Origin: Candidatus Latescibacterota bacterium
Lineage (GTDB): Bacteria > Latescibacterota > UBA2968
Assembly (NCBI GenBank): GCA_965116885.1
Contig: OZ220741.1
Span: 4,640,001-4,704,000 of the forward strand
DNA: 64,000 bases
Direction of reading: 5' to 3'
Notes under the pieces: generated by a model
The model's database searches: none
What the model was told of the DNA's origin: nothing
What the model saw: only the letters and a program-made list of their open reading frames with translations
Shown: piece by piece, positions 1-64,000 of the stretch
How the letters are laid out: every line of letters begins with the position of its first letter
Numbering within the stretch: the first letter of the stretch is position 1
Program-made: the position numbers and the translations under genes

Positions 1-87
1 ACATCAATGGGTTTTTGATGGTGCTGATTATTTTCCGGCACTATTGAATATAATCCCCTTTAGTAACCATATTCCATAAGAAACTGT

Positions 88-315
88 CTATTCTCTTGGA
101 GAGTCAACAGGGCGCATTTTAAATCTGCCATCATGAGTCACAACAATCCAGGCATTACCCGTTGTGGTGTCAAGAACAATCGCTGCTGTGCTATATGTTC
201 CAAGTTGATAACGCCCTATTTGTGGTCTCTTGAGCATAACTTCTGAGGTCAAGTAAAGACACAAAACTGTAAGAATGATACACAAAACAATTAGTGCTTT
301 TGTCCATGTATTCAT
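88..315 (-). CDS. Small membrane-anchored hypothetical protein
   Basis: 75 aa ORF with N-terminal hydrophobic helix; AGGGAG RBS; follows the Rep-like gene. Confidence 0.55.
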   Translation of the reverse strand: MNTWTKALIVLCIILTVLCLYLTSEVMLKRPQIGRYQLGTYSTAAIVLDTTTGNAWIVVTHDGRFKMRPVDSPRE

Positions 316-327
316 AGATTTATCTCC

Positions 328-1356
328 CTATAAAATTGCTGTGCCATGTGAAACTTCCTGTTTTTCGCTGATGATTCTGCCAGTATCAGGACAAATACCA
401 TAAATTTTTCCGTCTTTCTCGGTCTTCCCTTCTTTGATGCGCCGGGCAAATAGGGTGGCCTGGTGCAATGTTTCGGGCACTTTCCCGTTGTAGTCGCCAG
501 CAAAGGCATAATGAAAATAATCCACGGGGTTGTGGGAGTCGCCAGCACACTCCCGAATAAAATCATCCAAAAAGCACAAAACTTTGTTGAGCTTTTCCGG
601 CCTTATGCGGAAAAGGTGTGCGATCCCATTGCTGTCCCCAGACTTTTCGCAGTAAAGAGAAACTATCTGCGCCATAGGCGATGCCCCAGCATCCAGCCCG
701 GCATTGAGGTGCTCAAAATCCACACCATGATTTTTAAGGACTTGTATCGACTGTGCCTTTGCTTTTGATTTATCTGTGGATAAAGATTTTGCTGTTCTTC
801 TTTCTTTAGAAGGAACAGAACAAACTGGTTGGGCAGTCTGTTCCTTACGACTTATCTGTTCTGTTCTCTCATAGGTCGGATGTACTATTTCTTTTTTTTC
901 CTGTATTTGTACTTCTTTTTTTCTGGGGTTTACTGGTGGACTGGGTACCCGGTTCATTTCTGCACAGTCATACTCAATGATGCTGTCGCCATTCATCATA
1001 GGGTGCTTTCTCAGAGAGTAGAGTGTGGTGCGTTGTTGAGCGTCTTTGTTGTGGTTCCGGTGTGTCTTACGGAGAAGTCCCATATCGACAAGGATGTTGA
1101 GGTATCGCTTGACGGTGGACCGGCTCATTTTTGTCTTCTTTGCGATGGTGTTAAGAGAGGGCCAGCAGAATCCGTTTTTTCCTATTAACCGGCGAATAAA
1201 CCCATACATGTATGCGGTCTTCAAAGAGACGCCATCGCGCAGAAAAAGCCAGTCTTCCACCATTGTAAACTTGTTTGATACGGTTGGGTTGAAGTGATCT
1301 TCGTGGAGACTCAGTTCTTCGCGAATCTCCAGTATGTCTTGCTGTGTCAATCTCAT
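328..1356 (-). CDS. HTH-domain replication-initiator-like protein (HTH_36 type)
   Basis: CWPSLNTIAKKTKMSRSTVKRYLNILVDMGLL wHTH typical of phage/plasmid initiators, followed by a Lys-rich linker. Confidence 0.65.
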   Translation of the reverse strand: MRLTQQDILEIREELSLHEDHFNPTVSNKFTMVEDWLFLRDGVSLKTAYMYGFIRRLIGKNGFCWPSLNTIAKKTKMSRSTVKRYLNILVDMGLLRKTHRNHNKDAQQRTTLYSLRKHPMMNGDSIIEYDCAEMNRVPSPPVNPRKKEVQIQEKKEIVHPTYERTEQISRKEQTAQPVCSVPSKERRTAKSLSTDKSKAKAQSIQVLKNHGVDFEHLNAGLDAGASPMAQIVSLYCEKSGDSNGIAHLFRIRPEKLNKVLCFLDDFIRECAGDSHNPVDYFHYAFAGDYNGKVPETLHQATLFARRIKEGKTEKDGKIYGICPDTGRIISEKQEVSHGTAIL

Positions 1357-1679
1357 TGTAAGGTTCCTTCCTTCTCACTTTTGCTAAACATTTCTCTCGT
1401 CCCCTCTTTCCGCTACACGTCGAGGTCCTCTCTGCGCATAGCGCTGGCAAATTTGAAGAACTCTGGCTCCCAGCCATAGAACACGGCACATATGATATTA
1501 TTTTTATAATGTTCATGACCCTTTATTTTTGGGGTAGATACGAAAAAGGGAGAACCTTATGTAGTCGCATAAGACCCTCCCTATCTACCTCTATGCAAAA
1601 CAAAGCGTCTATACTTTTTATGCCTAAAAAAAATATAGGGTAGCCATTCTCAAATGGCAAGAGAAAAGCGAGGTGTGTT

Positions 1680-1961
1680 ATGGCTACCAGTGCCCCTGGT
1701 ATGCATTTCCGCGAGGGTATCTCTATCATCCAGTTATTCAAGATGTTCCCAGACGACGCTTCTGCTGAAGCTTGGTTCATACATACACGCTGGCCCGATG
1801 GTATGGCCTGCCCGCGCTGTGGGAGTATCAATGTGAATGAAAGGACGGCTCACAAGACCATGCCACATAGATGTAGAGACTGTGACAAGCGCTTCTCTGC
1901 AAAGACTGGCACCATTATGGCGTGCTCCAAATCATTCGTGGCCAACTTCATCTCATCCTGA
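1680..1961 (+). pseudogene. Truncated IS1595-family transposase (N-terminal Zn ribbon only)
   Basis: APGMHFREGISIIQL...RWPDGMACPRCGS...HRCRDCDKRFSAKTGTIM; ends before the DDE domain. Confidence 0.85.
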
Positions 1962-2389
1962 TCAAGCCGATCAATCACATTCCTGCGCCACCAGATTTCT
2001 TTGCCTGACTGCGCTCCATCAACCGTGGATTAGCCTCAAAGCGACCATATTTTCGTTTTGGCATTGCAACCTCCTTGTACGAAAAGAGAGAAATGATGGC
2101 ATAAATATAATGGAGTAGGATTAGCCCCAGGACTCAGCCCCAAAAACGACGCTGTGCCGCCTCTCTTGACAGCGCCCGTTTAGAGAAAGTGTATTTAATA
2201 TCTGTCTGAAAAAAGGCAGAGCACCATAAAGGCAGATGGCTGGTCTGTCAGTCGCCCTTCTTTGCTTTTCAATCGAAAAGTGAGGGAGGGCGTTTTTGTT
2301 GCTGGCGGATGGCTGTCATTTCAGTTGAAAAAGCCAGTCAGCGGGCTGAGCGCAATGGATCTATTACCCCAAAAAAGGAGGTTGAAGAT

Positions 2390-3190
2390 ATGGCTGTTAA
2401 AAAGAGCGATAATGGCAAGTCCGCATTGTTTGTTGTGGGTGATAAAGAAGCGAAGTTGAGTATTGCTCATGCGATGGCGATGGGCTATCGCATAACCCTT
2501 GATGGCGATGGGAATGCTGAGATCGTAAATCCCGATAGTCGAGCTTATTATGTGCAGAATTTTGAATGTGATTGCCCGGATAAGCGCATGCGTGGCGGGT
2601 CCTATCACGGACGTTGTAAGCACGAGGGTTGGATCGGGCAAATGCGCCCATGTGAAATGTGTGGTGCTGTGATGTATTTGGGTGAGTTTAAGACGGCTTT
2701 TGGTGAATGCCTGATGCGGTTTGAATGTCCTGCTTGTGGGAATGCCCGAGATCACGAACTGGTGCGTGAAGAGCGCACGATCTTGCGAGATGGTGGGCCG
2801 CAGGATGAGCGGTTGATGCCCGAGGGCAGATGCCGTCAGGCCATTGCCTATCTTGAGAAGCGCGATACCGAGCGCTATGTGTGGTTTGTGGTGCGTCAAT
2901 CGCCAGATCTCGCGCCGATTATGGTGCGTCTCTTGGCCGAAGCCGGGCATGGTGAATTGGGTGATGAGATCGCAAAAGTGTTTTCTGTTCTGTCACCATC
3001 AGCCGAGCACGAGATGCGCGAGCGGTTGAAGAAAGGGCGGGCTGAATTGCGTAAGGTTCCGAAGGGGCAAAGGTTGCTCTCTGGATTGCTCAATCATCTG
3101 GGCGTTAAAAGTTTTGAGGAGGTTGTGAGTGAGGATTTGCCGGATGTGGTTGGCTTATTTGAGGATGTGTATCGTTCAGCAGTACAGTAA
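2390..3190 (+). CDS. SWIM zinc-finger + Zn-ribbon protein
   Basis: CDCPD...CKH SWIM motif plus CEMC...CPAC; AAGGAGG RBS before ATG 2390. Confidence 0.7.
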   Translation: MAVKKSDNGKSALFVVGDKEAKLSIAHAMAMGYRITLDGDGNAEIVNPDSRAYYVQNFECDCPDKRMRGGSYHGRCKHEGWIGQMRPCEMCGAVMYLGEFKTAFGECLMRFECPACGNARDHELVREERTILRDGGPQDERLMPEGRCRQAIAYLEKRDTERYVWFVVRQSPDLAPIMVRLLAEAGHGELGDEIAKVFSVLSPSAEHEMRERLKKGRAELRKVPKGQRLLSGLLNHLGVKSFEEVVSEDLPDVVGLFEDVYRSAVQ

Positions 3191-3210
3191 GGTTTGATGC
3201 AGTAAGTTTT

Positions 3211-3241
3211 AAGGGGATCGGGTCATCCGGTCCCCTTTTTT
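3211..3241 (+). terminator. Intrinsic terminator
   Basis: aaggggatcgg-gtcat-ccggtcccctt hairpin followed by a T-run. Confidence 0.7.
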
Positions 3242-3256
3242 ACTTTGCAAATGAGG

Positions 3257-3290
3257 TGGATTTACCCCGTTTTGGTGGCGTATTTAGGGC
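3257..3290 (-). mobile_element. Orphan IS3-family right end
   Basis: TGGATTTACCCCGTTTTGGTGGCGTATTTAGGGC closely matches the reverse complement of the IS end at 21590-21623. Confidence 0.7.
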
Positions 3291-3425
3291 ATTGATATAC
3301 CTAATTCTGTCACCAATTTGCCCTCAAGCGAAATGTTAAGGGCAAAAACCCCTCGTTGCGATTCTCCCAATTTTCGGGCACAAAAACCTTGACAGGTATT
3401 TGTCCACCCCCGAAAGGAGATCGCT

Positions 3426-3830
3426 ATGAATCAAACAGCAGAAGCCGTCACCCCGCGACAACGCGCTGTGCTCCAAAAGCTCATGTTGTCCCCAAACTTC
3501 ACCGCAGCAGAAGCCCACCGTACCGCCATTTGGCTCAACTCACCCCGCGCCACAAAAGACAAGGCGACCGAGATTATCGACAAGGCCCAGGAGCGCATCA
3601 AAAACCGAGACGATAAGGCCGCCTATCACGCCCAAAAAGACGAGTATCCCCCCCGGCGATACTCGAATGAGAACCCGCCGCCCAATGGAAAATCGGATAC
3701 TGAAGACCCGCCAACGCCTGCACCAACTCGCAAAGCTGAACAGGAGCAGAAGATTTACCAAATCAATGGCGTGGACGACACCGACAAGACCAAAGCCACC
3801 GAAGCCGTGTCAAAGGACATTTTCGGCTAA
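3426..3830 (+). CDS. Hypothetical protein with DUF3072-like N-terminal helical motif
   Basis: TPRQRAVLQKL...SPRATKDKATEIIDKA; AAGGAG RBS. Confidence 0.55.
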   Translation: MNQTAEAVTPRQRAVLQKLMLSPNFTAAEAHRTAIWLNSPRATKDKATEIIDKAQERIKNRDDKAAYHAQKDEYPPRRYSNENPPPNGKSDTEDPPTPAPTRKAEQEQKIYQINGVDDTDKTKATEAVSKDIFG

Positions 3831-3839
3831 GGAGACGCC

Positions 3840-4538
3840 ATGTATAAAATCAACGGAGTCCACGAAGTCGAACAACCCATCTACAAAATACAACAGCGCG
3901 GCGCTGAGTCCTTATCCGATGAAGAACTTTTGGCACTGGTCTTGCGAATCTCGCAAAGAGATGATTGCAATGTGCTGGCTAAGTTGCGCGGCTTTTTGAA
4001 ACGGAACCCTCTCCAATCACTCGCTGACTTTCAGCTTGAGACACCACCAGGGCAAATTGTCAAGCGCGAGCTTAAAGGAAACGATTTGACAAAGGCTCAG
4101 TTGTTGACGCTAAAAGCCGTTATCGAGTTTGCCCGCAGAGTGTTGGACAGAGGTATGGGCACAGAACCATCAATCACTTCGCCTGCTGATGTACTTCCCG
4201 AACTGCGCGACATCAAAGACAAAAAGCGAGAATATTTTGTCACTGTTTTCCTCAATGCTCGGAATCAGATCATCAATACGGAAATCGTCAGCGTTGGCAG
4301 TCTATCTGCCTCTCTTGTGCATCCAAGAGAAGTTTTTGCCCCAGCCGTAGCGTCAAGCGCAGCGAGCGTGATATTGGGACACAACCACCCCAGCGGCGAT
4401 GTGACACCTTCAAGGGAAGATATTGAACTCACCCGCCGCATTGTGCAAGCTGGCGAGATTATGGGGATCGAGGTATTGGATCACCTGATTGTCGGCTCAG
4501 AGCGATTTCTTTCAATGAAAGAGGCGAATGTATTTTGA
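3840..4538 (+). CDS. radC: RadC family JAB-domain protein
   Basis: LSDEELLALVL N-terminus; VHPREVF and HNHPSGDVTPSREDIELT...LDHLIVG JAB motifs. Confidence 0.92.
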   Translation: MYKINGVHEVEQPIYKIQQRGAESLSDEELLALVLRISQRDDCNVLAKLRGFLKRNPLQSLADFQLETPPGQIVKRELKGNDLTKAQLLTLKAVIEFARRVLDRGMGTEPSITSPADVLPELRDIKDKKREYFVTVFLNARNQIINTEIVSVGSLSASLVHPREVFAPAVASSAASVILGHNHPSGDVTPSREDIELTRRIVQAGEIMGIEVLDHLIVGSERFLSMKEANVF

Positions 4539-4587
4539 CCACCTGGACGGCGGCTTCAAGGGCCGCCCACACAAAAGGATCGCACCA

Positions 4588-4767
4588 ATGCCAGAAAAGA
4601 CCACACCACACACACCGGAAAAGTTCGTTGTCCGTCTCAAGTTCTTCGGGCTGGTCACAGTCAAGCCAGAGGAATTTGTCGAGAAGCTCGAAAAGCTATG
4701 CCAAGAGTTCACGGACTCGCCAGAGGAATACAGCTTTTCCTGGGACACAGATTTCGCCGCTGAATGA
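4588..4767 (+). CDS. Small acidic hypothetical protein
   Basis: 59 aa ORF with AAGGA RBS within the operon. Confidence 0.45.
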   Translation: MPEKTTPHTPEKFVVRLKFFGLVTVKPEEFVEKLEKLCQEFTDSPEEYSFSWDTDFAAE

Positions 4768-4779
4768 AAGGAATCCCCC

Positions 4780-5109
4780 ATGAGCAATTATGAAGATGCA
4801 CCACCCGAGATTGCCGAGGCAATCAAACATTCCACCATCATCAAGGAGGCATCTATGCCACAGCCAGAAATTACATTTCGACATGGTCTTTGCAGCGCGT
4901 CAATCTACGAGAATGAATACACACGCGGAGAGGAAAAGTTCACCGTCCGCACGGTATCGTTTCAGCGCAGTTACCTGGACAAAGACGGCAACTGGCAACA
5001 GACCAACAGCCTGAAGGTGAACGATATACCGAAGGCCGTAATATGCTTGAACAAGTGTTACGAATTTCTCACCTCATCCTACTCGGTGCCTGACGCTGAA
5101 GATGGATAG
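4780..5109 (+). CDS. Small SSB-like / single-stranded nucleic-acid-binding protein
   Basis: SASIYENE...TVSFQRSYLDKDGNWQQTNSL and acidic tail; alternative start at 4855 with AAGGAGG. Confidence 0.6.
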   Translation: MSNYEDAPPEIAEAIKHSTIIKEASMPQPEITFRHGLCSASIYENEYTRGEEKFTVRTVSFQRSYLDKDGNWQQTNSLKVNDIPKAVICLNKCYEFLTSSYSVPDAEDG

Positions 5110-5160
5110 CCCACCTGGGCGGCTCCAGGGTCGCCCAATTCACACAGGAGACACAGCCCT

Positions 5161-5349
5161 ATGTGGATAGAGAACGGCAAGCGTCTCATTGCCCTCGACG
5201 GTCGAGATGTAAGGCTCGAACATCGGGATATTGTCTTTGAAGGCAGGAGTAATATCGAAGTGATCCGCTACCCTTCAGAACAGACCGCAAAAGTGCAGTA
5301 TAAAAAGATCGTGCGGCGGCTGAGTGATCGGATCATTACGCAGGTCTAA
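5161..5349 (+). CDS. Small hypothetical protein
   Basis: 62 aa ORF with AGGAG RBS. Confidence 0.45.
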   Translation: MWIENGKRLIALDGRDVRLEHRDIVFEGRSNIEVIRYPSEQTAKVQYKKIVRRLSDRIITQV

Positions 5350-5420
5350 CCTCACGAAACTGACCACCAGGGCAGCCCGCGCGGTCGCCACAACCCCCAC
5401 CTTTTGAAAGGATTCAACCA

Positions 5421-6164
5421 ATGGAAGCTATCGCAACAGAAACCAGCTTGCTCCCCGAAGTCGATGTTGAGGCATTGATTGGAGAGTGCTACACGCCCTT
5501 TCCTCAAAAAGTGATAAAGATTCGCCAGGATGCAGGAACAGGCAATAAACCCCTCTCGTATGTGGGACACCCCGAATATACCCGCCGTCTGGATCGGCTC
5601 TTTCCCTTCGCCTGGGACTTTCGGACCGAAGTGGTAGGACTCACAGACACAGCCGTAGCCGTTAAAGGCTCGCTGTCCATTACGTTAGAGGACGGGCGAA
5701 CAATCACCAGGGAAAACTTTGGACATGGTGCGATCAACCGAGGATTCCCGCTCGGGGACGCTATGAAAGTCGCCGCTGTGGACGCTCTAAAAAAATGTTG
5801 CTCCACCTTCGGTATCGGCCTGCATCTGTATGATGGGGATTCCGACCAGGCAAACCGCGCCAGCACCAACGGCCAGCACAACGGGGATCCGTTTGACCAG
5901 GACTGGCATGATTATGGCGCAGACTTCAATGGCGCTCCACCGCGCGAGCAAGGGCCGGAACGTTACGACATTGGCAACGATCCGTCACCGGCTACCTCAA
6001 AGCAGATCGTCGCCTTACAGAACATTGCCAAATCCTCAAAGACGGATCCCGACCTGAAGGATGAGATCAACCGAAAGCTCAAGACGCCAACTACAGACGG
6101 CAGCCCGCGCGTCACGAAGAAAGAGGCCTCCGACCTGATAAGTCGGGCATTTGATAATGATTAA
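5421..6164 (+). CDS. Rad52/Rad22-family single-strand annealing protein (Sak/DdrA-like)
   Basis: LSYV...RRLDRLF.FAWDF and GDAMKVAAVDALKKCCSTFGIGLHLY signature. Confidence 0.85.
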   Translation: MEAIATETSLLPEVDVEALIGECYTPFPQKVIKIRQDAGTGNKPLSYVGHPEYTRRLDRLFPFAWDFRTEVVGLTDTAVAVKGSLSITLEDGRTITRENFGHGAINRGFPLGDAMKVAAVDALKKCCSTFGIGLHLYDGDSDQANRASTNGQHNGDPFDQDWHDYGADFNGAPPREQGPERYDIGNDPSPATSKQIVALQNIAKSSKTDPDLKDEINRKLKTPTTDGSPRVTKKEASDLISRAFDND

Positions 6165-6171
6165 AACCCTA

Positions 6172-6227
6172 TGAGAGCGTTTAATCGAAATTGTCAAGGG
6201 GGAGGACACACTGATTAAACGCTCTCA
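6172..6227. repeat. 15-bp perfect inverted repeat
   Basis: tgagagcgtttaatc (6172-6186) and gattaaacgctctca (6213-6227). Confidence 0.85.
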
Positions 6228-6342
6228 AGTGGCTTTAATAATACTGTTTCCGCTCTTTTCGATACATCGAGCCTCGCGGGCGCAGTGAACAGTCCCCCAC
6301 CATCGTTGCCCCATTTTGTCACCCCATCAATGGAGGATACAC

Positions 6343-6516
6343 ATGTCAACCACAGTCCCCCCGATCGAGCGGCAGGACAAAAACGAGCTCGTGATTGTCG
6401 CGGTGAAGATTCCCCGAGTACAGGTCGCCTTACTCGACAATGCCGCGAGCAATGATTGGGAGACGCGCAACACAATAGTACGGCGAGCGATTGAGCAGTA
6501 TTTCCAGAAACGCTAA
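6343..6516 (+). CDS. Ribbon-helix-helix (CopG-like) regulator
   Basis: VAVKIPRVQVALLDNAA...TRNTIVRRAIEQYF; GGAGG RBS. Confidence 0.7.
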   Translation: MSTTVPPIERQDKNELVIVAVKIPRVQVALLDNAASNDWETRNTIVRRAIEQYFQKR

Positions 6517-6655
6517 AATCTTCTCTGACGCATTCTGAGGCGTTTTAACGCCCGATCTGCTCTACCTGTCTCACTTACTTTTGCGGAAAAATAAGAGACC
6601 TCAAAACCTGCCCCACAGGGCTTTAGCCTGGTGGGGTTTTTTCATTGGAGCATAT

Positions 6656-6994
6656 ATGGGAGAAAACACCTATTATAGCGATGACGACTTCTGGCAGAAG
6701 ATCAACAACTATGCCAGGATAGCCGGACGCAAGGTTGTCGAGAAAGCCTTACAACTGTATTACGCCGCCGCCGATCCAAAGACGCCCGCATGGGCAAAGG
6801 GTGTGATATGGGGCGCGCTGATGTATTTCATCGCGCCGGTCGATGCCATCCCCGATGTGGTTCCGTTTGCTGGATTCAGCGATGATTTTGGCGTGCTGGT
6901 CTGTGCGATCATAACCGTGAATGCACACATCACGGAAAAGATTGAAAAACGAGCGACCGAGAAATTGAAGGAGTGGTTCGAGCGAGAGACTTGA
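6656..6994 (+). CDS. YkvA / DUF1232 family membrane protein
   Basis: ALMYFIAPVDAIPDVVPFAGFSDD motif. Confidence 0.9.
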   Translation: MGENTYYSDDDFWQKINNYARIAGRKVVEKALQLYYAAADPKTPAWAKGVIWGALMYFIAPVDAIPDVVPFAGFSDDFGVLVCAIITVNAHITEKIEKRATEKLKEWFERET

Positions 6995-7003
6995 CTTTTT
7001 CAG

Positions 7004-7032
7004 TTGACGGCCCCGCCTTTGCGTTGTATTCT
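7004..7032 (+). promoter_or_regulatory. sigma70-type promoter
   Basis: TTGACG-17 bp-TATTCT. Confidence 0.6.
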
Positions 7033-7038
7033 GACAAC

Positions 7039-7322
7039 AGTCCATTGTCATAGCGGAAACCCGATTATGTCGGGTGGCTCGCCCTATACAACAGCCCATT
7101 AACGGCAAAGGGTCGCTCCCTGAGCCGGGTGAAAAGGCGGGGCTTTTGTGCGTATTTTCCGCATGACGGTGGACTCTGCCCGGCACTCATTTTTGTGAGT
7201 GCCAACCACCTCACGCGGGAAGTCCACCGATGCGTAAAGCCCACGCAAAAGCTGTACGGTTTTTCAACTACTATTTGGCAAAAATAAAGCCCTCTGGGAG
7301 TGCGCCTCTCAGGGGGCTTTTT
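7039..7322 (+). ncRNA. Candidate structured non-coding RNA or ssDNA-folding element
   Basis: Nested stems between the promoter and a terminator-like hairpin at ~7286-7322; no credible ORF. Confidence 0.4.
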
Positions 7323-7351
7323 GTGTGGTACCCATCACAAGGGAGGAATTT

Positions 7352-7834
7352 ATGACGAGATATTTTGCAGTCCTTTTTGTATTGCTGGCAACACATGCCA
7401 TTGACGCGCGTGAACCTTGGCCACCTCGCGGCGGCCTGGGAAAAGACCTGCCCAAAGAGCTTTCCGCGGCTTACTGGTTGGCCGCGGATACTGCCCCCCG
7501 AAAGTTTCCATACCCCGATGAGGTCGAGCGGCTTTTCTACGACTTCAATGTGAGAGCCAAATTTTCCTTCATGGTAGTCAGAATGATGGAGATAGCCAAA
7601 AGGGGAAACGGCAGAGTGTCGCCAGGAGATGAAGCCAAGCTGAAGATTGCCCTTGATAACTTTCTCAAGGCGATCTTCGCCAATAGCCGCTTTGCCCGTC
7701 TGACAAAATTGAAGCAGAGGCAAATCGCCCATGCTGTGAAAGACTTCGCCGCCACAGAGATAGCGGCGCGTGTCATATACATCCACAGCCTGGCCGAGAT
7801 CGAGAGGTATTCCAAACAGAAAAAAGCCCGTTAA
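7352..7834 (+). CDS. Secreted hypothetical protein
   Basis: GGAGG RBS; signal peptide MTRYFAVLFVLLATHAIDA. Confidence 0.65.
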   Translation: MTRYFAVLFVLLATHAIDAREPWPPRGGLGKDLPKELSAAYWLAADTAPRKFPYPDEVERLFYDFNVRAKFSFMVVRMMEIAKRGNGRVSPGDEAKLKIALDNFLKAIFANSRFARLTKLKQRQIAHAVKDFAATEIAARVIYIHSLAEIERYSKQKKAR

Positions 7835-7854
7835 AAAGAAAGGAAGGTATCACT

Positions 7855-8664
7855 ATGAAACATCGCATTTTGCTGGCGGTCGCCGTCTTGCTGGCCGCTT
7901 GCTCGCAAGAGACCACCGATCGCCAGACGGCAGTAGATGATCTGGCCGAGAAGGTGATAGCTGAAAAAGCCGAGCAGAAGAAACAGGCTGAGCAGGAGGA
8001 GAAAGAGGAAAAAAAGCAGGTCGAGAGTGTAGGCCGGACGAAGGCCGAGAGAGTCGTGGAGGCTTACCTGCTCTCAGACACCGCAAAAGACCGTGCCCGC
8101 TTTGTCCTGGATCCAAAGACGGCTTTGCCTCGGATGGTGGAGAAGTATTACAGAGATAGGAGCCTCAGAGACCTCTTAGAGATCAATGCCATTTCGCGTG
8201 TTGATGGAGAGGGAGACCCAAAGGTCGGTAGATATGGCGAATACCGAGCGGACGTTGCCAATAGGCGAGGATCCACAAACGTGTATTACTACTACGTCAA
8301 AAACACCAAGGATGGGATGAAAATTGACTGGGAAGCGGCTGTTGGATACAACGAGATGTCTTGGAATGCCTTCAAGGCGTCGCGCCCCACAAAACCTGTT
8401 ACTATGCGCGCAGTTGCAATACTCGACGACTATTACATCTTCGCCTTCCGCAATGCCGAGAGAACACATTACAGCATTCGTTTCCCCCTCGAAGGCGTCA
8501 ATGGCTACGTGAGAAAGGATTCCAGGTTAGGCAAACGCCTTTTCGATACCCTCAAAGATGGCGAGGAACACAACCTTGTCCTTTCAATTCATTTTCTGCC
8601 TAACTCCCGCGGGTTTGTCGTCCTCATCGACGACCTGGTGAGCGAAGATTGGCTCATTCGTTAA
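7855..8664 (+). CDS. Hypothetical lipoprotein
   Basis: Lipobox LAAC followed by a charged helical linker. Confidence 0.75.
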   Translation: MKHRILLAVAVLLAACSQETTDRQTAVDDLAEKVIAEKAEQKKQAEQEEKEEKKQVESVGRTKAERVVEAYLLSDTAKDRARFVLDPKTALPRMVEKYYRDRSLRDLLEINAISRVDGEGDPKVGRYGEYRADVANRRGSTNVYYYYVKNTKDGMKIDWEAAVGYNEMSWNAFKASRPTKPVTMRAVAILDDYYIFAFRNAERTHYSIRFPLEGVNGYVRKDSRLGKRLFDTLKDGEEHNLVLSIHFLPNSRGFVVLIDDLVSEDWLIR

Positions 8665-8677
8665 TAAGGAGTCTGTT

Positions 8678-8959
8678 ATGAAATTCAATATCCTCAAGCC
8701 GAGAACATTCACCCCCAAAAATCAACTCATTATCGGTCTGCCGATCGCAGTGATCATGGCCTTTTTCGTTGTCAGCTTTTTCCTTAAGGCCAACACCAGC
8801 AGAATGCGGAAGATCGCCTCATGGGCGAGAAAGAAAGCCAGGGGTCTCGCAAAAAAATTAGTGATCTTTGGGCGACTGGACTACAACGAAAATGCCATCA
8901 CACACTTAGACGGAGCCAAAGGTATCCGGCTCTACGACTGTGTTATTTTTAACTACTGA
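8678..8959 (+). CDS. Small membrane protein, possibly truncated
   Basis: AAGGAG RBS; one TM helix. Confidence 0.45.
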   Translation: MKFNILKPRTFTPKNQLIIGLPIAVIMAFFVVSFFLKANTSRMRKIASWARKKARGLAKKLVIFGRLDYNENAITHLDGAKGIRLYDCVIFNY

Positions 8960-9000
8960 ACCCGCAGGAATCCGCCAGCCCTCGAGTACAAAAAAAGCCC

Positions 9001-9140
9001 GTCGATCATCACCTATCAACGGGCTTTTTTGCGTGAGCAGTATTGGCATGCGTCTGGGCGGGGCTGGCAAGTCGATCATCACCTATCAACGGGCTTTTTT
9101 GCGTGAGCAGTATTGGCATGCGTCTGGTGGGGGCTGGCAA
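9001..9140. repeat. 70-bp tandem duplication (2 copies) overlapping a terminator hairpin
   Basis: 9001-9070 and 9071-9140 nearly identical. Confidence 0.95.
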
Positions 9141-9302
9141 AATGACACTGCCCATCAACATGTTGATGGGCTTTGACGAGCTATGAGTGAAGGGAACACC
9201 TATTTTTTTGTTCTGCATGGGATATTTTCGCTGTTCGGCACGCCCAGGGCAATAAACAGCCCATTTCTCATAGCCTAAAAAGTGTGTCAGGGGTACCCTG
9301 GA

Positions 9303-9369
9303 AGCCATTTTTTATGTGTCCAAGCCTACAAACTGAGCCATTTTTTGTGTGTCCCAGGTCCGCAAACTG
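9303..9369. repeat. Two ~33-bp imperfect direct repeats
   Basis: agccattttttatgtgtccaagcctacaaactg / agccattttttgtgtgtcccaggtccgcaaactg. Confidence 0.75.
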
Positions 9370-9535
9370 GCGGCTTTTTTTGCAAAAGCACGTCAGAAAG
9401 AGCACAAAATAATAGATTTCTAGTGCAAAGAAAAAAAAATGCACGTTTTTTGCCACTGCAAAAACATTTGACAATATCTCAAGGTATGTTTGATACTCTT
9501 TGGGCCGTGTTCATAGCACGGCCCGCTCTTTTTGC

Positions 9536-10072
9536 CTATTTCTTTTTTACCATTAAATAGTGGGGTTTACTTTTAACCTGGATATAATACCCACACTGGG
9601 TTCTGGCAAATATATGGGTTGCATCAGCAACAACTTCAGACATCTTCATGTTCTCTCCTGATAGATTCCCAACAAGTTCTTCTTCTGAAAGGTGCGGAAA
9701 CAAAAATTTTTCTTCACTTCGAGGCTCAAGGCGGACTGGGAGGTGTGGTATTATTCGTCCCGGGAGGGATAATGAATCACCCTTTCTTCCCAACCTTATA
9801 CCCACCTCGGATATAGTCACATCAAAAAAACTTAAATTTGTGACGCTGATACCAAACCCTGTGATGCCATCATTGTATATTGCAGGGTTAATTTTCAGCT
9901 TTACCCTGTCATGTTTCTGAGATCGTCGGTAACTTAATATGCCCACTATAAGTGCAGCTAACGCTATGCCCAGAGTTATATAATCGTCAATTTCCACATT
10001 CCCTCCTATCTTAGTTTTTTGTGTCACCTCCTCTGTTTCCTCAACATTACCAAATCCTCTGTATTTTGTCAA
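9536..10072 (-). CDS. Hypothetical protein with one TM helix (start uncertain)
   Basis: AT-rich ORF; TM segment ITLGIALAALIVGILSY. Confidence 0.55.
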   Translation of the reverse strand: MTKYRGFGNVEETEEVTQKTKIGGNVEIDDYITLGIALAALIVGILSYRRSQKHDRVKLKINPAIYNDGITGFGISVTNLSFFDVTISEVGIRLGRKGDSLSLPGRIIPHLPVRLEPRSEEKFLFPHLSEEELVGNLSGENMKMSEVVADATHIFARTQCGYYIQVKSKPHYLMVKKK

Positions 10073-10247
10073 CCTCCCGCAATCCCTCCTTGCGCTTTCT
10101 CTGATTCGATCCTACTACGCCCTTTTCTGTTGTGCTAATCTCCTTTGGTCACTATCCTACATAATCCCCCTTGCCTGATTGTCGCTTCGCTCGTATTTTG
10201 TAGTAATTCACTAGGCGTCTTATCCAAACCAGTAAGAGAGGTTTAGT

Positions 10248-10598
10248 ATGGGCCTTTTCGCTGTTATACTAAATGAGCCAAGAGAAGGATTAGGAGACAG
10301 AATTAAAAGTCTATACCCTGATAGCTATACCCTTTCAGATACATGCTTTTTAATTTCGGAAAAACAATCTTCGTCTCAGATGCTTGCGGCAATACGCCCC
10401 GACACTAGGGTAGAAAAAGTAAAAGTAGGAGAACGAGAATGGTATATTTTAACAGTAGAGAAAATATCAAGTGATATTGGAATGACAGGGGGAAGGTCCG
10501 AGGAAGATATACTTGGTCTCGTTGTGAAACTGAATAGTAAATATGGTGGGTATAACTATCCCGATCTGTGGGGATGGATTGATCAAGCATTGAGGTAA
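10248..10598 (+). CDS. Small alpha/beta hypothetical protein
   Basis: GAGG RBS; 116 aa; next ORF starts 3 nt after its stop. Confidence 0.6.
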   Translation: MGLFAVILNEPREGLGDRIKSLYPDSYTLSDTCFLISEKQSSSQMLAAIRPDTRVEKVKVGEREWYILTVEKISSDIGMTGGRSEEDILGLVVKLNSKYGGYNYPDLWGWIDQALR

Positions 10599-10601
10599 AG
10601 T

Positions 10602-10874
10602 ATGGCAGAGATTCCAGAGCAACGGTTTGGTGATTTCAGGGTAGGTATTGAAAGTAGGCTGACAGGATTAGAGACAGAGATTGAGAGTAAATCTGGTGGA
10701 ATCGCTGATCTTCGGATAAGACTTAGTCAGGTAGAGAAAAAATTTTGGTATGCTATGGGTGCTATAAGTGCTGTAGCGGCTATCGTTGCAGTGCTTGGAA
10801 TTTTCATTAACATTTTTTTTCTTAATTATACCCTTGTCCCTAATGAGCTTCTTGATGCTTTAGGGAAAAATTGA
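10602..10874 (+). CDS. Coiled-coil + C-terminal TM protein
   Basis: Heptad-like segment then a hydrophobic helix. Confidence 0.6.
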   Translation: MAEIPEQRFGDFRVGIESRLTGLETEIESKSGGIADLRIRLSQVEKKFWYAMGAISAVAAIVAVLGIFINIFFLNYTLVPNELLDALGKN

Positions 10875-10916
10875 TACGCTGCCGCTCTGCTCACTCCCGC
10901 CTTGCATTTTTGCATT

Positions 10917-11037
10917 TGGAGTTACCCCGCTTTCGTGGATAATTTAGGAGATTCATCCTAATCATTCTGCGCCATCAGTTTTTCATAGGTGATGGGTGAT
11001 TTATTTATGCTATTATCCACCAAAATGGGTAATGAAA
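10917..11037 (-). mobile_element. IS3-derived mini-element, copy 1 (one end degenerate)
   Basis: TGGAGTTACCCCGCTTTCGTGGATAAT end; minus strand encodes KSPITYEKLMAQND*, an IS3 OrfB-type tail. Confidence 0.8.
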
Positions 11038-11407
11038 ATAATCTTGTTCATTACGAACAAATGCACGTCCTCCTAAAATTTCAAGGTCGCCCGGATACAA
11101 ATCGGCATTCGCCATTTTGGCGCGCTTCCCTTAGTTGACCTGACAATTTCCTTGTAGGTCTGTGCTTCACAAAAACACAGACCTAGCAAAGATGAAAAGA
11201 CACAGAATTATCTTTTTTCTTTTTTATTGGGTTGTTGAGTTACACGCACAAACACTTCCGTATTGGACTGAACAGCTTTGTCAACCGAGTTTCGGCCCTT
11301 AAATTCTGCACTTATGCGTCAATATGTTGTGTTACCAAGGTCACTTTATCCCCCAAGATATTGTAGGGGACGCGGTGCAGTTTCAATACACGGGACGGTT
11401 GTGAGGT

Positions 11408-11608
11408 TTACTGTTTGTTCGACCTCAATTTTTTGTTCGGTACTGTCTTTCGCTTAATGCCTAATTTCTTCATTTTGCTATACAGCGTAGATGGGGGTAA
11501 CTCTAATAGCTCTGCGGCCCCACCCGGACCTCCTACCCGCCAGTCTGTAATTTCCAACACGCTAACAATGTAATTACGGATTGCATCTTCAAACGATACG
11601 ATTTTCAT
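11408..11608 (-). CDS. Stand-alone Fis-type HTH (bEBP C-terminal-like) protein
   Basis: WRVGGPGGAAELLELPPSTLYSKMKKLGI; AAGGAAG RBS. Confidence 0.7.
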   Translation of the reverse strand: MKIVSFEDAIRNYIVSVLEITDWRVGGPGGAAELLELPPSTLYSKMKKLGIKRKTVPNKKLRSNKQ

Positions 11609-11632
11609 CTTTCTTCCTTTGGCAGCTTAATG

Positions 11633-11774
11633 TGGGAGCCTCTTATTTGATGCTGTTGCCGAATTCCGAATTCTGTTCATACAGAGCTTATATTCAGGCC
11701 ACAAACAGCCGTTTTTCCAACTACAGATCCTTCTTGACCAATTCGGCAACAGCATCCAAAACGGGTCAAGTCCA
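11633..11774. mobile_element. IS3-type mini-element with 17-bp sub-terminal IR
   Basis: gatgctgttgccgaatt (11649-11665) / aattcggcaacagcatc (11740-11756); outer end reads TGGACTTGACCCGTTTTGG on the minus strand. Confidence 0.65.
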
Positions 11775-12139
11775 TCTTTCAGAGGTATTTTCCATTTGTG
11801 ATCGCCTCGTACTTTAATATTGAATATATTGGACCATTTGCTATAAACATTCCAATAAAACAATAGGTCGGTATTAGTAGTAAAAACAAAAGGACGGATA
11901 TAATCCGTCCTTAATTTCTACCTGGGTCCGTGTTAGGAAGAATTACGAGTTAGAACAGATAACCGAGCGTTAGAACTGAAAAGGATGTGAACTCTGACTA
12001 GATAGATGGAGGCCTCACTCTCATGTTTGGGAAGTATGAGAAAGTCCTAAACACTCCACCCAAAACGAGGGAACTTCACTATTCGTACACCCGCACAACT
12101 GCCAGCCCCTTTGGATTCTACAGCTACAGTTCTACCCGA

Positions 12140-12853
12140 TTAGAACTTTATTTCAATACCCATTCCAATTTTACCCTTATGGGGGATAAGGCTAAATCTG
12201 TTGGAAGGTTTATGATGTTTTCCAGGGCTTTGCGACTGGTCTCGCCTTTCTATTTTTACATGCAGAGATCTACGCCCTTCAACTGCGCCGGTTACTCTGA
12301 GGTATTGATGGAGTGTTGTGCTCTCACTTGTTTTCCATATCAGAGCAGTAAGAACTGCTGACACACCTCCCCAAACTGACATGATAGTATCCCCATTATA
12401 GGGCGGGTATAACGCAAGACAGTCGAGACCCATTTCATAGCTTGGCGAGTCTAAACACTCTTGAAACCTTTGATTCTGTAAATCCTCTTGCTCCCTTACA
12501 TACGCATCAGCCACAAAATATGAACCAACACAGGCCGCTACAGTTATGACGACTGGTGTCATATCTCGAGATTTCGTTTGATACGATGCTTCCTTAAAGG
12601 TGAACCCTTCACCCTCATCAAACACAGATACTACATTGCCAGTATGCCTGTTTTTTACAATCATCCGCGGTCCATCAATGGTGATGATGCCGTCATACCA
12701 GATGGTCAACCTGCCCTGGCTGTCCACCGATCTGTATTTCACAGGCGCCCCAGAATCAATGCCGGGCAATGAACCAGCAAAACAAGGACTAAGAAAAAAC
12801 AGCAAGCCAAATATGGCAACCGCAGGTCGAAAAGATGATTTAAAAATTTGCAT
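12140..12853 (-). CDS. Secreted/membrane hypothetical protein
   Basis: AAGGAG RBS, signal peptide, hydrophobic segments, C-terminal Phe. Confidence 0.65.
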   Translation of the reverse strand: MQIFKSSFRPAVAIFGLLFFLSPCFAGSLPGIDSGAPVKYRSVDSQGRLTIWYDGIITIDGPRMIVKNRHTGNVVSVFDEGEGFTFKEASYQTKSRDMTPVVITVAACVGSYFVADAYVREQEDLQNQRFQECLDSPSYEMGLDCLALYPPYNGDTIMSVWGGVSAVLTALIWKTSESTTLHQYLRVTGAVEGRRSLHVKIERRDQSQSPGKHHKPSNRFSLIPHKGKIGMGIEIKF

Positions 12854-12869
12854 GGTAAACTCCTTCAGT

Positions 12870-12896
12870 AATAGCATCTAAAATGGGGTAACTCCA
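12870..12896 (-). mobile_element. Orphan IS3-type end
   Basis: TGGAGTTACCCCATTTTAGATGC, 5 nt after the stop codon at 12902. Confidence 0.7.
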
Positions 12897-12901
12897 TAAC
12901 A

Positions 12902-15900
12902 TCAGTTATCTACCCGCTTTAGATTCAGGATGACAGGCTCAGCTGGCCTGGCATTAGGGTGCGTTATGATGGTACAGTTAAGTGGAATCAGCCCTTCAGA
13001 TCCTATCGCAAGTTTGGGAGACGGCAGGGTGTACGCATCTGCCTGCGTGACATCAACGCGGTAGCCTATATCGGCGAGCGATTGGATCGTGATCGCGCTG
13101 ATTACAACAACTCTACCGTGTGTGGGTGTCATGAGTTCGTTGCCGAATACGGACTGCCGCCAGTGAGAATCCTGGCCCCCTACAAATGTGTTCTCCACCG
13201 GCACTTTCGCACCCGTGTAGCCCGATCCACCAGCACTATTGAAAGCCGCGATCGCTTTTGGTCCTGAGAAATACGTGTCGGGCAGGGGAACAACGCGCCC
13301 GCTATATAAGTTCGTCGGGTTCTGTAGCCGATTGTAAGCATCTTCTCTCCACGGTCTAACGCCGAATCCCAGCGCGTGCCCCATCTCGTGCAGAATAACG
13401 TCTCCCAATCTTGTAATATCCAGGTCGTCCTGGTCAAGCTCTATTCGGGATGCGAACGGCAGGACGGACGGAACGCGAAAGAGTACCGTGCTCGCACGGC
13501 CGAGCACTTTTCCATCTCCGTCAATTGGAACGGCTGACACATAGATCACCAGATCATCGACAACTTCGGGGGCAGTGGTTCCCGGGTAACGCTGGTTCAA
13601 TTCATATTGATCGTTACTGGACAACTTATGGTTGGGGATGTCGTGCGTGATGATCTGCTCCCAACGCTCGGCAGCGGTTTCAAATGCCGTCTTCACCGTC
13701 TCAGAAATGTTGCCGACAAAGACAAAATCGATATCGAAGGAAGACGTTCCATCCTTCGTCGCTTCGGCAGTTGCGGAGCGAAGGCCCGTTAAGCTGCCGC
13801 TACAATCCGTACCGAGATATCCGTAATCAGCCTCATAAGTGGTGCCCGGCTCGAAGAAGTTGGAGGCTGAGAAAGTTGACGATGTCGTAATATCCTGGGC
13901 AGAATCCTCCGCATTCGTGAAGGTGCTGCACGCCTCGGCCCACTGGCCGATATTCGTCTTGTGCCGGATTCTGAACTGGTAAGCCCGGTCTTCATTGGCC
14001 GCGAAGTTATCGGTGAATCCGAGCGTGAAGCTATCGCCGCTGATGCTCAGGGTGGGAGCCGATAAGGTCGGCGTCTGGATAGTCGCGTTGAAGTTTGTTG
14101 AGGCGGTCGCACCCCAGGGATCCGTCGCGGTTACGGTAATGGTCGCAGTGCCAGCGGATAGTGGATCAATCAGGACATATCTACCGATCATCTCTACGGT
14201 CGCGGCGGTACTGTTATTTGACGATGCCGTATATCGCAGGCGGGAATCGTCGGGATCGCTGAACACATGATCTGTTGTAAACAACCACTGGCGCTGGGTA
14301 GCACCACCCGCTGGAATCGTCACATCTTCGATGCTGCTTAAGACAGTCGGTGAGGCGTTGGAAATCGTCACCTCCGCCGAACGAGACCACGCGCCCTCTC
14401 CTTCGTCGTTATTCGCCCGCACCTGCACCTCATGGCGGATGTTCCTCACCACGATTTTTGTGATCGTTGCACTCGTGCCGGGGCCCATATGCGACCAGGG
14501 CATAAAGCTACTGCTGCCCGCCCGATATTGTATGTCATAGTCATTGATGTCGGGACCGGTGTTGGTCGGCTCGGTCCAGCTCACGATCAGATTTTTTTTA
14601 TAGCCAAGAGCGTCACCCGCCTCAATTTCAACCTGCGGCGCAGACGGCGCCCTGGGCGGTTCGTTCACATCGGTCAAATGGATTGTCACATCAATGAAGG
14701 CATTGCCGCCACGACCGTCGTCTGCTTCCACAGTCACCACATAGCGGTCCAAATCCTCGTAATTGTATGTGACGCCCGATCGGGTGCGAAGTTGACCGTT
14801 GCTTGAGTTGATGGTGAATGAACCGGCATCAGATCCGCTGAGGCGATAGATCAGGCGGTCACGGTTGGGATCGGTGGCACTGACCGGATGCTGGATATTT
14901 CGATTGGATGCCGTGTTCTCAGCCACGCTGCGGGAGGTGCTCGCACCGTCGTCGAAGGTCGGATCCCGGTTAGGACCCGGTGGTGGCGGTGGTGGCGGTG
15001 GCGGCGGTGGTGGTTGTGGTGGCGGTGGTGGCGGTCTCGGACCACCGCCTCCCCCTCCACCCCCTCCTCCTCCCGACGGCACAGAGGTGCTCCACTCGCT
15101 CGACTCAGACCATTCACTCGTGCCTTCCTCGTTCGTCGCTCGAACCCGGATGTCGTACTCTGTATTTTGCGAGAGATCAGTCAAACGCATCGACTTTTTC
15201 GTGTCGTCATATACCACACTGGTAATCTCATATTCCGCATCAATGAACGCATCACTATCGGCTTGTCGGTATTGCACATCGTAGTCCGTGATTTCAGGTC
15301 CCGTGTTTACAGGCTCGGTCCAGATCACGGTCAGGCTCGTCGGAGCAATTGCCGAGACACTCGGTGGAGCAGGCTGCATAGGCGGTTCGTCGATGTCATT
15401 GATGGTAATACCTACAGCAAGACTCGCCTCACCACCTTCGCCATCACTGACATCGACAGTGATGGAATACGTATCCTTTTGCTCAAAGTTATATGTGCCT
15501 TTTGTCTGAATTTGTCCTGTGCTCTCGTCTATGGCAAAACTGTCTGCATCAGCACCACTGAGGCGATAGGTCAGCGTATGGCCTTCAGCGTCACTGGCTG
15601 TGATAGGATCACCAATGGCCTGTCCAGGTGCGGTATTCTCATCTATGGAGAGTGCCACAGGAGGCTCAGACGGGAAGGTGGGTGCGCGGTTGACCACTTT
15701 GCCGAAGCTATCGAAGAAGAGCAGAAAATCGGGTATCCCAATCTCGCCATCCACATTCAGATCGTATTTGGCCTCATAAGTATCTTGACCTCTTCGAGAA
15801 CCAAACACATCGACAAAGAGCAAGAAGTCGGGGATCTCAACTGTTCCATTCCTGTCAAAGTCCGGAGAAGGCGGTTTGGCAAGCTGCAAGGTAGCACTCA

Positions 15901-16411
15901 GATCCAGCGATACAGTCTCGGTCTGTCCCCCTCGCACGAGTCTTGCACGCACCAGCAGTATATCTGTACCCGAAAATGCCTCTGTTGTGAGAAAGTGAAT
16001 TGCGCCGATAAGACCGCTGCCTGGACTGTTAGCCGATAGGGTTATCCCGATATTTGCAACGTCCTTGCCTGTAAGTGCAGAGGTGCCAGACACGATATTG
16101 GATCTCTTAAATGCTTCGTAAGCAACCTGAGATGGATCAAATTCAAAGCGCAGGAAGAGATCGCTCGCATCCCCAATATCTGCACCGAAGATTTGAATGG
16201 CAGCTGTGCGATTGGGTAAGACATCGAGGGAGGCGATGGATTGATCGCCTTCGGAATTATCTAAATCGAGAGAGAGGGAAAAGCTGCTGGTCTGGGTGGA
16301 TAGCGACCGCGGGAATAGCAAGAATAAAAGGCTTAGCAGGCTGACAGTACTGAGTGCGAGAGGGAAAAGTTTAACAGCGGATTTAAGCATTTGTTTTAAA
16401 TTGAAAAACAT
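12902..16411 (-). CDS. Large secreted protein: cohesin-like + dockerin/EF-hand + cadherin/FN3 repeats + leishmanolysin (M8)-like Zn peptidase (start 16411 or 16417)
   Basis: DFDRNGTVEIPDFLLF and DLNVDGEIGIPDFLLF; cadherin IDENT...DAEG..LTY; FN3 WTEP..YDVQY; Gly/Pro linker; HEMGHALG, SHW, ELMT. Confidence 0.85.
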   Translation of the reverse strand: MFFNLKQMLKSAVKLFPLALSTVSLLSLLFLLFPRSLSTQTSSFSLSLDLDNSEGDQSIASLDVLPNRTAAIQIFGADIGDASDLFLRFEFDPSQVAYEAFKRSNIVSGTSALTGKDVANIGITLSANSPGSGLIGAIHFLTTEAFSGTDILLVRARLVRGGQTETVSLDLSATLQLAKPPSPDFDRNGTVEIPDFLLFVDVFGSRRGQDTYEAKYDLNVDGEIGIPDFLLFFDSFGKVVNRAPTFPSEPPVALSIDENTAPGQAIGDPITASDAEGHTLTYRLSGADADSFAIDESTGQIQTKGTYNFEQKDTYSITVDVSDGEGGEASLAVGITINDIDEPPMQPAPPSVSAIAPTSLTVIWTEPVNTGPEITDYDVQYRQADSDAFIDAEYEITSVVYDDTKKSMRLTDLSQNTEYDIRVRATNEEGTSEWSESSEWSTSVPSGGGGGGGGGGGPRPPPPPPQPPPPPPPPPPPPGPNRDPTFDDGASTSRSVAENTASNRNIQHPVSATDPNRDRLIYRLSGSDAGSFTINSSNGQLRTRSGVTYNYEDLDRYVVTVEADDGRGGNAFIDVTIHLTDVNEPPRAPSAPQVEIEAGDALGYKKNLIVSWTEPTNTGPDINDYDIQYRAGSSSFMPWSHMGPGTSATITKIVVRNIRHEVQVRANNDEGEGAWSRSAEVTISNASPTVLSSIEDVTIPAGGATQRQWLFTTDHVFSDPDDSRLRYTASSNNSTAATVEMIGRYVLIDPLSAGTATITVTATDPWGATASTNFNATIQTPTLSAPTLSISGDSFTLGFTDNFAANEDRAYQFRIRHKTNIGQWAEACSTFTNAEDSAQDITTSSTFSASNFFEPGTTYEADYGYLGTDCSGSLTGLRSATAEATKDGTSSFDIDFVFVGNISETVKTAFETAAERWEQIITHDIPNHKLSSNDQYELNQRYPGTTAPEVVDDLVIYVSAVPIDGDGKVLGRASTVLFRVPSVLPFASRIELDQDDLDITRLGDVILHEMGHALGFGVRPWREDAYNRLQNPTNLYSGRVVPLPDTYFSGPKAIAAFNSAGGSGYTGAKVPVENTFVGGQDSHWRQSVFGNELMTPTHGRVVVISAITIQSLADIGYRVDVTQADAYTLPSPKLAIGSEGLIPLNCTIITHPNARPAEPVILNLKRVDN

Positions 16412-16474
16412 ATACATACCCCGAGTTGTGACGTAAAAGATTGCAAAATGTCCATACAACTTGAGTTATGTATA

Positions 16475-16718
16475 TGCAAAAATCGTGCCAGTTTGTAATA
16501 AACGAGCTAATTCCTTGCGGATGAAGGAGTTGAAGCATATTCGGGATGATTCAGAGATTTTTGAAATGTCGCAGAATAATACACAAAAACCACAAGGAAT
16601 CGCATATACGTTGCGTTATATGTGATATAAATATTTATTTGTGAATAATTTATATGGAAAATAGAGGTGGGATATAGCGGGTGTGTTGCAACTTCGATAC
16701 ATGTCGCATTTTACAACA
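16475..16718 (-). promoter_or_regulatory. sigma54 promoter with upstream enhancer (copy A)
   Basis: TGGCACGATTTTTGCA at 16490-16475; palindromic UAS tgtcgcattttacaaca at 16702-16718. Confidence 0.85.
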
Positions 16719-16872
16719 CATCTGACAAATGCGCCCTCATCCGGGGGACCGGTTTAAGAGGTTACAGGCAGCAGAAGGCGGTGCATCGCAACTGGAGACA
16801 AAGACTGGCTTGTGGCTCGGATGGCAAAAGTACGGCATTCGACCAGATCTCAGTCCTGATCGTCTGTGCAGT

Positions 16873-18684
16873 TCAATCCCTGGCGATGGCGATGTCGTAT
16901 TTTTTTAACTTCCGGTACAGAGTCGCCCGATTAATACCCAACGCCTGGGCGGCCTGAGCAATGTTGTTGCCCGTGGCCTCGATCGCGTGGATCAGGGCCT
17001 GACGCTCGATCTCGGTCAATGGCAGGATCGCCTGTGGTGCCGAGAGGTCTCTTACCAAAGCAACGGCTGGCGATAGCTGAGACGGCAGATTATCTGCTTG
17101 CAGCACCCCGGTCGTCTCTAACAGCACAGCGCGCGCTATGGCGTTTTCCAGTTCTCGCACATTGCCCGGCCAATCGTACTGTAGCAACAGGCGCAGGACA
17201 AGGGTGGAAATGTCGCTTATGGATTTGCCGGCCTGGGCAGTGTATTTCTCGAGAAAATGCCTGGCCAATAGGGAAATATCTTCATGCCGATCTCTCAGTG
17301 GTGGAATCGTGATGGGGAAGGCAGCGATGCGATAGAACAGATCCTGGCGGAACGTGCCCTCTTTTACTGCACGCTCCAGGTCCTTGTTGGTCGCCGTTAT
17401 CACGCGGATGTCGATAGAAATGGGAGCTGTTCCTCCAATCCGCTGGATTACCCGCTCCTGCAAGACGCGCAACAGCTTGCCTTGCATGACATACGGCATG
17501 TCGCCGATCTCGTCGATAAAGAGCGTGCCGCCATTGGCGCGCTCGAAGGCCCCGATTCTCTGCTTCGTGGCTCCTGTGAAAGCCCCTCGTTCATGTCCGA
17601 ACAACTCGCTTTCGATGAGTGTTTCGGGAATGGCGGCGCAATCGAGGGCCACGAACGGCTCATCCTTGCGTGGGCTGTTGGCGTGCAATAAGTTGGCGAC
17701 CAATTCCTTGCCGGTGCCGCTCTCGCCGCAAATGAGTACCGTGATATCGCTTTCGGCGGCCTGCTGCATCAGCTCGTACACCTGCTGCATTACGGAGCTG
17801 GTGCCGATCAGGTCGGGAAATAAACTGATCGTCTCCAACTCGTTGCGCAAGTGATGCAACTCGGCTTTCATCTGCTCGGTCTCAATGGATAACTTTTTTT
17901 CTGTGGTGATGTCGCGGAAGACGAGCACGGCACCTTTCAAAATACCTTCCCTTCCTCGCAAGGGTCTGCCGCTGAGGCTGACATAAATGCCTTCGGGCTT
18001 CTGTGCGTTGCGTATGAATAGCTCAATATCGTCAGTGGCCTTGCCCTTCAGAGCAAGCATCAGTGGACTCTCCTCCACGGTGAAGAACGTCTTTCTATCG
18101 GATTTAAAAATACCGTATTTTTCGATCCATTTGTAGATATCCTGATCCAGCGGAGAGTCGTCGTCCATCCACTGCGCGCTCAAATTATTAAAAAGTGGCA
18201 CGCCATTTTCATCAAAGGCGACCACACCCTCCCTCATGCTGTTGAATACGGTTTTCATGAGTCGGGTGAGATCTTTGTATTTGTTGATTATTCGCTTCAA
18301 CCTGCTTTTCGTCTCGTGCATCTCAAGGGCAGTCAGGATATTCAGGTTGAGTTGTCGCTCCTCAAACGGCCTCAGCACATAGCCGAAGGGGTTGGCTGCC
18401 TGCGCTTGTTGCAACAGGTCTCCCTCAGCTTCGTCAGTCAGATATAACACGGGAACGTCGAACCGGTTGCCGATCTGCTCGGCTACTTCCGGACCGGTGA
18501 TCTCCCCTTCGAGACAGAGATTAACCAGGGCCAGGTCTGGATGCGTGTCCGCGGCTTTTTCAATGGCTTGATGCCCGCACGAAACTGTGGCACACACCAT
18601 GTATCCCAGGTTTTTCAGGCATTCTTCAAGGTGTGTGGCACCGGAGGCATTGTCTTCGACAATCATTATCTTTGTGTCGGTCAT
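16873..18684 (-). CDS. sigma54-dependent activator (atypical REC-PAS-AAA+-Fis HTH)
   Basis: [34 protein letters not shown]-terminal HTH. Confidence 0.93.
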
Positions 18685-18783
18685 ACTGTTCGCGTCCTGT
18701 TAGGGTGATTTTTTTGTACTTTTTACACACTTTTACAGTTTGATACCCAAATAGGTCCAGATTTAGGATCAACCCATCATTTT

Positions 18784-19030
18784 TGTTGTAAAATGCGACA
18801 TGTGTTGAAATTGCAACACATTCTCTACTTCCTATCTCCGGTTTTTCCATAAATCACTTATAAACATATGTTTGTTACATATCCTAAATACAGTGAATAT
18901 GCATTTTCATGTGGTTTTCAGCGTCGCATTCTGCAACATTCCAAAAATCTCTGAATCATTCTGACTATACCCTAACTCCTTCATCTACAAGGAATTAGCT
19001 CGTTTGTTACAAACTGGCACGGTTTTTGCC
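18784..19030 (+). promoter_or_regulatory. sigma54 promoter with upstream enhancer (copy B, inverted homolog of copy A)
   Basis: UAS tgttgtaaaatgcgaca at 18784-18800; TGGCACGGTTTTTGC at 19015-19029. Confidence 0.85.
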
Positions 19031-19278
19031 TTTGTACAGACGAGAGAATATGGGAATCATATACTAAAGTGTCAAGATCAGAACAATATACTTGTCATTG
19101 AGAATTTATAATCGCATAAGCGGAAAAAACTGCGGGTGGACCCGGTGGTGATAATAACAGGGACCAAATACCGGGTATAGTCCATACCAGGTAAAAGTAG
19201 ATATAGTCACACACATCCGACTTATGCGAAACGATTTGTCATTTTGCATAATACTCATATAAAAAAGAAAGGTGTCGT

Positions 19279-21417
19279 ATGAAGCGTTTTTGTATTGTGC
19301 TTGTGGTCATTACAAGCTGTCTATGGACCTGGCTACCTCTGGCGCATACATCACAAGTAAGACCTGTGCCGGACTTTGATCAAAACGGCACTGTGGATAT
19401 TTCAGACTTTTTGCTCTTTGTCGGCAAATTTGGTTCAAAACAAGGCGATGAGACGTATGAAGACCGATTCGATCTGGATGGCAATGGCACGGTTGACATT
19501 TCAGACTTTCTGATCTTCGTCAAGGATTTTGGCAAAGCATCTCCTGAAAGTGGTGATGAAAACGACGTGAATATACCAGATGCCAACCTGCGTGCTGTAA
19601 TAGCAGACAGCCTTGGCAAAGGGCGAGATGAGGCCATCACACGGGCAGAGATGGCGAGCCTGACGCACCTTGAGGCACAGGGGGCGAACATCAGCGATTT
19701 GACCGGGTTGCAGTTTGCTACCAATCTGACATACCTGTGGCTTACTGGCAACCAACTAACAGACCTCTCTGCGTTGTGTGACTTGACCGACCTGACAGAT
19801 CTGGTTCTTTTTTCAAACACAATAACAGATATATCCGCGCTATCTAACCTGACAAATTTGGGACACCTGAATCTTGCTGGCAATGGCCTCTCCGATATAT
19901 CCACGCTGTCTAACTTAATAAACTTGGAATGGCTGTTCCTTGCCGACAACACAATAACAGATATCTCTGCCCTATCTGATCTGATCAATTTGACAGGGCT
20001 GGATATTAGCAATGCCACCATTACAGATATCTCTGCCCTGGCTAACTTGATCAACCTGACAAACCTGGGACTTAACGATAACTGTGTATCAGACCTCTCT
20101 GCACTGTCTAACTTGACAAATCTGACATATCTGAATCTCAGCGGCAATAGAATCACAGACCTTTCGCCATTAGTGACAAATACGGGATTGGGTAGTGGCG
20201 ACGAGGTCGATGTGCGGAAAAATCCATTAAGTGCCGAATCGCTCAACAGACACATACTTACCATTCAGAGCACAGGCGTTAAGATACAATTCGACGACCA
20301 GTTCGTATTGGGATGCGTCCCCATACTTCCAAAGAATCTTTCCGTAGATACAGGAAGTTCTCACACTCTACAGGCCAATTCTCTGTATGTTGATCATGAG
20401 ATAATAAGACGCGGAGGTAGTGCTGGCGTGGTGTATGCCGATTTTAACAGAGACGGTCATATTGACATTTTTTATGCACCAGGCGGAGGTTCAGCAGAGC
20501 CTACTCCCGCAGAATTGTATCTTAATGATGGCGCAGGATGTTTCTCCCTCGACACCAATTTCTTTAATGGAAATCCACCGGGTTTGGTGCATCCGAGAAA
20601 GGCTTTGCCGGGAGATTTTAACGGGGACGGGAAAATGGACATCTTCGCGTTGGGTCACGGGTACGACGCCCCACCCTTTCCGGGCGAAGCACCTTATGTC
20701 ATTCTTTCGTCAGGTGACGGCTTCGTATTGGGCAAAGGGTTAGACACACTTATTGGATATCATCACGGCGGCGCATCAGCCGATATTGACAAGGATGGAG
20801 ATATAGATGTATTTGTCACTAATTCACCCTTCGGCACGCCATTCTTTCTTATTAACGACGGCACGGGATCATTTACAATAGATATAAACCGGACTGAGGG
20901 CCTTGTGCATAGACAGCTATATACCGCTGAATTGGTTGATGTCGATACCGACGGGTTTCTCGACTTGTTAGTTGCGGGTCACGAATACGATCCCATGCCC
21001 GGAGACGAAATGCCGACGCAAATCCTGTGGGGTGATAGCACAGGTATATTTAGTACAGCTAAGGCGACAGTTCTTCCGGATATTATTGGTCACGGCACTG
21101 TTGTTGACATTGACGTAAGCGATACAGATGAGGACGGAGATAAAGATATTGTCGTCAACCGAACCTCCGATTCCGCTGTGGGTAACGACTGGTATAAGGG
21201 ATATTATTTGCAATTAGTTGAACAAAAAGCCCCGCGCAGGTTCGAGGACAAAACTGCGCAGTCAATTTTCAAAAACGAAGATGCCAATGCGGATTGGATC
21301 ACCTGGATCCGAATGTGTGATTGCAATGGCGATGGACATGTAGATATCGTGGTTGACGATGCCGGCAGAAACTTGATCTGGGAGAATGACGGAACCGGCA
21401 CATTTAGGCCACGCTGA
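19279..21417 (+). CDS. Secreted dockerin/EF-hand + internalin-like LRR + FG-GAP/VCBS repeat protein
   Basis: DFDQNGTVDISDFLLF and DLDGNGTVDISDFLIF; IPDANLR cap with 22-aa LRRs; DFNRDGHIDI-type repeats. Confidence 0.88.
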   Translation: MKRFCIVLVVITSCLWTWLPLAHTSQVRPVPDFDQNGTVDISDFLLFVGKFGSKQGDETYEDRFDLDGNGTVDISDFLIFVKDFGKASPESGDENDVNIPDANLRAVIADSLGKGRDEAITRAEMASLTHLEAQGANISDLTGLQFATNLTYLWLTGNQLTDLSALCDLTDLTDLVLFSNTITDISALSNLTNLGHLNLAGNGLSDISTLSNLINLEWLFLADNTITDISALSDLINLTGLDISNATITDISALANLINLTNLGLNDNCVSDLSALSNLTNLTYLNLSGNRITDLSPLVTNTGLGSGDEVDVRKNPLSAESLNRHILTIQSTGVKIQFDDQFVLGCVPILPKNLSVDTGSSHTLQANSLYVDHEIIRRGGSAGVVYADFNRDGHIDIFYAPGGGSAEPTPAELYLNDGAGCFSLDTNFFNGNPPGLVHPRKALPGDFNGDGKMDIFALGHGYDAPPFPGEAPYVILSSGDGFVLGKGLDTLIGYHHGGASADIDKDGDIDVFVTNSPFGTPFFLINDGTGSFTIDINRTEGLVHRQLYTAELVDVDTDGFLDLLVAGHEYDPMPGDEMPTQILWGDSTGIFSTAKATVLPDIIGHGTVVDIDVSDTDEDGDKDIVVNRTSDSAVGNDWYKGYYLQLVEQKAPRRFEDKTAQSIFKNEDANADWITWIRMCDCNGDGHVDIVVDDAGRNLIWENDGTGTFRPR

Positions 21418-21486
21418 GCGCAGAAGCCAACCAGCGGAGTATGCGGATTCGTGTCACTGATGTAAAAAAACGTTCTATGAGACAAT

Positions 21487-21623
21487 TATATTGAAGGGTG
21501 GTATAATCCGCATCGCAGGCATTCTTCCATCGCCTACCCTGCGCCGATAGCCTATGAAAAACTGCATCAATCACAGGCCTGATACACAAGCCCTAAATAC
21601 GCCACCAAAACAGGGCAACTTCA
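21487..21623 (+). mobile_element. IS3-family remnant: transposase C-terminal tail + right IR
   Basis: YIEGWYNPHRRHSSIAYPAPIAYEKLHQSQA*, then ccaccaaaacagggcaacttca. Confidence 0.85.
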
Positions 21624-21967
21624 ATTTTTTTTTGTTACTACTTCTGGAGTGCTTTATTGCACTCCAGCACCATCCTACATATCCCCTTAAGTAAGGTAAC
21701 AAAGAACACACCATTGAGGGTCTTCTTGGTATGCTGGAGATTCGCTTTGGTGAGCAATGCGCCCCTCCTATCTAACTGCATTGCCGCTATCAACGATGTG
21801 CAACACCTGAAGCAGTTGCATCGTTGCGATACAAGTTCCGGCATGATCACACACTGGGATAGAAAGACTTGCCGCATGCCTTGTCGCCCCTCAATCTGCT
21901 ATGTATATTTATTGATTTACGCAGATTATGCAGATGCCTGTCAAGCTCGGCAAAGGAAGGGAGTGAT

Positions 21968-22720
21968 ATGTTCTACAACGAACTGATCAAACAAATAGAT
22001 TCCATGCCTTACACACATCGGAGGATGTTGTTTAGAGGGGAACCCCAGAAGTTTAAGCACGTATCTTCGGGATTCTACAGGATGCGCGAGAAGGCAGATC
22101 CTCGCTGGGCTGAATATTCTGCCCAAGAAAGAGAGGAGGATATGAAAATATGTGAAGGGCACGCAGTATCAGGTGCTGGCGTATTTGAGGGGGTGGATGC
22201 AGAAAGGCAATATGAATTGTTCGCTACATTTATGGAGGGCAACCCTCTTGAGCAGGTGCCTGAAAAGTCGTGGGAGACGCTAGGAAAAATAAGGCAGGCA
22301 GGTGGAAAAACTAATTTTATAGATTTTTCAAGGGATGTGAATATTGCCATATATTTTGCATGTTCGGATATTGCAGGCCTTCCCATAAGCTGCGGCAAAT
22401 CTCGTCACGATGGGCGCATTGTGATATATCGCCCATTGACAATCCCTGGAAAGCACCCAATCATGGAATTCCCTCATGCCGGATATAGCAAGTACCAAAG
22501 TAGTGTTTTTGTTCGGCCAAGAGAGGGCGGATCTATCCCTCTTGATGAAGATGTATTGGCTATTCCGGTGCCAAAGGAAGAGAAGCTGTCTCTTTTGAGC
22601 CATCTCGATGTTTATTGCAATGTAAGGCCAAGTACGGTATATCCAGACCTTGGGGGCTACGTTAGGAACGAGGGCCTGATTTTCCCCACCAAAGAAGAGA
22701 TAAATGCCAAATATAAATAA
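21968..22720 (+). CDS. FRG domain protein
   Basis: LFRGE...QAGGKTNFIDFSRDVNIAIYFAC...QSSVF...VYPDL. Confidence 0.85.
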   Translation: MFYNELIKQIDSMPYTHRRMLFRGEPQKFKHVSSGFYRMREKADPRWAEYSAQEREEDMKICEGHAVSGAGVFEGVDAERQYELFATFMEGNPLEQVPEKSWETLGKIRQAGGKTNFIDFSRDVNIAIYFACSDIAGLPISCGKSRHDGRIVIYRPLTIPGKHPIMEFPHAGYSKYQSSVFVRPREGGSIPLDEDVLAIPVPKEEKLSLLSHLDVYCNVRPSTVYPDLGGYVRNEGLIFPTKEEINAKYK

Positions 22721-22840
22721 CTGCACGATCTTCGAAGCGGACAACCTCGATATCCTGCGCGGGGTCCATTCGGAAAGAATCGACCTCATCTACCTAGACC
22801 CCGCCATTCAAGTCTGACAGGAACTATGCGCCGCCTGACG
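22704..22840 (+). pseudogene. Frameshifted 5' fragment of an N6/N4 DNA methyltransferase
   Basis: MPNINNCTIFEADNLDILRGVHSERIDLIYLDP; removing one extra C restores DPPFKSDRNY. Confidence 0.75.
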
Positions 22841-22950
22841 ATCACCGCAAGGCCACAACATTTTTATGAATTTATGCTACTCTGTGCAGTTAAAAATGCC
22901 TATGTTCTGCCGATTATTTTAGACAATGAAGAAAGAAAGGATGCCACTGG

Positions 22951-23709
22951 ATGTTCAAAAGAATTGTTGGATGCCTATTGCTTGTTATGGCAACAGCCGA
23001 TATTGCAGAAGCTGTTGACGGCGATCTTGACTTAGATGGGGATGTAGATTTTCAAGACTTTTTAATTTTAGTACAAAATTTCGGAAAGGAAGGCCCTCCT
23101 TCTCCAGCACGTACTGATACCATTTATGTGACGAAAATAGATACCGTATTTACTACCATCAGAGACACTATATATGTCTCGAAAGTGGACACGTTTTATA
23201 TCGAGACAGGTGCGCCTGTCATTCCCTATGACCGTGACCTGTACAAGCATTGGATTGATGCTGATGGGGACTGTCAGGACACAAGACAGGAAGTTTTAAT
23301 ATCTGAAAGTCTGCAACCAGTCGTTCTCGACGACCGGGGATGCCGGGTCGTATCGGGAGAATGGTTGGATTTGTACACGGGACAGACTTTTACTGATCCG
23401 AGTAGATTGGACATAGACCACTTTATTCCGCTGTCTGAAGCCCATCGAAGTGGCGCAGATACCTGGACGCCGGAACAAAGGCAAGCATTCGCCAATGATT
23501 TGACGAATGAACATTCTTTAATTGCTGTGTCTGCCTCAGCAAACCGATCTAAAGGAGATCGAGACCCCGCAAACTGGTTGCCACCGAATGAGGCTTTTCA
23601 GTGCGAGTATATAAAACGGTGGGTGGCCGTGAAGGAGTATTTCAACTTAAGGATGGATGCAACAGAAAGAAATTTTTTGCAAAATCATCCATGTTTGCAG
23701 AATGATTAA
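22951..23709 (+). CDS. Secreted dockerin-like + DUF1524-type HNH endonuclease
   Basis: Signal peptide; DLDLDGDVDFQDFL; LDIDHFIPL...NRSKGD..WLP. Confidence 0.85.
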   Translation: MFKRIVGCLLLVMATADIAEAVDGDLDLDGDVDFQDFLILVQNFGKEGPPSPARTDTIYVTKIDTVFTTIRDTIYVSKVDTFYIETGAPVIPYDRDLYKHWIDADGDCQDTRQEVLISESLQPVVLDDRGCRVVSGEWLDLYTGQTFTDPSRLDIDHFIPLSEAHRSGADTWTPEQRQAFANDLTNEHSLIAVSASANRSKGDRDPANWLPPNEAFQCEYIKRWVAVKEYFNLRMDATERNFLQNHPCLQND

Positions 23710-24031
23710 ATTCTAAAAAACCTCGAGTACAATACAAAAGCCCGCTGATCGCTACAGATTGACGGGCTTTTGCCTATGCTTGGTGGGAATTATATACGAA
23801 AGTGCCGAAGCAGCACAGTGAGAATAGCTACTCTAAAAATAGGTGGCAAAACACAAAAATGCAAGGGGGAAGACGTAAGGAAAATACTGCTCGACAAGGT
23901 TGCCCAGATTTGTTAAAATAAGTTTAACATTGTTTAACAGAAAGGAGAAGGGGGTTAATGGAGACTTTAGTCTTTTCTGAGATACTGAATGGTTGCTGTA
24001 GAATATGCCAATTAGAGGATGAATACTATTC

Positions 24032-24150
24032 TGGAGTTACCCCGCTTTCGTGGATAATGTAGGAGGTTCATCCTAATCATTCTGCGCCATCAGTTTCTCA
24101 TAGGTGATGGGTAATTGTGAAATGTTATACATCAAATCGGATCAAGTCCA
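24032..24150 (-). mobile_element. IS3-derived mini-element, copy 2 (119 bp, TG...CA)
   Basis: Homologous to 10917 and 28607; ends TGGAGTTACCCCG and cggatcaagtcca. Confidence 0.85.
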
Positions 24151-24161
24151 GGGTCAATATG

Positions 24162-24818
24162 CTATTCATTATCAGATAAGCAAGGGTGAGTTTGTAAAAA
24201 ACGTATCTCTGCGGTATCCATATCTAAATCCCAATAATTCTTTATTGCAATCCAACGGTTGATATATTCACAATGGAATGACTTATTAGGCGGTAGCCAA
24301 TTTGCAATATCTTTATCACGCTTAGAACGATTGGCAGACGCAGATACAGCGATTAAAGCATGCTTATTTACCAAATCATTTGAAAATAAACGTCTCTTAG
24401 CCGAAGTCCAAAGATTAGCACCGCTTCGGTGGGCTTCTGCTAACGGTATAAAATGGTCTATATCTAATTTCCCAGGGTCTGTAAAAACTTGACCAGTATA
24501 TAAATCTAACCACTTGCCAGATAGAACTTTACAACCCTTACTGTCGAGAACAACTGGTTCTAAACTTTCAGCTATTAAAACCTCTTGCCTTGTATTCTGG
24601 CAATCCCCATCAGCATCAATCCAGTAACCGTAAAGACTTCTGCTGTAAGTATTCGATTTTGTTGATTTATCAGAACTTTTACTTTTAGAACCACTATGAT
24701 AATGATACTCTCCAGTCTTACGATTCGTATGACCGCCATTACTGTCAGTCCTCCCACTATGACCGTAAGCCAACGTAGAACCAAAGAGTATTGTAGCCAA
24801 TACAAATAACTTATACAT
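24162..24818 (-). CDS. Secreted YHYH-motif + DUF1524-type HNH endonuclease
   Basis: HSGRTDSNGGH...YHYH; LDIDHFIPL...NRSKRD; paralog of 22951-23709. Confidence 0.85.
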   Translation of the reverse strand: MYKLFVLATILFGSTLAYGHSGRTDSNGGHTNRKTGEYHYHSGSKSKSSDKSTKSNTYSRSLYGYWIDADGDCQNTRQEVLIAESLEPVVLDSKGCKVLSGKWLDLYTGQVFTDPGKLDIDHFIPLAEAHRSGANLWTSAKRRLFSNDLVNKHALIAVSASANRSKRDKDIANWLPPNKSFHCEYINRWIAIKNYWDLDMDTAEIRFLQTHPCLSDNE

Positions 24819-25347
24819 AAACCAAATTCTCCAATTAAACGAGTTAAGATGAAACTTCATAGTAATATATATCATAGAGATTGCCGTCGAATCTAAACTT
24901 ACAAATTAGATCGCAAAGACGGCGAATTTCAAACGGCACATCGTAGATGGTTATGGTATTTACGTCATTGCGCTCCCACTTCAATCCCTCCATAGATTTC
25001 ATATGTTCCTCAACCTCACTTATTGCCATCCCCGTCTTTAATTTGAAGGGATATTTTTCTGGTGGTAAAATCATAGGTGTTTCCTCCAGTGTTCAGGCGT
25101 TAAAAAAAGTTGCTCAATTTTGTATATAATACCAATATTTTCCATAATTTATGGAAATAAAAATTAATTTTATTGTTAAATCAGCTCGAATTTTGAACGG
25201 TTAAAACGGGTCAGAGCTAATACGCTCTAACTCCCGAAGTGCCCTCTGATTCCATCCAGGTACCAATGGCTAAGCCTTTTAAATGGACTTATACGGGCAA
25301 ACCTCTGAAAGTATAAACCGATGGAATACTTCTGCCAAACAGCACTA

Positions 25348-26284
25348 GGTAGTGTCTGAAAAGTCGTAAAGTATGTATTTTAGTTGCAGCATACGCCGAA
25401 AAGAAAGGAGTATGATATGCAACGGAGATACGAACTGAGCGACGAGGAATGGCATCTGATCCAAGACTTATTCCCACCGCCGCAGAAGATGGGTCGTCCC
25501 CGTCGGGATGATCGTACATTATTCAACGGGGTCTTCTGGATATTGTGTTCAGGTGCAGCTTGGCGCGATCTGCCAGAACGCTATGGTCCTTGGCAGACAG
25601 CCTTTGACCGATTCTGCAAATGGAAGCAGGATGGCACCTTTGATCGCATTGTAGAAAAGCTGCATCTCAAATTGGATGAAGATGGCCTTTTAGATTATGC
25701 GACCTGGATGATGGATGCAACCCATATTCGAGCCACACAAGCCGCGGCAGGAGCGAAAAAAAAAGGGTAAAGAGGGTGAAGCAGAACCCCCAGATCACGC
25801 TTTAGGACGCTCTCGTGGCGGTTTGACCACGAAAATCCATCTTCTTTGCGATGCAGTCGGGCATCCTTTAGCAGTGGACCTGCTCCCTGGCAACCAGTCA
25901 GAATCCACACAGGCTGAAAGGCTGTTATCAAAGGTACGCATACCCACCAAACAAGGGCGTCCAAGAAACCGACCTCAGTATCTGGTGGCTGATAAGTCTT
26001 ATGATGTCTCACGCATCAGAGGCTATCTACGCAAACGGGGTATCAAGGCTGCTATCCCAAACAAGGCGATTCCTAAAGGCAGAAAACGGCGTAAGAGAGG
26101 ACCAAGGCCAACGTGTGATAAAAGATTATATGCCAAACGCAATATCGTCGAGCGTCTCTTTGGCTGGCTCAAACACTGCCGACGGATTGTGACCCGGTTT
26201 GAAAAAAAGGCGACTCATTTTCTCACTATGGTCAAGCTGGCATGTATCAGACAACTCTTCAAAGCTTACTTTTCAGACACTACC
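25348..26284 (+). mobile_element. IS5-family (IS427-like) insertion sequence, apparently intact
   Basis: Perfect 17-bp IRs GGTAGTGTCTGAAAAGT / ACTTTTCAGACACTACC; TA on both flanks (CTAG site). Confidence 0.93.
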
Positions 26285-26287
26285 TAG
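25417..26287 (+). CDS. IS5-family transposase, two ORFs joined by probable -1 frameshift at the A-run ~25756-25765
   Basis: YELSDEEW...WRDLPERYGPW...DATHIRA; GRSRGGLTTKIH...ADKSYD...RNIVERLF. Confidence 0.9.
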
Positions 26288-26474
26288 CAAAAATATTTCT
26301 TTTAGTTCAAGAGCAGACCCTACAGACCCTACAGACCCTACCTACCGCCACTACCGCGCCGGCGCTTACCGCAGTGTCTGGACTATCTTTGGATACTCGC
26401 TTCAAGGTAGCACCAAGTAATTACCAAGCAAAATTACCCGGTTACCGCATTTTTCGCCAAAGGAGCCTCTTAAA

Positions 26475-27491
26475 ATGGACATTGAAGAGATCGTACAGAG
26501 ATTGAACGACGAATCTGACCGATTCAAATTTGGCAAGCTTCAAGAGATCCGAAAAAAGTACCTCGGGCTCCAGCAAGTGCCGGTTCTAACGCCATTCGGG
26601 AAGCAGGCCACATTCCCTGACGAAGCCTATGCCTATCATGTCGGAGGGTATAATGAACTCCAGTTCAACGTCGGTTTCGAGGAAGATTTTCGCTGGGGCG
26701 TTGCGATTTCATTGCAGGCGACTCAATGGATACCTAATCCAGTAGAGAAATTATCTCCCAAGCTTGACAAGTTGAGCGAGTTCATCCGTTTGCACGGAGA
26801 CGACCACCTAAATGGGTTCCTGATGTGGCACAGGCACCCCTCCGAAGGCCGGAGCGCTGATCGTTCTCCAGAAGTCGTTCCTCGACGTTTATATACCGAT
26901 GAAGTATTTATCTTTCTCGGAAAACACGAACATATTGACTCCTTCGACGCTGATACTATCCTCCACGATTTCGACAGGTTATTGCCCCTTTATGAATATG
27001 TCGAGTTCGGGACATCTGATTTTCCTATCCTCGAAGACGAATCCGGCTTCGCCTTCAGGCCCGAACACCAACCGAATAGACCGGACAGACGATATCGGAT
27101 GAACGTAATACGAGCGACAGGTCCAAACGAAGTGTACCTCCGACATAACCAGATACAGGACGTTCTTGAACAGGAGCTTCGTGCTGAAGTCGGAAATCAG
27201 GTGGCATCAGAACACCCAGACGGGATCGGCGGTCGCGTAGATTTGATTGCCCAGCGTGGGGACGATTTAGAATTCTATGAGATCAAGATTGGCGGTTCTG
27301 TACGTTCGTGTATTCGCCAAGCTCTCGGCCAGCTTATGGAGTATGGTTTTTGGCCTGGCGCTGCGCGCCCTGCAAAACTCTTCGTTGTTGGAGAACCATC
27401 CCTTGATGGGAAAGCGGAAGAGTACCTCCAGAGCCTGCAAGAAGAGTTCCGCATCCCGATTTACTACCGGCAGGTCGTCATTGAGAATTAA
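26475..27491 (+). CDS. Hypothetical protein with C-terminal PD-(D/E)XK nuclease-like domain
   Basis: HNQIQ...SEH...RVDLI...FYEIK...RQALGQLMEY. Confidence 0.7.
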   Translation: MDIEEIVQRLNDESDRFKFGKLQEIRKKYLGLQQVPVLTPFGKQATFPDEAYAYHVGGYNELQFNVGFEEDFRWGVAISLQATQWIPNPVEKLSPKLDKLSEFIRLHGDDHLNGFLMWHRHPSEGRSADRSPEVVPRRLYTDEVFIFLGKHEHIDSFDADTILHDFDRLLPLYEYVEFGTSDFPILEDESGFAFRPEHQPNRPDRRYRMNVIRATGPNEVYLRHNQIQDVLEQELRAEVGNQVASEHPDGIGGRVDLIAQRGDDLEFYEIKIGGSVRSCIRQALGQLMEYGFWPGAARPAKLFVVGEPSLDGKAEEYLQSLQEEFRIPIYYRQVVIEN

Positions 27492-27783
27492 TCGTGTCCG
27501 CTAGAGGATGCTTGGAAGAAGGAACCGAGCCAAGCCGCTGCCTTGTGGGTCGAGATAGCCGAGGCCAACGCCCGCGCCTACGTGAGAGCACTCTATAATG
27601 ACGAGGTGGGGCCGCTCCGGCGCCGTCTACGGTGTTTATATAGCGACCCATCACTTTTGGCCGCTTTCACCATTAGGGCCTTTCCAACCTTTGAGCCTAA
27701 ATATCTGCTCGTTTACTTTTTTGAAAATGCAAGCAGTAAGTATGCAGGATGTTACTCACCCAGTAGATTCCGACTGCAAAGGG

Positions 27784-27888
27784 TGGACTTGACCCGTTTT
27801 AGTGGACAACTTATCTCTTTCAGAGAAAGGAGTCCAAAATGAGAAGAAAAAGATCATATCCAACAGCATCTAAAGCGGGGTAACTCCA
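27784..27888 (+). mobile_element. Internally deleted IS3-family element (105 bp)
   Basis: Left IR TGGACTTGACCCGTTTTAGTGGACA, AAGGAG + MRRKRSY (OrfA-like start), right end aaagcggggtaactcca. Confidence 0.8.
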
Positions 27889-28434
27889 TTAGTAACGCAT
27901 TCTCGCCATACTAATGTATTCTTTCTCCACCACCTCTATTTGTGGTATGCCCTGGTATTCTGTTATTTTTCCTCTCACACAAATCTGTTTTCCTCTATAT
28001 GTCTGTTCTGGTTTGTCAAATTTCTGACGATACCGACCCCATATCACAACAGTAAAAACTTGATCTGGGTACGGTTTACCAAGGTTCAGATAGGTAGGAG
28101 ATCCTCTGCTGTTCTCAGCGTAATGGGTACTCTCAACTTTACCGCAGACAACTCCTATTTGGCCGATATGATTAACAGCATCTTCAGCTATAATTTTACT
28201 ATCCTCATAAAAATCATCGCCCTGTACATCATAACCCATTCTATCGGCCCGCTTCAACCCCAAGCTGTCTTCCGCGTCATTCGATATCGCTTTAGTTCCG
28301 CCATCGACATAAGCTGATGCCTTCTTCGTTTGAGGGGCATCCAGTCTTTCTACCTCCGTTTGTCCACACGACAAAAACACTGCGCCAAAACTAAAGATCA
28401 ATGAAACGCACAACAAAAATCGGAGAATATACAC
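27889..28434 (-). CDS. OB-fold-like lipoprotein
   Basis: Lipobox FLSC; VCGKV...TYLNLGKPYPDQVFTVVIW...VRGKITEYQGIPQI. Confidence 0.75.
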   Translation of the reverse strand: MYILRFLLCVSLIFSFGAVFLSCGQTEVERLDAPQTKKASAYVDGGTKAISNDAEDSLGLKRADRMGYDVQGDDFYEDSKIIAEDAVNHIGQIGVVCGKVESTHYAENSRGSPTYLNLGKPYPDQVFTVVIWGRYRQKFDKPEQTYRGKQICVRGKITEYQGIPQIEVVEKEYISMARMRY

Positions 28435-28564
28435 ACATCCCTCCCTGAAAAGTTACAGTGATACTCTATAACAAATGATAGGTAGGTCACAAGCAAAAAG
28501 CCGAATTAGCCTACACTTCCATTTCACGATCCCGCCAGCGAGAATATAGTAGGTTGCCATTTCT

Positions 28565-28778
28565 CTGTCCACCAAAACGAGTCGAGTCTATGGAGCAAGT
28601 CCAGCTTGGAGTTGCCCCGCTTTCGTGGATAATGTAGAAGGTTCACGCCAATCATCCAGTGCCATCAATTTTTCATAGTTGATCAGTGATTTATGCTATT
28701 GTCCACCAAATCGGGACAAGTCCATTTAGAAAAGTTGGTATAATTTTTGCCCTGCTCTGTTAAAACGGGAATTACCCA
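28565..28778. mobile_element. Cluster of IS3-type ends including mini-element copy 3 (28607-28724)
   Basis: Outer ends at 28590 (-), 28607 (+), 28724 (-) and 28778 (-). Confidence 0.8.
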
Positions 28779-28928
28779 CTTTAACCCCCTAACTTTGCAT
28801 AAAGTAAAACCCCACAATCTAAGTGATTGTGGGGCTTCTTTGTTAAAGGACTGCCTTTAACAACCCCCCTTTGTCAACATTTTTTAGAAGTTTCCCGTTG
28901 ACAAACTCTTTTTTTACCGGTCATACTT

Positions 28929-30038
28929 TTATTGAAAATCTCCTCTTTCTTCAGCAATTTCGATGGGTTCAAAATATGCATATAGAGCCGCACGCCGTCC
29001 GTGAGCAAACGATATTTCTCTTAACATATTATCTTGAACTTTGTGTATTATATCTGCGGCAGTTGTTCTTGAAATTTTTAGCCCTTTAGCGATATCAGAT
29101 ATTGAAAAAACAGGTTGGGCGAATATAAAATCGAGAGTCTGGATGGCATACCGAGATGAGGTCTTTTTGCTGATCCACGATTTGCGTTTTTCGTACAATT
29201 CCATGATTGACCGTGCTTTGCGTGTATTCTCTCGCGCTTGGGCTGTAAGAGCTTTAAGGAAAAAGGCGCACCACCCAGTCCAATCGTCGTCTTGTGACAC
29301 AGCCAACAGATGATCATAGTAAACTTCTCTTTTTGCCTCAAGATATTCGCTAATATAAAAATCTGGCGAATTGAGAATTTTTCTCTCAAGAAGAAAGAGA
29401 GGTACTAACATGCGGCCTATGCGACCATTTCCGTCCAAAAATGGATGCAACGCTTCAAATTCTGCGTGTGCTATGGCAAGCTGTACAAGCATGTCCCATC
29501 TGCCATTACTATTAAGAAACTTTTCCCATTTAGTCATGCCATCTTCCAATTTGTCGGGGGTCATAGGAATAAATTTAGCTGTCTCTTTTGTGCAACCGGG
29601 CGCACCTATAAAATTAGGTATTCTTTTGTAGTTTCCTGGGTCTTTATTTGTCCCGCGAACACCTTCCATTAAAATAGCATGTGCTTCTTTAAGCAATCGG
29701 CCACATAAAGGCAACTCGTCCATTCGATTAACGGTGTGCAAAACTGCATTGCGATAGTTTAAGACTTCTTTTATTTCACTGACCTTCTCGCCAACACGGT
29801 TTCCTTCTGCTTCGTATTTTAAAACCTCGCCAAGCGTCACTTCAGTGCCTTCAATTCGATTGGTCAACACCGCTTCTTGGACCGTAAGCGGCACAAGCAA
29901 CGTATGTGGGTTAGGCATAACATCAAGAAGCCCCTTAAACTCACCTAAAGCTGAATGGGCAGGGCCAATCAGTAATTGCAGTCGTTCCCAGTCAAGATTC
30001 TTGGGTGGAAATTTCCCATAGTGGTATTCTATTGGCAT
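28929..30038 (-). CDS. Fic family protein
   Basis: HPFLDGNGRIGR; TNRIEG inhibitory-type motif; C-terminal HTH. Confidence 0.92.
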   Translation of the reverse strand: MPIEYHYGKFPPKNLDWERLQLLIGPAHSALGEFKGLLDVMPNPHTLLVPLTVQEAVLTNRIEGTEVTLGEVLKYEAEGNRVGEKVSEIKEVLNYRNAVLHTVNRMDELPLCGRLLKEAHAILMEGVRGTNKDPGNYKRIPNFIGAPGCTKETAKFIPMTPDKLEDGMTKWEKFLNSNGRWDMLVQLAIAHAEFEALHPFLDGNGRIGRMLVPLFLLERKILNSPDFYISEYLEAKREVYYDHLLAVSQDDDWTGWCAFFLKALTAQARENTRKARSIMELYEKRKSWISKKTSSRYAIQTLDFIFAQPVFSISDIAKGLKISRTTAADIIHKVQDNMLREISFAHGRRAALYAYFEPIEIAEERGDFQ

Positions 30039-30250
30039 TTCTGACCCTCCTTATTTATAGCAGTGATTATACGAGGAAAAATATGTGTAATTTGATACAT
30101 TGTCAACTCCCAAAAAGCAAAAAAACACTTCCCAAATAGGCAGTAAAATCGCTTGGTTTGAGAGGGTTACGAAGTTATCTTAATGGAAATCGTAGCCCTT
30201 ATTTTTATGTGTAATGAGGGATAAAAAAGTAGAGCTTGTGTTCTACCCAA

Positions 30251-30319
30251 ACACAAGCCCTAAATACTCAATCAAAATGGGGTAACTCCAGTTTTATACA
30301 CCAAAATGAGTCAAGTCTG
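30251..30319. mobile_element. Two stacked IS3-type ends
   Basis: acacaagccctaaatac...ggggtaactcca (matches 21584-21623), then tacaccaaaatgagtcaagtctg. Confidence 0.75.
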
Positions 30320-30330
30320 ATTTATTTTAT

Positions 30331-30810
30331 TCAGCTATCAAGTCCTGATAGTACGCCCCTCTCATAGCAGGCACTTTGACCTGGATATTGCTCCTTGATC
30401 ATTTGCCAAAACTTCCTTCTTTGTCTCTCCTCGCTCTTAACTTGGAATAACGACTGCAACCGATAGACAGTCAGGAAATCCAGTCTTGGATCTGAGTCAT
30501 CTATCTTCAAGATAAAGTCTTTAATTTTCTCATCCAGTTCGAGCAACTGTAAAATCAAGCGGGTTTTCGTTCTCGAAATGCCCACCTGCTTTGCAAGTGC
30601 TGTCTGAGATTGAACATAGCCCTTATCAAGAAGCTCGTGATAATACAAAGCTCTTTTGAGATAATTGGGATGGTGCAGTTTTTGAGTGACCACTTGTTTT
30701 TGTGGCTTATGACCGATAGCGATTATAGGCTTCTGGTTCCTGCGGAAGTGGTGGATGGGGAAGTGATCCCACACACAGAAACGTTCAGTGAATGGTGCAG
30801 ACGGGCTACC
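30331..30810 (-). pseudogene. 5'-truncated HTH of the kind found at or next to large serine recombinases
   Basis: ALYYHELLDKGYVQSQTALAKQVGISRTKTRLILQLLEL; frame runs open into the terminator with no RBS or ATG. Confidence 0.55.
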
Positions 30811-30846
30811 AAAAAATAAGGGAACCGAAATTTTCGGTTCCCTTTT
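30811..30846. terminator. Intrinsic terminator downstream of the XRE gene
   Basis: aagggaaccgaaa-t-tttcggttccctt hairpin with A/T tails. Confidence 0.85.
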
Positions 30847-30871
30847 ATTTCATCTCCTCATCTCATCTACA

Positions 30872-31249
30872 TCAGGCATCGAGCAAGGATCGAAACGCAG
30901 CTTTGAAATTGTGTGGTGCGCTCCGCCAGAGTTGAATCCCCTCAATAATATCATCGGTTTCCGATTTGAATATCGGCTGCAATGCTTTCCTCAGTTCGGC
31001 GACCTGTATTGTTTCCTGGCCGGTTTTTTGATCCGCCAACAAATCTTCGACACTTCTGCCCAACACATCTGCAATTTTTGCCAACACGGGAATTGATCCG
31101 CGCTGCTTGCCCTTTCGAATATCGCTAAAATAGGGCGCACTAATCCCAACCATTTTGGCGATCTCCTGGCCCTGTAAACCCGATTCGCGTTGCCAGCGCT
31201 GAATCTTCTCACCCGCTATTTGTTTATCATAAAGCTCCCGCCTTGTCAT
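30872..31249 (-). CDS. XRE-family HTH regulator
   Basis: LQGQEIAKMVGISAPYFSDIRKGK...LAKIADVLG. Confidence 0.88.
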   Translation of the reverse strand: MTRRELYDKQIAGEKIQRWQRESGLQGQEIAKMVGISAPYFSDIRKGKQRGSIPVLAKIADVLGRSVEDLLADQKTGQETIQVAELRKALQPIFKSETDDIIEGIQLWRSAPHNFKAAFRSLLDA

Positions 31250-31264
31250 GCATACACTCCTTTT

Positions 31265-32035
31265 TTAGTGAGAATGCTTCTCTACCTCCACCAACCACGC
31301 AATATCATTCAGGTCGTGAAACGCGATAACCTCGGCTCCAATGCCACACGCACCGAGATTGGATGCGATACTATCTCGCGTCCACCTTGCAGACCAAAAA
31401 CCCTCAGCAGTCGCAACAAATCGCGACCCCAGAGGCGTTACAACGCGCTGCCCTGTATGCACGTAGAAATCGACCTGCGCAGCTTCTGTTTCCGGCACAT
31501 CCTTGTACATGGTGAAAAATGCGGAACCGCCGATTTTCAGAGCGCGATAAAAACGAGAAATCGTCTGAATAAACCGCGGATTGCGGTCGAGATAGGCGTC
31601 GTTGTACAGGCTGAGGTCATCGGATTTATCCCTGATATTGCCCGGAGTAAAATACAGACAGAAAACGAGGTCGTAAAACTCTTCCTCAACCACTGCCTCA
31701 GCGGCATCGCCTATAAATATCTGTGCGTTGTCAATGCGTTCTTTTTTCCACAGCGCGTGTGCGTCTTCAGCCATTTCGGGCGATATTTCAAAGCCGTGGT
31801 ACAAAAGACAGTGCTGCGCAAATAGAACGGCGTGATAGCCATTACCACACCCGATATCCGCAATTTTGTATGAGCCATGCCGAAGTCGCTCGCTGAGTAT
31901 CTCGTCTTGTATCTGCCGAGCCTCTCTAATCGGCTCGGGACAATAAGACGACTCAAGCGCGCGCTTGACGGCTTCATTTTCGAATTCCAGCGATATATTG
32001 CTCACGTATTCCCTCTTTGGTTTTTGCTTAGACAA
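31265..32035 (-). CDS. Class I SAM-dependent methyltransferase
   Basis: IADIGCGNG motif I. Confidence 0.85.
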   Translation of the reverse strand: MSKQKPKREYVSNISLEFENEAVKRALESSYCPEPIREARQIQDEILSERLRHGSYKIADIGCGNGYHAVLFAQHCLLYHGFEISPEMAEDAHALWKKERIDNAQIFIGDAAEAVVEEEFYDLVFCLYFTPGNIRDKSDDLSLYNDAYLDRNPRFIQTISRFYRALKIGGSAFFTMYKDVPETEAAQVDFYVHTGQRVVTPLGSRFVATAEGFWSARWTRDSIASNLGACGIGAEVIAFHDLNDIAWLVEVEKHSH

Positions 32036-32234
32036 TTAATTATTCATGCAGAAATCTACTATGCGGGTCAAGTTGTAAATATCAACTGTCTATGTATTCC
32101 CAACCTATACTGTATCAATTTTACAACACCTGTGCTAAAAAGGCACACATTTTGCTTTCTTTGTAAAATGTCACGACAAAATACAAAATTCTATAAAAAC
32201 AGGTACTTATATCATTTTTTTTCAAAATAATTTA

Positions 32235-32250
32235 CGGCACGAATTTTGCA
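32235..32250 (+). promoter_or_regulatory. sigma54 promoter
   Basis: CGGCACGAATTTTGCA ~45 bp upstream of ATG 32295. Confidence 0.65.
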
Positions 32251-32294
32251 TACTATAATCAGTAGCCGGGGTCATACATATTCAGGAGGTTACC

Positions 32295-33209
32295 ATGTCA
32301 CAGATTCGACTGTTTTTGCTCGCCGTGCTCGTCTGCTTGCCCGTCACTGCATCGTCTGCACCACACCTTGAACCCACACTCGAAAAATCCAAAGTCCAAT
32401 TATCGGGTTCAATAACCAATGGTGTCATTGACATCAACTCCAACGGAGAAATAAAAATCCACATCCCCCAGGGCACCCTTACACTCCCGACTGATTCGCT
32501 CTCCACAGCGCCCAAAGGACCATCCGGCCCCTATGCCCCTTGCATCCTCGGTGGTCCTGGTCAATCAGTTCTTAGTAATCCAGCCAGACTATCTCCAGTA
32601 TATACACCGATGCCAGACCCGATGAAATTGCTCAATCATATCGGGATGTTTTTCTCAACGGCCAGTGGCGGATTTGGCTCTCGTATCAATTACGACCACA
32701 AAATATCTCCAAACACACGCTTTACCGCCAGCCCGGAATTTCTCACCTATAGCCTGTCCAGATCCAGGGCTATTCTGGGAGACCTTATGCCCTCGGGTAC
32801 AACGCGGATCACCCTGATCACCATACCCATCGGTCTCCAACGCCACTTTGTGCCCACATCGCGTATCAATCCCCACATTGGATTTGGTTTTGGGCCCATC
32901 ATCCGGCTGGACCACCGCTCACATCGACTGGGGTACTATGGAAATAACCTGGGTTTAGACAGAATAGTTCGCAATAGACACAATAGCCTCAATCTTACGG
33001 TACCTCTTACCCTCGATGATTTCCCAAGTACTTCCTTGACTCTGGGCGGCCATCTCGCTTCTGGTCTGAATATCCATTTCGGCGCGAAAAAAAATCTCGC
33101 CCTCACCATTGAAGGCCGCTACACCCTGGCTCGATTCATCGACGCGATGGGTTCACCCGGCGATTTTAGTGGTCTCTCTCTTGCTATAGGATTTGGAAAA
33201 GCGTTTTAA
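32295..33209 (+). CDS. Outer-membrane beta-barrel-like protein
   Basis: Signal peptide, amphipathic strands, C-terminal Phe. Confidence 0.6.
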   Translation: MSQIRLFLLAVLVCLPVTASSAPHLEPTLEKSKVQLSGSITNGVIDINSNGEIKIHIPQGTLTLPTDSLSTAPKGPSGPYAPCILGGPGQSVLSNPARLSPVYTPMPDPMKLLNHIGMFFSTASGGFGSRINYDHKISPNTRFTASPEFLTYSLSRSRAILGDLMPSGTTRITLITIPIGLQRHFVPTSRINPHIGFGFGPIIRLDHRSHRLGYYGNNLGLDRIVRNRHNSLNLTVPLTLDDFPSTSLTLGGHLASGLNIHFGAKKNLALTIEGRYTLARFIDAMGSPGDFSGLSLAIGFGKAF

Positions 33210-33308
33210 AAACCACCACATAAAATCAAAAAAGGGACGCATCGGGTAAATGATGGGTCCCTTTTTTTAAAACGCCATTGATTTTAAAACATATCTACAA
33301 TTCCTCTC

Positions 33309-33338
33309 TTGACAGTACCCTATATTTAGTGCTATAAT
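33309..33338 (+). promoter_or_regulatory. sigma70 promoter of nrdR
   Basis: TTGACA-18 bp-TATAAT with extended TG. Confidence 0.75.
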
Positions 33339-33388
33339 TTGGGCACTATACAATATCATGTTGATTTTAAGAAAGGAACTCTATACTT

Positions 33389-33841
33389 ATGAAATGTCCT
33401 TATTGTGGCGTGATCGAAGATAAAGTGGTAGATTCCAGATCGAGTAAAGAAGGCACCGCCATTCGACGACGCCGAGAATGCCTGGGGTGTGAACGTCGAT
33501 TTACGACCTACGAATACATCGAAGACACCCCTCTCACCGTTATCAAATCCGATGGACGGCGCGAAATCTTTGACAAAAACAAACTCATGGACAAAATTCG
33601 ACTCTCCTGCACCAAACGTCCAATCTCGACAACTCAGATCGAGGAAATCGCCGACCGAATTGAAGATCAACTCGTAAGCAGAGGCGAACGCGAAATAGAA
33701 GCCAAAGAGCACATTGGCGAACTTGTCATGACAGAACTCAAACGCCTCGACGACGTTGCCTACGTGCGCTTTGCCTCTGTGTACCGCCAATTTAAAGACC
33801 TCAGCGACTTTGAAAAAGAACTGAGGCAACTTGAAAGGTGA
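33389..33841 (+). CDS. nrdR: Transcriptional repressor NrdR
   Basis: MKCPYC..KVVDSR...[20 protein letters not shown] cone; [10 protein letters not shown]. Confidence 0.97.
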
Positions 33842-33860
33842 AATGTAAAAGAGCCAGTAC

Positions 33861-34448
33861 TCACCTTCCTAAAAACCTCGCTTTCCCATCATGACAAGTT
33901 TGGCACGTTGCGGGCTTACCCGTTTTAATATCCAATAAGCGATCTGTAAACTTCTCCATCATCATGCGTGCAACAACCTTATTCGGCGTGGGCGTAACCG
34001 GATCGAGCCGACCATCGCGCCTTCTCACATGGCAATAGTCGCATGCCTTCACACCCAGAGCTTTCTGCATTTCTTTCATCATCGCCACAATTTCTCCACG
34101 CGACATACCCGCCAACCGCGAGGGTTTGGCAGCACTCGTATCGTGCACCACAAACCGCGCCGTTCCCGTGTGGCAAAAAGCACAATCAATCGATTTCCCA
34201 GTTGTTGTAACCAGACCATCCACAAAATGATGCTTCATATAGAGCGCTGTTTTCTTCAATGGTGATGGTGCTTTGTAATCGCGCTCACCTGCCTCAGTCA
34301 CAGATGGATGGCAATATTGGCACTTTACCCCCAGAGCTTTAGAAATCGCTTCCATACCCTCTTCGCTCGTATCCAAAACATGGGGATCGTCCGCGTGCAC
34401 ATCGGCATAAAGCAAGATAACCGCACAGCAGAAAAAAAAGCGTCTCAC
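33861..34448 (-). CDS. Tetraheme c-type cytochrome with internal duplication
   Basis: Signal peptide; CQYCH, CAFCH, CDYCH, CQTCH. Confidence 0.85.
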   Translation of the reverse strand: MRRFFFCCAVILLYADVHADDPHVLDTSEEGMEAISKALGVKCQYCHPSVTEAGERDYKAPSPLKKTALYMKHHFVDGLVTTTGKSIDCAFCHTGTARFVVHDTSAAKPSRLAGMSRGEIVAMMKEMQKALGVKACDYCHVRRRDGRLDPVTPTPNKVVARMMMEKFTDRLLDIKTGKPATCQTCHDGKARFLGR

Positions 34449-35803
34449 AAAGCCCCTCTCACGACTCGACCATCCACCCCATCGGGACTTTCCAGCCCCA
34501 ACAGAGCCATCATCGTAGGCAAAATATCCATCACCGTCGCGTCATCAGATGCCAGACCAGGCGCATTGGCAAACCACAGCGCATCATCGAAGGTATGCGT
34601 GCCATTCACCGGGCTGGGTTCGAACAAAACGCGCTTTTCAAAACCGCCCTTCAAATCATATCCCTGTGCAGGCACTGCCATAAGATCGGGTGCCGCATCG
34701 AGGTCATCGCCGAAAAAAGCCTCTTCGCGCATCAACACGCGATCAATGACAGGTGCTCCACCATCGGGATCGCGAATTTCCATCAGCGCATCTGCCACAT
34801 CTCGCCGGACCTGCTCGTATTCAGCACCTGCCTGCACGCACCCCTCGCGCTCCCTACCCTTTAGATTCACGTAAAACCGCCCGGGCAACAATGAATAACA
34901 CCGCGTTCGAGGATCCAGGTCTCTCAACTGCATTGGTTCAGGCGATGCAAAAGACAATAACCCCATCTGTTGCAGCCAAAAATTCAAATGCACCTCGCGC
35001 TGCAGGGTGCAAAAACCGTGATCCGATACAATCATGAGCAACGTATCGCTGTATAACCGCGAAACCAGTTCTCCAATGATCTCATCTACACGCGCGTAAA
35101 ACTGATTAAACCACGCGGTATGCGACGCATCTCCTCTCTCTACATCCCCCCAAAGAAAATGGTGCAACCGATCGGTATCCATAAAATGCGCCACAAACAA
35201 ATCCCACGATTCCTGGGCATAATACTTGAACATAGCCTCTGCACGTCGGTTGAGTGCCCAGAAGATCTCGTCGAGAAATTTCTGGCGGTTTTCACGCGCC
35301 TGCCAGGCGTCAATATCAATCAAATAACCCATGGATTCCAGTTCAGACGCGATAGAAGGCGGATAGGTCGCTCGCTTCAAATCGGGTGCTAAAAATCCCG
35401 AAATCAAGATGCCATTAACTTTGCGAGGGGGAAAAGTAGTCGGCACTCCCATAGAAAAAACCCGCTGCCCCATATTGCTAAACAGATCAACCCACGTCTT
35501 GCTTCGCAAAGTTCTCGAAGATGGAATAAACATCTCATACGTTTGGGGAACGCGGTCAATAAATCCAAAAATCCCGTGTCTGCCCGGGTTACAACCCGTC
35601 GCAATCGATGCCCAGGCAGTTGACGATACCGTAGGTACCACCGACGTCATAGACATCAATGATCCCTGAACGATCAACTGCTGAAAATTGGGCATAATCC
35701 CCTCGGCTATCAGGCGTTGCAACAGGCTATGTGGCATACCATCCAGGCCCAAAACAACGACCCTGCTAAAATTGGTCTTATTTCGTCGAAAAAAATTAAG
35801 CAT
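34445..35803 (-). CDS. Alkaline phosphatase superfamily phosphodiesterase
   Basis: VLGLDG...SSTAW..TG.NPGRHG...SDHGF...GTH. Confidence 0.88.
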   Translation of the reverse strand: MLNFFRRNKTNFSRVVVLGLDGMPHSLLQRLIAEGIMPNFQQLIVQGSLMSMTSVVPTVSSTAWASIATGCNPGRHGIFGFIDRVPQTYEMFIPSSRTLRSKTWVDLFSNMGQRVFSMGVPTTFPPRKVNGILISGFLAPDLKRATYPPSIASELESMGYLIDIDAWQARENRQKFLDEIFWALNRRAEAMFKYYAQESWDLFVAHFMDTDRLHHFLWGDVERGDASHTAWFNQFYARVDEIIGELVSRLYSDTLLMIVSDHGFCTLQREVHLNFWLQQMGLLSFASPEPMQLRDLDPRTRCYSLLPGRFYVNLKGREREGCVQAGAEYEQVRRDVADALMEIRDPDGGAPVIDRVLMREEAFFGDDLDAAPDLMAVPAQGYDLKGGFEKRVLFEPSPVNGTHTFDDALWFANAPGLASDDATVMDILPTMMALLGLESPDGVDGRVVRGAL

Positions 35804-35878
35804 CTACCATCCTAAAATAAAATAGGGCTTTTAACCCCTTGTATATAGAAGCTAAAAGCCCAAGACATAGTAAAAATG

Positions 35879-35956
35879 TGGGGTGAGTGAGGGGATTTGA
35901 ACCCCCGACCTCCTGGGCCACAACCAGGCGCTCTGACCGACTGAGCTACACCCACC
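35879..35956 (-). tRNA. tRNA-His (GTG), with G-1 and encoded CCA
   Basis: Full cloverleaf; anticodon loop TTGTGGC. Confidence 0.96.
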
Positions 35957-35971
35957 ACACAAAACGCAAAA

Positions 35972-36045
35972 CACTCCCGGCAGGGCTCGAACCTGCGACC
36001 TACTGCTTAGAAGGCAGTTGCTCTATCCAGCTGAGCTACGGGAGC
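35972..36045 (-). tRNA. tRNA-Arg (TCT), CCA not encoded
   Basis: Full cloverleaf; anticodon loop CTTCTAA. Confidence 0.96.
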
Positions 36046-36325
36046 AAAAAACTTACCCTTAAGGATTCTATCAAAAGGCGACACGGATATGATACACATC
36101 CTATTTGAGAGCAAAATTATCATATTGATCAAAAAGTGTCAAGCAAAAGTAACTCTTTTCCATCTCCGCCGATCCTTCCCAAGGCTTCAGACCCATGCGA
36201 TAAATAGCAGATTTTATACCTCATTTTGCTCCAAATTCCAGTTTTTTTTCAACTTGACAACCATTCTTCCCCTGATGATATTCTTTCAATATGCAGGTAT
36301 TCACCCCAAAAGTACCGGTCCCCTC

Positions 36326-36952
36326 ATGTCCAGAAAACGACTCACACAGGCCGAACGGCGCACCCAAATTATCGAAGTGGCGATGACGCTTTTCGCCACC
36401 AAAGGATTTACCGGTACCACCACGCGTGCCATTGCTCGTGCGGCAGATGTTTCGGAAGCCATTATCTTCAGGCATTTTGCGACCAAAGAAGACCTCTACA
36501 ACGCCATTATCACATACACAGTTGAAAAACGTTCAGAACAGTGGGATCAAGACACAATCCCTCCGCCAGACCCACGCAATATCGAACACCTCTTGCGCGA
36601 CTTTGCCCAGACATTTGTCAATCGCAATCGCAGAGATCCGACATTCATACGCCTGATGATGTACAGCGCACTCGAAGATCACAAATTCCGAGAAAAATTT
36701 TTCGCGATTTACAGCAACCCCCACATGCGATCCATTCACCAGGCCATTCAAACTGGTGTCGATCAGGGCCTGTTTCACACAGTTGATCCGGTTGCATCGC
36801 GTCGCTCTTTCTTCTATGCACTTCTGCAATACTGCATCAGCCGTTTTGTTGCGAGAAATGAAACCGATATGCCAGAACGCGATGATGCCATGATCGAAAA
36901 TCTCGTGACAATTTTTGTGCGCGGACTGCGAATAGATAATCACAAAATCTAA
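36326..36952 (+). CDS. TetR/AcrR family regulator
   Basis: LFATKGFTGTTTRAIARAADVSEAIIFRHFATKEDL. Confidence 0.93.
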   Translation: MSRKRLTQAERRTQIIEVAMTLFATKGFTGTTTRAIARAADVSEAIIFRHFATKEDLYNAIITYTVEKRSEQWDQDTIPPPDPRNIEHLLRDFAQTFVNRNRRDPTFIRLMMYSALEDHKFREKFFAIYSNPHMRSIHQAIQTGVDQGLFHTVDPVASRRSFFYALLQYCISRFVARNETDMPERDDAMIENLVTIFVRGLRIDNHKI

Positions 36953-36959
36953 TCCTCTC

Positions 36960-38315
36960 ATGATCGATTTACGCTTTCTCGAAGAAGGCAAAGCAATTCG
37001 GGATCCCATTTGGGGCTATATCCACATACCGTCCGATTTTTTACCCCTCGTTGATGCCGAAGAATTTCAACGCCTTCGCGATATATCGCAACTCGGGCAC
37101 GTTTTGCTCGTGTATCCCGGAGCTCGCCACTCGCGCTTTGAACACACTTTGGGCGTGTTTCACATTGCGGGCCATTTCCTCAAACAATTGCTCAAAACCC
37201 AGCCCCCTCCCGATATCGATATCGATGACGTGCGCGTGCTTCTCGCGGCGAGTTTGTTGCACGACATCGGCCATTATCCCTTTTCGCATCTGCTCGAAGA
37301 AATGCAGATGTTTTTTATTGACCATGAAACGCGAGGGCGCTACATCATTGAAGATCCGAGCACAGAGGTCCACACCGCACTTCTCAAAGCAGGCATAGAC
37401 CCCCAGCGCGTTGCAAATGTTATCGATTACCGGCAGCGCACCATTCCCGACCGCGATACGCGCCTTGCCCATATTCTCAGCGGCACACTCGACCCCGACA
37501 AAATCGACTATCTTCTGCGCGACGCGCGCTACTGCGGTGTTCCATTTGGCGAGAGCGTCAACAGGGATCGCCTCCTATCCTCAATTACATATCATCACGC
37601 GACACAGCGACCGGCCATCACTTACAAAGGCGTATCTGCAACTGAAGCACTCATCTTTACCAGCTATTTGATGTATCGCAACGTCTATTGGCACCACGCG
37701 GTTCGCTCTGCCAATGCCATGTTCAAGCGAGGGATACAGGACCTTTTGGCGCATCCCAACTGTTCGCTGACAGAAAATGACTTTGATCGCGCCACCGAAT
37801 CTGACCTGCTTCACCGTCTCGAAAAAGAACATACCGAACTCGGGATCTCCTACCGAACCAGCCTGATTGGCCGTCTCAAAAGACGCAAACTCTTCAAAGT
37901 TGCACGCATATTCTTTCCTCATGAATACGCGCAACACCTCATAAATTTATTTCGCCACCTCCATAATGCGCCCGACCAGCGAAGAGAACTCGAAATAGCC
38001 TTTTGCGCCCATTTTTCCTCAAAGCTCAAACTAAATCTCTGTGGCAATGAAATACTCCTCGATATTCTCCAGTTTGACAAAAGCCCCGAAGTAGATCTCA
38101 AAGTCTTTTTTGATGCCCACATCCCCGTAGAAAAACCAGAACCCCTGAGCTTTGATGACCCGGAAGTCTCTTTGCTCAAAAATTATCTGCTCGACAACTT
38201 TGAAGCACAGGCCAAAGTGGTGCGTATCTTCTGCGACGATATTCCCAAATTGCGTCAGGCCGTGCGCGACGAAGCCTTCGCCTTTCTGAAAAACTGGGCA
38301 ACAGTCAGAGCTTGA
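36960..38315 (+). CDS. HD-domain phosphohydrolase (dNTPase/SAMHD1-like)
   Basis: RDPIWG, QRL..I.QLG, HSRFEH, LLHDIGH.PFSH, DKIDYL.RD. Confidence 0.9.
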   Translation: MIDLRFLEEGKAIRDPIWGYIHIPSDFLPLVDAEEFQRLRDISQLGHVLLVYPGARHSRFEHTLGVFHIAGHFLKQLLKTQPPPDIDIDDVRVLLAASLLHDIGHYPFSHLLEEMQMFFIDHETRGRYIIEDPSTEVHTALLKAGIDPQRVANVIDYRQRTIPDRDTRLAHILSGTLDPDKIDYLLRDARYCGVPFGESVNRDRLLSSITYHHATQRPAITYKGVSATEALIFTSYLMYRNVYWHHAVRSANAMFKRGIQDLLAHPNCSLTENDFDRATESDLLHRLEKEHTELGISYRTSLIGRLKRRKLFKVARIFFPHEYAQHLINLFRHLHNAPDQRRELEIAFCAHFSSKLKLNLCGNEILLDILQFDKSPEVDLKVFFDAHIPVEKPEPLSFDDPEVSLLKNYLLDNFEAQAKVVRIFCDDIPKLRQAVRDEAFAFLKNWATVRA

Positions 38316-38359
38316 TAAAATGGCCGGAAAGTTATATATTGCTTACTTTTAAACGTTTT

Positions 38360-38442
38360 TCACCTTTACCTGGATTTATTGAAAATTCTATATTCTCCCT
38401 CAGCCATAGATAAGTCACGCTCACCTTTACCTGGATTTATTG
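38360..38442. repeat. Two identical 22-bp direct repeats
   Basis: tcacctttacctggatttattg at 38360 and 38421. Confidence 0.9.
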
Positions 38443-38443
38443 T

Positions 38444-39370
38444 ATGAAAAAATATCTGACTTTAATGTTTATCTCCCACAATGAAGGTTATATCAAAGAG
38501 TACCATCTTTCAAAACCGAAATTTATCGGTATTGTGAGTACATTATGCCTGCTCCTATTGCTCTCGCTCGGTTATGTTGCCACAATAGGTAAGCGGGAAA
38601 GGCTCGCCGAACTCAAAGCGGAAAACACCGCACTCCAACGCGAATTTGCCTTAATTCAAGAAGAATTGAAAAACATGCGCCACAGCATGGATCAGCTACA
38701 GGAAAAAGATCGCATCATGCGCGCCTGGGTTGACCTCTCAGAACCGAGTGATGAAGTGCGTCAAATAGGTGTGGGGGGGGGCGAATCCATGCCGCCAGAA
38801 TGGGAAACCGCCGTACCAGACCGCGTCTCGGGCCTTCTGGCCGATAACCGCATCAATATGGACCAACTCTTGCGAGAGGCACACTTCCTGCAAGCCAGTT
38901 TTGATACGATTTTGACAGTACTTAGCAAAGACATCCAAATGCGCCGGCACATACCTTCAATTACCCCCGTGCGGATGGACAATCCGAGAATATCATCGGG
39001 TTTTGGCATCCGTCGCGATCCATTCACCGGGCGCAGACAATTTCACTCTGGCATCGATTATCCCGGTCGCAGGGGCACGCCCATTATCGCCACAGCCGAT
39101 GGCACAATAGATAAAATTGATTACAACCGTCGTTTGGGATGGTATGTGAGAATCAACCACGGTTATGGCCTGCAAACTCTGTATGGGCACCTGAACAGCA
39201 AGCCACATGTCAAGCTCGGAACCCGCGTCAAACGCGGCGAAAAGATCGGCGAGATGGGCAGAACAGGACGCTCAACAGCCCCTCATCTCCACTACTCAGT
39301 CATCAAAAATGGCAACTCCGAAAACCCCACACATTACATCTTTGATCAAAAAACGCGCTCTTTGTTTTAG
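38444..39370 (+). CDS. M23 family metallopeptidase
   Basis: HSGID, YGHL, TGRSTAPHLHY; TM + coiled coil. Confidence 0.92.
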   Translation: MKKYLTLMFISHNEGYIKEYHLSKPKFIGIVSTLCLLLLLSLGYVATIGKRERLAELKAENTALQREFALIQEELKNMRHSMDQLQEKDRIMRAWVDLSEPSDEVRQIGVGGGESMPPEWETAVPDRVSGLLADNRINMDQLLREAHFLQASFDTILTVLSKDIQMRRHIPSITPVRMDNPRISSGFGIRRDPFTGRRQFHSGIDYPGRRGTPIIATADGTIDKIDYNRRLGWYVRINHGYGLQTLYGHLNSKPHVKLGTRVKRGEKIGEMGRTGRSTAPHLHYSVIKNGNSENPTHYIFDQKTRSLF

Positions 39371-39388
39371 CAAATCAAAGGATAAATC

Positions 39389-40699
39389 ATGAGTTCCAGT
39401 ACATTTTCCGTTTACAATTCGCTATTTGTCGCAACGGTCTGGTCTGGTCATCCTGTCGGATTTGATCTATTGACCCACGGCGATGTGCAATTTATCGCGT
39501 TTTACAATGCCGAACGCAAAATGACTGTCGGAATGCGGAAGATAGATGAAGATACATGGACATTTGCACATCCAGAAGGTGTATGGCTGGAAAATCGGGG
39601 CCGCCTCTCTTCGGAAATTGGATGGGACAGTCACAATTCACTGACCATGGCCATCGACGACGATGGCCATATTCATTTATGCGGCAATATGCATGTGGAT
39701 CCCTTGATTTACTTTCGCACAACGCGCCCACTTGATGTCACAAGTTTTGAACGCATAGACTTCATGGTCGGCAAAAATGAGGATCGCTGTACCTATCCCG
39801 TGTTTATGCGCGGTCCCAATAATGAATTGATTTTTCGATTTCGAGATGGTAAAAGCGGCAATGGGGTCGATTTTTACAATGCGTATGATGTCCAGACAAA
39901 AACATGGCACCGGATGCACAGTACACCATTGCTCGATGGACTCGACCGCATGAATGCCTACGCGCGCATGCCGGAAAAAGGACCAGATGGGAATTACCAC
40001 ATGGTCTGGATCTGGCGCGATACCCCCGATTGTGCGACCAATCACAACATTTCTTATGCCTGCAGTCCAGACCTCCTATCCTGGGAAACAGGCGGCGGCG
40101 ATATACTGAATTTACCAATTACAATAGAAAGCGGTGCCACCGTCGATCCCGTACCCCCAGGAGGAGGATTGATCAATATGACGCAATCACTGGGCTTTGA
40201 CGACCAGAAGCGCGCTGTGATCAGCTATCACAAACACGACGAAAATGGATACACACAAGCTTATTGTGCGCGGTTGGAAAATGGCGAGTGGGTATTTTAC
40301 AAGGTGAGCAATTGGACCTATCGGTGGGAATTTGGGGGCGGCGGCTCTATCGGTGCAGAAATTCGGTTGGGTGGCGTTAAAGTAGAGGCCGATGGGAATC
40401 TCAGCATGCATTATTGGCATATAAAAGAAGGCCAGGGAATCTGGAAATTGCATCCTAAAACTCTGCAAGTGATCGGGACATACCCACCACCCGATAACGA
40501 AATCCCCGATGAATTGGAGCAAGTAACATCTGATTATCCGGGTATGACGGTCAACCTTCGCGGTGCTCGCGGCAATGGAACACGACCCGGTGAGCAATAC
40601 GTCTTGCGCTGGGAAACACTGGATCGCAACCGCGACAGGCCCAGAGAAAAAATCCCACCGCCGAGTGAATTGAGACTCTATATTCTTCGCAACAATTAA
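39389..40699 (+). CDS. BNR-repeat (BNR_4-like) protein
   Basis: DSHN...GHIHLCGNMH...TYP.F. Confidence 0.75.
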   Translation: MSSSTFSVYNSLFVATVWSGHPVGFDLLTHGDVQFIAFYNAERKMTVGMRKIDEDTWTFAHPEGVWLENRGRLSSEIGWDSHNSLTMAIDDDGHIHLCGNMHVDPLIYFRTTRPLDVTSFERIDFMVGKNEDRCTYPVFMRGPNNELIFRFRDGKSGNGVDFYNAYDVQTKTWHRMHSTPLLDGLDRMNAYARMPEKGPDGNYHMVWIWRDTPDCATNHNISYACSPDLLSWETGGGDILNLPITIESGATVDPVPPGGGLINMTQSLGFDDQKRAVISYHKHDENGYTQAYCARLENGEWVFYKVSNWTYRWEFGGGGSIGAEIRLGGVKVEADGNLSMHYWHIKEGQGIWKLHPKTLQVIGTYPPPDNEIPDELEQVTSDYPGMTVNLRGARGNGTRPGEQYVLRWETLDRNRDRPREKIPPPSELRLYILRNN

Positions 40700-40731
40700 A
40701 AAAGCCCTCCGGTGATCACCGGAGGGCTTTT
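40698..40731. terminator. Bidirectional terminator
   Basis: aaaagccctccggtgatcaccggagggctttt. Confidence 0.85.
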
Positions 40732-40743
40732 GGGTTGCGTTCA

Positions 40744-41997
40744 TTACGCGCCAAGTGCCCAACCCACAGGTAGTGCCACAACGTCATTGCCGAGGTCGTG
40801 AATGCGAGGGTCGTTGGAGAGCACCAATCCCTGCAGGATGGGTTTGTCTAAAATTTCGTCGAGTTTGCGCAAATGGCGGGCATCTGTGGAAGCAACGCGT
40901 TCCGCCATTTTTATTTCAATAGGCACAAAGCCCTGTTCGGTTTCGAGCAACAAATCGACTTCGCGTCCATCAGCCGTGCGCAGATGATAACAGTCAATGG
41001 GCAACCGGCTATTTTGAATTTGTTTGTAAATTTCAGCAATAATAGCACTTTCAAATTCATGGCCTGTGAGTTGACCGCGTCGATTGAGCAACGCACGCTG
41101 GATGCCGGGATCGAGAAAATGAACTTTTGGTGCTTTGGACAGGCGTTTATTCAGGTTGCGAAACCACGGTTGTAACAAAATGACCTGGTAACTTATTTCG
41201 AGATATGAAATAAAGCGTTTGACAGTTTTGGATGTGACACCGGTAAGTTGAGCCAATTCATTCATATTGAGCAACACGCCAGTCAGCCCTGCCAATGCAC
41301 GCTGCATGCGAGCAAAAGGCGTGAGATCGCGCAAATTGGCGAGATCGCGCAGGTCGCGCTGAAGATAGGTTTGGATGTAGTCGTGCAACCAATCGTATTT
41401 ATCGCGGATAGTGAGCCTGGGATCAACGACGGCTGGCATGGCACCAAAATTCAGATAATGTGCCATGTGATGTACTACCTGTGCGTAGCGTTCGCTCTGG
41501 AGTGGCATACCCGAATACAAAATATCGCGTTCACCAGTTTTTAGAAAACGGATGAATCTGGAATCCACAATAGTGTCATCCCAGGAATCCGTCAGCATTT
41601 CCGGCAATGTGAGAGGATACAGCTCAATAAGGGAGATACGCCCGGCCAAACTTTCGCGGATCTGTTCCATTAACAGGATTTGGCTGGAACCGAGCAAGAT
41701 ACTGCGCGCATCGGGATACTGATCGTAAACGGCTTTGATAGACTCTATGATCGCAGGTGCTTTTTGCACTTCATCCAGAATGACATTGGGATACTGTCGA
41801 TACCATTGTGCAGCCGAAAGCGCAGTGAAATCTGGACGCGTGATCGGATCATCGAGGGAAATGTATGAATAGTCGGAAAATCCCGTTTGTACCAATGTGG
41901 TCTTGCCCGTTTGTCGCGCTCCTGTCAAAGCAATGAGACGCCCCAGCCTGGAAGCAGATCTTTGTTTGATAAGTGAAAGGATGGTTCTATTTTTCAA
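40744..41997 (-). CDS. AAA_14 + DUF4143 ATP-binding protein (probable TTG start)
   Basis: GARQTGKT, DEVQ, GSS, ESLAGR, EVD..IEIK; GAGGTG RBS before TTG. Confidence 0.9.
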   Translation of the reverse strand: MKNRTILSLIKQRSASRLGRLIALTGARQTGKTTLVQTGFSDYSYISLDDPITRPDFTALSAAQWYRQYPNVILDEVQKAPAIIESIKAVYDQYPDARSILLGSSQILLMEQIRESLAGRISLIELYPLTLPEMLTDSWDDTIVDSRFIRFLKTGERDILYSGMPLQSERYAQVVHHMAHYLNFGAMPAVVDPRLTIRDKYDWLHDYIQTYLQRDLRDLANLRDLTPFARMQRALAGLTGVLLNMNELAQLTGVTSKTVKRFISYLEISYQVILLQPWFRNLNKRLSKAPKVHFLDPGIQRALLNRRGQLTGHEFESAIIAEIYKQIQNSRLPIDCYHLRTADGREVDLLLETEQGFVPIEIKMAERVASTDARHLRKLDEILDKPILQGLVLSNDPRIHDLGNDVVALPVGWALGA

Positions 41998-42198
41998 GTT
42001 ATCACCTCTATTGGCGTAAAATTTGGACTTATATTCCATAATTTACGCCAAAATTTGGAATAAACAACCATAATTTACGCCAATATAGTGTAACCCCTTG
42101 CTGCAAGTTGATAATATTTCTCTTTGGTGATGAGACTTCATAGATTATTTTCTCCAGATAGATATATTTTGTGATAGCGTTCTAAAAAAGGAGACACC

Positions 42199-43158
42199 AT
42201 GAGTTCTGATACATTTCGCGGGGTATTTACCATACCCTCAACACCGTTTAAGCAAAATGGAGATGTCGATTGGAGTGACCTCAAGCGCGTGCTGGATTTT
42301 TGTATCACCTGTGGCGCACACGGAATTGTCTGGCCCGTAAATGCCAGTAGTTTTCCCGTATTGACCGACCGGGAACGCCTGCACGGAATGCAGATGGTCG
42401 TAGAACACACCGCCGGACGCATTCCTGTAATTCTCGGCGTTCAGGGGGCGAGTGGTAATCACGCGGCAATGTTCGCACGCCACGCGCAGGCATTGGAGGC
42501 CGATGGCGTCATAGCAATGGCCCCTTATATAGAGCCAATTGAAGACGAAGATGCGATGGTACACTATTATCAAGCAATAGACCGCGAAGTGGATATGCCA
42601 ATTTTTATACAAAATCACATGCGGGGCAGCGAGTTGTCAATCAATACAGTGGTGCGCTTGATCAGCGAAGTAGAACACATAGAATACGTTAAGGAAGAGG
42701 TCTTCCCTCCAACGCACATGATTACGGGCTTAATCGAACAGGCCGGGCCAAAATTAAAAGGCGTATTTGGCGGAGCCAGCGGTCGCTATTTACTGCTCGA
42801 ACATCCGCGCGGTGTGGCCGGACAAATGCCGGGCTGTCACATAACAGATGTTGTGGTGCGCCTGTGGAATGCTCTGGAAGCTGGAGACTTGAAAGAGGCA
42901 AAACGGGTATATGGCATCATGGCTCCCCTATTTGCGCTCGAGACAGTAAAAGGTACGAATTATCCCGAAATACTGCGCCGACGCCAGGTCATCAAAAGTT
43001 CGCACAGCCGTTTGACAATCCGCTTCCCAACTCAAGATGCGTACGATCACGAAGCCCTCGACGATATTTTGCGGGATATAGAACCGCTATTTACCTGGAA
43101 CGAAAAGCCACTGCTATACGGTCCCCCCGAATGGCTCAAAGATCAATGGACGGATTAA
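42199..43158 (+). CDS. Dihydrodipicolinate synthase family lyase
   Basis: GVFTIPSTPF...IFIQN...YVKEE. Confidence 0.88.
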   Translation: MSSDTFRGVFTIPSTPFKQNGDVDWSDLKRVLDFCITCGAHGIVWPVNASSFPVLTDRERLHGMQMVVEHTAGRIPVILGVQGASGNHAAMFARHAQALEADGVIAMAPYIEPIEDEDAMVHYYQAIDREVDMPIFIQNHMRGSELSINTVVRLISEVEHIEYVKEEVFPPTHMITGLIEQAGPKLKGVFGGASGRYLLLEHPRGVAGQMPGCHITDVVVRLWNALEAGDLKEAKRVYGIMAPLFALETVKGTNYPEILRRRQVIKSSHSRLTIRFPTQDAYDHEALDDILRDIEPLFTWNEKPLLYGPPEWLKDQWTD

Positions 43159-43210
43159 ACCGGCCTTTGTAAATAATCGCTCAATCTCCGATTTGTGACA
43201 CGGAAATTTC

Positions 43211-45637
43211 ATGCACCTGAAATCATTGTCTCGATTGACAGTTAATTTTTTTCTTCTTTGGGGATTCATCTCATCCGGCAATGCCCAGGAAGTCTCCATA
43301 GTGTCTCAGGATACGACCGCTGCTGGCCGCTGGAGCCTTATAGCCGGCACTGCTTTTTTGACCGCCGGTGAACAGCCCTACATAGATCGAGAAGGCAGCA
43401 TGTGGTGGGGATACCAGGACGATGTCTTTGTGCTAAAGCAGAGTCAGTTGTCAAAGATAACCGTAGGGTGGCCTGTGAGCGCGATAGTGCAAGATTCAAC
43501 GGGGTCCATGTGGTTTTTTGGACATCACAGCGATTCACTCATTGCAGCTCGCTACGACGGTGTGATACGGGAGATAACGAGAACGCAAATAATGCGGAAT
43601 TTGATTGTGGGTCCCCCAGCAGTTGTAGATGGCAAAGGGCGATTTTGGATGCGCGCCAAGCCTTTGTATAGACGCAGATCAGGGCGTGATCCCGGCTACG
43701 GCATCTTTGAATATTCCAATGGTCACTGGTTTAACCACACAAATATAACAACAGGACTCAAACACGACCGTATTTACGACCTGGCCGTTGACCGAGAAGG
43801 CTATCCCTGGGCCGCGACTTACAGCAGTGCCAGCCAATACCGAGCCGGGCAATGGCACAATTATGGTCGGGGAGACGGTTTAAGCAATCAGAAAGTGTAT
43901 CGAATTGCTATAGACAAAAATGGCGATATCTGGTGTACGCATGGTAATCGCGATGATATTTCCGTTTATGACGGTGATAAATGGCGCGTGATCAACACGG
44001 ATTCCGGTATGCCCGTTGGGGAAGTAAGGGCAGCACTTTGTGCGCGAGATGGCACCTTCTGGTTTGGTGTACACTATGATGATATAAAAGACCCAGAACA
44101 AAGCGGTCTGGTTCGCTTTGACGGGCAATCGTGGCTTGTGTTGACAGAGAGGGACGGATTACCGGGTAATCACGTTCTGAAAATTTCCGAACTGCTGGAT
44201 GGAAAGCTGTTATTGCAGATCCGAAAATCAACATCGACGGTATTTGAGTCAGACACGCCGTTGCAAATTTCCAATCAAGCACTTGTGATATTTGAACCCG
44301 ATACAACGCGATGGGCGCGTGTTTCGGGACATGTTGAAAATCGAGATGGAACAGCTACAGATCCCATTGCAGTGTCTCTCACAACGCCCAAAGGGCATGT
44401 AAAAGCGAGCACCGTGACCAATGCTCAGGGTTTTTACGAAATGAGGGTCTTGCCGGGCGAATACAGGGTTCAAGTGCAAGATGCATGGGGTGGAGAACGC
44501 GACATAGTCGTTGCCCCTGGCGAGATTGTCAGTGGCGTGGATATTCGTCCCTTTTGGTTTATCGATTCGGCAACGTTCCGTGCCATTTTCTACCTTGTTT
44601 CTATCCTTTTCACAGTTATTATACTCGTTGGCCTGATCTATATCGTTATTCTCGCAGCAGCCGAGCAACCGCTCAACGTGCCCGAACTGAGTGAAGATCA
44701 CAATCCCCTCCGTCTCAGGTTTCACGGAAATGGGAGCAGCTTGTTTGGCATTTTTGCGATCAATACGTTGCTCACCCTCCTCACGTTCGGTGTGTATTAT
44801 TTTTGGGGTAAGGCAAAAATCCGGCGTTATATGCACAGCCAAACAGAATTGCACAACAGCCGGTTTTCAAACCACACCACCGGCGGCGAACTCTGTATCG
44901 GCTGGATTAAAGCTATCATTTTAATCGTCACAATCGTATTGATTTCGGAAATACCCTCGTTTTTCTGGGAAGATATGACGCACGAGTGGATCACTATGCT
45001 CGCCTTTTATGGACTTCTGCTTTTTGTGTTCCTGCCTCTGGCCATTGTGGGGTCTTTGCGTTTCAGGCTCAGCCGAACTTCTTATCAGGGCATTCGTTTC
45101 TCCTTCAGGGGCAACAGCAAAACATTTTTCAAAATCTATTATATCGGACTGTTAAAAACAATATTCACCCTGGGGTTGTACTATCCCTATTTTGAAACGA
45201 AGATTCGCCTATTCTTGACCAGGAGCGTGCGCTTTGGCACAGGGCGTTTTAAGTTTTTCGGCACGGGGCGCGCCCTGTTCTGGCATTTTGTAGCCACGGT
45301 GTTACTCACGCCTTTTACACTGGGCCTGTGCTGGTATTGGTACTGGGCACGCAAGACGCGCTACTACTGGTCTTGCACGACATTTGAAGGCACCTCATTT
45401 CACTCGACCTTTGTCGGCAGCCGCCTTCTATCGCTGAAGGTAGGAAATTTTATTCTACTCGCCATTTCCCTGGGGCTGGCATGGCCCTGGGTCGCAGTTC
45501 GCAATAACAGATTTTTGTGCGACTATCTCGTTTTGTCCGATCCACCGGATTTTTCCAGTATTGCCCAGGATTTTTCAGACGCCGGAGCAACGGGCGAAGG
45601 CTTGAGCGATTATCTGGATTTTGAGTTTGAGTTTTAG
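43211..45637 (+). CDS. Beta-propeller + Ig-like domain fused to DUF898/YjgN membrane domain
   Basis: DGL..N.V..I..D..G..W repeats; FHGNG..LFGI..NTLLTLLTFGVYYFW. Confidence 0.8.
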   Translation: MHLKSLSRLTVNFFLLWGFISSGNAQEVSIVSQDTTAAGRWSLIAGTAFLTAGEQPYIDREGSMWWGYQDDVFVLKQSQLSKITVGWPVSAIVQDSTGSMWFFGHHSDSLIAARYDGVIREITRTQIMRNLIVGPPAVVDGKGRFWMRAKPLYRRRSGRDPGYGIFEYSNGHWFNHTNITTGLKHDRIYDLAVDREGYPWAATYSSASQYRAGQWHNYGRGDGLSNQKVYRIAIDKNGDIWCTHGNRDDISVYDGDKWRVINTDSGMPVGEVRAALCARDGTFWFGVHYDDIKDPEQSGLVRFDGQSWLVLTERDGLPGNHVLKISELLDGKLLLQIRKSTSTVFESDTPLQISNQALVIFEPDTTRWARVSGHVENRDGTATDPIAVSLTTPKGHVKASTVTNAQGFYEMRVLPGEYRVQVQDAWGGERDIVVAPGEIVSGVDIRPFWFIDSATFRAIFYLVSILFTVIILVGLIYIVILAAAEQPLNVPELSEDHNPLRLRFHGNGSSLFGIFAINTLLTLLTFGVYYFWGKAKIRRYMHSQTELHNSRFSNHTTGGELCIGWIKAIILIVTIVLISEIPSFFWEDMTHEWITMLAFYGLLLFVFLPLAIVGSLRFRLSRTSYQGIRFSFRGNSKTFFKIYYIGLLKTIFTLGLYYPYFETKIRLFLTRSVRFGTGRFKFFGTGRALFWHFVATVLLTPFTLGLCWYWYWARKTRYYWSCTTFEGTSFHSTFVGSRLLSLKVGNFILLAISLGLAWPWVAVRNNRFLCDYLVLSDPPDFSSIAQDFSDAGATGEGLSDYLDFEFEF

Positions 45638-45641
45638 AGCT

Positions 45642-46760
45642 ATGGCACGGGATACACACATGTGGCAAGCGCACTTTTACGATGGGCAAACAGCACAGCC
45701 CCATGCCGTACTGGTAAAAGTTTTGGCGAATGGCCTTGAGGTAATATTTTCAGACCGCCCATCTGAAATTTGGGCTTACGGAAATTTTCGTCAGACCGAG
45801 GGCTTTCACAGCGGAGAATTGGTCCGGTTTGAAAAGAGCGATACCTTTGGACAAGCACTGGTAATAGACGACGTGCAAATTCTGCGGGTAATTCGAGAAC
45901 GCGCTCCCGATTCGAGCTTTCACAATCCCAGACTTCGCCGTTACAGGGTCCCTCTTGTCGGTTTTTCTCTCGTTTCTATTGTGTTTATTATCTGGCTGCT
46001 CTACGGCCATATTCTGCCCCTATTCATCGACGGCATCGCACGCATTGCGCCCGTTGCCTGGGAAGAATCACTTGGCCGATCCGTTGTCGCGTATATCGCA
46101 CCCAAAGAAGACCGCTGCCAGGATGCAATTTATACTGAGGTATTTGATGAAATCGGCGCCCGTTTGACCGCCCCGACAAGCCTGCCCTATACATTTCGCA
46201 TTTACGTCGTCAAGAACGCCCACGTAAACGCCTACGCGCTTCCCGGCGGCTATATGGCTATCACAACCGGCTTTCTAAAGCGCGTAAAATCCGCCGAGCA
46301 AATCGCCGGTGTAATCGCACACGAGATGCAACATGTCGTGCAAAGACACGGCACCCGGGCCGTCTTGCGAGAAATGTCCACGCGTACACTTATTGCAGCT
46401 ATCTCCGGCGGTGGCGAAGGTTTGGACTACGTGCTTGACGGAGCCGCCCTGGTGGGTGCCCTGCGTTTTTCGAGGGACCACGAGTCCTCTGCTGATATCG
46501 GGGGCATGAAAATGATTCTGGATGCAAATATCGATCCAAAGGGAATGGTCGAAGCATTTGAAATCCTTCTCAAAATAACGGGAGATATGCCAGATGGTCT
46601 GGTCTATGCCTCAACCCATCCCTTGACAAAAAATCGCATTCGTTCACTATCGCCCTATTTAGATTCCCTGAAAGTCGATCCCATTCCAATCGTCTCCGAT
46701 TCAACCTGGGCGCGTTTCGCGCAAGCAATTCGCGCAGGCCAATGTCTGCGAAAGGAGTAA
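45642..46760 (+). CDS. M48 family metallopeptidase
   Basis: NAYALPGG, HEMQH, E..AD, STHP. Confidence 0.9.
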   Translation: MARDTHMWQAHFYDGQTAQPHAVLVKVLANGLEVIFSDRPSEIWAYGNFRQTEGFHSGELVRFEKSDTFGQALVIDDVQILRVIRERAPDSSFHNPRLRRYRVPLVGFSLVSIVFIIWLLYGHILPLFIDGIARIAPVAWEESLGRSVVAYIAPKEDRCQDAIYTEVFDEIGARLTAPTSLPYTFRIYVVKNAHVNAYALPGGYMAITTGFLKRVKSAEQIAGVIAHEMQHVVQRHGTRAVLREMSTRTLIAAISGGGEGLDYVLDGAALVGALRFSRDHESSADIGGMKMILDANIDPKGMVEAFEILLKITGDMPDGLVYASTHPLTKNRIRSLSPYLDSLKVDPIPIVSDSTWARFAQAIRAGQCLRKE

Positions 46761-46763
46761 AAA

Positions 46764-48113
46764 ATGTCGAACCCCCGTCCGAATGTCCTCTGGCTTTTTC
46801 TCGAAGATGTGAACCCGTGGATGAGTTGTTATGGCGACCAGACCATACAAACGCCGAATATAGACGCGCTCGCAGCATCGGGCGTAAAATTTGATCGGGC
46901 GTATCAAACCTCTGGCGTATGCTCGCCTTCGCGCTCAGCGACCATTACGGGAATGTATCAAACGACTATAGGCGCGCACAACCACACCAGTTCATACCCC
47001 CTTTTACCCGAAGGGATAAAGACAATACCCGAGTATTTTCGAGACGCCGGATATTACACATTTAACGAGGGCAAAACGCATTACAATTTTGTCTTTGATT
47101 TAGATGTTTTATTTAATCACCATGGGAGCATGGATTTCAAAGGGGCAGAAAACGGAAGCGACTGGTCCGGATGTCCCCCTGATCAACCGTTCTTCGGACA
47201 AATTCAGCTTCGGGGTGGCAAAAGCATTGGATTGCTCAAAGGACCGGGCATCGACCCCGCCTCAGTACCCGTGCCATCGTTCTATCCCGATCACGAAATC
47301 ATCCGCAGAGAAATTGCCCTGCACTACGATTGTATCCTGCACACAGACCGACAGGTGGGATGGATTTTGGAGCGACTACAAGAAGATGGATTGCGCGAAA
47401 ACACGATCATATTTTTATTTAGCGATCACGGGATGCGGTTGCCGCGGCACAAGCAATTTATTTACGAAGGCGGTCACAAAGTCCCATTGATGATTTCATG
47501 GCAGGGCAATACAGATATCGTAAACCCCGGAAGTGTGCGCTCCGACCTCGTCAGCGGCATTGACATCGGTCCCACCTCTCTCGCGCTCGCTGGCCTCGAT
47601 GTGCCCGATTACATGGAAGGCCAAAATCTGTTTGGCGAACATTTCGTCGAGCGCGACTACGTGATTGCCGCAAAAGACCGATGTGATTTCACAATAGACC
47701 GCATGCGCACAGTGCGCACCCAGCGATATCGCTATGTGCGGAACTTTATGACAGACCGCCCTTTTATGCAGGCGCAGTACCGCGATGGATCGGATTATAT
47801 GGAACTGATTCGGACCATGAACGCCAACGGCGAACTGACGCCCGAACAGGCATTTTTCTGGGCAGAAGAACGCATCGCAGAAGAATTTTACGATTGTGAC
47901 GCCGATCCCGAAGAAGTGAACAATCTCGTAGATGATCCAGACCATGCCGAAGCCTTGCAACACCACCGCGATATTCTGACACAGTGGATTGCCCAGACCG
48001 GTGACCAGGGCCAATATCCCGAATCCGAAATCGGCTTGCGATGGGCACTGAAAAGGTGGGGAGATAAATGTGTAAACCCGGAATATGATAAAATAAAAAA
48101 GGAGACACAATGA
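46764..48113 (+). CDS. Sulfatase
   Basis: [11 protein letters not shown]. Confidence 0.92.
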
Positions 48114-49813
48114 CCAGACCAAATATTCTCGTAATCTTGACCGACGATCAAGGGTGGGGCGATTTGAGTGTACACGGCAACACCAATCTCAACACGCCCA
48201 ATGTGGATTCTCTCGCACGAGATGGCGCGCTATTCGACCGGTTTTACGTCTGTCCGGTATGTGCGCCCACGCGAGCGGAGTTTTTGACGGGACGCTATCA
48301 TCTGCGCGGCGGTGTCCACGGCGTGAGCACCGGCGCCGAGCGACTAAACCTCGATGAAACAACAATTGCCGACGTGTTCAAAGACGCTGGATACGCCACG
48401 GGTGCTTATGGCAAATGGCACAATGGCACACAACATCCCTATCATCCGAACGCACGGGGATTTGACGAGTTTTTCGGGTTCTGCTCCGGACACTGGGGGC
48501 AATATTTCGATGCCGAACTCGAGCACAATGGCGAACTCACGCGCGGAAAGGGATACTTACCCGATGAGTGTACAGACCGCGCCATGGATTTTATGGCAGA
48601 AAATGTCGAACGCGATCAACCGTTCTTCTGTTATCTCCCCTACAATATCCCACACACCCCATTTCAGGTACCCGACGAGTTCTACGATCCATTCCGCGAC
48701 AAACCGATTGAGATGCGGGCGACCAATCCCGACCAGGAAGAAATAGTGCGCACGCGGGCGGCACTGGCTCTCTGTGAAAACATCGATTGGAACGTGGGAC
48801 GCTTACTGGACAAACTCGACGAGTTGAGAATCGCGGAAGACACCATTGTATTTTATTTTGGAGACAATGGACCCAATGGCGCACGGTGGAATGGCGGGAT
48901 GAAAGGCACAAAAGGATCAACAGATGAAGGCGGCGTGCGCGTGGCGGGCTTGATGCGTTGGAAGGGGCATATCCAGGCTGGTACAGTCATTGAAGAAATC
49001 GCCGGAGCGATTGATTTATTGCCCACATTTGCCGACCTTGCGGGTATTGATCTGGAAGTTGAAAAACCCCTGGATGGTCGCAGCCTCAAACCCCTGCTAT
49101 TGGGCGAAGCTGTCGAATGGTCTGACCGCATCATTCTATCACACCAGCGGGCACAATTGAGCGCGCGCAATCAGCGATTCCGACTGGATATAGAGGGCAA
49201 GTTATACGATATGGCCGCCGACGGTGGACAGACAACCGATGTGTCAAAAGAACACCCCGATGTCCACACAGAATTGTCAGATGCCGTAGCAAAATATCAC
49301 GCCGAAGTCTTGCCCGTTAACGACGACCGTCCCTTTGCCACGGGCTACTGGAAAACGACCCGCTTGCCCGCGCGAGATGGGGTACATCACGGCACAGTCC
49401 AGCGCAGTGCAGGCGCGCCCAACTGTTCTTATTTCACGCACTGGACTCAGGTGGGTGATCGGATGACCTGGGATATTGAAGTCGGCACAACCGGCGACTA
49501 TGAAGCGGCGGTTTATTATACATGCCCCGAAGAAGATGTGGGATCAACCGTCGAGCTGGCATTTCATCCCACGCATGGTCAGGCAATAAAAGTGCAAGGA
49601 CAGGTAACCGACGCACACGACCCACCGCTAATCGGCGCAGCAGATGACCGCTATCCCCGCGGTGGCGAGTCTTATGTGAAAGATTTCGAGCCATTGACAT
49701 TGGGAACAATTCACCTGAACGCGGGCAGAGGCACGTTGACCTTACGTGCCCTCGACGTACCCCACTCCCAGGTGATGGACGTGCGACGCGTGATGCTGAC
49801 GTTGAAGGAATGA
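48110..49813 (+). CDS. Arylsulfatase
   Basis: [22 protein letters not shown]. Confidence 0.92.
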
Positions 49814-50050
49814 GGATGAGACCATCTGGCTGACGCAAAAACTCATGGCTGAGTTGTTTGACACGGCGAAATCTACCATTAGCGAACATTTGAGTAACAT
49901 CTATGCTTCTGGAGAACTGACTAAAAACGCAACTGTTCGGAATTTTCGAACAGTTCAAAGGGCTCGAAAGAAGAACAGGAATCTCTTGGGCGTATCGTCA
50001 ACGCCTATATTGACCTCGCTGAAGATAGGGTACAGCGCAAGATACGCATG
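49812..50050 (+). pseudogene. Internally deleted RhuM-family remnant
   Basis: ETIWLTQKLMAELF...SEHL.NIY.SGEL....TVRNFRTVQ joined to a later segment GRIVNAYIDLAEDR. Confidence 0.75.
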
Positions 50051-50169
50051 GACAGGTAATTTTTTGCTTTTTACAAAAAGTTAGGGACTCTTATCTTTTA
50101 TATACGGATAAATCCTTACTACCCAATTTTACATTTTACTCAATACATTGAGTAAAATTACTCAATACT

Positions 50170-51381
50170 ATGAGCAAAGAAATTTTTACCAGACCCCAGG
50201 CTGCGGAGTTAGTGCGGCGATTAAAAGAATCCCGGCGATTCATTCAGGTCGTTTCGGGAGCGAGGCAGGTCGGCAAAACAACCCTTGCATTGCAAGTGGC
50301 AGACCAGAGCACACTGCCATATCACTTTGCCAGTGCAGATGAACCGACACTTCGCGGCAATGGATGGCTTGAATCTCAATGGGAAGAGGCGCGATTGCTT
50401 GCCGCCAGTTCAGAAAAAGGAGCCTTACTCGTATTGGATGAAGTACAGAAAGTTCCGCATTGGGCTGAAATGGTCAAGTATCTTTGGGATGAAGACACCC
50501 GCAAAAAAACATTGGTAAAAACAGTATTGCTCGGCTCTGCTCCGCTTTTAATCGGGCATGGACTGACAGAAAGCCTTGCGGGACGTTTTGAAACCTTGCA
50601 CATGCCGCACTGGAGCTTTTCTGAAATGCGGACAGCCTTCGGATGGGATCTGAACCAATATCTCTTTTACGGTGCCTATCCAGGTGCCGCACCATTGATA
50701 AAACAACCGCTCCGCTGGTCGCGCTACATCATAGACTCTCTCATTGAAACAACCGTCGCACGCGATGTGCTTTTGCTTTCCCGTGTTGACAAACCGGCGT
50801 TGCTTCGGCGACTATTTGAATTGGGCTGTGCCTATTCGGGCCAAATTCTTTCCTACACAAAAATGATAGGCCAACTTCAGGATGCGGGGAACACAACCAC
50901 GCTTGCCCACTACCTCGACCTGCTTGCAGGTGCTGGCGTACTAACCGGATTGCATAAATACGCGGGTGACACAGCGCGACGCCGGGGATCAAGCCCCAAG
51001 TTTCAAGTCTTCAACACCGCGCTGATAACTGCACTGTCTGACATGACGCAATCAGAAGCGTTTGCAGATCGCGAATTTTGGGGACGCTTAACAGAGTCCG
51101 CAGTGGGCGCACACCTGATCAACGCATCCGCTGGCGGCGCATGTGAAGTATTTTATTGGCGAGAACGCAACCGAGAAGTGGATTTTGTCTTGCGAAAAGG
51201 GAAGAAACTCGTGGCAATAGAAGTAAAAAGCGGGCGCACAACCACTTCGCTTCCCGGCATGGAATCTTTCTCCAAATCTTTCAAACCAGGTCGCCTGTTA
51301 ATCGTCGGTCCGGGTGGGATTTCTCTCGAACGGTTTCTCTCAACACCTGTGGAATATTGGCTAAATCAAACAAAAGTGTAA
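50170..51381 (+). CDS. AAA_14 + DUF4143 ATP-binding protein
   Basis: GARQVGKT, DEVQK, ESLAGR, EVDF..IEVK. Confidence 0.9.
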   Translation: MSKEIFTRPQAAELVRRLKESRRFIQVVSGARQVGKTTLALQVADQSTLPYHFASADEPTLRGNGWLESQWEEARLLAASSEKGALLVLDEVQKVPHWAEMVKYLWDEDTRKKTLVKTVLLGSAPLLIGHGLTESLAGRFETLHMPHWSFSEMRTAFGWDLNQYLFYGAYPGAAPLIKQPLRWSRYIIDSLIETTVARDVLLLSRVDKPALLRRLFELGCAYSGQILSYTKMIGQLQDAGNTTTLAHYLDLLAGAGVLTGLHKYAGDTARRRGSSPKFQVFNTALITALSDMTQSEAFADREFWGRLTESAVGAHLINASAGGACEVFYWRERNREVDFVLRKGKKLVAIEVKSGRTTTSLPGMESFSKSFKPGRLLIVGPGGISLERFLSTPVEYWLNQTKV

Positions 51382-51440
51382 GCAATTATGCAACTAATCA
51401 GATCACAGCTTACCTGAGACCTGATCAAAAAGGACCCAAA

Positions 51441-52316
51441 ATGACCACCTCAAATTGGAATATCCTCCCCAAAGAAACCATCCGGGAATTCGACGAAATG
51501 GGCTGTTTGATTGTGCGCCGGGCACTCGATCAAAAAACGGTCGCACACTTGCTCGAAACATGCGACCGACTCATTGATAGCGACATAAAAACAAACCGAC
51601 AAACGCGCGAAAATGGATATTACGATGGCTTTCGCAACTGCATCGCCTTAGACGACGCCTTTCTGCCACTCCTCACACATCCTACAATCTTCCCCATGGT
51701 CGTGCAATTCCTCGGCGCTTATCTTCACCTCACCACCTCACACCTGATTTACAAACATCCCGACCCGCCTGGCACGCCCGATTTTGCCCGAGCACCAAAC
51801 TGGCATCGCGATTACGGTCGCCTCAACAGCGACCTCCAGCACGCGGCTCCCCGGGGCATGCTCAAATGCGCTTATTATCTCACAGACCTCACCGAACCCA
51901 ATGCGGGCGCCACACTCGTCGTGCCCGGAAGCAACCTTTTGCGAGAACCTCTCGACATTCCCCCAAATGGCGACCCAGAAGGCGCATTCGAACCGCATCT
52001 CGAACCCGGAGACTGTCTCATCTTTGAAAACCGAACCTATCACGCTGGCGGTGTCAACCTATCCAACGAAACCCGCAAAGTCATCATGTTCGGTTATGGC
52101 TACAGATGGCTCGCACCCATAGATTACCGCATCCAGCCCCAATCGCTATTGGACAAACTCGATCCACTGGACCAGTACCTCCTTGGCGAAACACTGGTCA
52201 AAACAGAAGAATATCAAACCAGCGGCGGCGAAACCCCGCTCAAGCCCTGGTGCGAGCAAAACAACCTGCCCCTCGTCAGGCCACCGGTCTGGCAAGAAGA
52301 TCTGGCTCTTGCCTGA
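51441..52316 (+). CDS. Phytanoyl-CoA dioxygenase (PhyH) family protein
   Basis: WHRD...VPGS...HAGG.N...R. Confidence 0.88.
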   Translation: MTTSNWNILPKETIREFDEMGCLIVRRALDQKTVAHLLETCDRLIDSDIKTNRQTRENGYYDGFRNCIALDDAFLPLLTHPTIFPMVVQFLGAYLHLTTSHLIYKHPDPPGTPDFARAPNWHRDYGRLNSDLQHAAPRGMLKCAYYLTDLTEPNAGATLVVPGSNLLREPLDIPPNGDPEGAFEPHLEPGDCLIFENRTYHAGGVNLSNETRKVIMFGYGYRWLAPIDYRIQPQSLLDKLDPLDQYLLGETLVKTEEYQTSGGETPLKPWCEQNNLPLVRPPVWQEDLALA

Positions 52317-52323
52317 TTATCGA

Positions 52324-53640
52324 TCACAACAGGTCCAATTTTTGCGACAAATTTTCAACAGGTGTAAACACCCACTGTTTTCCTCTTTTTACCGCATTGA
52401 GCAATCCTTGAGCCTGTAAATTCAGCAAATCTGTACGTGCGGTCTGATAAACCACATTGTGGCTATTCTGGTGGCCATAGATTGTATAGCGATGGCGGGG
52501 ATGGCGAAGTGCGTGACTCAAAAGTGCGCGTTGTCGATGATTGAACACGGCAGAATTCTTCAACACCTGATCAATGTCTTCAAACAGTCTCATTTTGCGT
52601 TTGACATATTCATGAAATACCCCCACAGTTTGCTCAATAACGCGCAATTGATACAAAATAAAATAAGTCAAATCATTGTCATCCGTCTCAGTGTACAAAA
52701 AGGACCGGCTATATCTTACAGGAGCCTTGTGCAAAATTTGGGAAATAGACAAAAACTTAAACAGCCGGTAGTCATTGCGTAGCATCAACCAGTAGAACAG
52801 TGCGCGTGCGGTGCGCCCATTGCCATCGACAAACGGGTGGTCATATCCCAACCAGAAATGCAATATAATCGCTCGAAGCGCCGGATGAATAAACCAATCG
52901 GGCGTTTTGCCATTGGCAAAATCGCACATTGCCTGCAGGCGCTCGGGCAGTTCTTCGGCAGGCGGCGGACGGTGCAAAACCTCACCAGTAACAAGATCGG
53001 CAACATGAACAGATTCTTTTGCATACCGAAAACGACCTGTTCCCGAAGGATCGTCCAAAGTATCTTCCGTCACCATGCGGTGCAGATGAAAAATCAGGTC
53101 TTGAGTTAAAGGCTGATCTTTCAACTCGCCAATTGCATTCATGGTGAGATAATTATTCAAAATCATCTGCTCACCGCGATTCTGTGGAGAGCGTCCAGTG
53201 CGGAGCATCTCTCTGGCAACCTGACGTGTGGTTGTGGCACCTTCGAGTTGGCTGGATGTGATGGCCTCTTCAATCAGTGAATCCACAAAGTAGAGATTGG
53301 AGAACTCAGATGTAGTAACCTGTTCGAGCAGACCAGAAAAACCAGGCCTTCCCAAATCGATTTGATGCAAATACTCAGGAATAGGGTCTATAATCAAAAA
53401 TCGAAAGGGGATGCCCGAGCAATCGACAAGTGGGATTTCTTTCCACAATTCCTTGCGGTACAGCTTAATGCCCAACCACCACTCGCGATGTGTCAGTCCT
53501 CCGGGGGGCGTTCGATATCGCAACTCATCCCAATGCAAGTAGTTAGACAGATCTACTTCCGAAATCAAATGTGGAAGTCGTCCAACTTCTAAATCGCGCA
53601 TCAGATCATCAAAAGCTGGTGGTGGTTGAGGTTTTTTCAT
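52324..53640 (-). CDS. Fic family protein
   Basis: HPFVDGNGRTAR; SSQLEG; C-terminal wHTH. Confidence 0.92.
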   Translation of the reverse strand: MKKPQPPPAFDDLMRDLEVGRLPHLISEVDLSNYLHWDELRYRTPPGGLTHREWWLGIKLYRKELWKEIPLVDCSGIPFRFLIIDPIPEYLHQIDLGRPGFSGLLEQVTTSEFSNLYFVDSLIEEAITSSQLEGATTTRQVAREMLRTGRSPQNRGEQMILNNYLTMNAIGELKDQPLTQDLIFHLHRMVTEDTLDDPSGTGRFRYAKESVHVADLVTGEVLHRPPPAEELPERLQAMCDFANGKTPDWFIHPALRAIILHFWLGYDHPFVDGNGRTARALFYWLMLRNDYRLFKFLSISQILHKAPVRYSRSFLYTETDDNDLTYFILYQLRVIEQTVGVFHEYVKRKMRLFEDIDQVLKNSAVFNHRQRALLSHALRHPRHRYTIYGHQNSHNVVYQTARTDLLNLQAQGLLNAVKRGKQWVFTPVENLSQKLDLL

Positions 53641-53654
53641 AATCGCTGTCCATT

Positions 53655-53790
53655 CATATTAAATGTTCATACTAATTTTATACTAATCTATATAAAATTA
53701 GTATAAAAAGCCACCCTTACTTGTCTATCCCATATTAAATGTTCATACTAATCTATGTGAAATTAGTATAAAAAGCCATCCATACTTGTC
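53655..53790. repeat. ~60-70 bp tandem duplication containing palindromes
   Basis: catattaaatgttcatactaat...attagtataaaaagcca...tacttgtc twice. Confidence 0.85.
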
Positions 53791-53865
53791 CACCAAAATG
53801 TGGTGTGCTTAGTAGAAAACGTCGTATATTATGAAACATCAAAATCTACATAAAGAGGGCCATTA

Positions 53866-54717
53866 ATGGAATTACTCAAAGGAAAAGTAGCGATCATCAC
53901 AGGTGGCGCGAGCGGTATTGGTCGCGCAACTGCTCGCCTCTTTGTCGAAGAAGGCGCACAAGTCGTCATCGCAGACATCCAGGAAGATAAGGGTCAAACC
54001 GTCGCTGAAGAACTCGGGTCCAATGCCATCTTCCAGCATACCAATGTGAGACGGGAACCCGATATCAGAGCGATGATTGACCGCGCCGTCACGCATTTTG
54101 GACGCCTGGATTGCCTCTTTAACAACGCCGGATACGGCGGTGTAGCGGGGCCTGTTGAAGAAACATCCATGCGGGGTTTTGACAAAACCGTAAGCATTCT
54201 CCTGCGCGGCGTCTTCATGGGCATCAAACACGCATCTCCCATCATGAAAAAACAGGGATCGGGCAGCATCATCAGCACGGGTTCTGTCGCTGGCCTTCGC
54301 ACGGGCTATGCGCCGCATGTGTACAGCGCATGTAAAGCCGCCGTCATACACCTCACCCGCACAACGGCAATGGAATTGGGACCACACAATATCCGCGTCA
54401 ACTGTATATGTCCAGGCAGCATTGCCACCCCCATATTTGCTCCGGCACTGGACCTCGCGCCCGAAGAATCGGACAAAGCCTATCAACTCATGACCGAAAA
54501 ACTCGCTGGCGGACAGCCCATTCACCGCGCGGGTCAGCCCGAAGACATCGCACACGCAGCCCTATATCTCGCCAGCGATCACGCCTCATTTGTCAACGGT
54601 CACGCCCTCGTTGTCGATGGTGGCCTCATCGGCGGCCAAAAATGGGACAGATCCTGGATCGCCCGAGAAGGGCTTACGTCTGATGAGGACATACGTGAAG
54701 GAGGTAAGAAGGAATGA
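53866..54717 (+). CDS. SDR family oxidoreductase
   Basis: TGGASGIG, NNAG, YSACK. Confidence 0.93.
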   Translation: MELLKGKVAIITGGASGIGRATARLFVEEGAQVVIADIQEDKGQTVAEELGSNAIFQHTNVRREPDIRAMIDRAVTHFGRLDCLFNNAGYGGVAGPVEETSMRGFDKTVSILLRGVFMGIKHASPIMKKQGSGSIISTGSVAGLRTGYAPHVYSACKAAVIHLTRTTAMELGPHNIRVNCICPGSIATPIFAPALDLAPEESDKAYQLMTEKLAGGQPIHRAGQPEDIAHAALYLASDHASFVNGHALVVDGGLIGGQKWDRSWIAREGLTSDEDIREGGKKE

Positions 54718-55694
54718 ACCACATCTTAATCTCATTGGCCCTCATGCTCTTCATCGCTTGTGCCAATGAACAAACCGGACCGGCAAAAACGACCATTGCC
54801 GTCATCCCCAAAGGCACAACCCACGAGTTCTGGAAATCGATTCACGCAGGTGCTGTCAAAGCACAACGCGAATTAGACATAGAAATAATATGGAAAGGCC
54901 CGCTCAAAGAAGACGATCGCGAAGACCAGATCGCACTGGTCGAAAACTTCATCTCTCGCGGCGTTTCGGGCATTGTGCTCGCGCCCCTTGACGACACCGC
55001 CCTTCGCGTACCCGTCGCCAATGCCGTAAGCAGCGGCATTCCGGTCGTCATTATCGACTCGGGCCTTCAAAGCGATGACTTCATCTCCTTTGTCGCCACC
55101 GACAATTATCGCGGAGGACGCCTCGCAGGTGCCGACATGGCCCAACGCATGAACCAAAAGGGCAAAGTCATCATGCTGCGTTACCAGGAAGGTTCTGCCA
55201 GCACCATGAAACGCGAACAGGGATTCCTCGACGCAATAGGCGAGCATTCAGACATCGAAATTGTCTCATCAAATCAACACGGCGGTGCCACCACGGAAAG
55301 CGCGTATCAAGCCAGCGAGAACTTGCTCGCCCCCATGAAAGACGCAAACGGCAAACTCACCATCCAGGGCATCTTCTGCCCCAACGAATCCACCACATTT
55401 GGCATGTTGCGCGCCCTGCAAGACGCGGGACTCGCCGGCAGTGTCATATTCATCGGCTTTGACAGCTCGGAAAAACTCGTCGAAGCCCTCGAAAGCGACC
55501 AAATCCACGGGCTTGTACTGCAAAACCCCTTTAGAATGGGCTACCTCGGCGTCAAAACCATAGTCGCACATCTCAAAAATCAACCCGTGGAAAAACGCAT
55601 CGACACCGGCGTCGCCCTCGTCACCAAAGACAATATGAACGACCCAGACATCAAAGATGTATTGACCCCAGACCTGGATAAGTGGCTCAAATAA
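54714..55694 (+). CDS. Sugar ABC transporter substrate-binding lipoprotein (RbsB-like)
   Basis: Lipobox FIAC; PKGTTHEFW; ATDN; GFD. Confidence 0.9.
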   Translation: MNHILISLALMLFIACANEQTGPAKTTIAVIPKGTTHEFWKSIHAGAVKAQRELDIEIIWKGPLKEDDREDQIALVENFISRGVSGIVLAPLDDTALRVPVANAVSSGIPVVIIDSGLQSDDFISFVATDNYRGGRLAGADMAQRMNQKGKVIMLRYQEGSASTMKREQGFLDAIGEHSDIEIVSSNQHGGATTESAYQASENLLAPMKDANGKLTIQGIFCPNESTTFGMLRALQDAGLAGSVIFIGFDSSEKLVEALESDQIHGLVLQNPFRMGYLGVKTIVAHLKNQPVEKRIDTGVALVTKDNMNDPDIKDVLTPDLDKWLK

Positions 55695-55705
55695 ATGGTG
55701 AAAAA

Positions 55706-57229
55706 ATGGTGAAAAAACTTTTCCGAATTGCAATAATTATCACCGCCACCCCTTCAATCGCCCTATCGCAGTTCTTACCCAACCTGACTGCGCTAAGCGA
55801 AACGGTTAAGCCGCAAGTATCTTCAATTCGGTTACTCAACTTTATCCAGCCATTCACAATACGCTATCAGACAAACGCTGAAATCACCGCATTCATAAAC
55901 GATGAGTTCAATCAGACTGTACCGCAAACAATTCGTCAAAACTACGATCTATTAATCCGCGCCATCGGATTGTACCACGGAGGTATCCCCTTCGACTTCG
56001 AAGCTCTGATAAGAGCCTCACAGAGCCAAATAGGTGCCTATTACTATCCCGCAAACCGTTCTATCAACATCCCGACAGGATCAATTCCCATACAAGAGCT
56101 TCGGGTAATCGTAGTCCATGAACTTACGCATGTACTACAGGACCAGCACTTTGGACTCGACCGCTTGCTCAGCGCTACAAACAGCGACAAATTATTAGCC
56201 CATCAAGCTCTCGCCGAAGGCGATGCAACGCTGGTGGAATACCTCTGGTCTTTAGATCGCGCTGGACAAGCGATGTCAGATGCCCAACTACAACAATTCA
56301 TAAACACGATTGCCAACACAACGGTTGACGAAGTCAAGCGCAACCTCAAAGATATAGAGTCCGATCCACAGGTCGTCAAAGCGATTGACGAAACCCCCAA
56401 TTTTATATTTGAACAGCAACTTGGAATCTACTTCCGCGGGCTGGCCTTTGTATTTGCCCTGAAAAGACGCGGGGGATGGGCAACAGTGAATCGCGCGTAC
56501 ACCAATCTTCCAATGTCGATGGAACACATCCTCCATCCGGACAAATACTTCGCGGGGGAATCTATCGAGGAGATCGCACTTCCAGATTTGGCAAATGAAT
56601 CCTTCGCAGGAAATTGGGAATTGCTGGACAGGGATACACTGGGCGAATTTGGCCTCAGAATCATCTTCAATACCTTTGATGTCAACACCCCATCACACGC
56701 AGCGGCCGCAGGCTGGCATGGCGATCAGTATGTCGTCCTCAAACACCGCCAGGATAACACACCCGCTCTCGTCCTGTTCACGACATGGGATACGGAACGG
56801 GATGCGATAGAGTTCAAAACCGCCTACGAAAACGTGCTCGCAATTAAACACCATAGATCCACAGACTTCAGAATTGAGCAGCAAGGGACAGATGTGTTAA
56901 TTGCTGAATCGTCTCGGGATCTCGACCTGTTATTTGCGTACCTCGAAAAAGTTCGATTCACCCCCACGGTCGCACTCGAAATTTTCGATTTTGACGGCGA
57001 TCACATAGTCGGCTTCTCGGACTTCCTCATGTTCGCCGCCCATTTTGGCAAGAACAGTTCGGATCCGGATTTTGACCCGCGATTCGACATCGATGCAGAT
57101 GGTATGGTCGGCTTCTCGGACTTCCTCGCATTTGCTTCTGCTTTTGGAAAACAAATCGCGCGCAACTCAAAACCCACTGTCGTGATTGACCCGCACATTA
57201 TCCACCGCACATTGGGATTTATCCGATAA
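55706..57229 (+). CDS. Secreted HExxH metallopeptidase-like protein with C-terminal dockerin/EF-hand pair
   Basis: HELTH.LQDQHF...EGDA; DFDGDHIVGFSDFL and DIDADGMVGFSDFL. Confidence 0.78.
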   Translation: MVKKLFRIAIIITATPSIALSQFLPNLTALSETVKPQVSSIRLLNFIQPFTIRYQTNAEITAFINDEFNQTVPQTIRQNYDLLIRAIGLYHGGIPFDFEALIRASQSQIGAYYYPANRSINIPTGSIPIQELRVIVVHELTHVLQDQHFGLDRLLSATNSDKLLAHQALAEGDATLVEYLWSLDRAGQAMSDAQLQQFINTIANTTVDEVKRNLKDIESDPQVVKAIDETPNFIFEQQLGIYFRGLAFVFALKRRGGWATVNRAYTNLPMSMEHILHPDKYFAGESIEEIALPDLANESFAGNWELLDRDTLGEFGLRIIFNTFDVNTPSHAAAAGWHGDQYVVLKHRQDNTPALVLFTTWDTERDAIEFKTAYENVLAIKHHRSTDFRIEQQGTDVLIAESSRDLDLLFAYLEKVRFTPTVALEIFDFDGDHIVGFSDFLMFAAHFGKNSSDPDFDPRFDIDADGMVGFSDFLAFASAFGKQIARNSKPTVVIDPHIIHRTLGFIR

Positions 57230-57249
57230 AGCGGTCAGGCACATCCTCT

Positions 57250-58743
57250 ATGTCCATACCCAAACACCCTCGCTTTGCCATGCGCGGCATTCGCAAAACC
57301 TTTGGCGCAACCGTCGCGCTCGACAACGTCGATTTTGCTGTTTCAGCCGGCGAAATCCACGCCCTCATCGGTGAAAATGGCGCGGGCAAAAGCACCCTGA
57401 TGAAAGTGCTATCGGGAGCCTTGCAACCCGATGCCGGGGAAATGACCGTTGACGGATCGCCCTTCGCACCTGCCAATCCCCTCCAGGCGCGGCAGCAGGG
57501 CGTAGCCATGATCTATCAAGAACTCTCCCTTGCGCCCCATCTAACCGTTGTGGAAAACGTCCTCCTCGGCATGGAAATCACGCGACGCGGATTATTGCAG
57601 AAATCAGACATGCACGCCCTTGTACAAAACGCGCTAACAGAACTCGACCATGCCGATATCGATCCCCACGCACGCGTGGGTACCCTCACCATTGCCGAAC
57701 GACAAATTGTAGAAATTGCACGCGCACTCTCTGTTCAATGCCGCGTCCTCGTCCTCGACGAACCCACCAGCAGCCTCACGCGTGCAGATGCCGACCGTTT
57801 ATTTCGCGTGATGCAACGCCTGAAAGCGCGAAATTTGGCAATCGTCTATATCTCGCATTTTCTCGAAGAAATCAAAGAAATCGCCGATCAATTCACAGTT
57901 CTGCGAGACGGCAAAAAAGCAGGCAGTGGCCCGGTCGCGCAAACTCCCATATCCGACATCGTTCACCTCATGGTCGGCAGGCAAATCGACGACTTTTTTC
58001 CGCGCTCCAACCGCACATCGGGCGAACCACTCCTCGACCTCACGGACCTCGCTGCCGACCCTCTCCCCAACAGCGCATCCCTCGTCCTGCACCGCGGAGA
58101 AGTACTCGGCATAGGTGGACTCATCGGTGCTGGCCGCACAGAACTTTTGCGCGCGCTCTTTGGCCTTGCCCCCATCCGCAAAGGCAATATCACCTTCGCA
58201 CACAACACGGGCCGCGCAACACCTGCACAGCGCCTCGCGCAGGGAATGGGATTGCTCAGCGAAGACCGCAAAGACGAGGGCCTCGCCCAATCGATGAGTC
58301 TGGCCGACAACCTCACCCTCTCGCGCTTGCCCAGAGGACTCATCTTTCCCAAAAAACTGCGCGCCATTGCCCACCAGTGGATATCTCGCCTCGACATTCG
58401 CACATCGGGACCTGCACAATTCATTGCAGACCTCTCCGGCGGCAACCAGCAAAAAGTCGCGCTCGCCCGTCTGCTCCACCACGACGTAGATTGCCTGCTT
58501 TTGGACGAACCCACGCGCGGTATTGACATTGCCAGCAAAGCCGACATTTACCACCTGATTGACCAACTCGCAACACAGGGCAAAGCCATCCTCCTCATAA
58601 GCAGTTACCTGCCCGAACTCCTCGGGATATGCGACCGCATCGCCGTCATGTATCGCGGTCGCCTCGGCCCAGTGCATCCCGTTGACAAATGCAGCGAACA
58701 CAGCCTCATGCTCGAAGCGACCGGACAGGAGGTCGCACTGTGA
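57250..58743 (+). CDS. Sugar ABC transporter ATP-binding protein (RbsA-like)
   Basis: GENGAGKST, LSGGNQQK, DEPTRGID. Confidence 0.93.
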   Translation: MSIPKHPRFAMRGIRKTFGATVALDNVDFAVSAGEIHALIGENGAGKSTLMKVLSGALQPDAGEMTVDGSPFAPANPLQARQQGVAMIYQELSLAPHLTVVENVLLGMEITRRGLLQKSDMHALVQNALTELDHADIDPHARVGTLTIAERQIVEIARALSVQCRVLVLDEPTSSLTRADADRLFRVMQRLKARNLAIVYISHFLEEIKEIADQFTVLRDGKKAGSGPVAQTPISDIVHLMVGRQIDDFFPRSNRTSGEPLLDLTDLAADPLPNSASLVLHRGEVLGIGGLIGAGRTELLRALFGLAPIRKGNITFAHNTGRATPAQRLAQGMGLLSEDRKDEGLAQSMSLADNLTLSRLPRGLIFPKKLRAIAHQWISRLDIRTSGPAQFIADLSGGNQQKVALARLLHHDVDCLLLDEPTRGIDIASKADIYHLIDQLATQGKAILLISSYLPELLGICDRIAVMYRGRLGPVHPVDKCSEHSLMLEATGQEVAL

Positions 58744-59678
58744 ATTATCTATCGCGTTTTGCCCCTCTGCTCGGCCTATTCGCTGTTTACGGCCTATTCG
58801 CCATTCTCGGTCCCGACAGCTTTAGCAGCGGTCGCAACCTCGAAACCATCGCGCGTCAAACAGCCATTGTCGGCACAGCAGCACTCGGCATGACCCTCGT
58901 CATCATTGCCGGAGGTATTGATCTTTCCGTCGGCTCCATCATAGCCCTGACCACCGTCACCATCGCCGCATCGCTCCAGGCGGACCTGTCACCCCCTGTC
59001 GCCGCACTCATCGGCATATTCACAGGCGCGCTGTGCGGCCTTGTCAACGGCCTGATCATCACCCGTTTTCGCGTCGTGCCTTTTATCGTCACACTCGGCA
59101 CGCTCTTACTCGTGCGCGGCATTGCCAAAGGACTGGCTGGCGAACAGAAAATCGACGCCCCCCTCACCTATCTCATCGACCTGCTCGCAGCACTTCCACG
59201 AGGCGCATGGTGGATATTCCCGCCCGGCGTATGGCTCCTAATCATCCTCGCCCTCCTCACTGGCGGATACCTCGCCTATACCCGCCCGGGCAAACACATC
59301 GTCGCCATTGGATCCAACGAAAACACGGCTCGCCTGTGCGGTATCCGCGTCGAAGCCACCAAATTACTCGTCTATACCCTCGCAGGAACATCCGCAGGCA
59401 TAGCCGGGCTCCTCCAATTTTCGCGCCTCACCGTAGGCGATCCCACGGTCGCTGTCGGCCTCGAACTCGATGTCATCGCAGCCGTTGTCATCGGCGGGGG
59501 CAGCCTCTCGGGCGGCGAAGGCTCAGTACTCGGCAGCGTGGTCGGCGCACTGATCATGACTGTCATCCGATCTGGCTGTTCACAAATGGGCTTGCCAAAT
59601 TGGGTGCAAGAAATCGTCACAGGCATTATTATAGTCATCGCCGTGGCAGTCGATAGATTGAGACATCGAGAAAGATAG
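58740..59678 (+). CDS. Sugar ABC transporter permease (RbsC-like)
   Basis: GGIDLSVGS; ELDVIAAVVIGG. Confidence 0.92.
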   Translation: MNYLSRFAPLLGLFAVYGLFAILGPDSFSSGRNLETIARQTAIVGTAALGMTLVIIAGGIDLSVGSIIALTTVTIAASLQADLSPPVAALIGIFTGALCGLVNGLIITRFRVVPFIVTLGTLLLVRGIAKGLAGEQKIDAPLTYLIDLLAALPRGAWWIFPPGVWLLIILALLTGGYLAYTRPGKHIVAIGSNENTARLCGIRVEATKLLVYTLAGTSAGIAGLLQFSRLTVGDPTVAVGLELDVIAAVVIGGGSLSGGEGSVLGSVVGALIMTVIRSGCSQMGLPNWVQEIVTGIIIVIAVAVDRLRHRER

Positions 59679-59792
59679 ACGCAGTAATCCAATCTGTTTT
59701 TTGCAACTTATTTTTCTCGGATGAGTTAGAAAAAACATATCTTATTGCAGACCCGAGCCAACGCTCATTCACCCATTCCAAGGAGTACACCC

Positions 59793-60236
59793 ATGCAAGC
59801 CCGACGCACGCTCTTCCTCATCGCCCTCGCCTTTTTGCTGACCACAGCCCCCGCCTTTGCAGGCACAGTCGATGTGGAAGGCGAAGGCACGCCCGCTCTG
59901 TACGTGGTCAAGGTACACGCCGACTGGTGCGGCTCCTGCAAGGCACTGGTGCCCATTCTCGACGAAGTCCGGGAAACCATGTCTGCCGAGCCTGTTCTCT
60001 TTCTCACCCTGGACGTAACCGACGCAGACCGCACAGGCCAGGCCCGTCTGCTGGCTGCAGCCCTCGGCATAGAGCAACACCTCAAAACCAACAACAAGAC
60101 CGGGCTGGTCCTGATCATCAACCCCTCGGATAAAGCCCTGCTGGAAACCCTGACTAAGGAAAACACCGCCGATGAAATGATCGGCAAAATTGAGGCCCAT
60201 GTTGCCGAAACTGCAGACGAAGACATGGACATGTGA
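59793..60236 (+). CDS. Exported thioredoxin-like protein
   Basis: Signal peptide; WCGSC. Confidence 0.8.
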   Translation: MQARRTLFLIALAFLLTTAPAFAGTVDVEGEGTPALYVVKVHADWCGSCKALVPILDEVRETMSAEPVLFLTLDVTDADRTGQARLLAAALGIEQHLKTNNKTGLVLIINPSDKALLETLTKENTADEMIGKIEAHVAETADEDMDM

Positions 60237-60332
60237 GGCAAAAGATCGAATTACGGTGCATCGCCTATCGAACACTGGGCGATGCACCTGAAAAATTAAC
60301 TATATCAAAACTGCAATTATCGGAATCACAAC

Positions 60333-61610
60333 ATGAACAAAGACACCGCATTTCAAATGGGAGCCTCAAACCTGCGCTTTGGAGTGGGAACAACGCGCGA
60401 AATCGGCATGGACCTCTCCGACATGGGCCTCGAGCGCGTCCTCGTCATCACCGATCCCAACCTCGTCGATCTCCCCCCCGTTCAAACCGCGAGAGAGAGC
60501 CTCGAATCCGAAGGCATTGAATATGACCTGTTCGACCGCGTACGCGTGGAACCCACAGATATCTCCTTCAAAGACGCCATCGCAGTCGCCACAGAAGGCG
60601 CTTATGAAGGCTATGTCGCCATTGGGGGCGGTTCATCTATCGACACGGCAAAAGCCGCCAACTTATTTGCAACCTATCCCGACGACTTCTTCGCCTATAT
60701 CAACGCGCCCATCGGCCAGGGCAAACCCGTTCCCGGCGCCGTCAAACCCCTCTTTGCCATTCCCACCACAGCCGGCACGGGAAGCGAAACCACGGGCGTA
60801 GCCATTATGGACCTCTCTGACCGCCACGTCAAAACCGGCATTGCACACCGCTATCTCAAACCCGACCTCGCCATTGTCGATCCCGAAAACACGCGCACCA
60901 TGCCACCTTCTATCGCGGCGGCAACCGGCCTCGACGTCCTTTGCCACGCCCTCGAATCCTTCACCGCCATCCCCTATACCGAACGCCCCAGACCCAATCG
61001 CCCAATCGAACGCCCCGCCTATCAGGGCGCCAATCCCATTTCCGACATGTGGGCACTCAAAGCCATTGAAATGACCACGCAATACCTGCCTCGTGCAGTT
61101 CGCAACCCCGACGACGACGAAGCCCGCGCGCAAATGATCCTCGCTGCATCGCTCGCCGGCATCGGCTTTGGCAATGCAGGTGTTCACCTCTGCCACGGCA
61201 TGTCGTATCCCGTCTCAGGTATGGTGCGAGACTTCAAACCCAAAGGCATGATCACGGACCACGCCATTATCCCACACGGCATGTCCGTCGTCCTCAATGC
61301 CCCTCCCGTCTTTCGATTCACAGGGCCCGCGCGGCCAGACCGCCACCTTCGGGCCGCCCAGATCATGGGCGCTGATATCTCCAGCGCATCTCCCGACGAA
61401 GCGGGCCACATCCTCGCCGATCAAATCGTCGCCCTGATGAAGCAACTCGAAGTCCCCAATGGTCTGTCAGCAATCGGATTCACCGAAAGCGACATCCCCG
61501 CACTCGTCGAAGGCACTCTCCCCCAACATCGCGTCACCAAACTCTCCCCGCGTCCCGCAGAAGCAGAAGACCTGAAAGCCTTGTTCAAAGATGCAATGAT
61601 TGCATGGTAA
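60333..61610 (+). CDS. Hydroxyacid-oxoacid transhydrogenase (Fe-ADH family)
   Basis: GGGSSID, PTTAGTGSE, RPAYQGANPISD, GVHLCHGMSYP. Confidence 0.88.
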   Translation: MNKDTAFQMGASNLRFGVGTTREIGMDLSDMGLERVLVITDPNLVDLPPVQTARESLESEGIEYDLFDRVRVEPTDISFKDAIAVATEGAYEGYVAIGGGSSIDTAKAANLFATYPDDFFAYINAPIGQGKPVPGAVKPLFAIPTTAGTGSETTGVAIMDLSDRHVKTGIAHRYLKPDLAIVDPENTRTMPPSIAAATGLDVLCHALESFTAIPYTERPRPNRPIERPAYQGANPISDMWALKAIEMTTQYLPRAVRNPDDDEARAQMILAASLAGIGFGNAGVHLCHGMSYPVSGMVRDFKPKGMITDHAIIPHGMSVVLNAPPVFRFTGPARPDRHLRAAQIMGADISSASPDEAGHILADQIVALMKQLEVPNGLSAIGFTESDIPALVEGTLPQHRVTKLSPRPAEAEDLKALFKDAMIAW

Positions 61611-61695
61611 AATCAAAGGTTGCCATTCTGTTTCTGAAATATTATGATGTAAGCATTCAATAGCATTGATAAATGGGATAACAGGAGGGCTTTTC

Positions 61696-63579
61696 GTGGA
61701 CGTTAAACTAATCTGGCTTTTTGCTTTTGTGGGACTTTACTGGGCTTACTGTCTCTTCTGGGGTGTCAGAGGTGCTATTTCTTCGCGCACATCAACTGAC
61801 TACTTCGTGGCCGGGCGCACCATTGGCTTATGGGTATTTGTCCTCGCGGCCACCGCCACCAGCTTTTCTGGCTGGACCTTTGTAGGACACCCCGGCAAAA
61901 TCCTCATCGATGGCTTGCCCTACGCATTCGCTTCCTTCTATGCCCTCACAATACCCTTTACAGGCGTGCTCTTTTTGCGCCGCCAATGGGTCGTTGGTCG
62001 CGCTTTTGAACACATTACCCCTGGCGAAATGTACACCACCTACTACGGTGGCAATGCCATGCGCCTGCTCACGGTTCTCGTAGCCTTCCTCTTTTCAGTA
62101 CCCTATCTCGGCGTACAACTCCGCGCCTCTGGCGACCTCTTCCACGTACTCACCGACGGCATGATCGGCATTGAAATTGGCATGTTTGCCCTCTCTGCCA
62201 TTGTTATGATATACGTTGCATCCGGAGGTCTTCGCTCCGTTGCCTATGTTGACTGCGCCCAGTGCATCTTGCTCGCCCTCGGCATTGTCATCCTGGGGGG
62301 CATCGCCATCAGCTTTGCAGGCGGTTGGGGCGGTTTTACCGACGGCCTTGCAGCCTATGTCAAACAAGACCTCGCATCGGGTCAAAAACTCACCCCCGCT
62401 GGCCACTCAAACATCGTGGCTATGCCGGGAACTATCCAGGCCGTATCTTCAGGGGCAGAGGCACAGGGCAGCGTGTGGACCGGCATGATGTGTCTCACCT
62501 ACATGTTCGCGCTCATGGGCATCCAATCCTCACCCGCCTTTTCCATGTGGTGCTTTTCCAACAAAACCAGCGAACCTTTCCGCTGGCAGCAAGTGGTGGC
62601 ATCCTCAATTATCATCGGCATCATCCTCTTCTCCTTCACCATCTTTCAGGGCATTGGGGGCAACATCCTCATCGCAAACGGCATCTTTGAATCCGCCAAT
62701 GACAAAAACCTCGTTCCCCAACTCATCAACCTGCTCACCGACTCGGCTCCCTGGCTCGTTGGCCTGCTCGCAGTTTGTGCCCTCGCCGCAATGCAATCCA
62801 CAGGCGCAGCCTACATGTCCACCTTCTCGGGCATGGTCACCCGCGACCTCTACAAACAATACGTCGCCCCCGACGCATCGGACAGCGTGCAAAAACTCTG
62901 TGGGCGCATCTTCGTCATCGTCGTCACAGTGGTCGCGCTATTCGTCGCCGCGCAATTCACCGGCGCCATCGTCATGCTCGGCGGCCTGGCCGTTGCCTAC
63001 GGCTTCCAGATGTACCCCGCTCTCATGGGCGTATGCTACTTCCCCTGGCTCACCCGCAAAGGCGTGGTCTGGGGCCTTGTTGCTGGCCTGATTGCCGTCA
63101 CCCTTACCGATCGCACAGTGGCCGTATTTGGGCTTCCCTGGGGCGCATTCCCGCTCACCATTCACAGCGCGGGCTGGGGCATATTCGCCAACTTGATCAT
63201 TGCTCTGCTCGTCTCGAAATTTGGCTCGGAAAACAGCGAAGAACGCGAGAAACGCAAAAAACACCATGCCTTCATCCAGGCTGTCTCTGGCCTCACTGAA
63301 GACCAGAAGAAATGGGTGACACCAGCGTGGATCCTCACCGTCTTGTGGTTCCTCGTTGGATTCGGGCCTTTCGCCACAGTTGGCAACACCCTCTTTTCCG
63401 ATCCCAATACCCCGGTCACATGGGCGCCTTTTGGTTTGCCCTCGCTCTGGGTTTGGCAACTCATCATGCTTCTCTTCGGCATCTTTGTCATGTGGATGCT
63501 CGCCTTCAAAGTCGGCCTCTCCAAACCCATTCCCATTGAAAATGTGACCTCGCAACGCAAAGCGTTTTTTGAAAAATAA
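61696..63579 (+). CDS. Sodium:solute symporter
   Basis: Many TM helices; YFVAGR, SFSGWTF.G.PG, GGLRSVA. Confidence 0.9.
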   Translation: MDVKLIWLFAFVGLYWAYCLFWGVRGAISSRTSTDYFVAGRTIGLWVFVLAATATSFSGWTFVGHPGKILIDGLPYAFASFYALTIPFTGVLFLRRQWVVGRAFEHITPGEMYTTYYGGNAMRLLTVLVAFLFSVPYLGVQLRASGDLFHVLTDGMIGIEIGMFALSAIVMIYVASGGLRSVAYVDCAQCILLALGIVILGGIAISFAGGWGGFTDGLAAYVKQDLASGQKLTPAGHSNIVAMPGTIQAVSSGAEAQGSVWTGMMCLTYMFALMGIQSSPAFSMWCFSNKTSEPFRWQQVVASSIIIGIILFSFTIFQGIGGNILIANGIFESANDKNLVPQLINLLTDSAPWLVGLLAVCALAAMQSTGAAYMSTFSGMVTRDLYKQYVAPDASDSVQKLCGRIFVIVVTVVALFVAAQFTGAIVMLGGLAVAYGFQMYPALMGVCYFPWLTRKGVVWGLVAGLIAVTLTDRTVAVFGLPWGAFPLTIHSAGWGIFANLIIALLVSKFGSENSEEREKRKKHHAFIQAVSGLTEDQKKWVTPAWILTVLWFLVGFGPFATVGNTLFSDPNTPVTWAPFGLPSLWVWQLIMLLFGIFVMWMLAFKVGLSKPIPIENVTSQRKAFFEK

Positions 63580-63629
63580 CAAGAGCATCGATGGATTGTC
63601 CATCAATGCTCTTGGATGGAGATAGACGA

Positions 63630-63842
63630 ATGGCAAAGCCTCACATCCCTCTAAAACTGGATAGAACAGCACTCTCTATAGGCTCACTTTCCGACACATC
63701 GGAAGAACGTGCATATTGGCTTACTCAAACACCTCGCGAACGCCTGAAGCAAATCGAAATTCTTCGTCGGATCAATTATGGAGATCAAGCTACCAGACGA
63801 CTTCAAAGAGTTCTTGAAGTTGCTCAACGAACATGGCGTTGA
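63630..63842 (+). CDS. Small hypothetical protein, putative partner of a nucleotidyltransferase
   Basis: YWLTQTPRERL..IE.LRRINYG...RLQRVLEV. Confidence 0.6.
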   Translation: MAKPHIPLKLDRTALSIGSLSDTSEERAYWLTQTPRERLKQIEILRRINYGDQATRRLQRVLEVAQRTWR

Positions 63843-63870
63843 ATATCTCTTGTTAGAACACCTACCCTGA
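63778..63870 (+). pseudogene. Truncated nucleotidyltransferase-like gene
   Basis: MEIKLPDDFKEFLKLLNEHGVEYLL stops before the expected GG motif. Confidence 0.55.
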
Positions 63871-63880
63871 ACGCCCTTCA

Positions 63881-64000
63881 CTATTCCCACAGACCATCCT
63901 CGAACGACACCCCAAAACCCGGCCCCTCACCCGGCGCAATTTTGCCATCCATTACTTGCGGCTGGTCGCGCACCCAATTCATCCAGGGACGTCCACTTTC
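63881..64000 (-). CDS. 3' end of a probable mandelate racemase/enolase-family gene (partial)
   Basis: ...DGKIAPGEGPGFGVSF...WE*. Confidence 0.55.
   Translation of the reverse strand, partial: ESGRPWMNWVRDQPQVMDGKIAPGEGPGFGVSFEDGLWE

Follow-up and report, generated by a model that had tools for sequence, protein, structure and literature searches.

IS3-type ends in a variable island of a Latescibacterota bacterium are most probably broken and miniature IS3-family elements

The IS3-type ends that punctuate a variable genomic island of a Candidatus Latescibacterota bacterium very likely stem from IS3-family elements, as broken copies or miniature versions of them; they would be ordinary mobile debris marking old rearrangements and not a new cassette system. 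We analysed a 64,000-nt stretch of the genome (hereafter the window, to whose positions coordinates refer unless genome positions are indicated) and confirmed 17 such termini between 3257 and 30319 (table 1). The original prediction had taken these ends for reusable junctions that trim and stitch cargo genes in trans. The IS3-family ends, their clustering in the island and some homology breakpoints at tips are retained here, but the trim-and-stitch cassette mechanism is not.

Both forms of the proposed motif occurred above chance in a shuffle test, indicating that the motif family is real. With up to two mismatches, TGGAGTTACCCC gave 9 matches versus 3.42 ± 1.66 expected (9 or more in 0 of 100 shuffles), and TGGACTTGNCCCG gave 14 versus 4.78 ± 2.32 (14 or more in 0 of 100). 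Termini were checked by reading each claimed end inward and with an nhmmer profile built on 33 seed ends, which is partly circular because the seeds took in window ends. In the whole genome this profile yielded 59 matches at E ≤ 10, 13 of which lie at 3257–30290, that is, within 27 kb of a 5.56-Mb genome. None was detected at 30291–64000, as expected from the claim that no convincing copy exists in 31–64 kb, and nine others fall in a second island at genome position 3848–3856 kb, beside a tRNA-Pro gene.

All of the termini originally listed were recovered except 28778, which is doubtful (5 mismatches in 18 positions, missed by nhmmer). Eleven are confirmed (3257+, 10917+, 11774−, 12896−, 24032+, 24150−, 27784+, 27888−, 28607+, 28724−, and 30290−), and three are confirmed but degenerate (11633+, in its tip; 28590−; and 30319−, 29 nt). 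The 21623− terminus has three changes in its tip, yet 137 bp of an IS right end lie behind it. Two termini were added, one at 11038− that is degenerate and pairs with 10917, the other a 13-nt tip (28591–28603). A further motif match (11494–11505), located inside a small HTH_8 gene, is probably due to chance. The ends had been regarded as orphans; however, 10 of the 17 are paired into five two-ended miniature elements of 105–142 bp, and the other seven are solo. At least three lineages of ISs or MITEs are represented among them; the ends point both ways and are decayed to different degrees.

Table 1.—Remnants, miniature elements and cargo features in the window
Feature	Position	Strand	Evidence or remark
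Solo IRR, IS-A type, ~34 nt	3257–3290	+	nhmmer E = 2.5e-4; 88–94% to IS-A right ends
MITE-C copy 1, ~122 bp	10917–11038		IRR arm intact, IRL arm tip lost
Cargo module	11284–21430		Small Fis-type HTH gene, orphan 245-aa gene, 1185-aa and 712-aa secreted repeat proteins, sigma-54 activator (Pfam)
MITE-B, 142 bp	11633–11774		Inner motif GATGCTGTTGCCGAATT in both arms; left tip degenerate
Solo MITE-B-type IR, 28 nt	12869–12896	−	nhmmer E = 0.003
IS-A right-end fragment, 137 bp	21487–21623	−	90% to IS-A positions 1120–1256
MITE-C copy 2, 119 bp	24032–24150		IRL tip 11 nt past stop of GmrSD_C-like gene
Intact IS5-family element, 943 bp	25344–26287	+	NCBIfam IS5_3, 160.5 and 126.8 bits
Chimeric mini-element, 105 bp	27784–27888		IS-B left end plus 28-nt MITE-B-type IR
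Degenerate IRL (tip 28590) plus 13-nt tip fragment (28591–28603)	28562–28603	−	Sequence; missed by nhmmer at E ≤ 10
MITE-C copy 3, 118 bp	28607–28724		Inward reading of ends, own-genome alignment, nhmmer
SoFic-type Fic defence gene	28929–30038	−	PADLOC SoFic, 342.8 bits, full length; Pfam Fic_N and Fic
Solo IRR, IS-A type, ~42 nt	30249–30290	−	86% to IS-A right end; nhmmer E = 0.0046
Degenerate IRL fragment, MITE-C type, 29 nt	30291–30319	−	Cut off by the 30290 end

Elements of the IS3 family have TG...CA ends and transposases with HSS...SP..YE tails, and these transposases cause adjacent deletions. The IS3-family nature of the window ends was confirmed by matches to the ends of two elements, IS-A and IS-B. 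IS-A (1256 bp) is present in three intact copies elsewhere in the genome, outside the window, so that the autonomous IS3 with matching inverted repeats suggested as a check does exist in trans. Two of these copies (2 and 3) show only 2 differences in 1256 nt, and IS-A has therefore been recently active. Its 5′ end is TGGAC and its 3′ end GTAACTCCA, giving TG...CA tips; over their first 28 positions, IRL and IRR are alike at 22. The orfA and orfB genes overlap in the −1 frame (in L019, orfA spans 556–867 and the orfB frame is open over 798–1715); the classic A6G slippery motif was not seen by eye in the overlap, and frameshifting is putative. The transposase scores 343.6 bits against NCBIfam NF033516 (IS3; cut-off 160) and contains the Pfam domains HTH_Tnp_1, HTH_21, rve, rve_3, and rve_2. 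IS-B (1253 bp) is built in the same way, with TG...CA termini and imperfect terminal inverted repeats, and is multicopy in sister species, where 14 full copies were recovered from 20 loci fetched. Both appear to be unnamed lineages limited to one genus of an uncultured phylum. The IRR-tip pattern was found in 14 of 18 same-genus genomes versus 1 of 12 genomes of another family (the reversed control pattern gave 0), and 50 of 60 tips fetched from those relatives do not belong to full-length copies.

The window itself was predicted to lack an intact IS3 transposase, and a tblastn search with OrfA and OrfB agreed: the sole match is the last 32 aa of OrfB (94% over 32 aa, 21484–21579), encoded by the IS-A fragment, all other window matches having E > 0.02. 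The five mini-elements are non-coding, and their arms can be aligned with the ends of IS-A and IS-B, as expected of MITEs. Several copies of like structure exist for MITE-C and MITE-B but not for the 27784–27888 element. Nucleotides 1–86 of MITE-C are 79–85% identical to IS-B right ends, and copy 1 is 95% identical to 24032–24116 and 83% to 28606–28710 (nhmmer E = 8e-6 and 0.36 for its arms). Copy 2 has full-length matches of 78–87% in G017, G015, G002, and G014; matches of near-complete length to the family occur in these four relatives and in G007, G005, and G012. Window copies share their internal junction with copies from several sister species. There is no sign of selection on the arms, since copy 3 is 80.5% identical to its ortholog in G009 and the flank 84.1%. 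MITE-B matches genome positions 4218251–4218377 (92% over 127 nt) and four more own-genome loci, five further loci in all.

The chimeric element is of another kind. Its nucleotides 1–86 comprise the IRL, 5′ UTR and first orfA codons of IS-B (95–98% to the left ends of IS-B in relatives), whereas nucleotides 78–105, the MITE-B-type repeat, were matched separately; all 105 nt together were found in none of the relatives searched, so that it is unique and not a MITE family member. The two parts overlap by 9 nt at the junction, a microhomology of the kind typical of illegitimate recombination. Nesting is seen at two places: the 28603 fragment and MITE-C copy 3 meet tip-to-tip across a 3-bp spacer, and at 30290/30291 one end truncates another.

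One possibility is that solo ends and MITEs bracket cargo and are moved by the transposase of intact IS-A, forming mosaic transposons like the TIMEs for which PMC4133298 provides a precedent. The genome does hold an apparently active IS-A with similar tips, and inverted end pairs enclose SoFic (28607...30290, 1684 bp) and the 245-aa gene (11633...12896, 1264 bp). However, a target duplication of 4 or 5 bp is missing from every one of the 49 plus/minus end pairs that can be formed, in agreement with the earlier statement that clear duplications are absent, and 3-bp identities (2 of 49 versus ~0.8 expected) are attributable to chance; no inverted pair with a shared duplication, as in a composite or MITE-bounded transposon, was thus found among the 49. 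The bracketing arms are also of different lineages, with decay in the tips as well as the inner domains (70–90% to IS-A). A search of 30 relatives did not turn up the 245-aa protein, nor was SoFic detected between the matching flanks in G009, and no second site was seen to carry cargo together with its ends. Such mobilization is therefore very unlikely. Missing target duplications are usual here: they are lacking around all five window mini-elements, two of three IS-A copies (the other has GTAC), and 9 of 14 IS-B copies (the remaining five have 3-bp duplications).

The island is bounded on its left, ~9 kb left of the window, by a large serine recombinase gene. The assertion that it has no integrase is thus correct only for integrons: the best score for IntI (TIGR02249) in the whole genome is 88.2 bits against a 265-bit cut-off. 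Among the cargo are defence genes, one of them SoFic (located between the 30290 end and MITE-C copy 3), and a sigma-54/secreted-protein module. Modules paralogous to the latter occur at three further loci of the genome, as well as in G003:C55. The IS5-family element has numerous copies in G009, G015, and G011 at 95–97% identity and is unrelated to the IS3 ends. A search of positions 1–36500 against Rfam revealed two tRNAs only.

Cargo content differs between species, also between conserved flanks carrying IS remnants. The 21623 tip is the exact homology breakpoint versus both of the sister species G009 and G011, and homology to a third, G003, breaks at 11621, 12 nt from a tip. G009 and the window have common flanks, with MITE-C and a terminator on one side and a promoter region and a decayed IS-A IRR on the other; between them the window has SoFic and G009 two small ORFs. 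In G011, three landmarks (3.4–5.6 kb, 21.6–22.0 kb, and 30.4–30.8 kb) are kept in order and the intervening cargo is absent.

These comparisons, and the fact that the majority of IS copies in the genus have no duplications, implying frequent recombination between copies, are what would be expected if transposition-inert remnants anchored homologous recombination by which intervening genes are swapped, a cassette-like outcome with no dedicated enzyme. We consider this explanation unlikely. It depends on one orthologous comparison, in which homology with G009 stops in unique flank, at distances of ~115 and ~195 nt to the closest IS tips, and therefore the exchange need not have used IS parts; moreover, two of four G011 breakpoints (5612 and 22044) have no IS end nearby. 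Also unlikely, in our view, is a loose, enzyme-sharing cassette system in which remnants and MITEs in the genus's islands serve as portable junctions: modules like SoFic would be exchanged between flanks bearing these, and deletions spreading from tips would be trimmed by selection to gene ends, with an active IS-A at hand in trans.

The proximity of tips to stop codons is one argument for cassettes. The reported distances of 0, 5, 11, and 11 nt are correct with respect to ORFs 27889–28434 (whose stop abuts the 27888 tip), 12902–16459 (the 1185-aa secreted protein), 24162–24875, and 30331–30774 (ParB-like, near the 30319 tip). A ribosome-binding site (GAAGGAG, nt 31–37) and an ATG (nt 44) behind the 12896 tip were also verified; the gene beginning just inside this end is an orphan signal-peptide gene of 237/245 aa. 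Of the 17 window tips, 4 come no more than 11 nt after a stop, versus 4.2% under a random-intergenic null (p ~0.005), although this test is post hoc. Ends outside the window gave 6 of 78 (p = 0.18); pooled with the window's own, 10 of 96 are near a stop (p = 0.018). In relatives, start codons are as close to ends as stops, and full-length IS-B copies have no stop preference (1 of 28 ends within 14 nt past a stop). The enrichment proposed for checking thus appears in the window but not at independent ends, and a mild genuine tendency of tips toward stops is still conceivable. The gene-tail-plus-end junction at 30319 recurs at genome positions 1102429–1102566 (80%); it is either old or moved as a unit. 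In runs X6 and X7, a contig joint connects the stop of gene 22951–23709 directly to a MITE-C tip; with only 24 nt on its shorter side, it may come from another organism or a repeat.

Taken as dedicated, integron-like cassette assembly by IS ends, the reading draws on ends clustered in the island, four tips near stops, and cargo that varies between species. The lack of an integron integrase, the mixed lineages and orientations, the absent duplications, the junction accounted for by microhomology, the unreplicated stop effect, and the G009 homology that ends off the tips all speak against it, and it can practically be dismissed.

The most probable model is instead that several related IS3-family lineages native to the genus supplied the terminal inverted repeats, and that the variable, permissive, integrase-bounded island took repeated IS3 insertions, some of which landed in or next to IS ends already there. 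These copies would then have been whittled down, by recombination with one another, illegitimate deletion and point decay, to seven solo ends, three copies of MITE-C (a true low-copy MITE), one MITE-B and one chimeric stub, with no part played by dedicated cassette machinery. Because IS copies are both insertion scars and recombination substrates, their remnants would separate gene modules and mark some synteny breakpoints. We infer this order of events, and that the junctions were made by recombination between IS copies rather than by transposase action. For an uncultured, sponge-associated genus of the Latescibacterota, the annotation adds two IS3-family elements and two MITE families, and IS3 debris would explain the island's mosaic structure; IS tips flush with stop codons are a striking pattern that fades on independent ends. 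Were the portable-junction reading correct, it would offer a route for shuffling defence and secretion genes in symbiont genomes without integrons, but the present evidence does not require it.

Compared with known systems, the island resembles integrons in outcome only, with variable single-gene cargo in a row; it has no IntI, its repeats are by sequence IS3 ends in both orientations and not attC, and its cargo genes do not all point the same way. The TIMEs (Tn3 family) and MITE-bounded mosaic transposons of PMC4133298 are transposase-less miniature elements that can bracket and move unrelated genes and were trapped moving, with 5–6-bp duplications; in the window neither movement nor duplication was seen. 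The closest known match to the idea of IS-end-delimited cassettes is the IS26 arrays (translocatable units and pseudo-compound transposons), in which, according to PMC7986276, IS copies without target duplications punctuate cargo. These are whole, directly oriented IS6-family copies using a characterised conservative reaction, whereas no such copies separate cargo in the window, where the ends are decayed, of the IS3 family, and mixed in type and orientation. The mini-elements are similar to MITEs in length (105–142 bp), non-coding nature, arms like those of autonomous ISs and the recurrence of MITE-C, and differ in that window copies lack target duplications and 27784–27888 is a one-off chimera. 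With the IS3 family (studied models IS911, IS2, IS3, and IS150) the parent elements have in common TG...CA tips, imperfect terminal repeats of ~27–35 bp, the orfA/orfB −1 overlap, an rve DDE domain, 3–4-bp duplications and a length of ~1.25 kb, the window itself holding remnants only. IS3-family circles and dimers carry IR–IR junctions, and IS911 insertion can target a resident IR; the tip-to-tip abutment at 28603/28607 resembles either such a junction or an insertion targeted beside a resident IR.

The window (bases 4,640,001–4,704,000) belongs to a genome represented by a single contig of 5.56 Mb with 51% G+C, and most public sequencing runs that hold its DNA or parts thereof are labeled as sponge metagenome. 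The family of IS3-like end motifs on which the original prediction was built is real: its variants were counted 9 and 14 times (3.4 and 4.8 expected, respectively), and none of 100 shuffles reached either count. Claimed ends were checked by reading inward from each of them and by scanning the genome with a profile made from 33 ends picked by regular expression. Most of them were confirmed, and 17 termini were accepted (see table), whereas the end at 28778 is doubtful. A further motif match at 11494–11505 sits within a small HTH_8 gene and probably arose by chance.

With this profile, which is partly circular in that window ends were among its seeds, 13 of 59 genome-wide matches (E ≤ 10) fell within window positions 3257–30290, or 0.5% of the genome, and none within 30291–64000, in agreement with the clustering and the empty far part that had been described. 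A second cluster (9 of the 59 matches) was observed in an island at 3,848–3,856 kb, beside tRNA-Pro. The term "orphan," which had been applied to the claimed ends, holds for the seven solo termini but not for the other ten, which are paired in miniature elements.

The autonomous IS3 element that was sought as a relative of these ends was found outside the window. This element, IS-A, is intact, 1256 bp long and present in three copies elsewhere in this genome. It has TG...CA tips, orfA and orfB overlapping in the −1 frame, and HTH_Tnp_1, HTH_21, and rve domains (Pfam), and it scores 343.6 bits on the NCBIfam IS3 model (cut-off 160). Differences between copy 2 and copy 3 are limited to 2 of 1256 bases, indicating that IS-A moved recently. 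The second parent, IS-B (1253 bp), is multicopy in sister species, where 14 full copies were recovered from 20 fetched loci (L026–L045); no whole IS-B was found in this genome. Both parents show all IS3-family features tested and are probably undescribed members of this family. Literature searches of main articles, on mobile elements of Latescibacteria and on IS3 MITEs or solo ends, returned nothing specific to this case. In 6 of the 14 full-length IS-B copies, a flanking ORF pointing away from the right end extends without interruption to a start codon that lies 49 nt within the element; this may be an artifact of calling the longest ORF or may stem from a bias in orientation upstream of genes.

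Features of the island (window coordinates unless marked as genome)
Feature	Location	Strand	Remarks
Accepted termini (17)	3257, 10917, 11038, 11633, 11774, 12896, 21623, 24032, 24150, 27784, 27888, 28590, 28603, 28607, 28724, 30290, 30319	+, +, −, +, −, −, −, +, −, +, −, −, −, +, −, −, −	Strands in same order
IS-A right end	3257	+	Similarity to IS-A
IS-A right end, 137 bp	21487–21623	−	Encodes last 32 OrfB residues
IS-A right end	30249–30290	−	Similarity to IS-A
MITE-C, three elements of 118–122 bp	10917, 24032, 28607		One common structure
MITE-B, 142 bp	11633–11774		Five further loci in this genome
Chimera	27784–27888		IS-B left end (86 nt) plus MITE-B arm (28 nt)
Large serine recombinase, 541 aa	Genome 4,629,148–4,630,773 (left of the window; locus L018: 9148–10773)		Directly after core genes AspRS, PhoH, CorC
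tRNA-His and tRNA-Arg	35.9 kb		
Integrative-element backbone genes	Between serine recombinase and tRNAs		HTH_36 protein, RadC, Rad52-like protein, ParB-like HTH protein
Sigma-54 activator module	Same interval		With secreted repeat proteins of 1185 and 712 aa; three further loci carry paralogs
Defence-type genes	Same interval		FRG protein, two convergent GmrSD_C-like genes, full-length SoFic
IS5-family element, intact, 943 bp	25344–26287		DUF4096 and DDE_Tnp_1 domains in two frames

The miniature elements fit the definition of MITEs apart from target duplications. MITE-C consists of an ~86 nt IS-B-like right end fused to an ~33 nt left end; since the same structure was detected again in several sister species (78–87% identity), it is a true MITE. 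The element at 27784–27888 was also considered as a simple internal deletion of IS-B, which was rejected because its right arm is of the MITE-B type. The arms of this chimera join across a 9-nt overlap, which points to illegitimate recombination. Nested insertion and recombination are suggested by two ends that abut tip to tip at 28603/28607 with 3 bp between them and by one IS end that cuts another at 30290/30291. Elsewhere in the genome (3526593–3526622), a 30-bp minimal element is merely two IS3 tips back to back.

The reported absence of clear target duplications was borne out: no 4- or 5-bp duplication was found at any of the five miniature elements or for any of 49 possible plus/minus pairs, and a 3-bp match was found in 2 of the 49 pairs (~0.8 expected by chance). 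Nor is this peculiar to the island: duplications are also missing in two of three IS-A copies and 9 of 14 IS-B copies. Such a lack is what recombination between copies usually leaves behind.

Proximity to stop codons was part of the proposal of cassette assembly. The four tip-to-stop distances (0, 5, 11, and 11 nt) are correct. Enrichment was observed in the window (4 of 17, P = 0.005) against random intergenic positions, 4.2% of which lie within 11 nt past a stop, a threshold picked post hoc, but not outside the window (6 of 78, P = 0.18). Elsewhere in this genome, 2 of 28 ends follow a stop by no more than 13 nt, and so do 4 of 50 non-full-length right-repeat (IRR) tips in eight complete sister genomes, where starts are as near as stops (4 of 50 each); of 61 tips listed in the complete genomes of relatives, all but the last (in G008) were covered, and 13 tips had been included earlier among the IS-B copies. 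A target preference of the IS for stops was rejected: among the 28 ends of the 14 full-length IS-B copies in relatives, a single one follows a stop by 14 nt or less; of the five IS-B copies with duplications, three are inside ORFs, one is 55 nt past a stop, and one precedes a start by 30 nt. In a paralog of the ParB-like gene, a terminator hairpin is retained at the place taken by an IS tip in the window copy. At this junction, at least, native downstream sequence was replaced. The stop pattern is weak, and its best explanation is the survival of insertions and deletions only between genes, plus chance.

No conservation of the island as a whole was found across sister species. In one of them (G011), 3.4–5.6, 21.6–22.0, and 30.4–30.8 kb are kept in order, with the intervening DNA missing. 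Homology to G009 and G011 starts precisely at the IS-A tip 21623, and homology to G003 stops 12 nt from the MITE-B tip 11633. The segment with the SoFic gene (28841–30094, from the −35 box to just before the terminator) is replaced in G009 by two small unknown ORFs (locus L012, 5761–7072). The two genomes share the flanks: MITE-C with a terminator borders one side, and a promoter region with a decayed IS-A end borders the other; homology at this site ends ~115 and ~195 nt from the IS tips. Conservation of the orthologous MITE-C (80.5%) does not exceed that of its flank (84.1%). Among sequencing runs, contigs from X6 and X7 agree with the window without any change at the junctions at 12896, 24150, and 30290/30319, and one of these two runs may represent the source sample; the joints listed for them have short sides of 20–47 nt beside repeats and are no evidence of circles or excision. 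X1 and X4 gave fragments only.

The large serine recombinase is likely the integrase of the island and its left border. The IS5-family element has many copies in G009, G015, and G011 (95–97% identity). A region of ~250 bp with a 76-aa ORF (24836–25085) occurs at several G003 loci and in G014 with 90–97% identity; in other genomes and contigs IS3 sequences adjoin its left boundary, so that this region may represent a further small mobile element. Giant secreted proteins of the dockerin/cadherin/LRR/FG-GAP kind flank the sigma-54 activator in a paralogous module that recurs at genome 1099–1107 and 4392–4432 kb and on a G003 contig (C55), with IS3 ends near every copy. A 66-aa HTH_8 ORF was rejected as a truncated sigma-54 activator, as it is a complete small gene also present in G003.

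The convergent GmrSD_C-like nuclease genes (22951–23709 and 24162–24875) share 70% DNA identity, with MITE-C and a hairpin repeat between them; another G003 contig (C80) carries just one of the two. This terminator-like repeat begins with CCTCGAGTACA, continues with an A-run and then a GC-rich stem, and was found at 8980–9140 and 23720–23770 and at genome positions 1102352, 1105062, 3321059, and 4215811; at 9001–9140 it is tandemly duplicated (2 × 70 bp, 97% identical). Accordingly, 8980–9034 and 23720–23770 were rejected as tRNA-derived att sites. For an orphan gene with a signal peptide (12140–12877), not found among 30 relatives, the start and the ribosome-binding site lie immediately behind a solo IS end of 28 nt.

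Taken together, the idea that IS ends build cassettes in an integron-like manner is not supported. The stop pattern is weak, and no integron integrase was found in the genome (best match 88.2 bits, cut-off 265). The cassette idea comes closest to IS26 translocatable-unit arrays (PMC7986276) and TIME-bounded mosaic transposons (PMC4133298). Tests for the defining features of both were negative here, and the repeated ends of the island are ordinary mobile-element debris.
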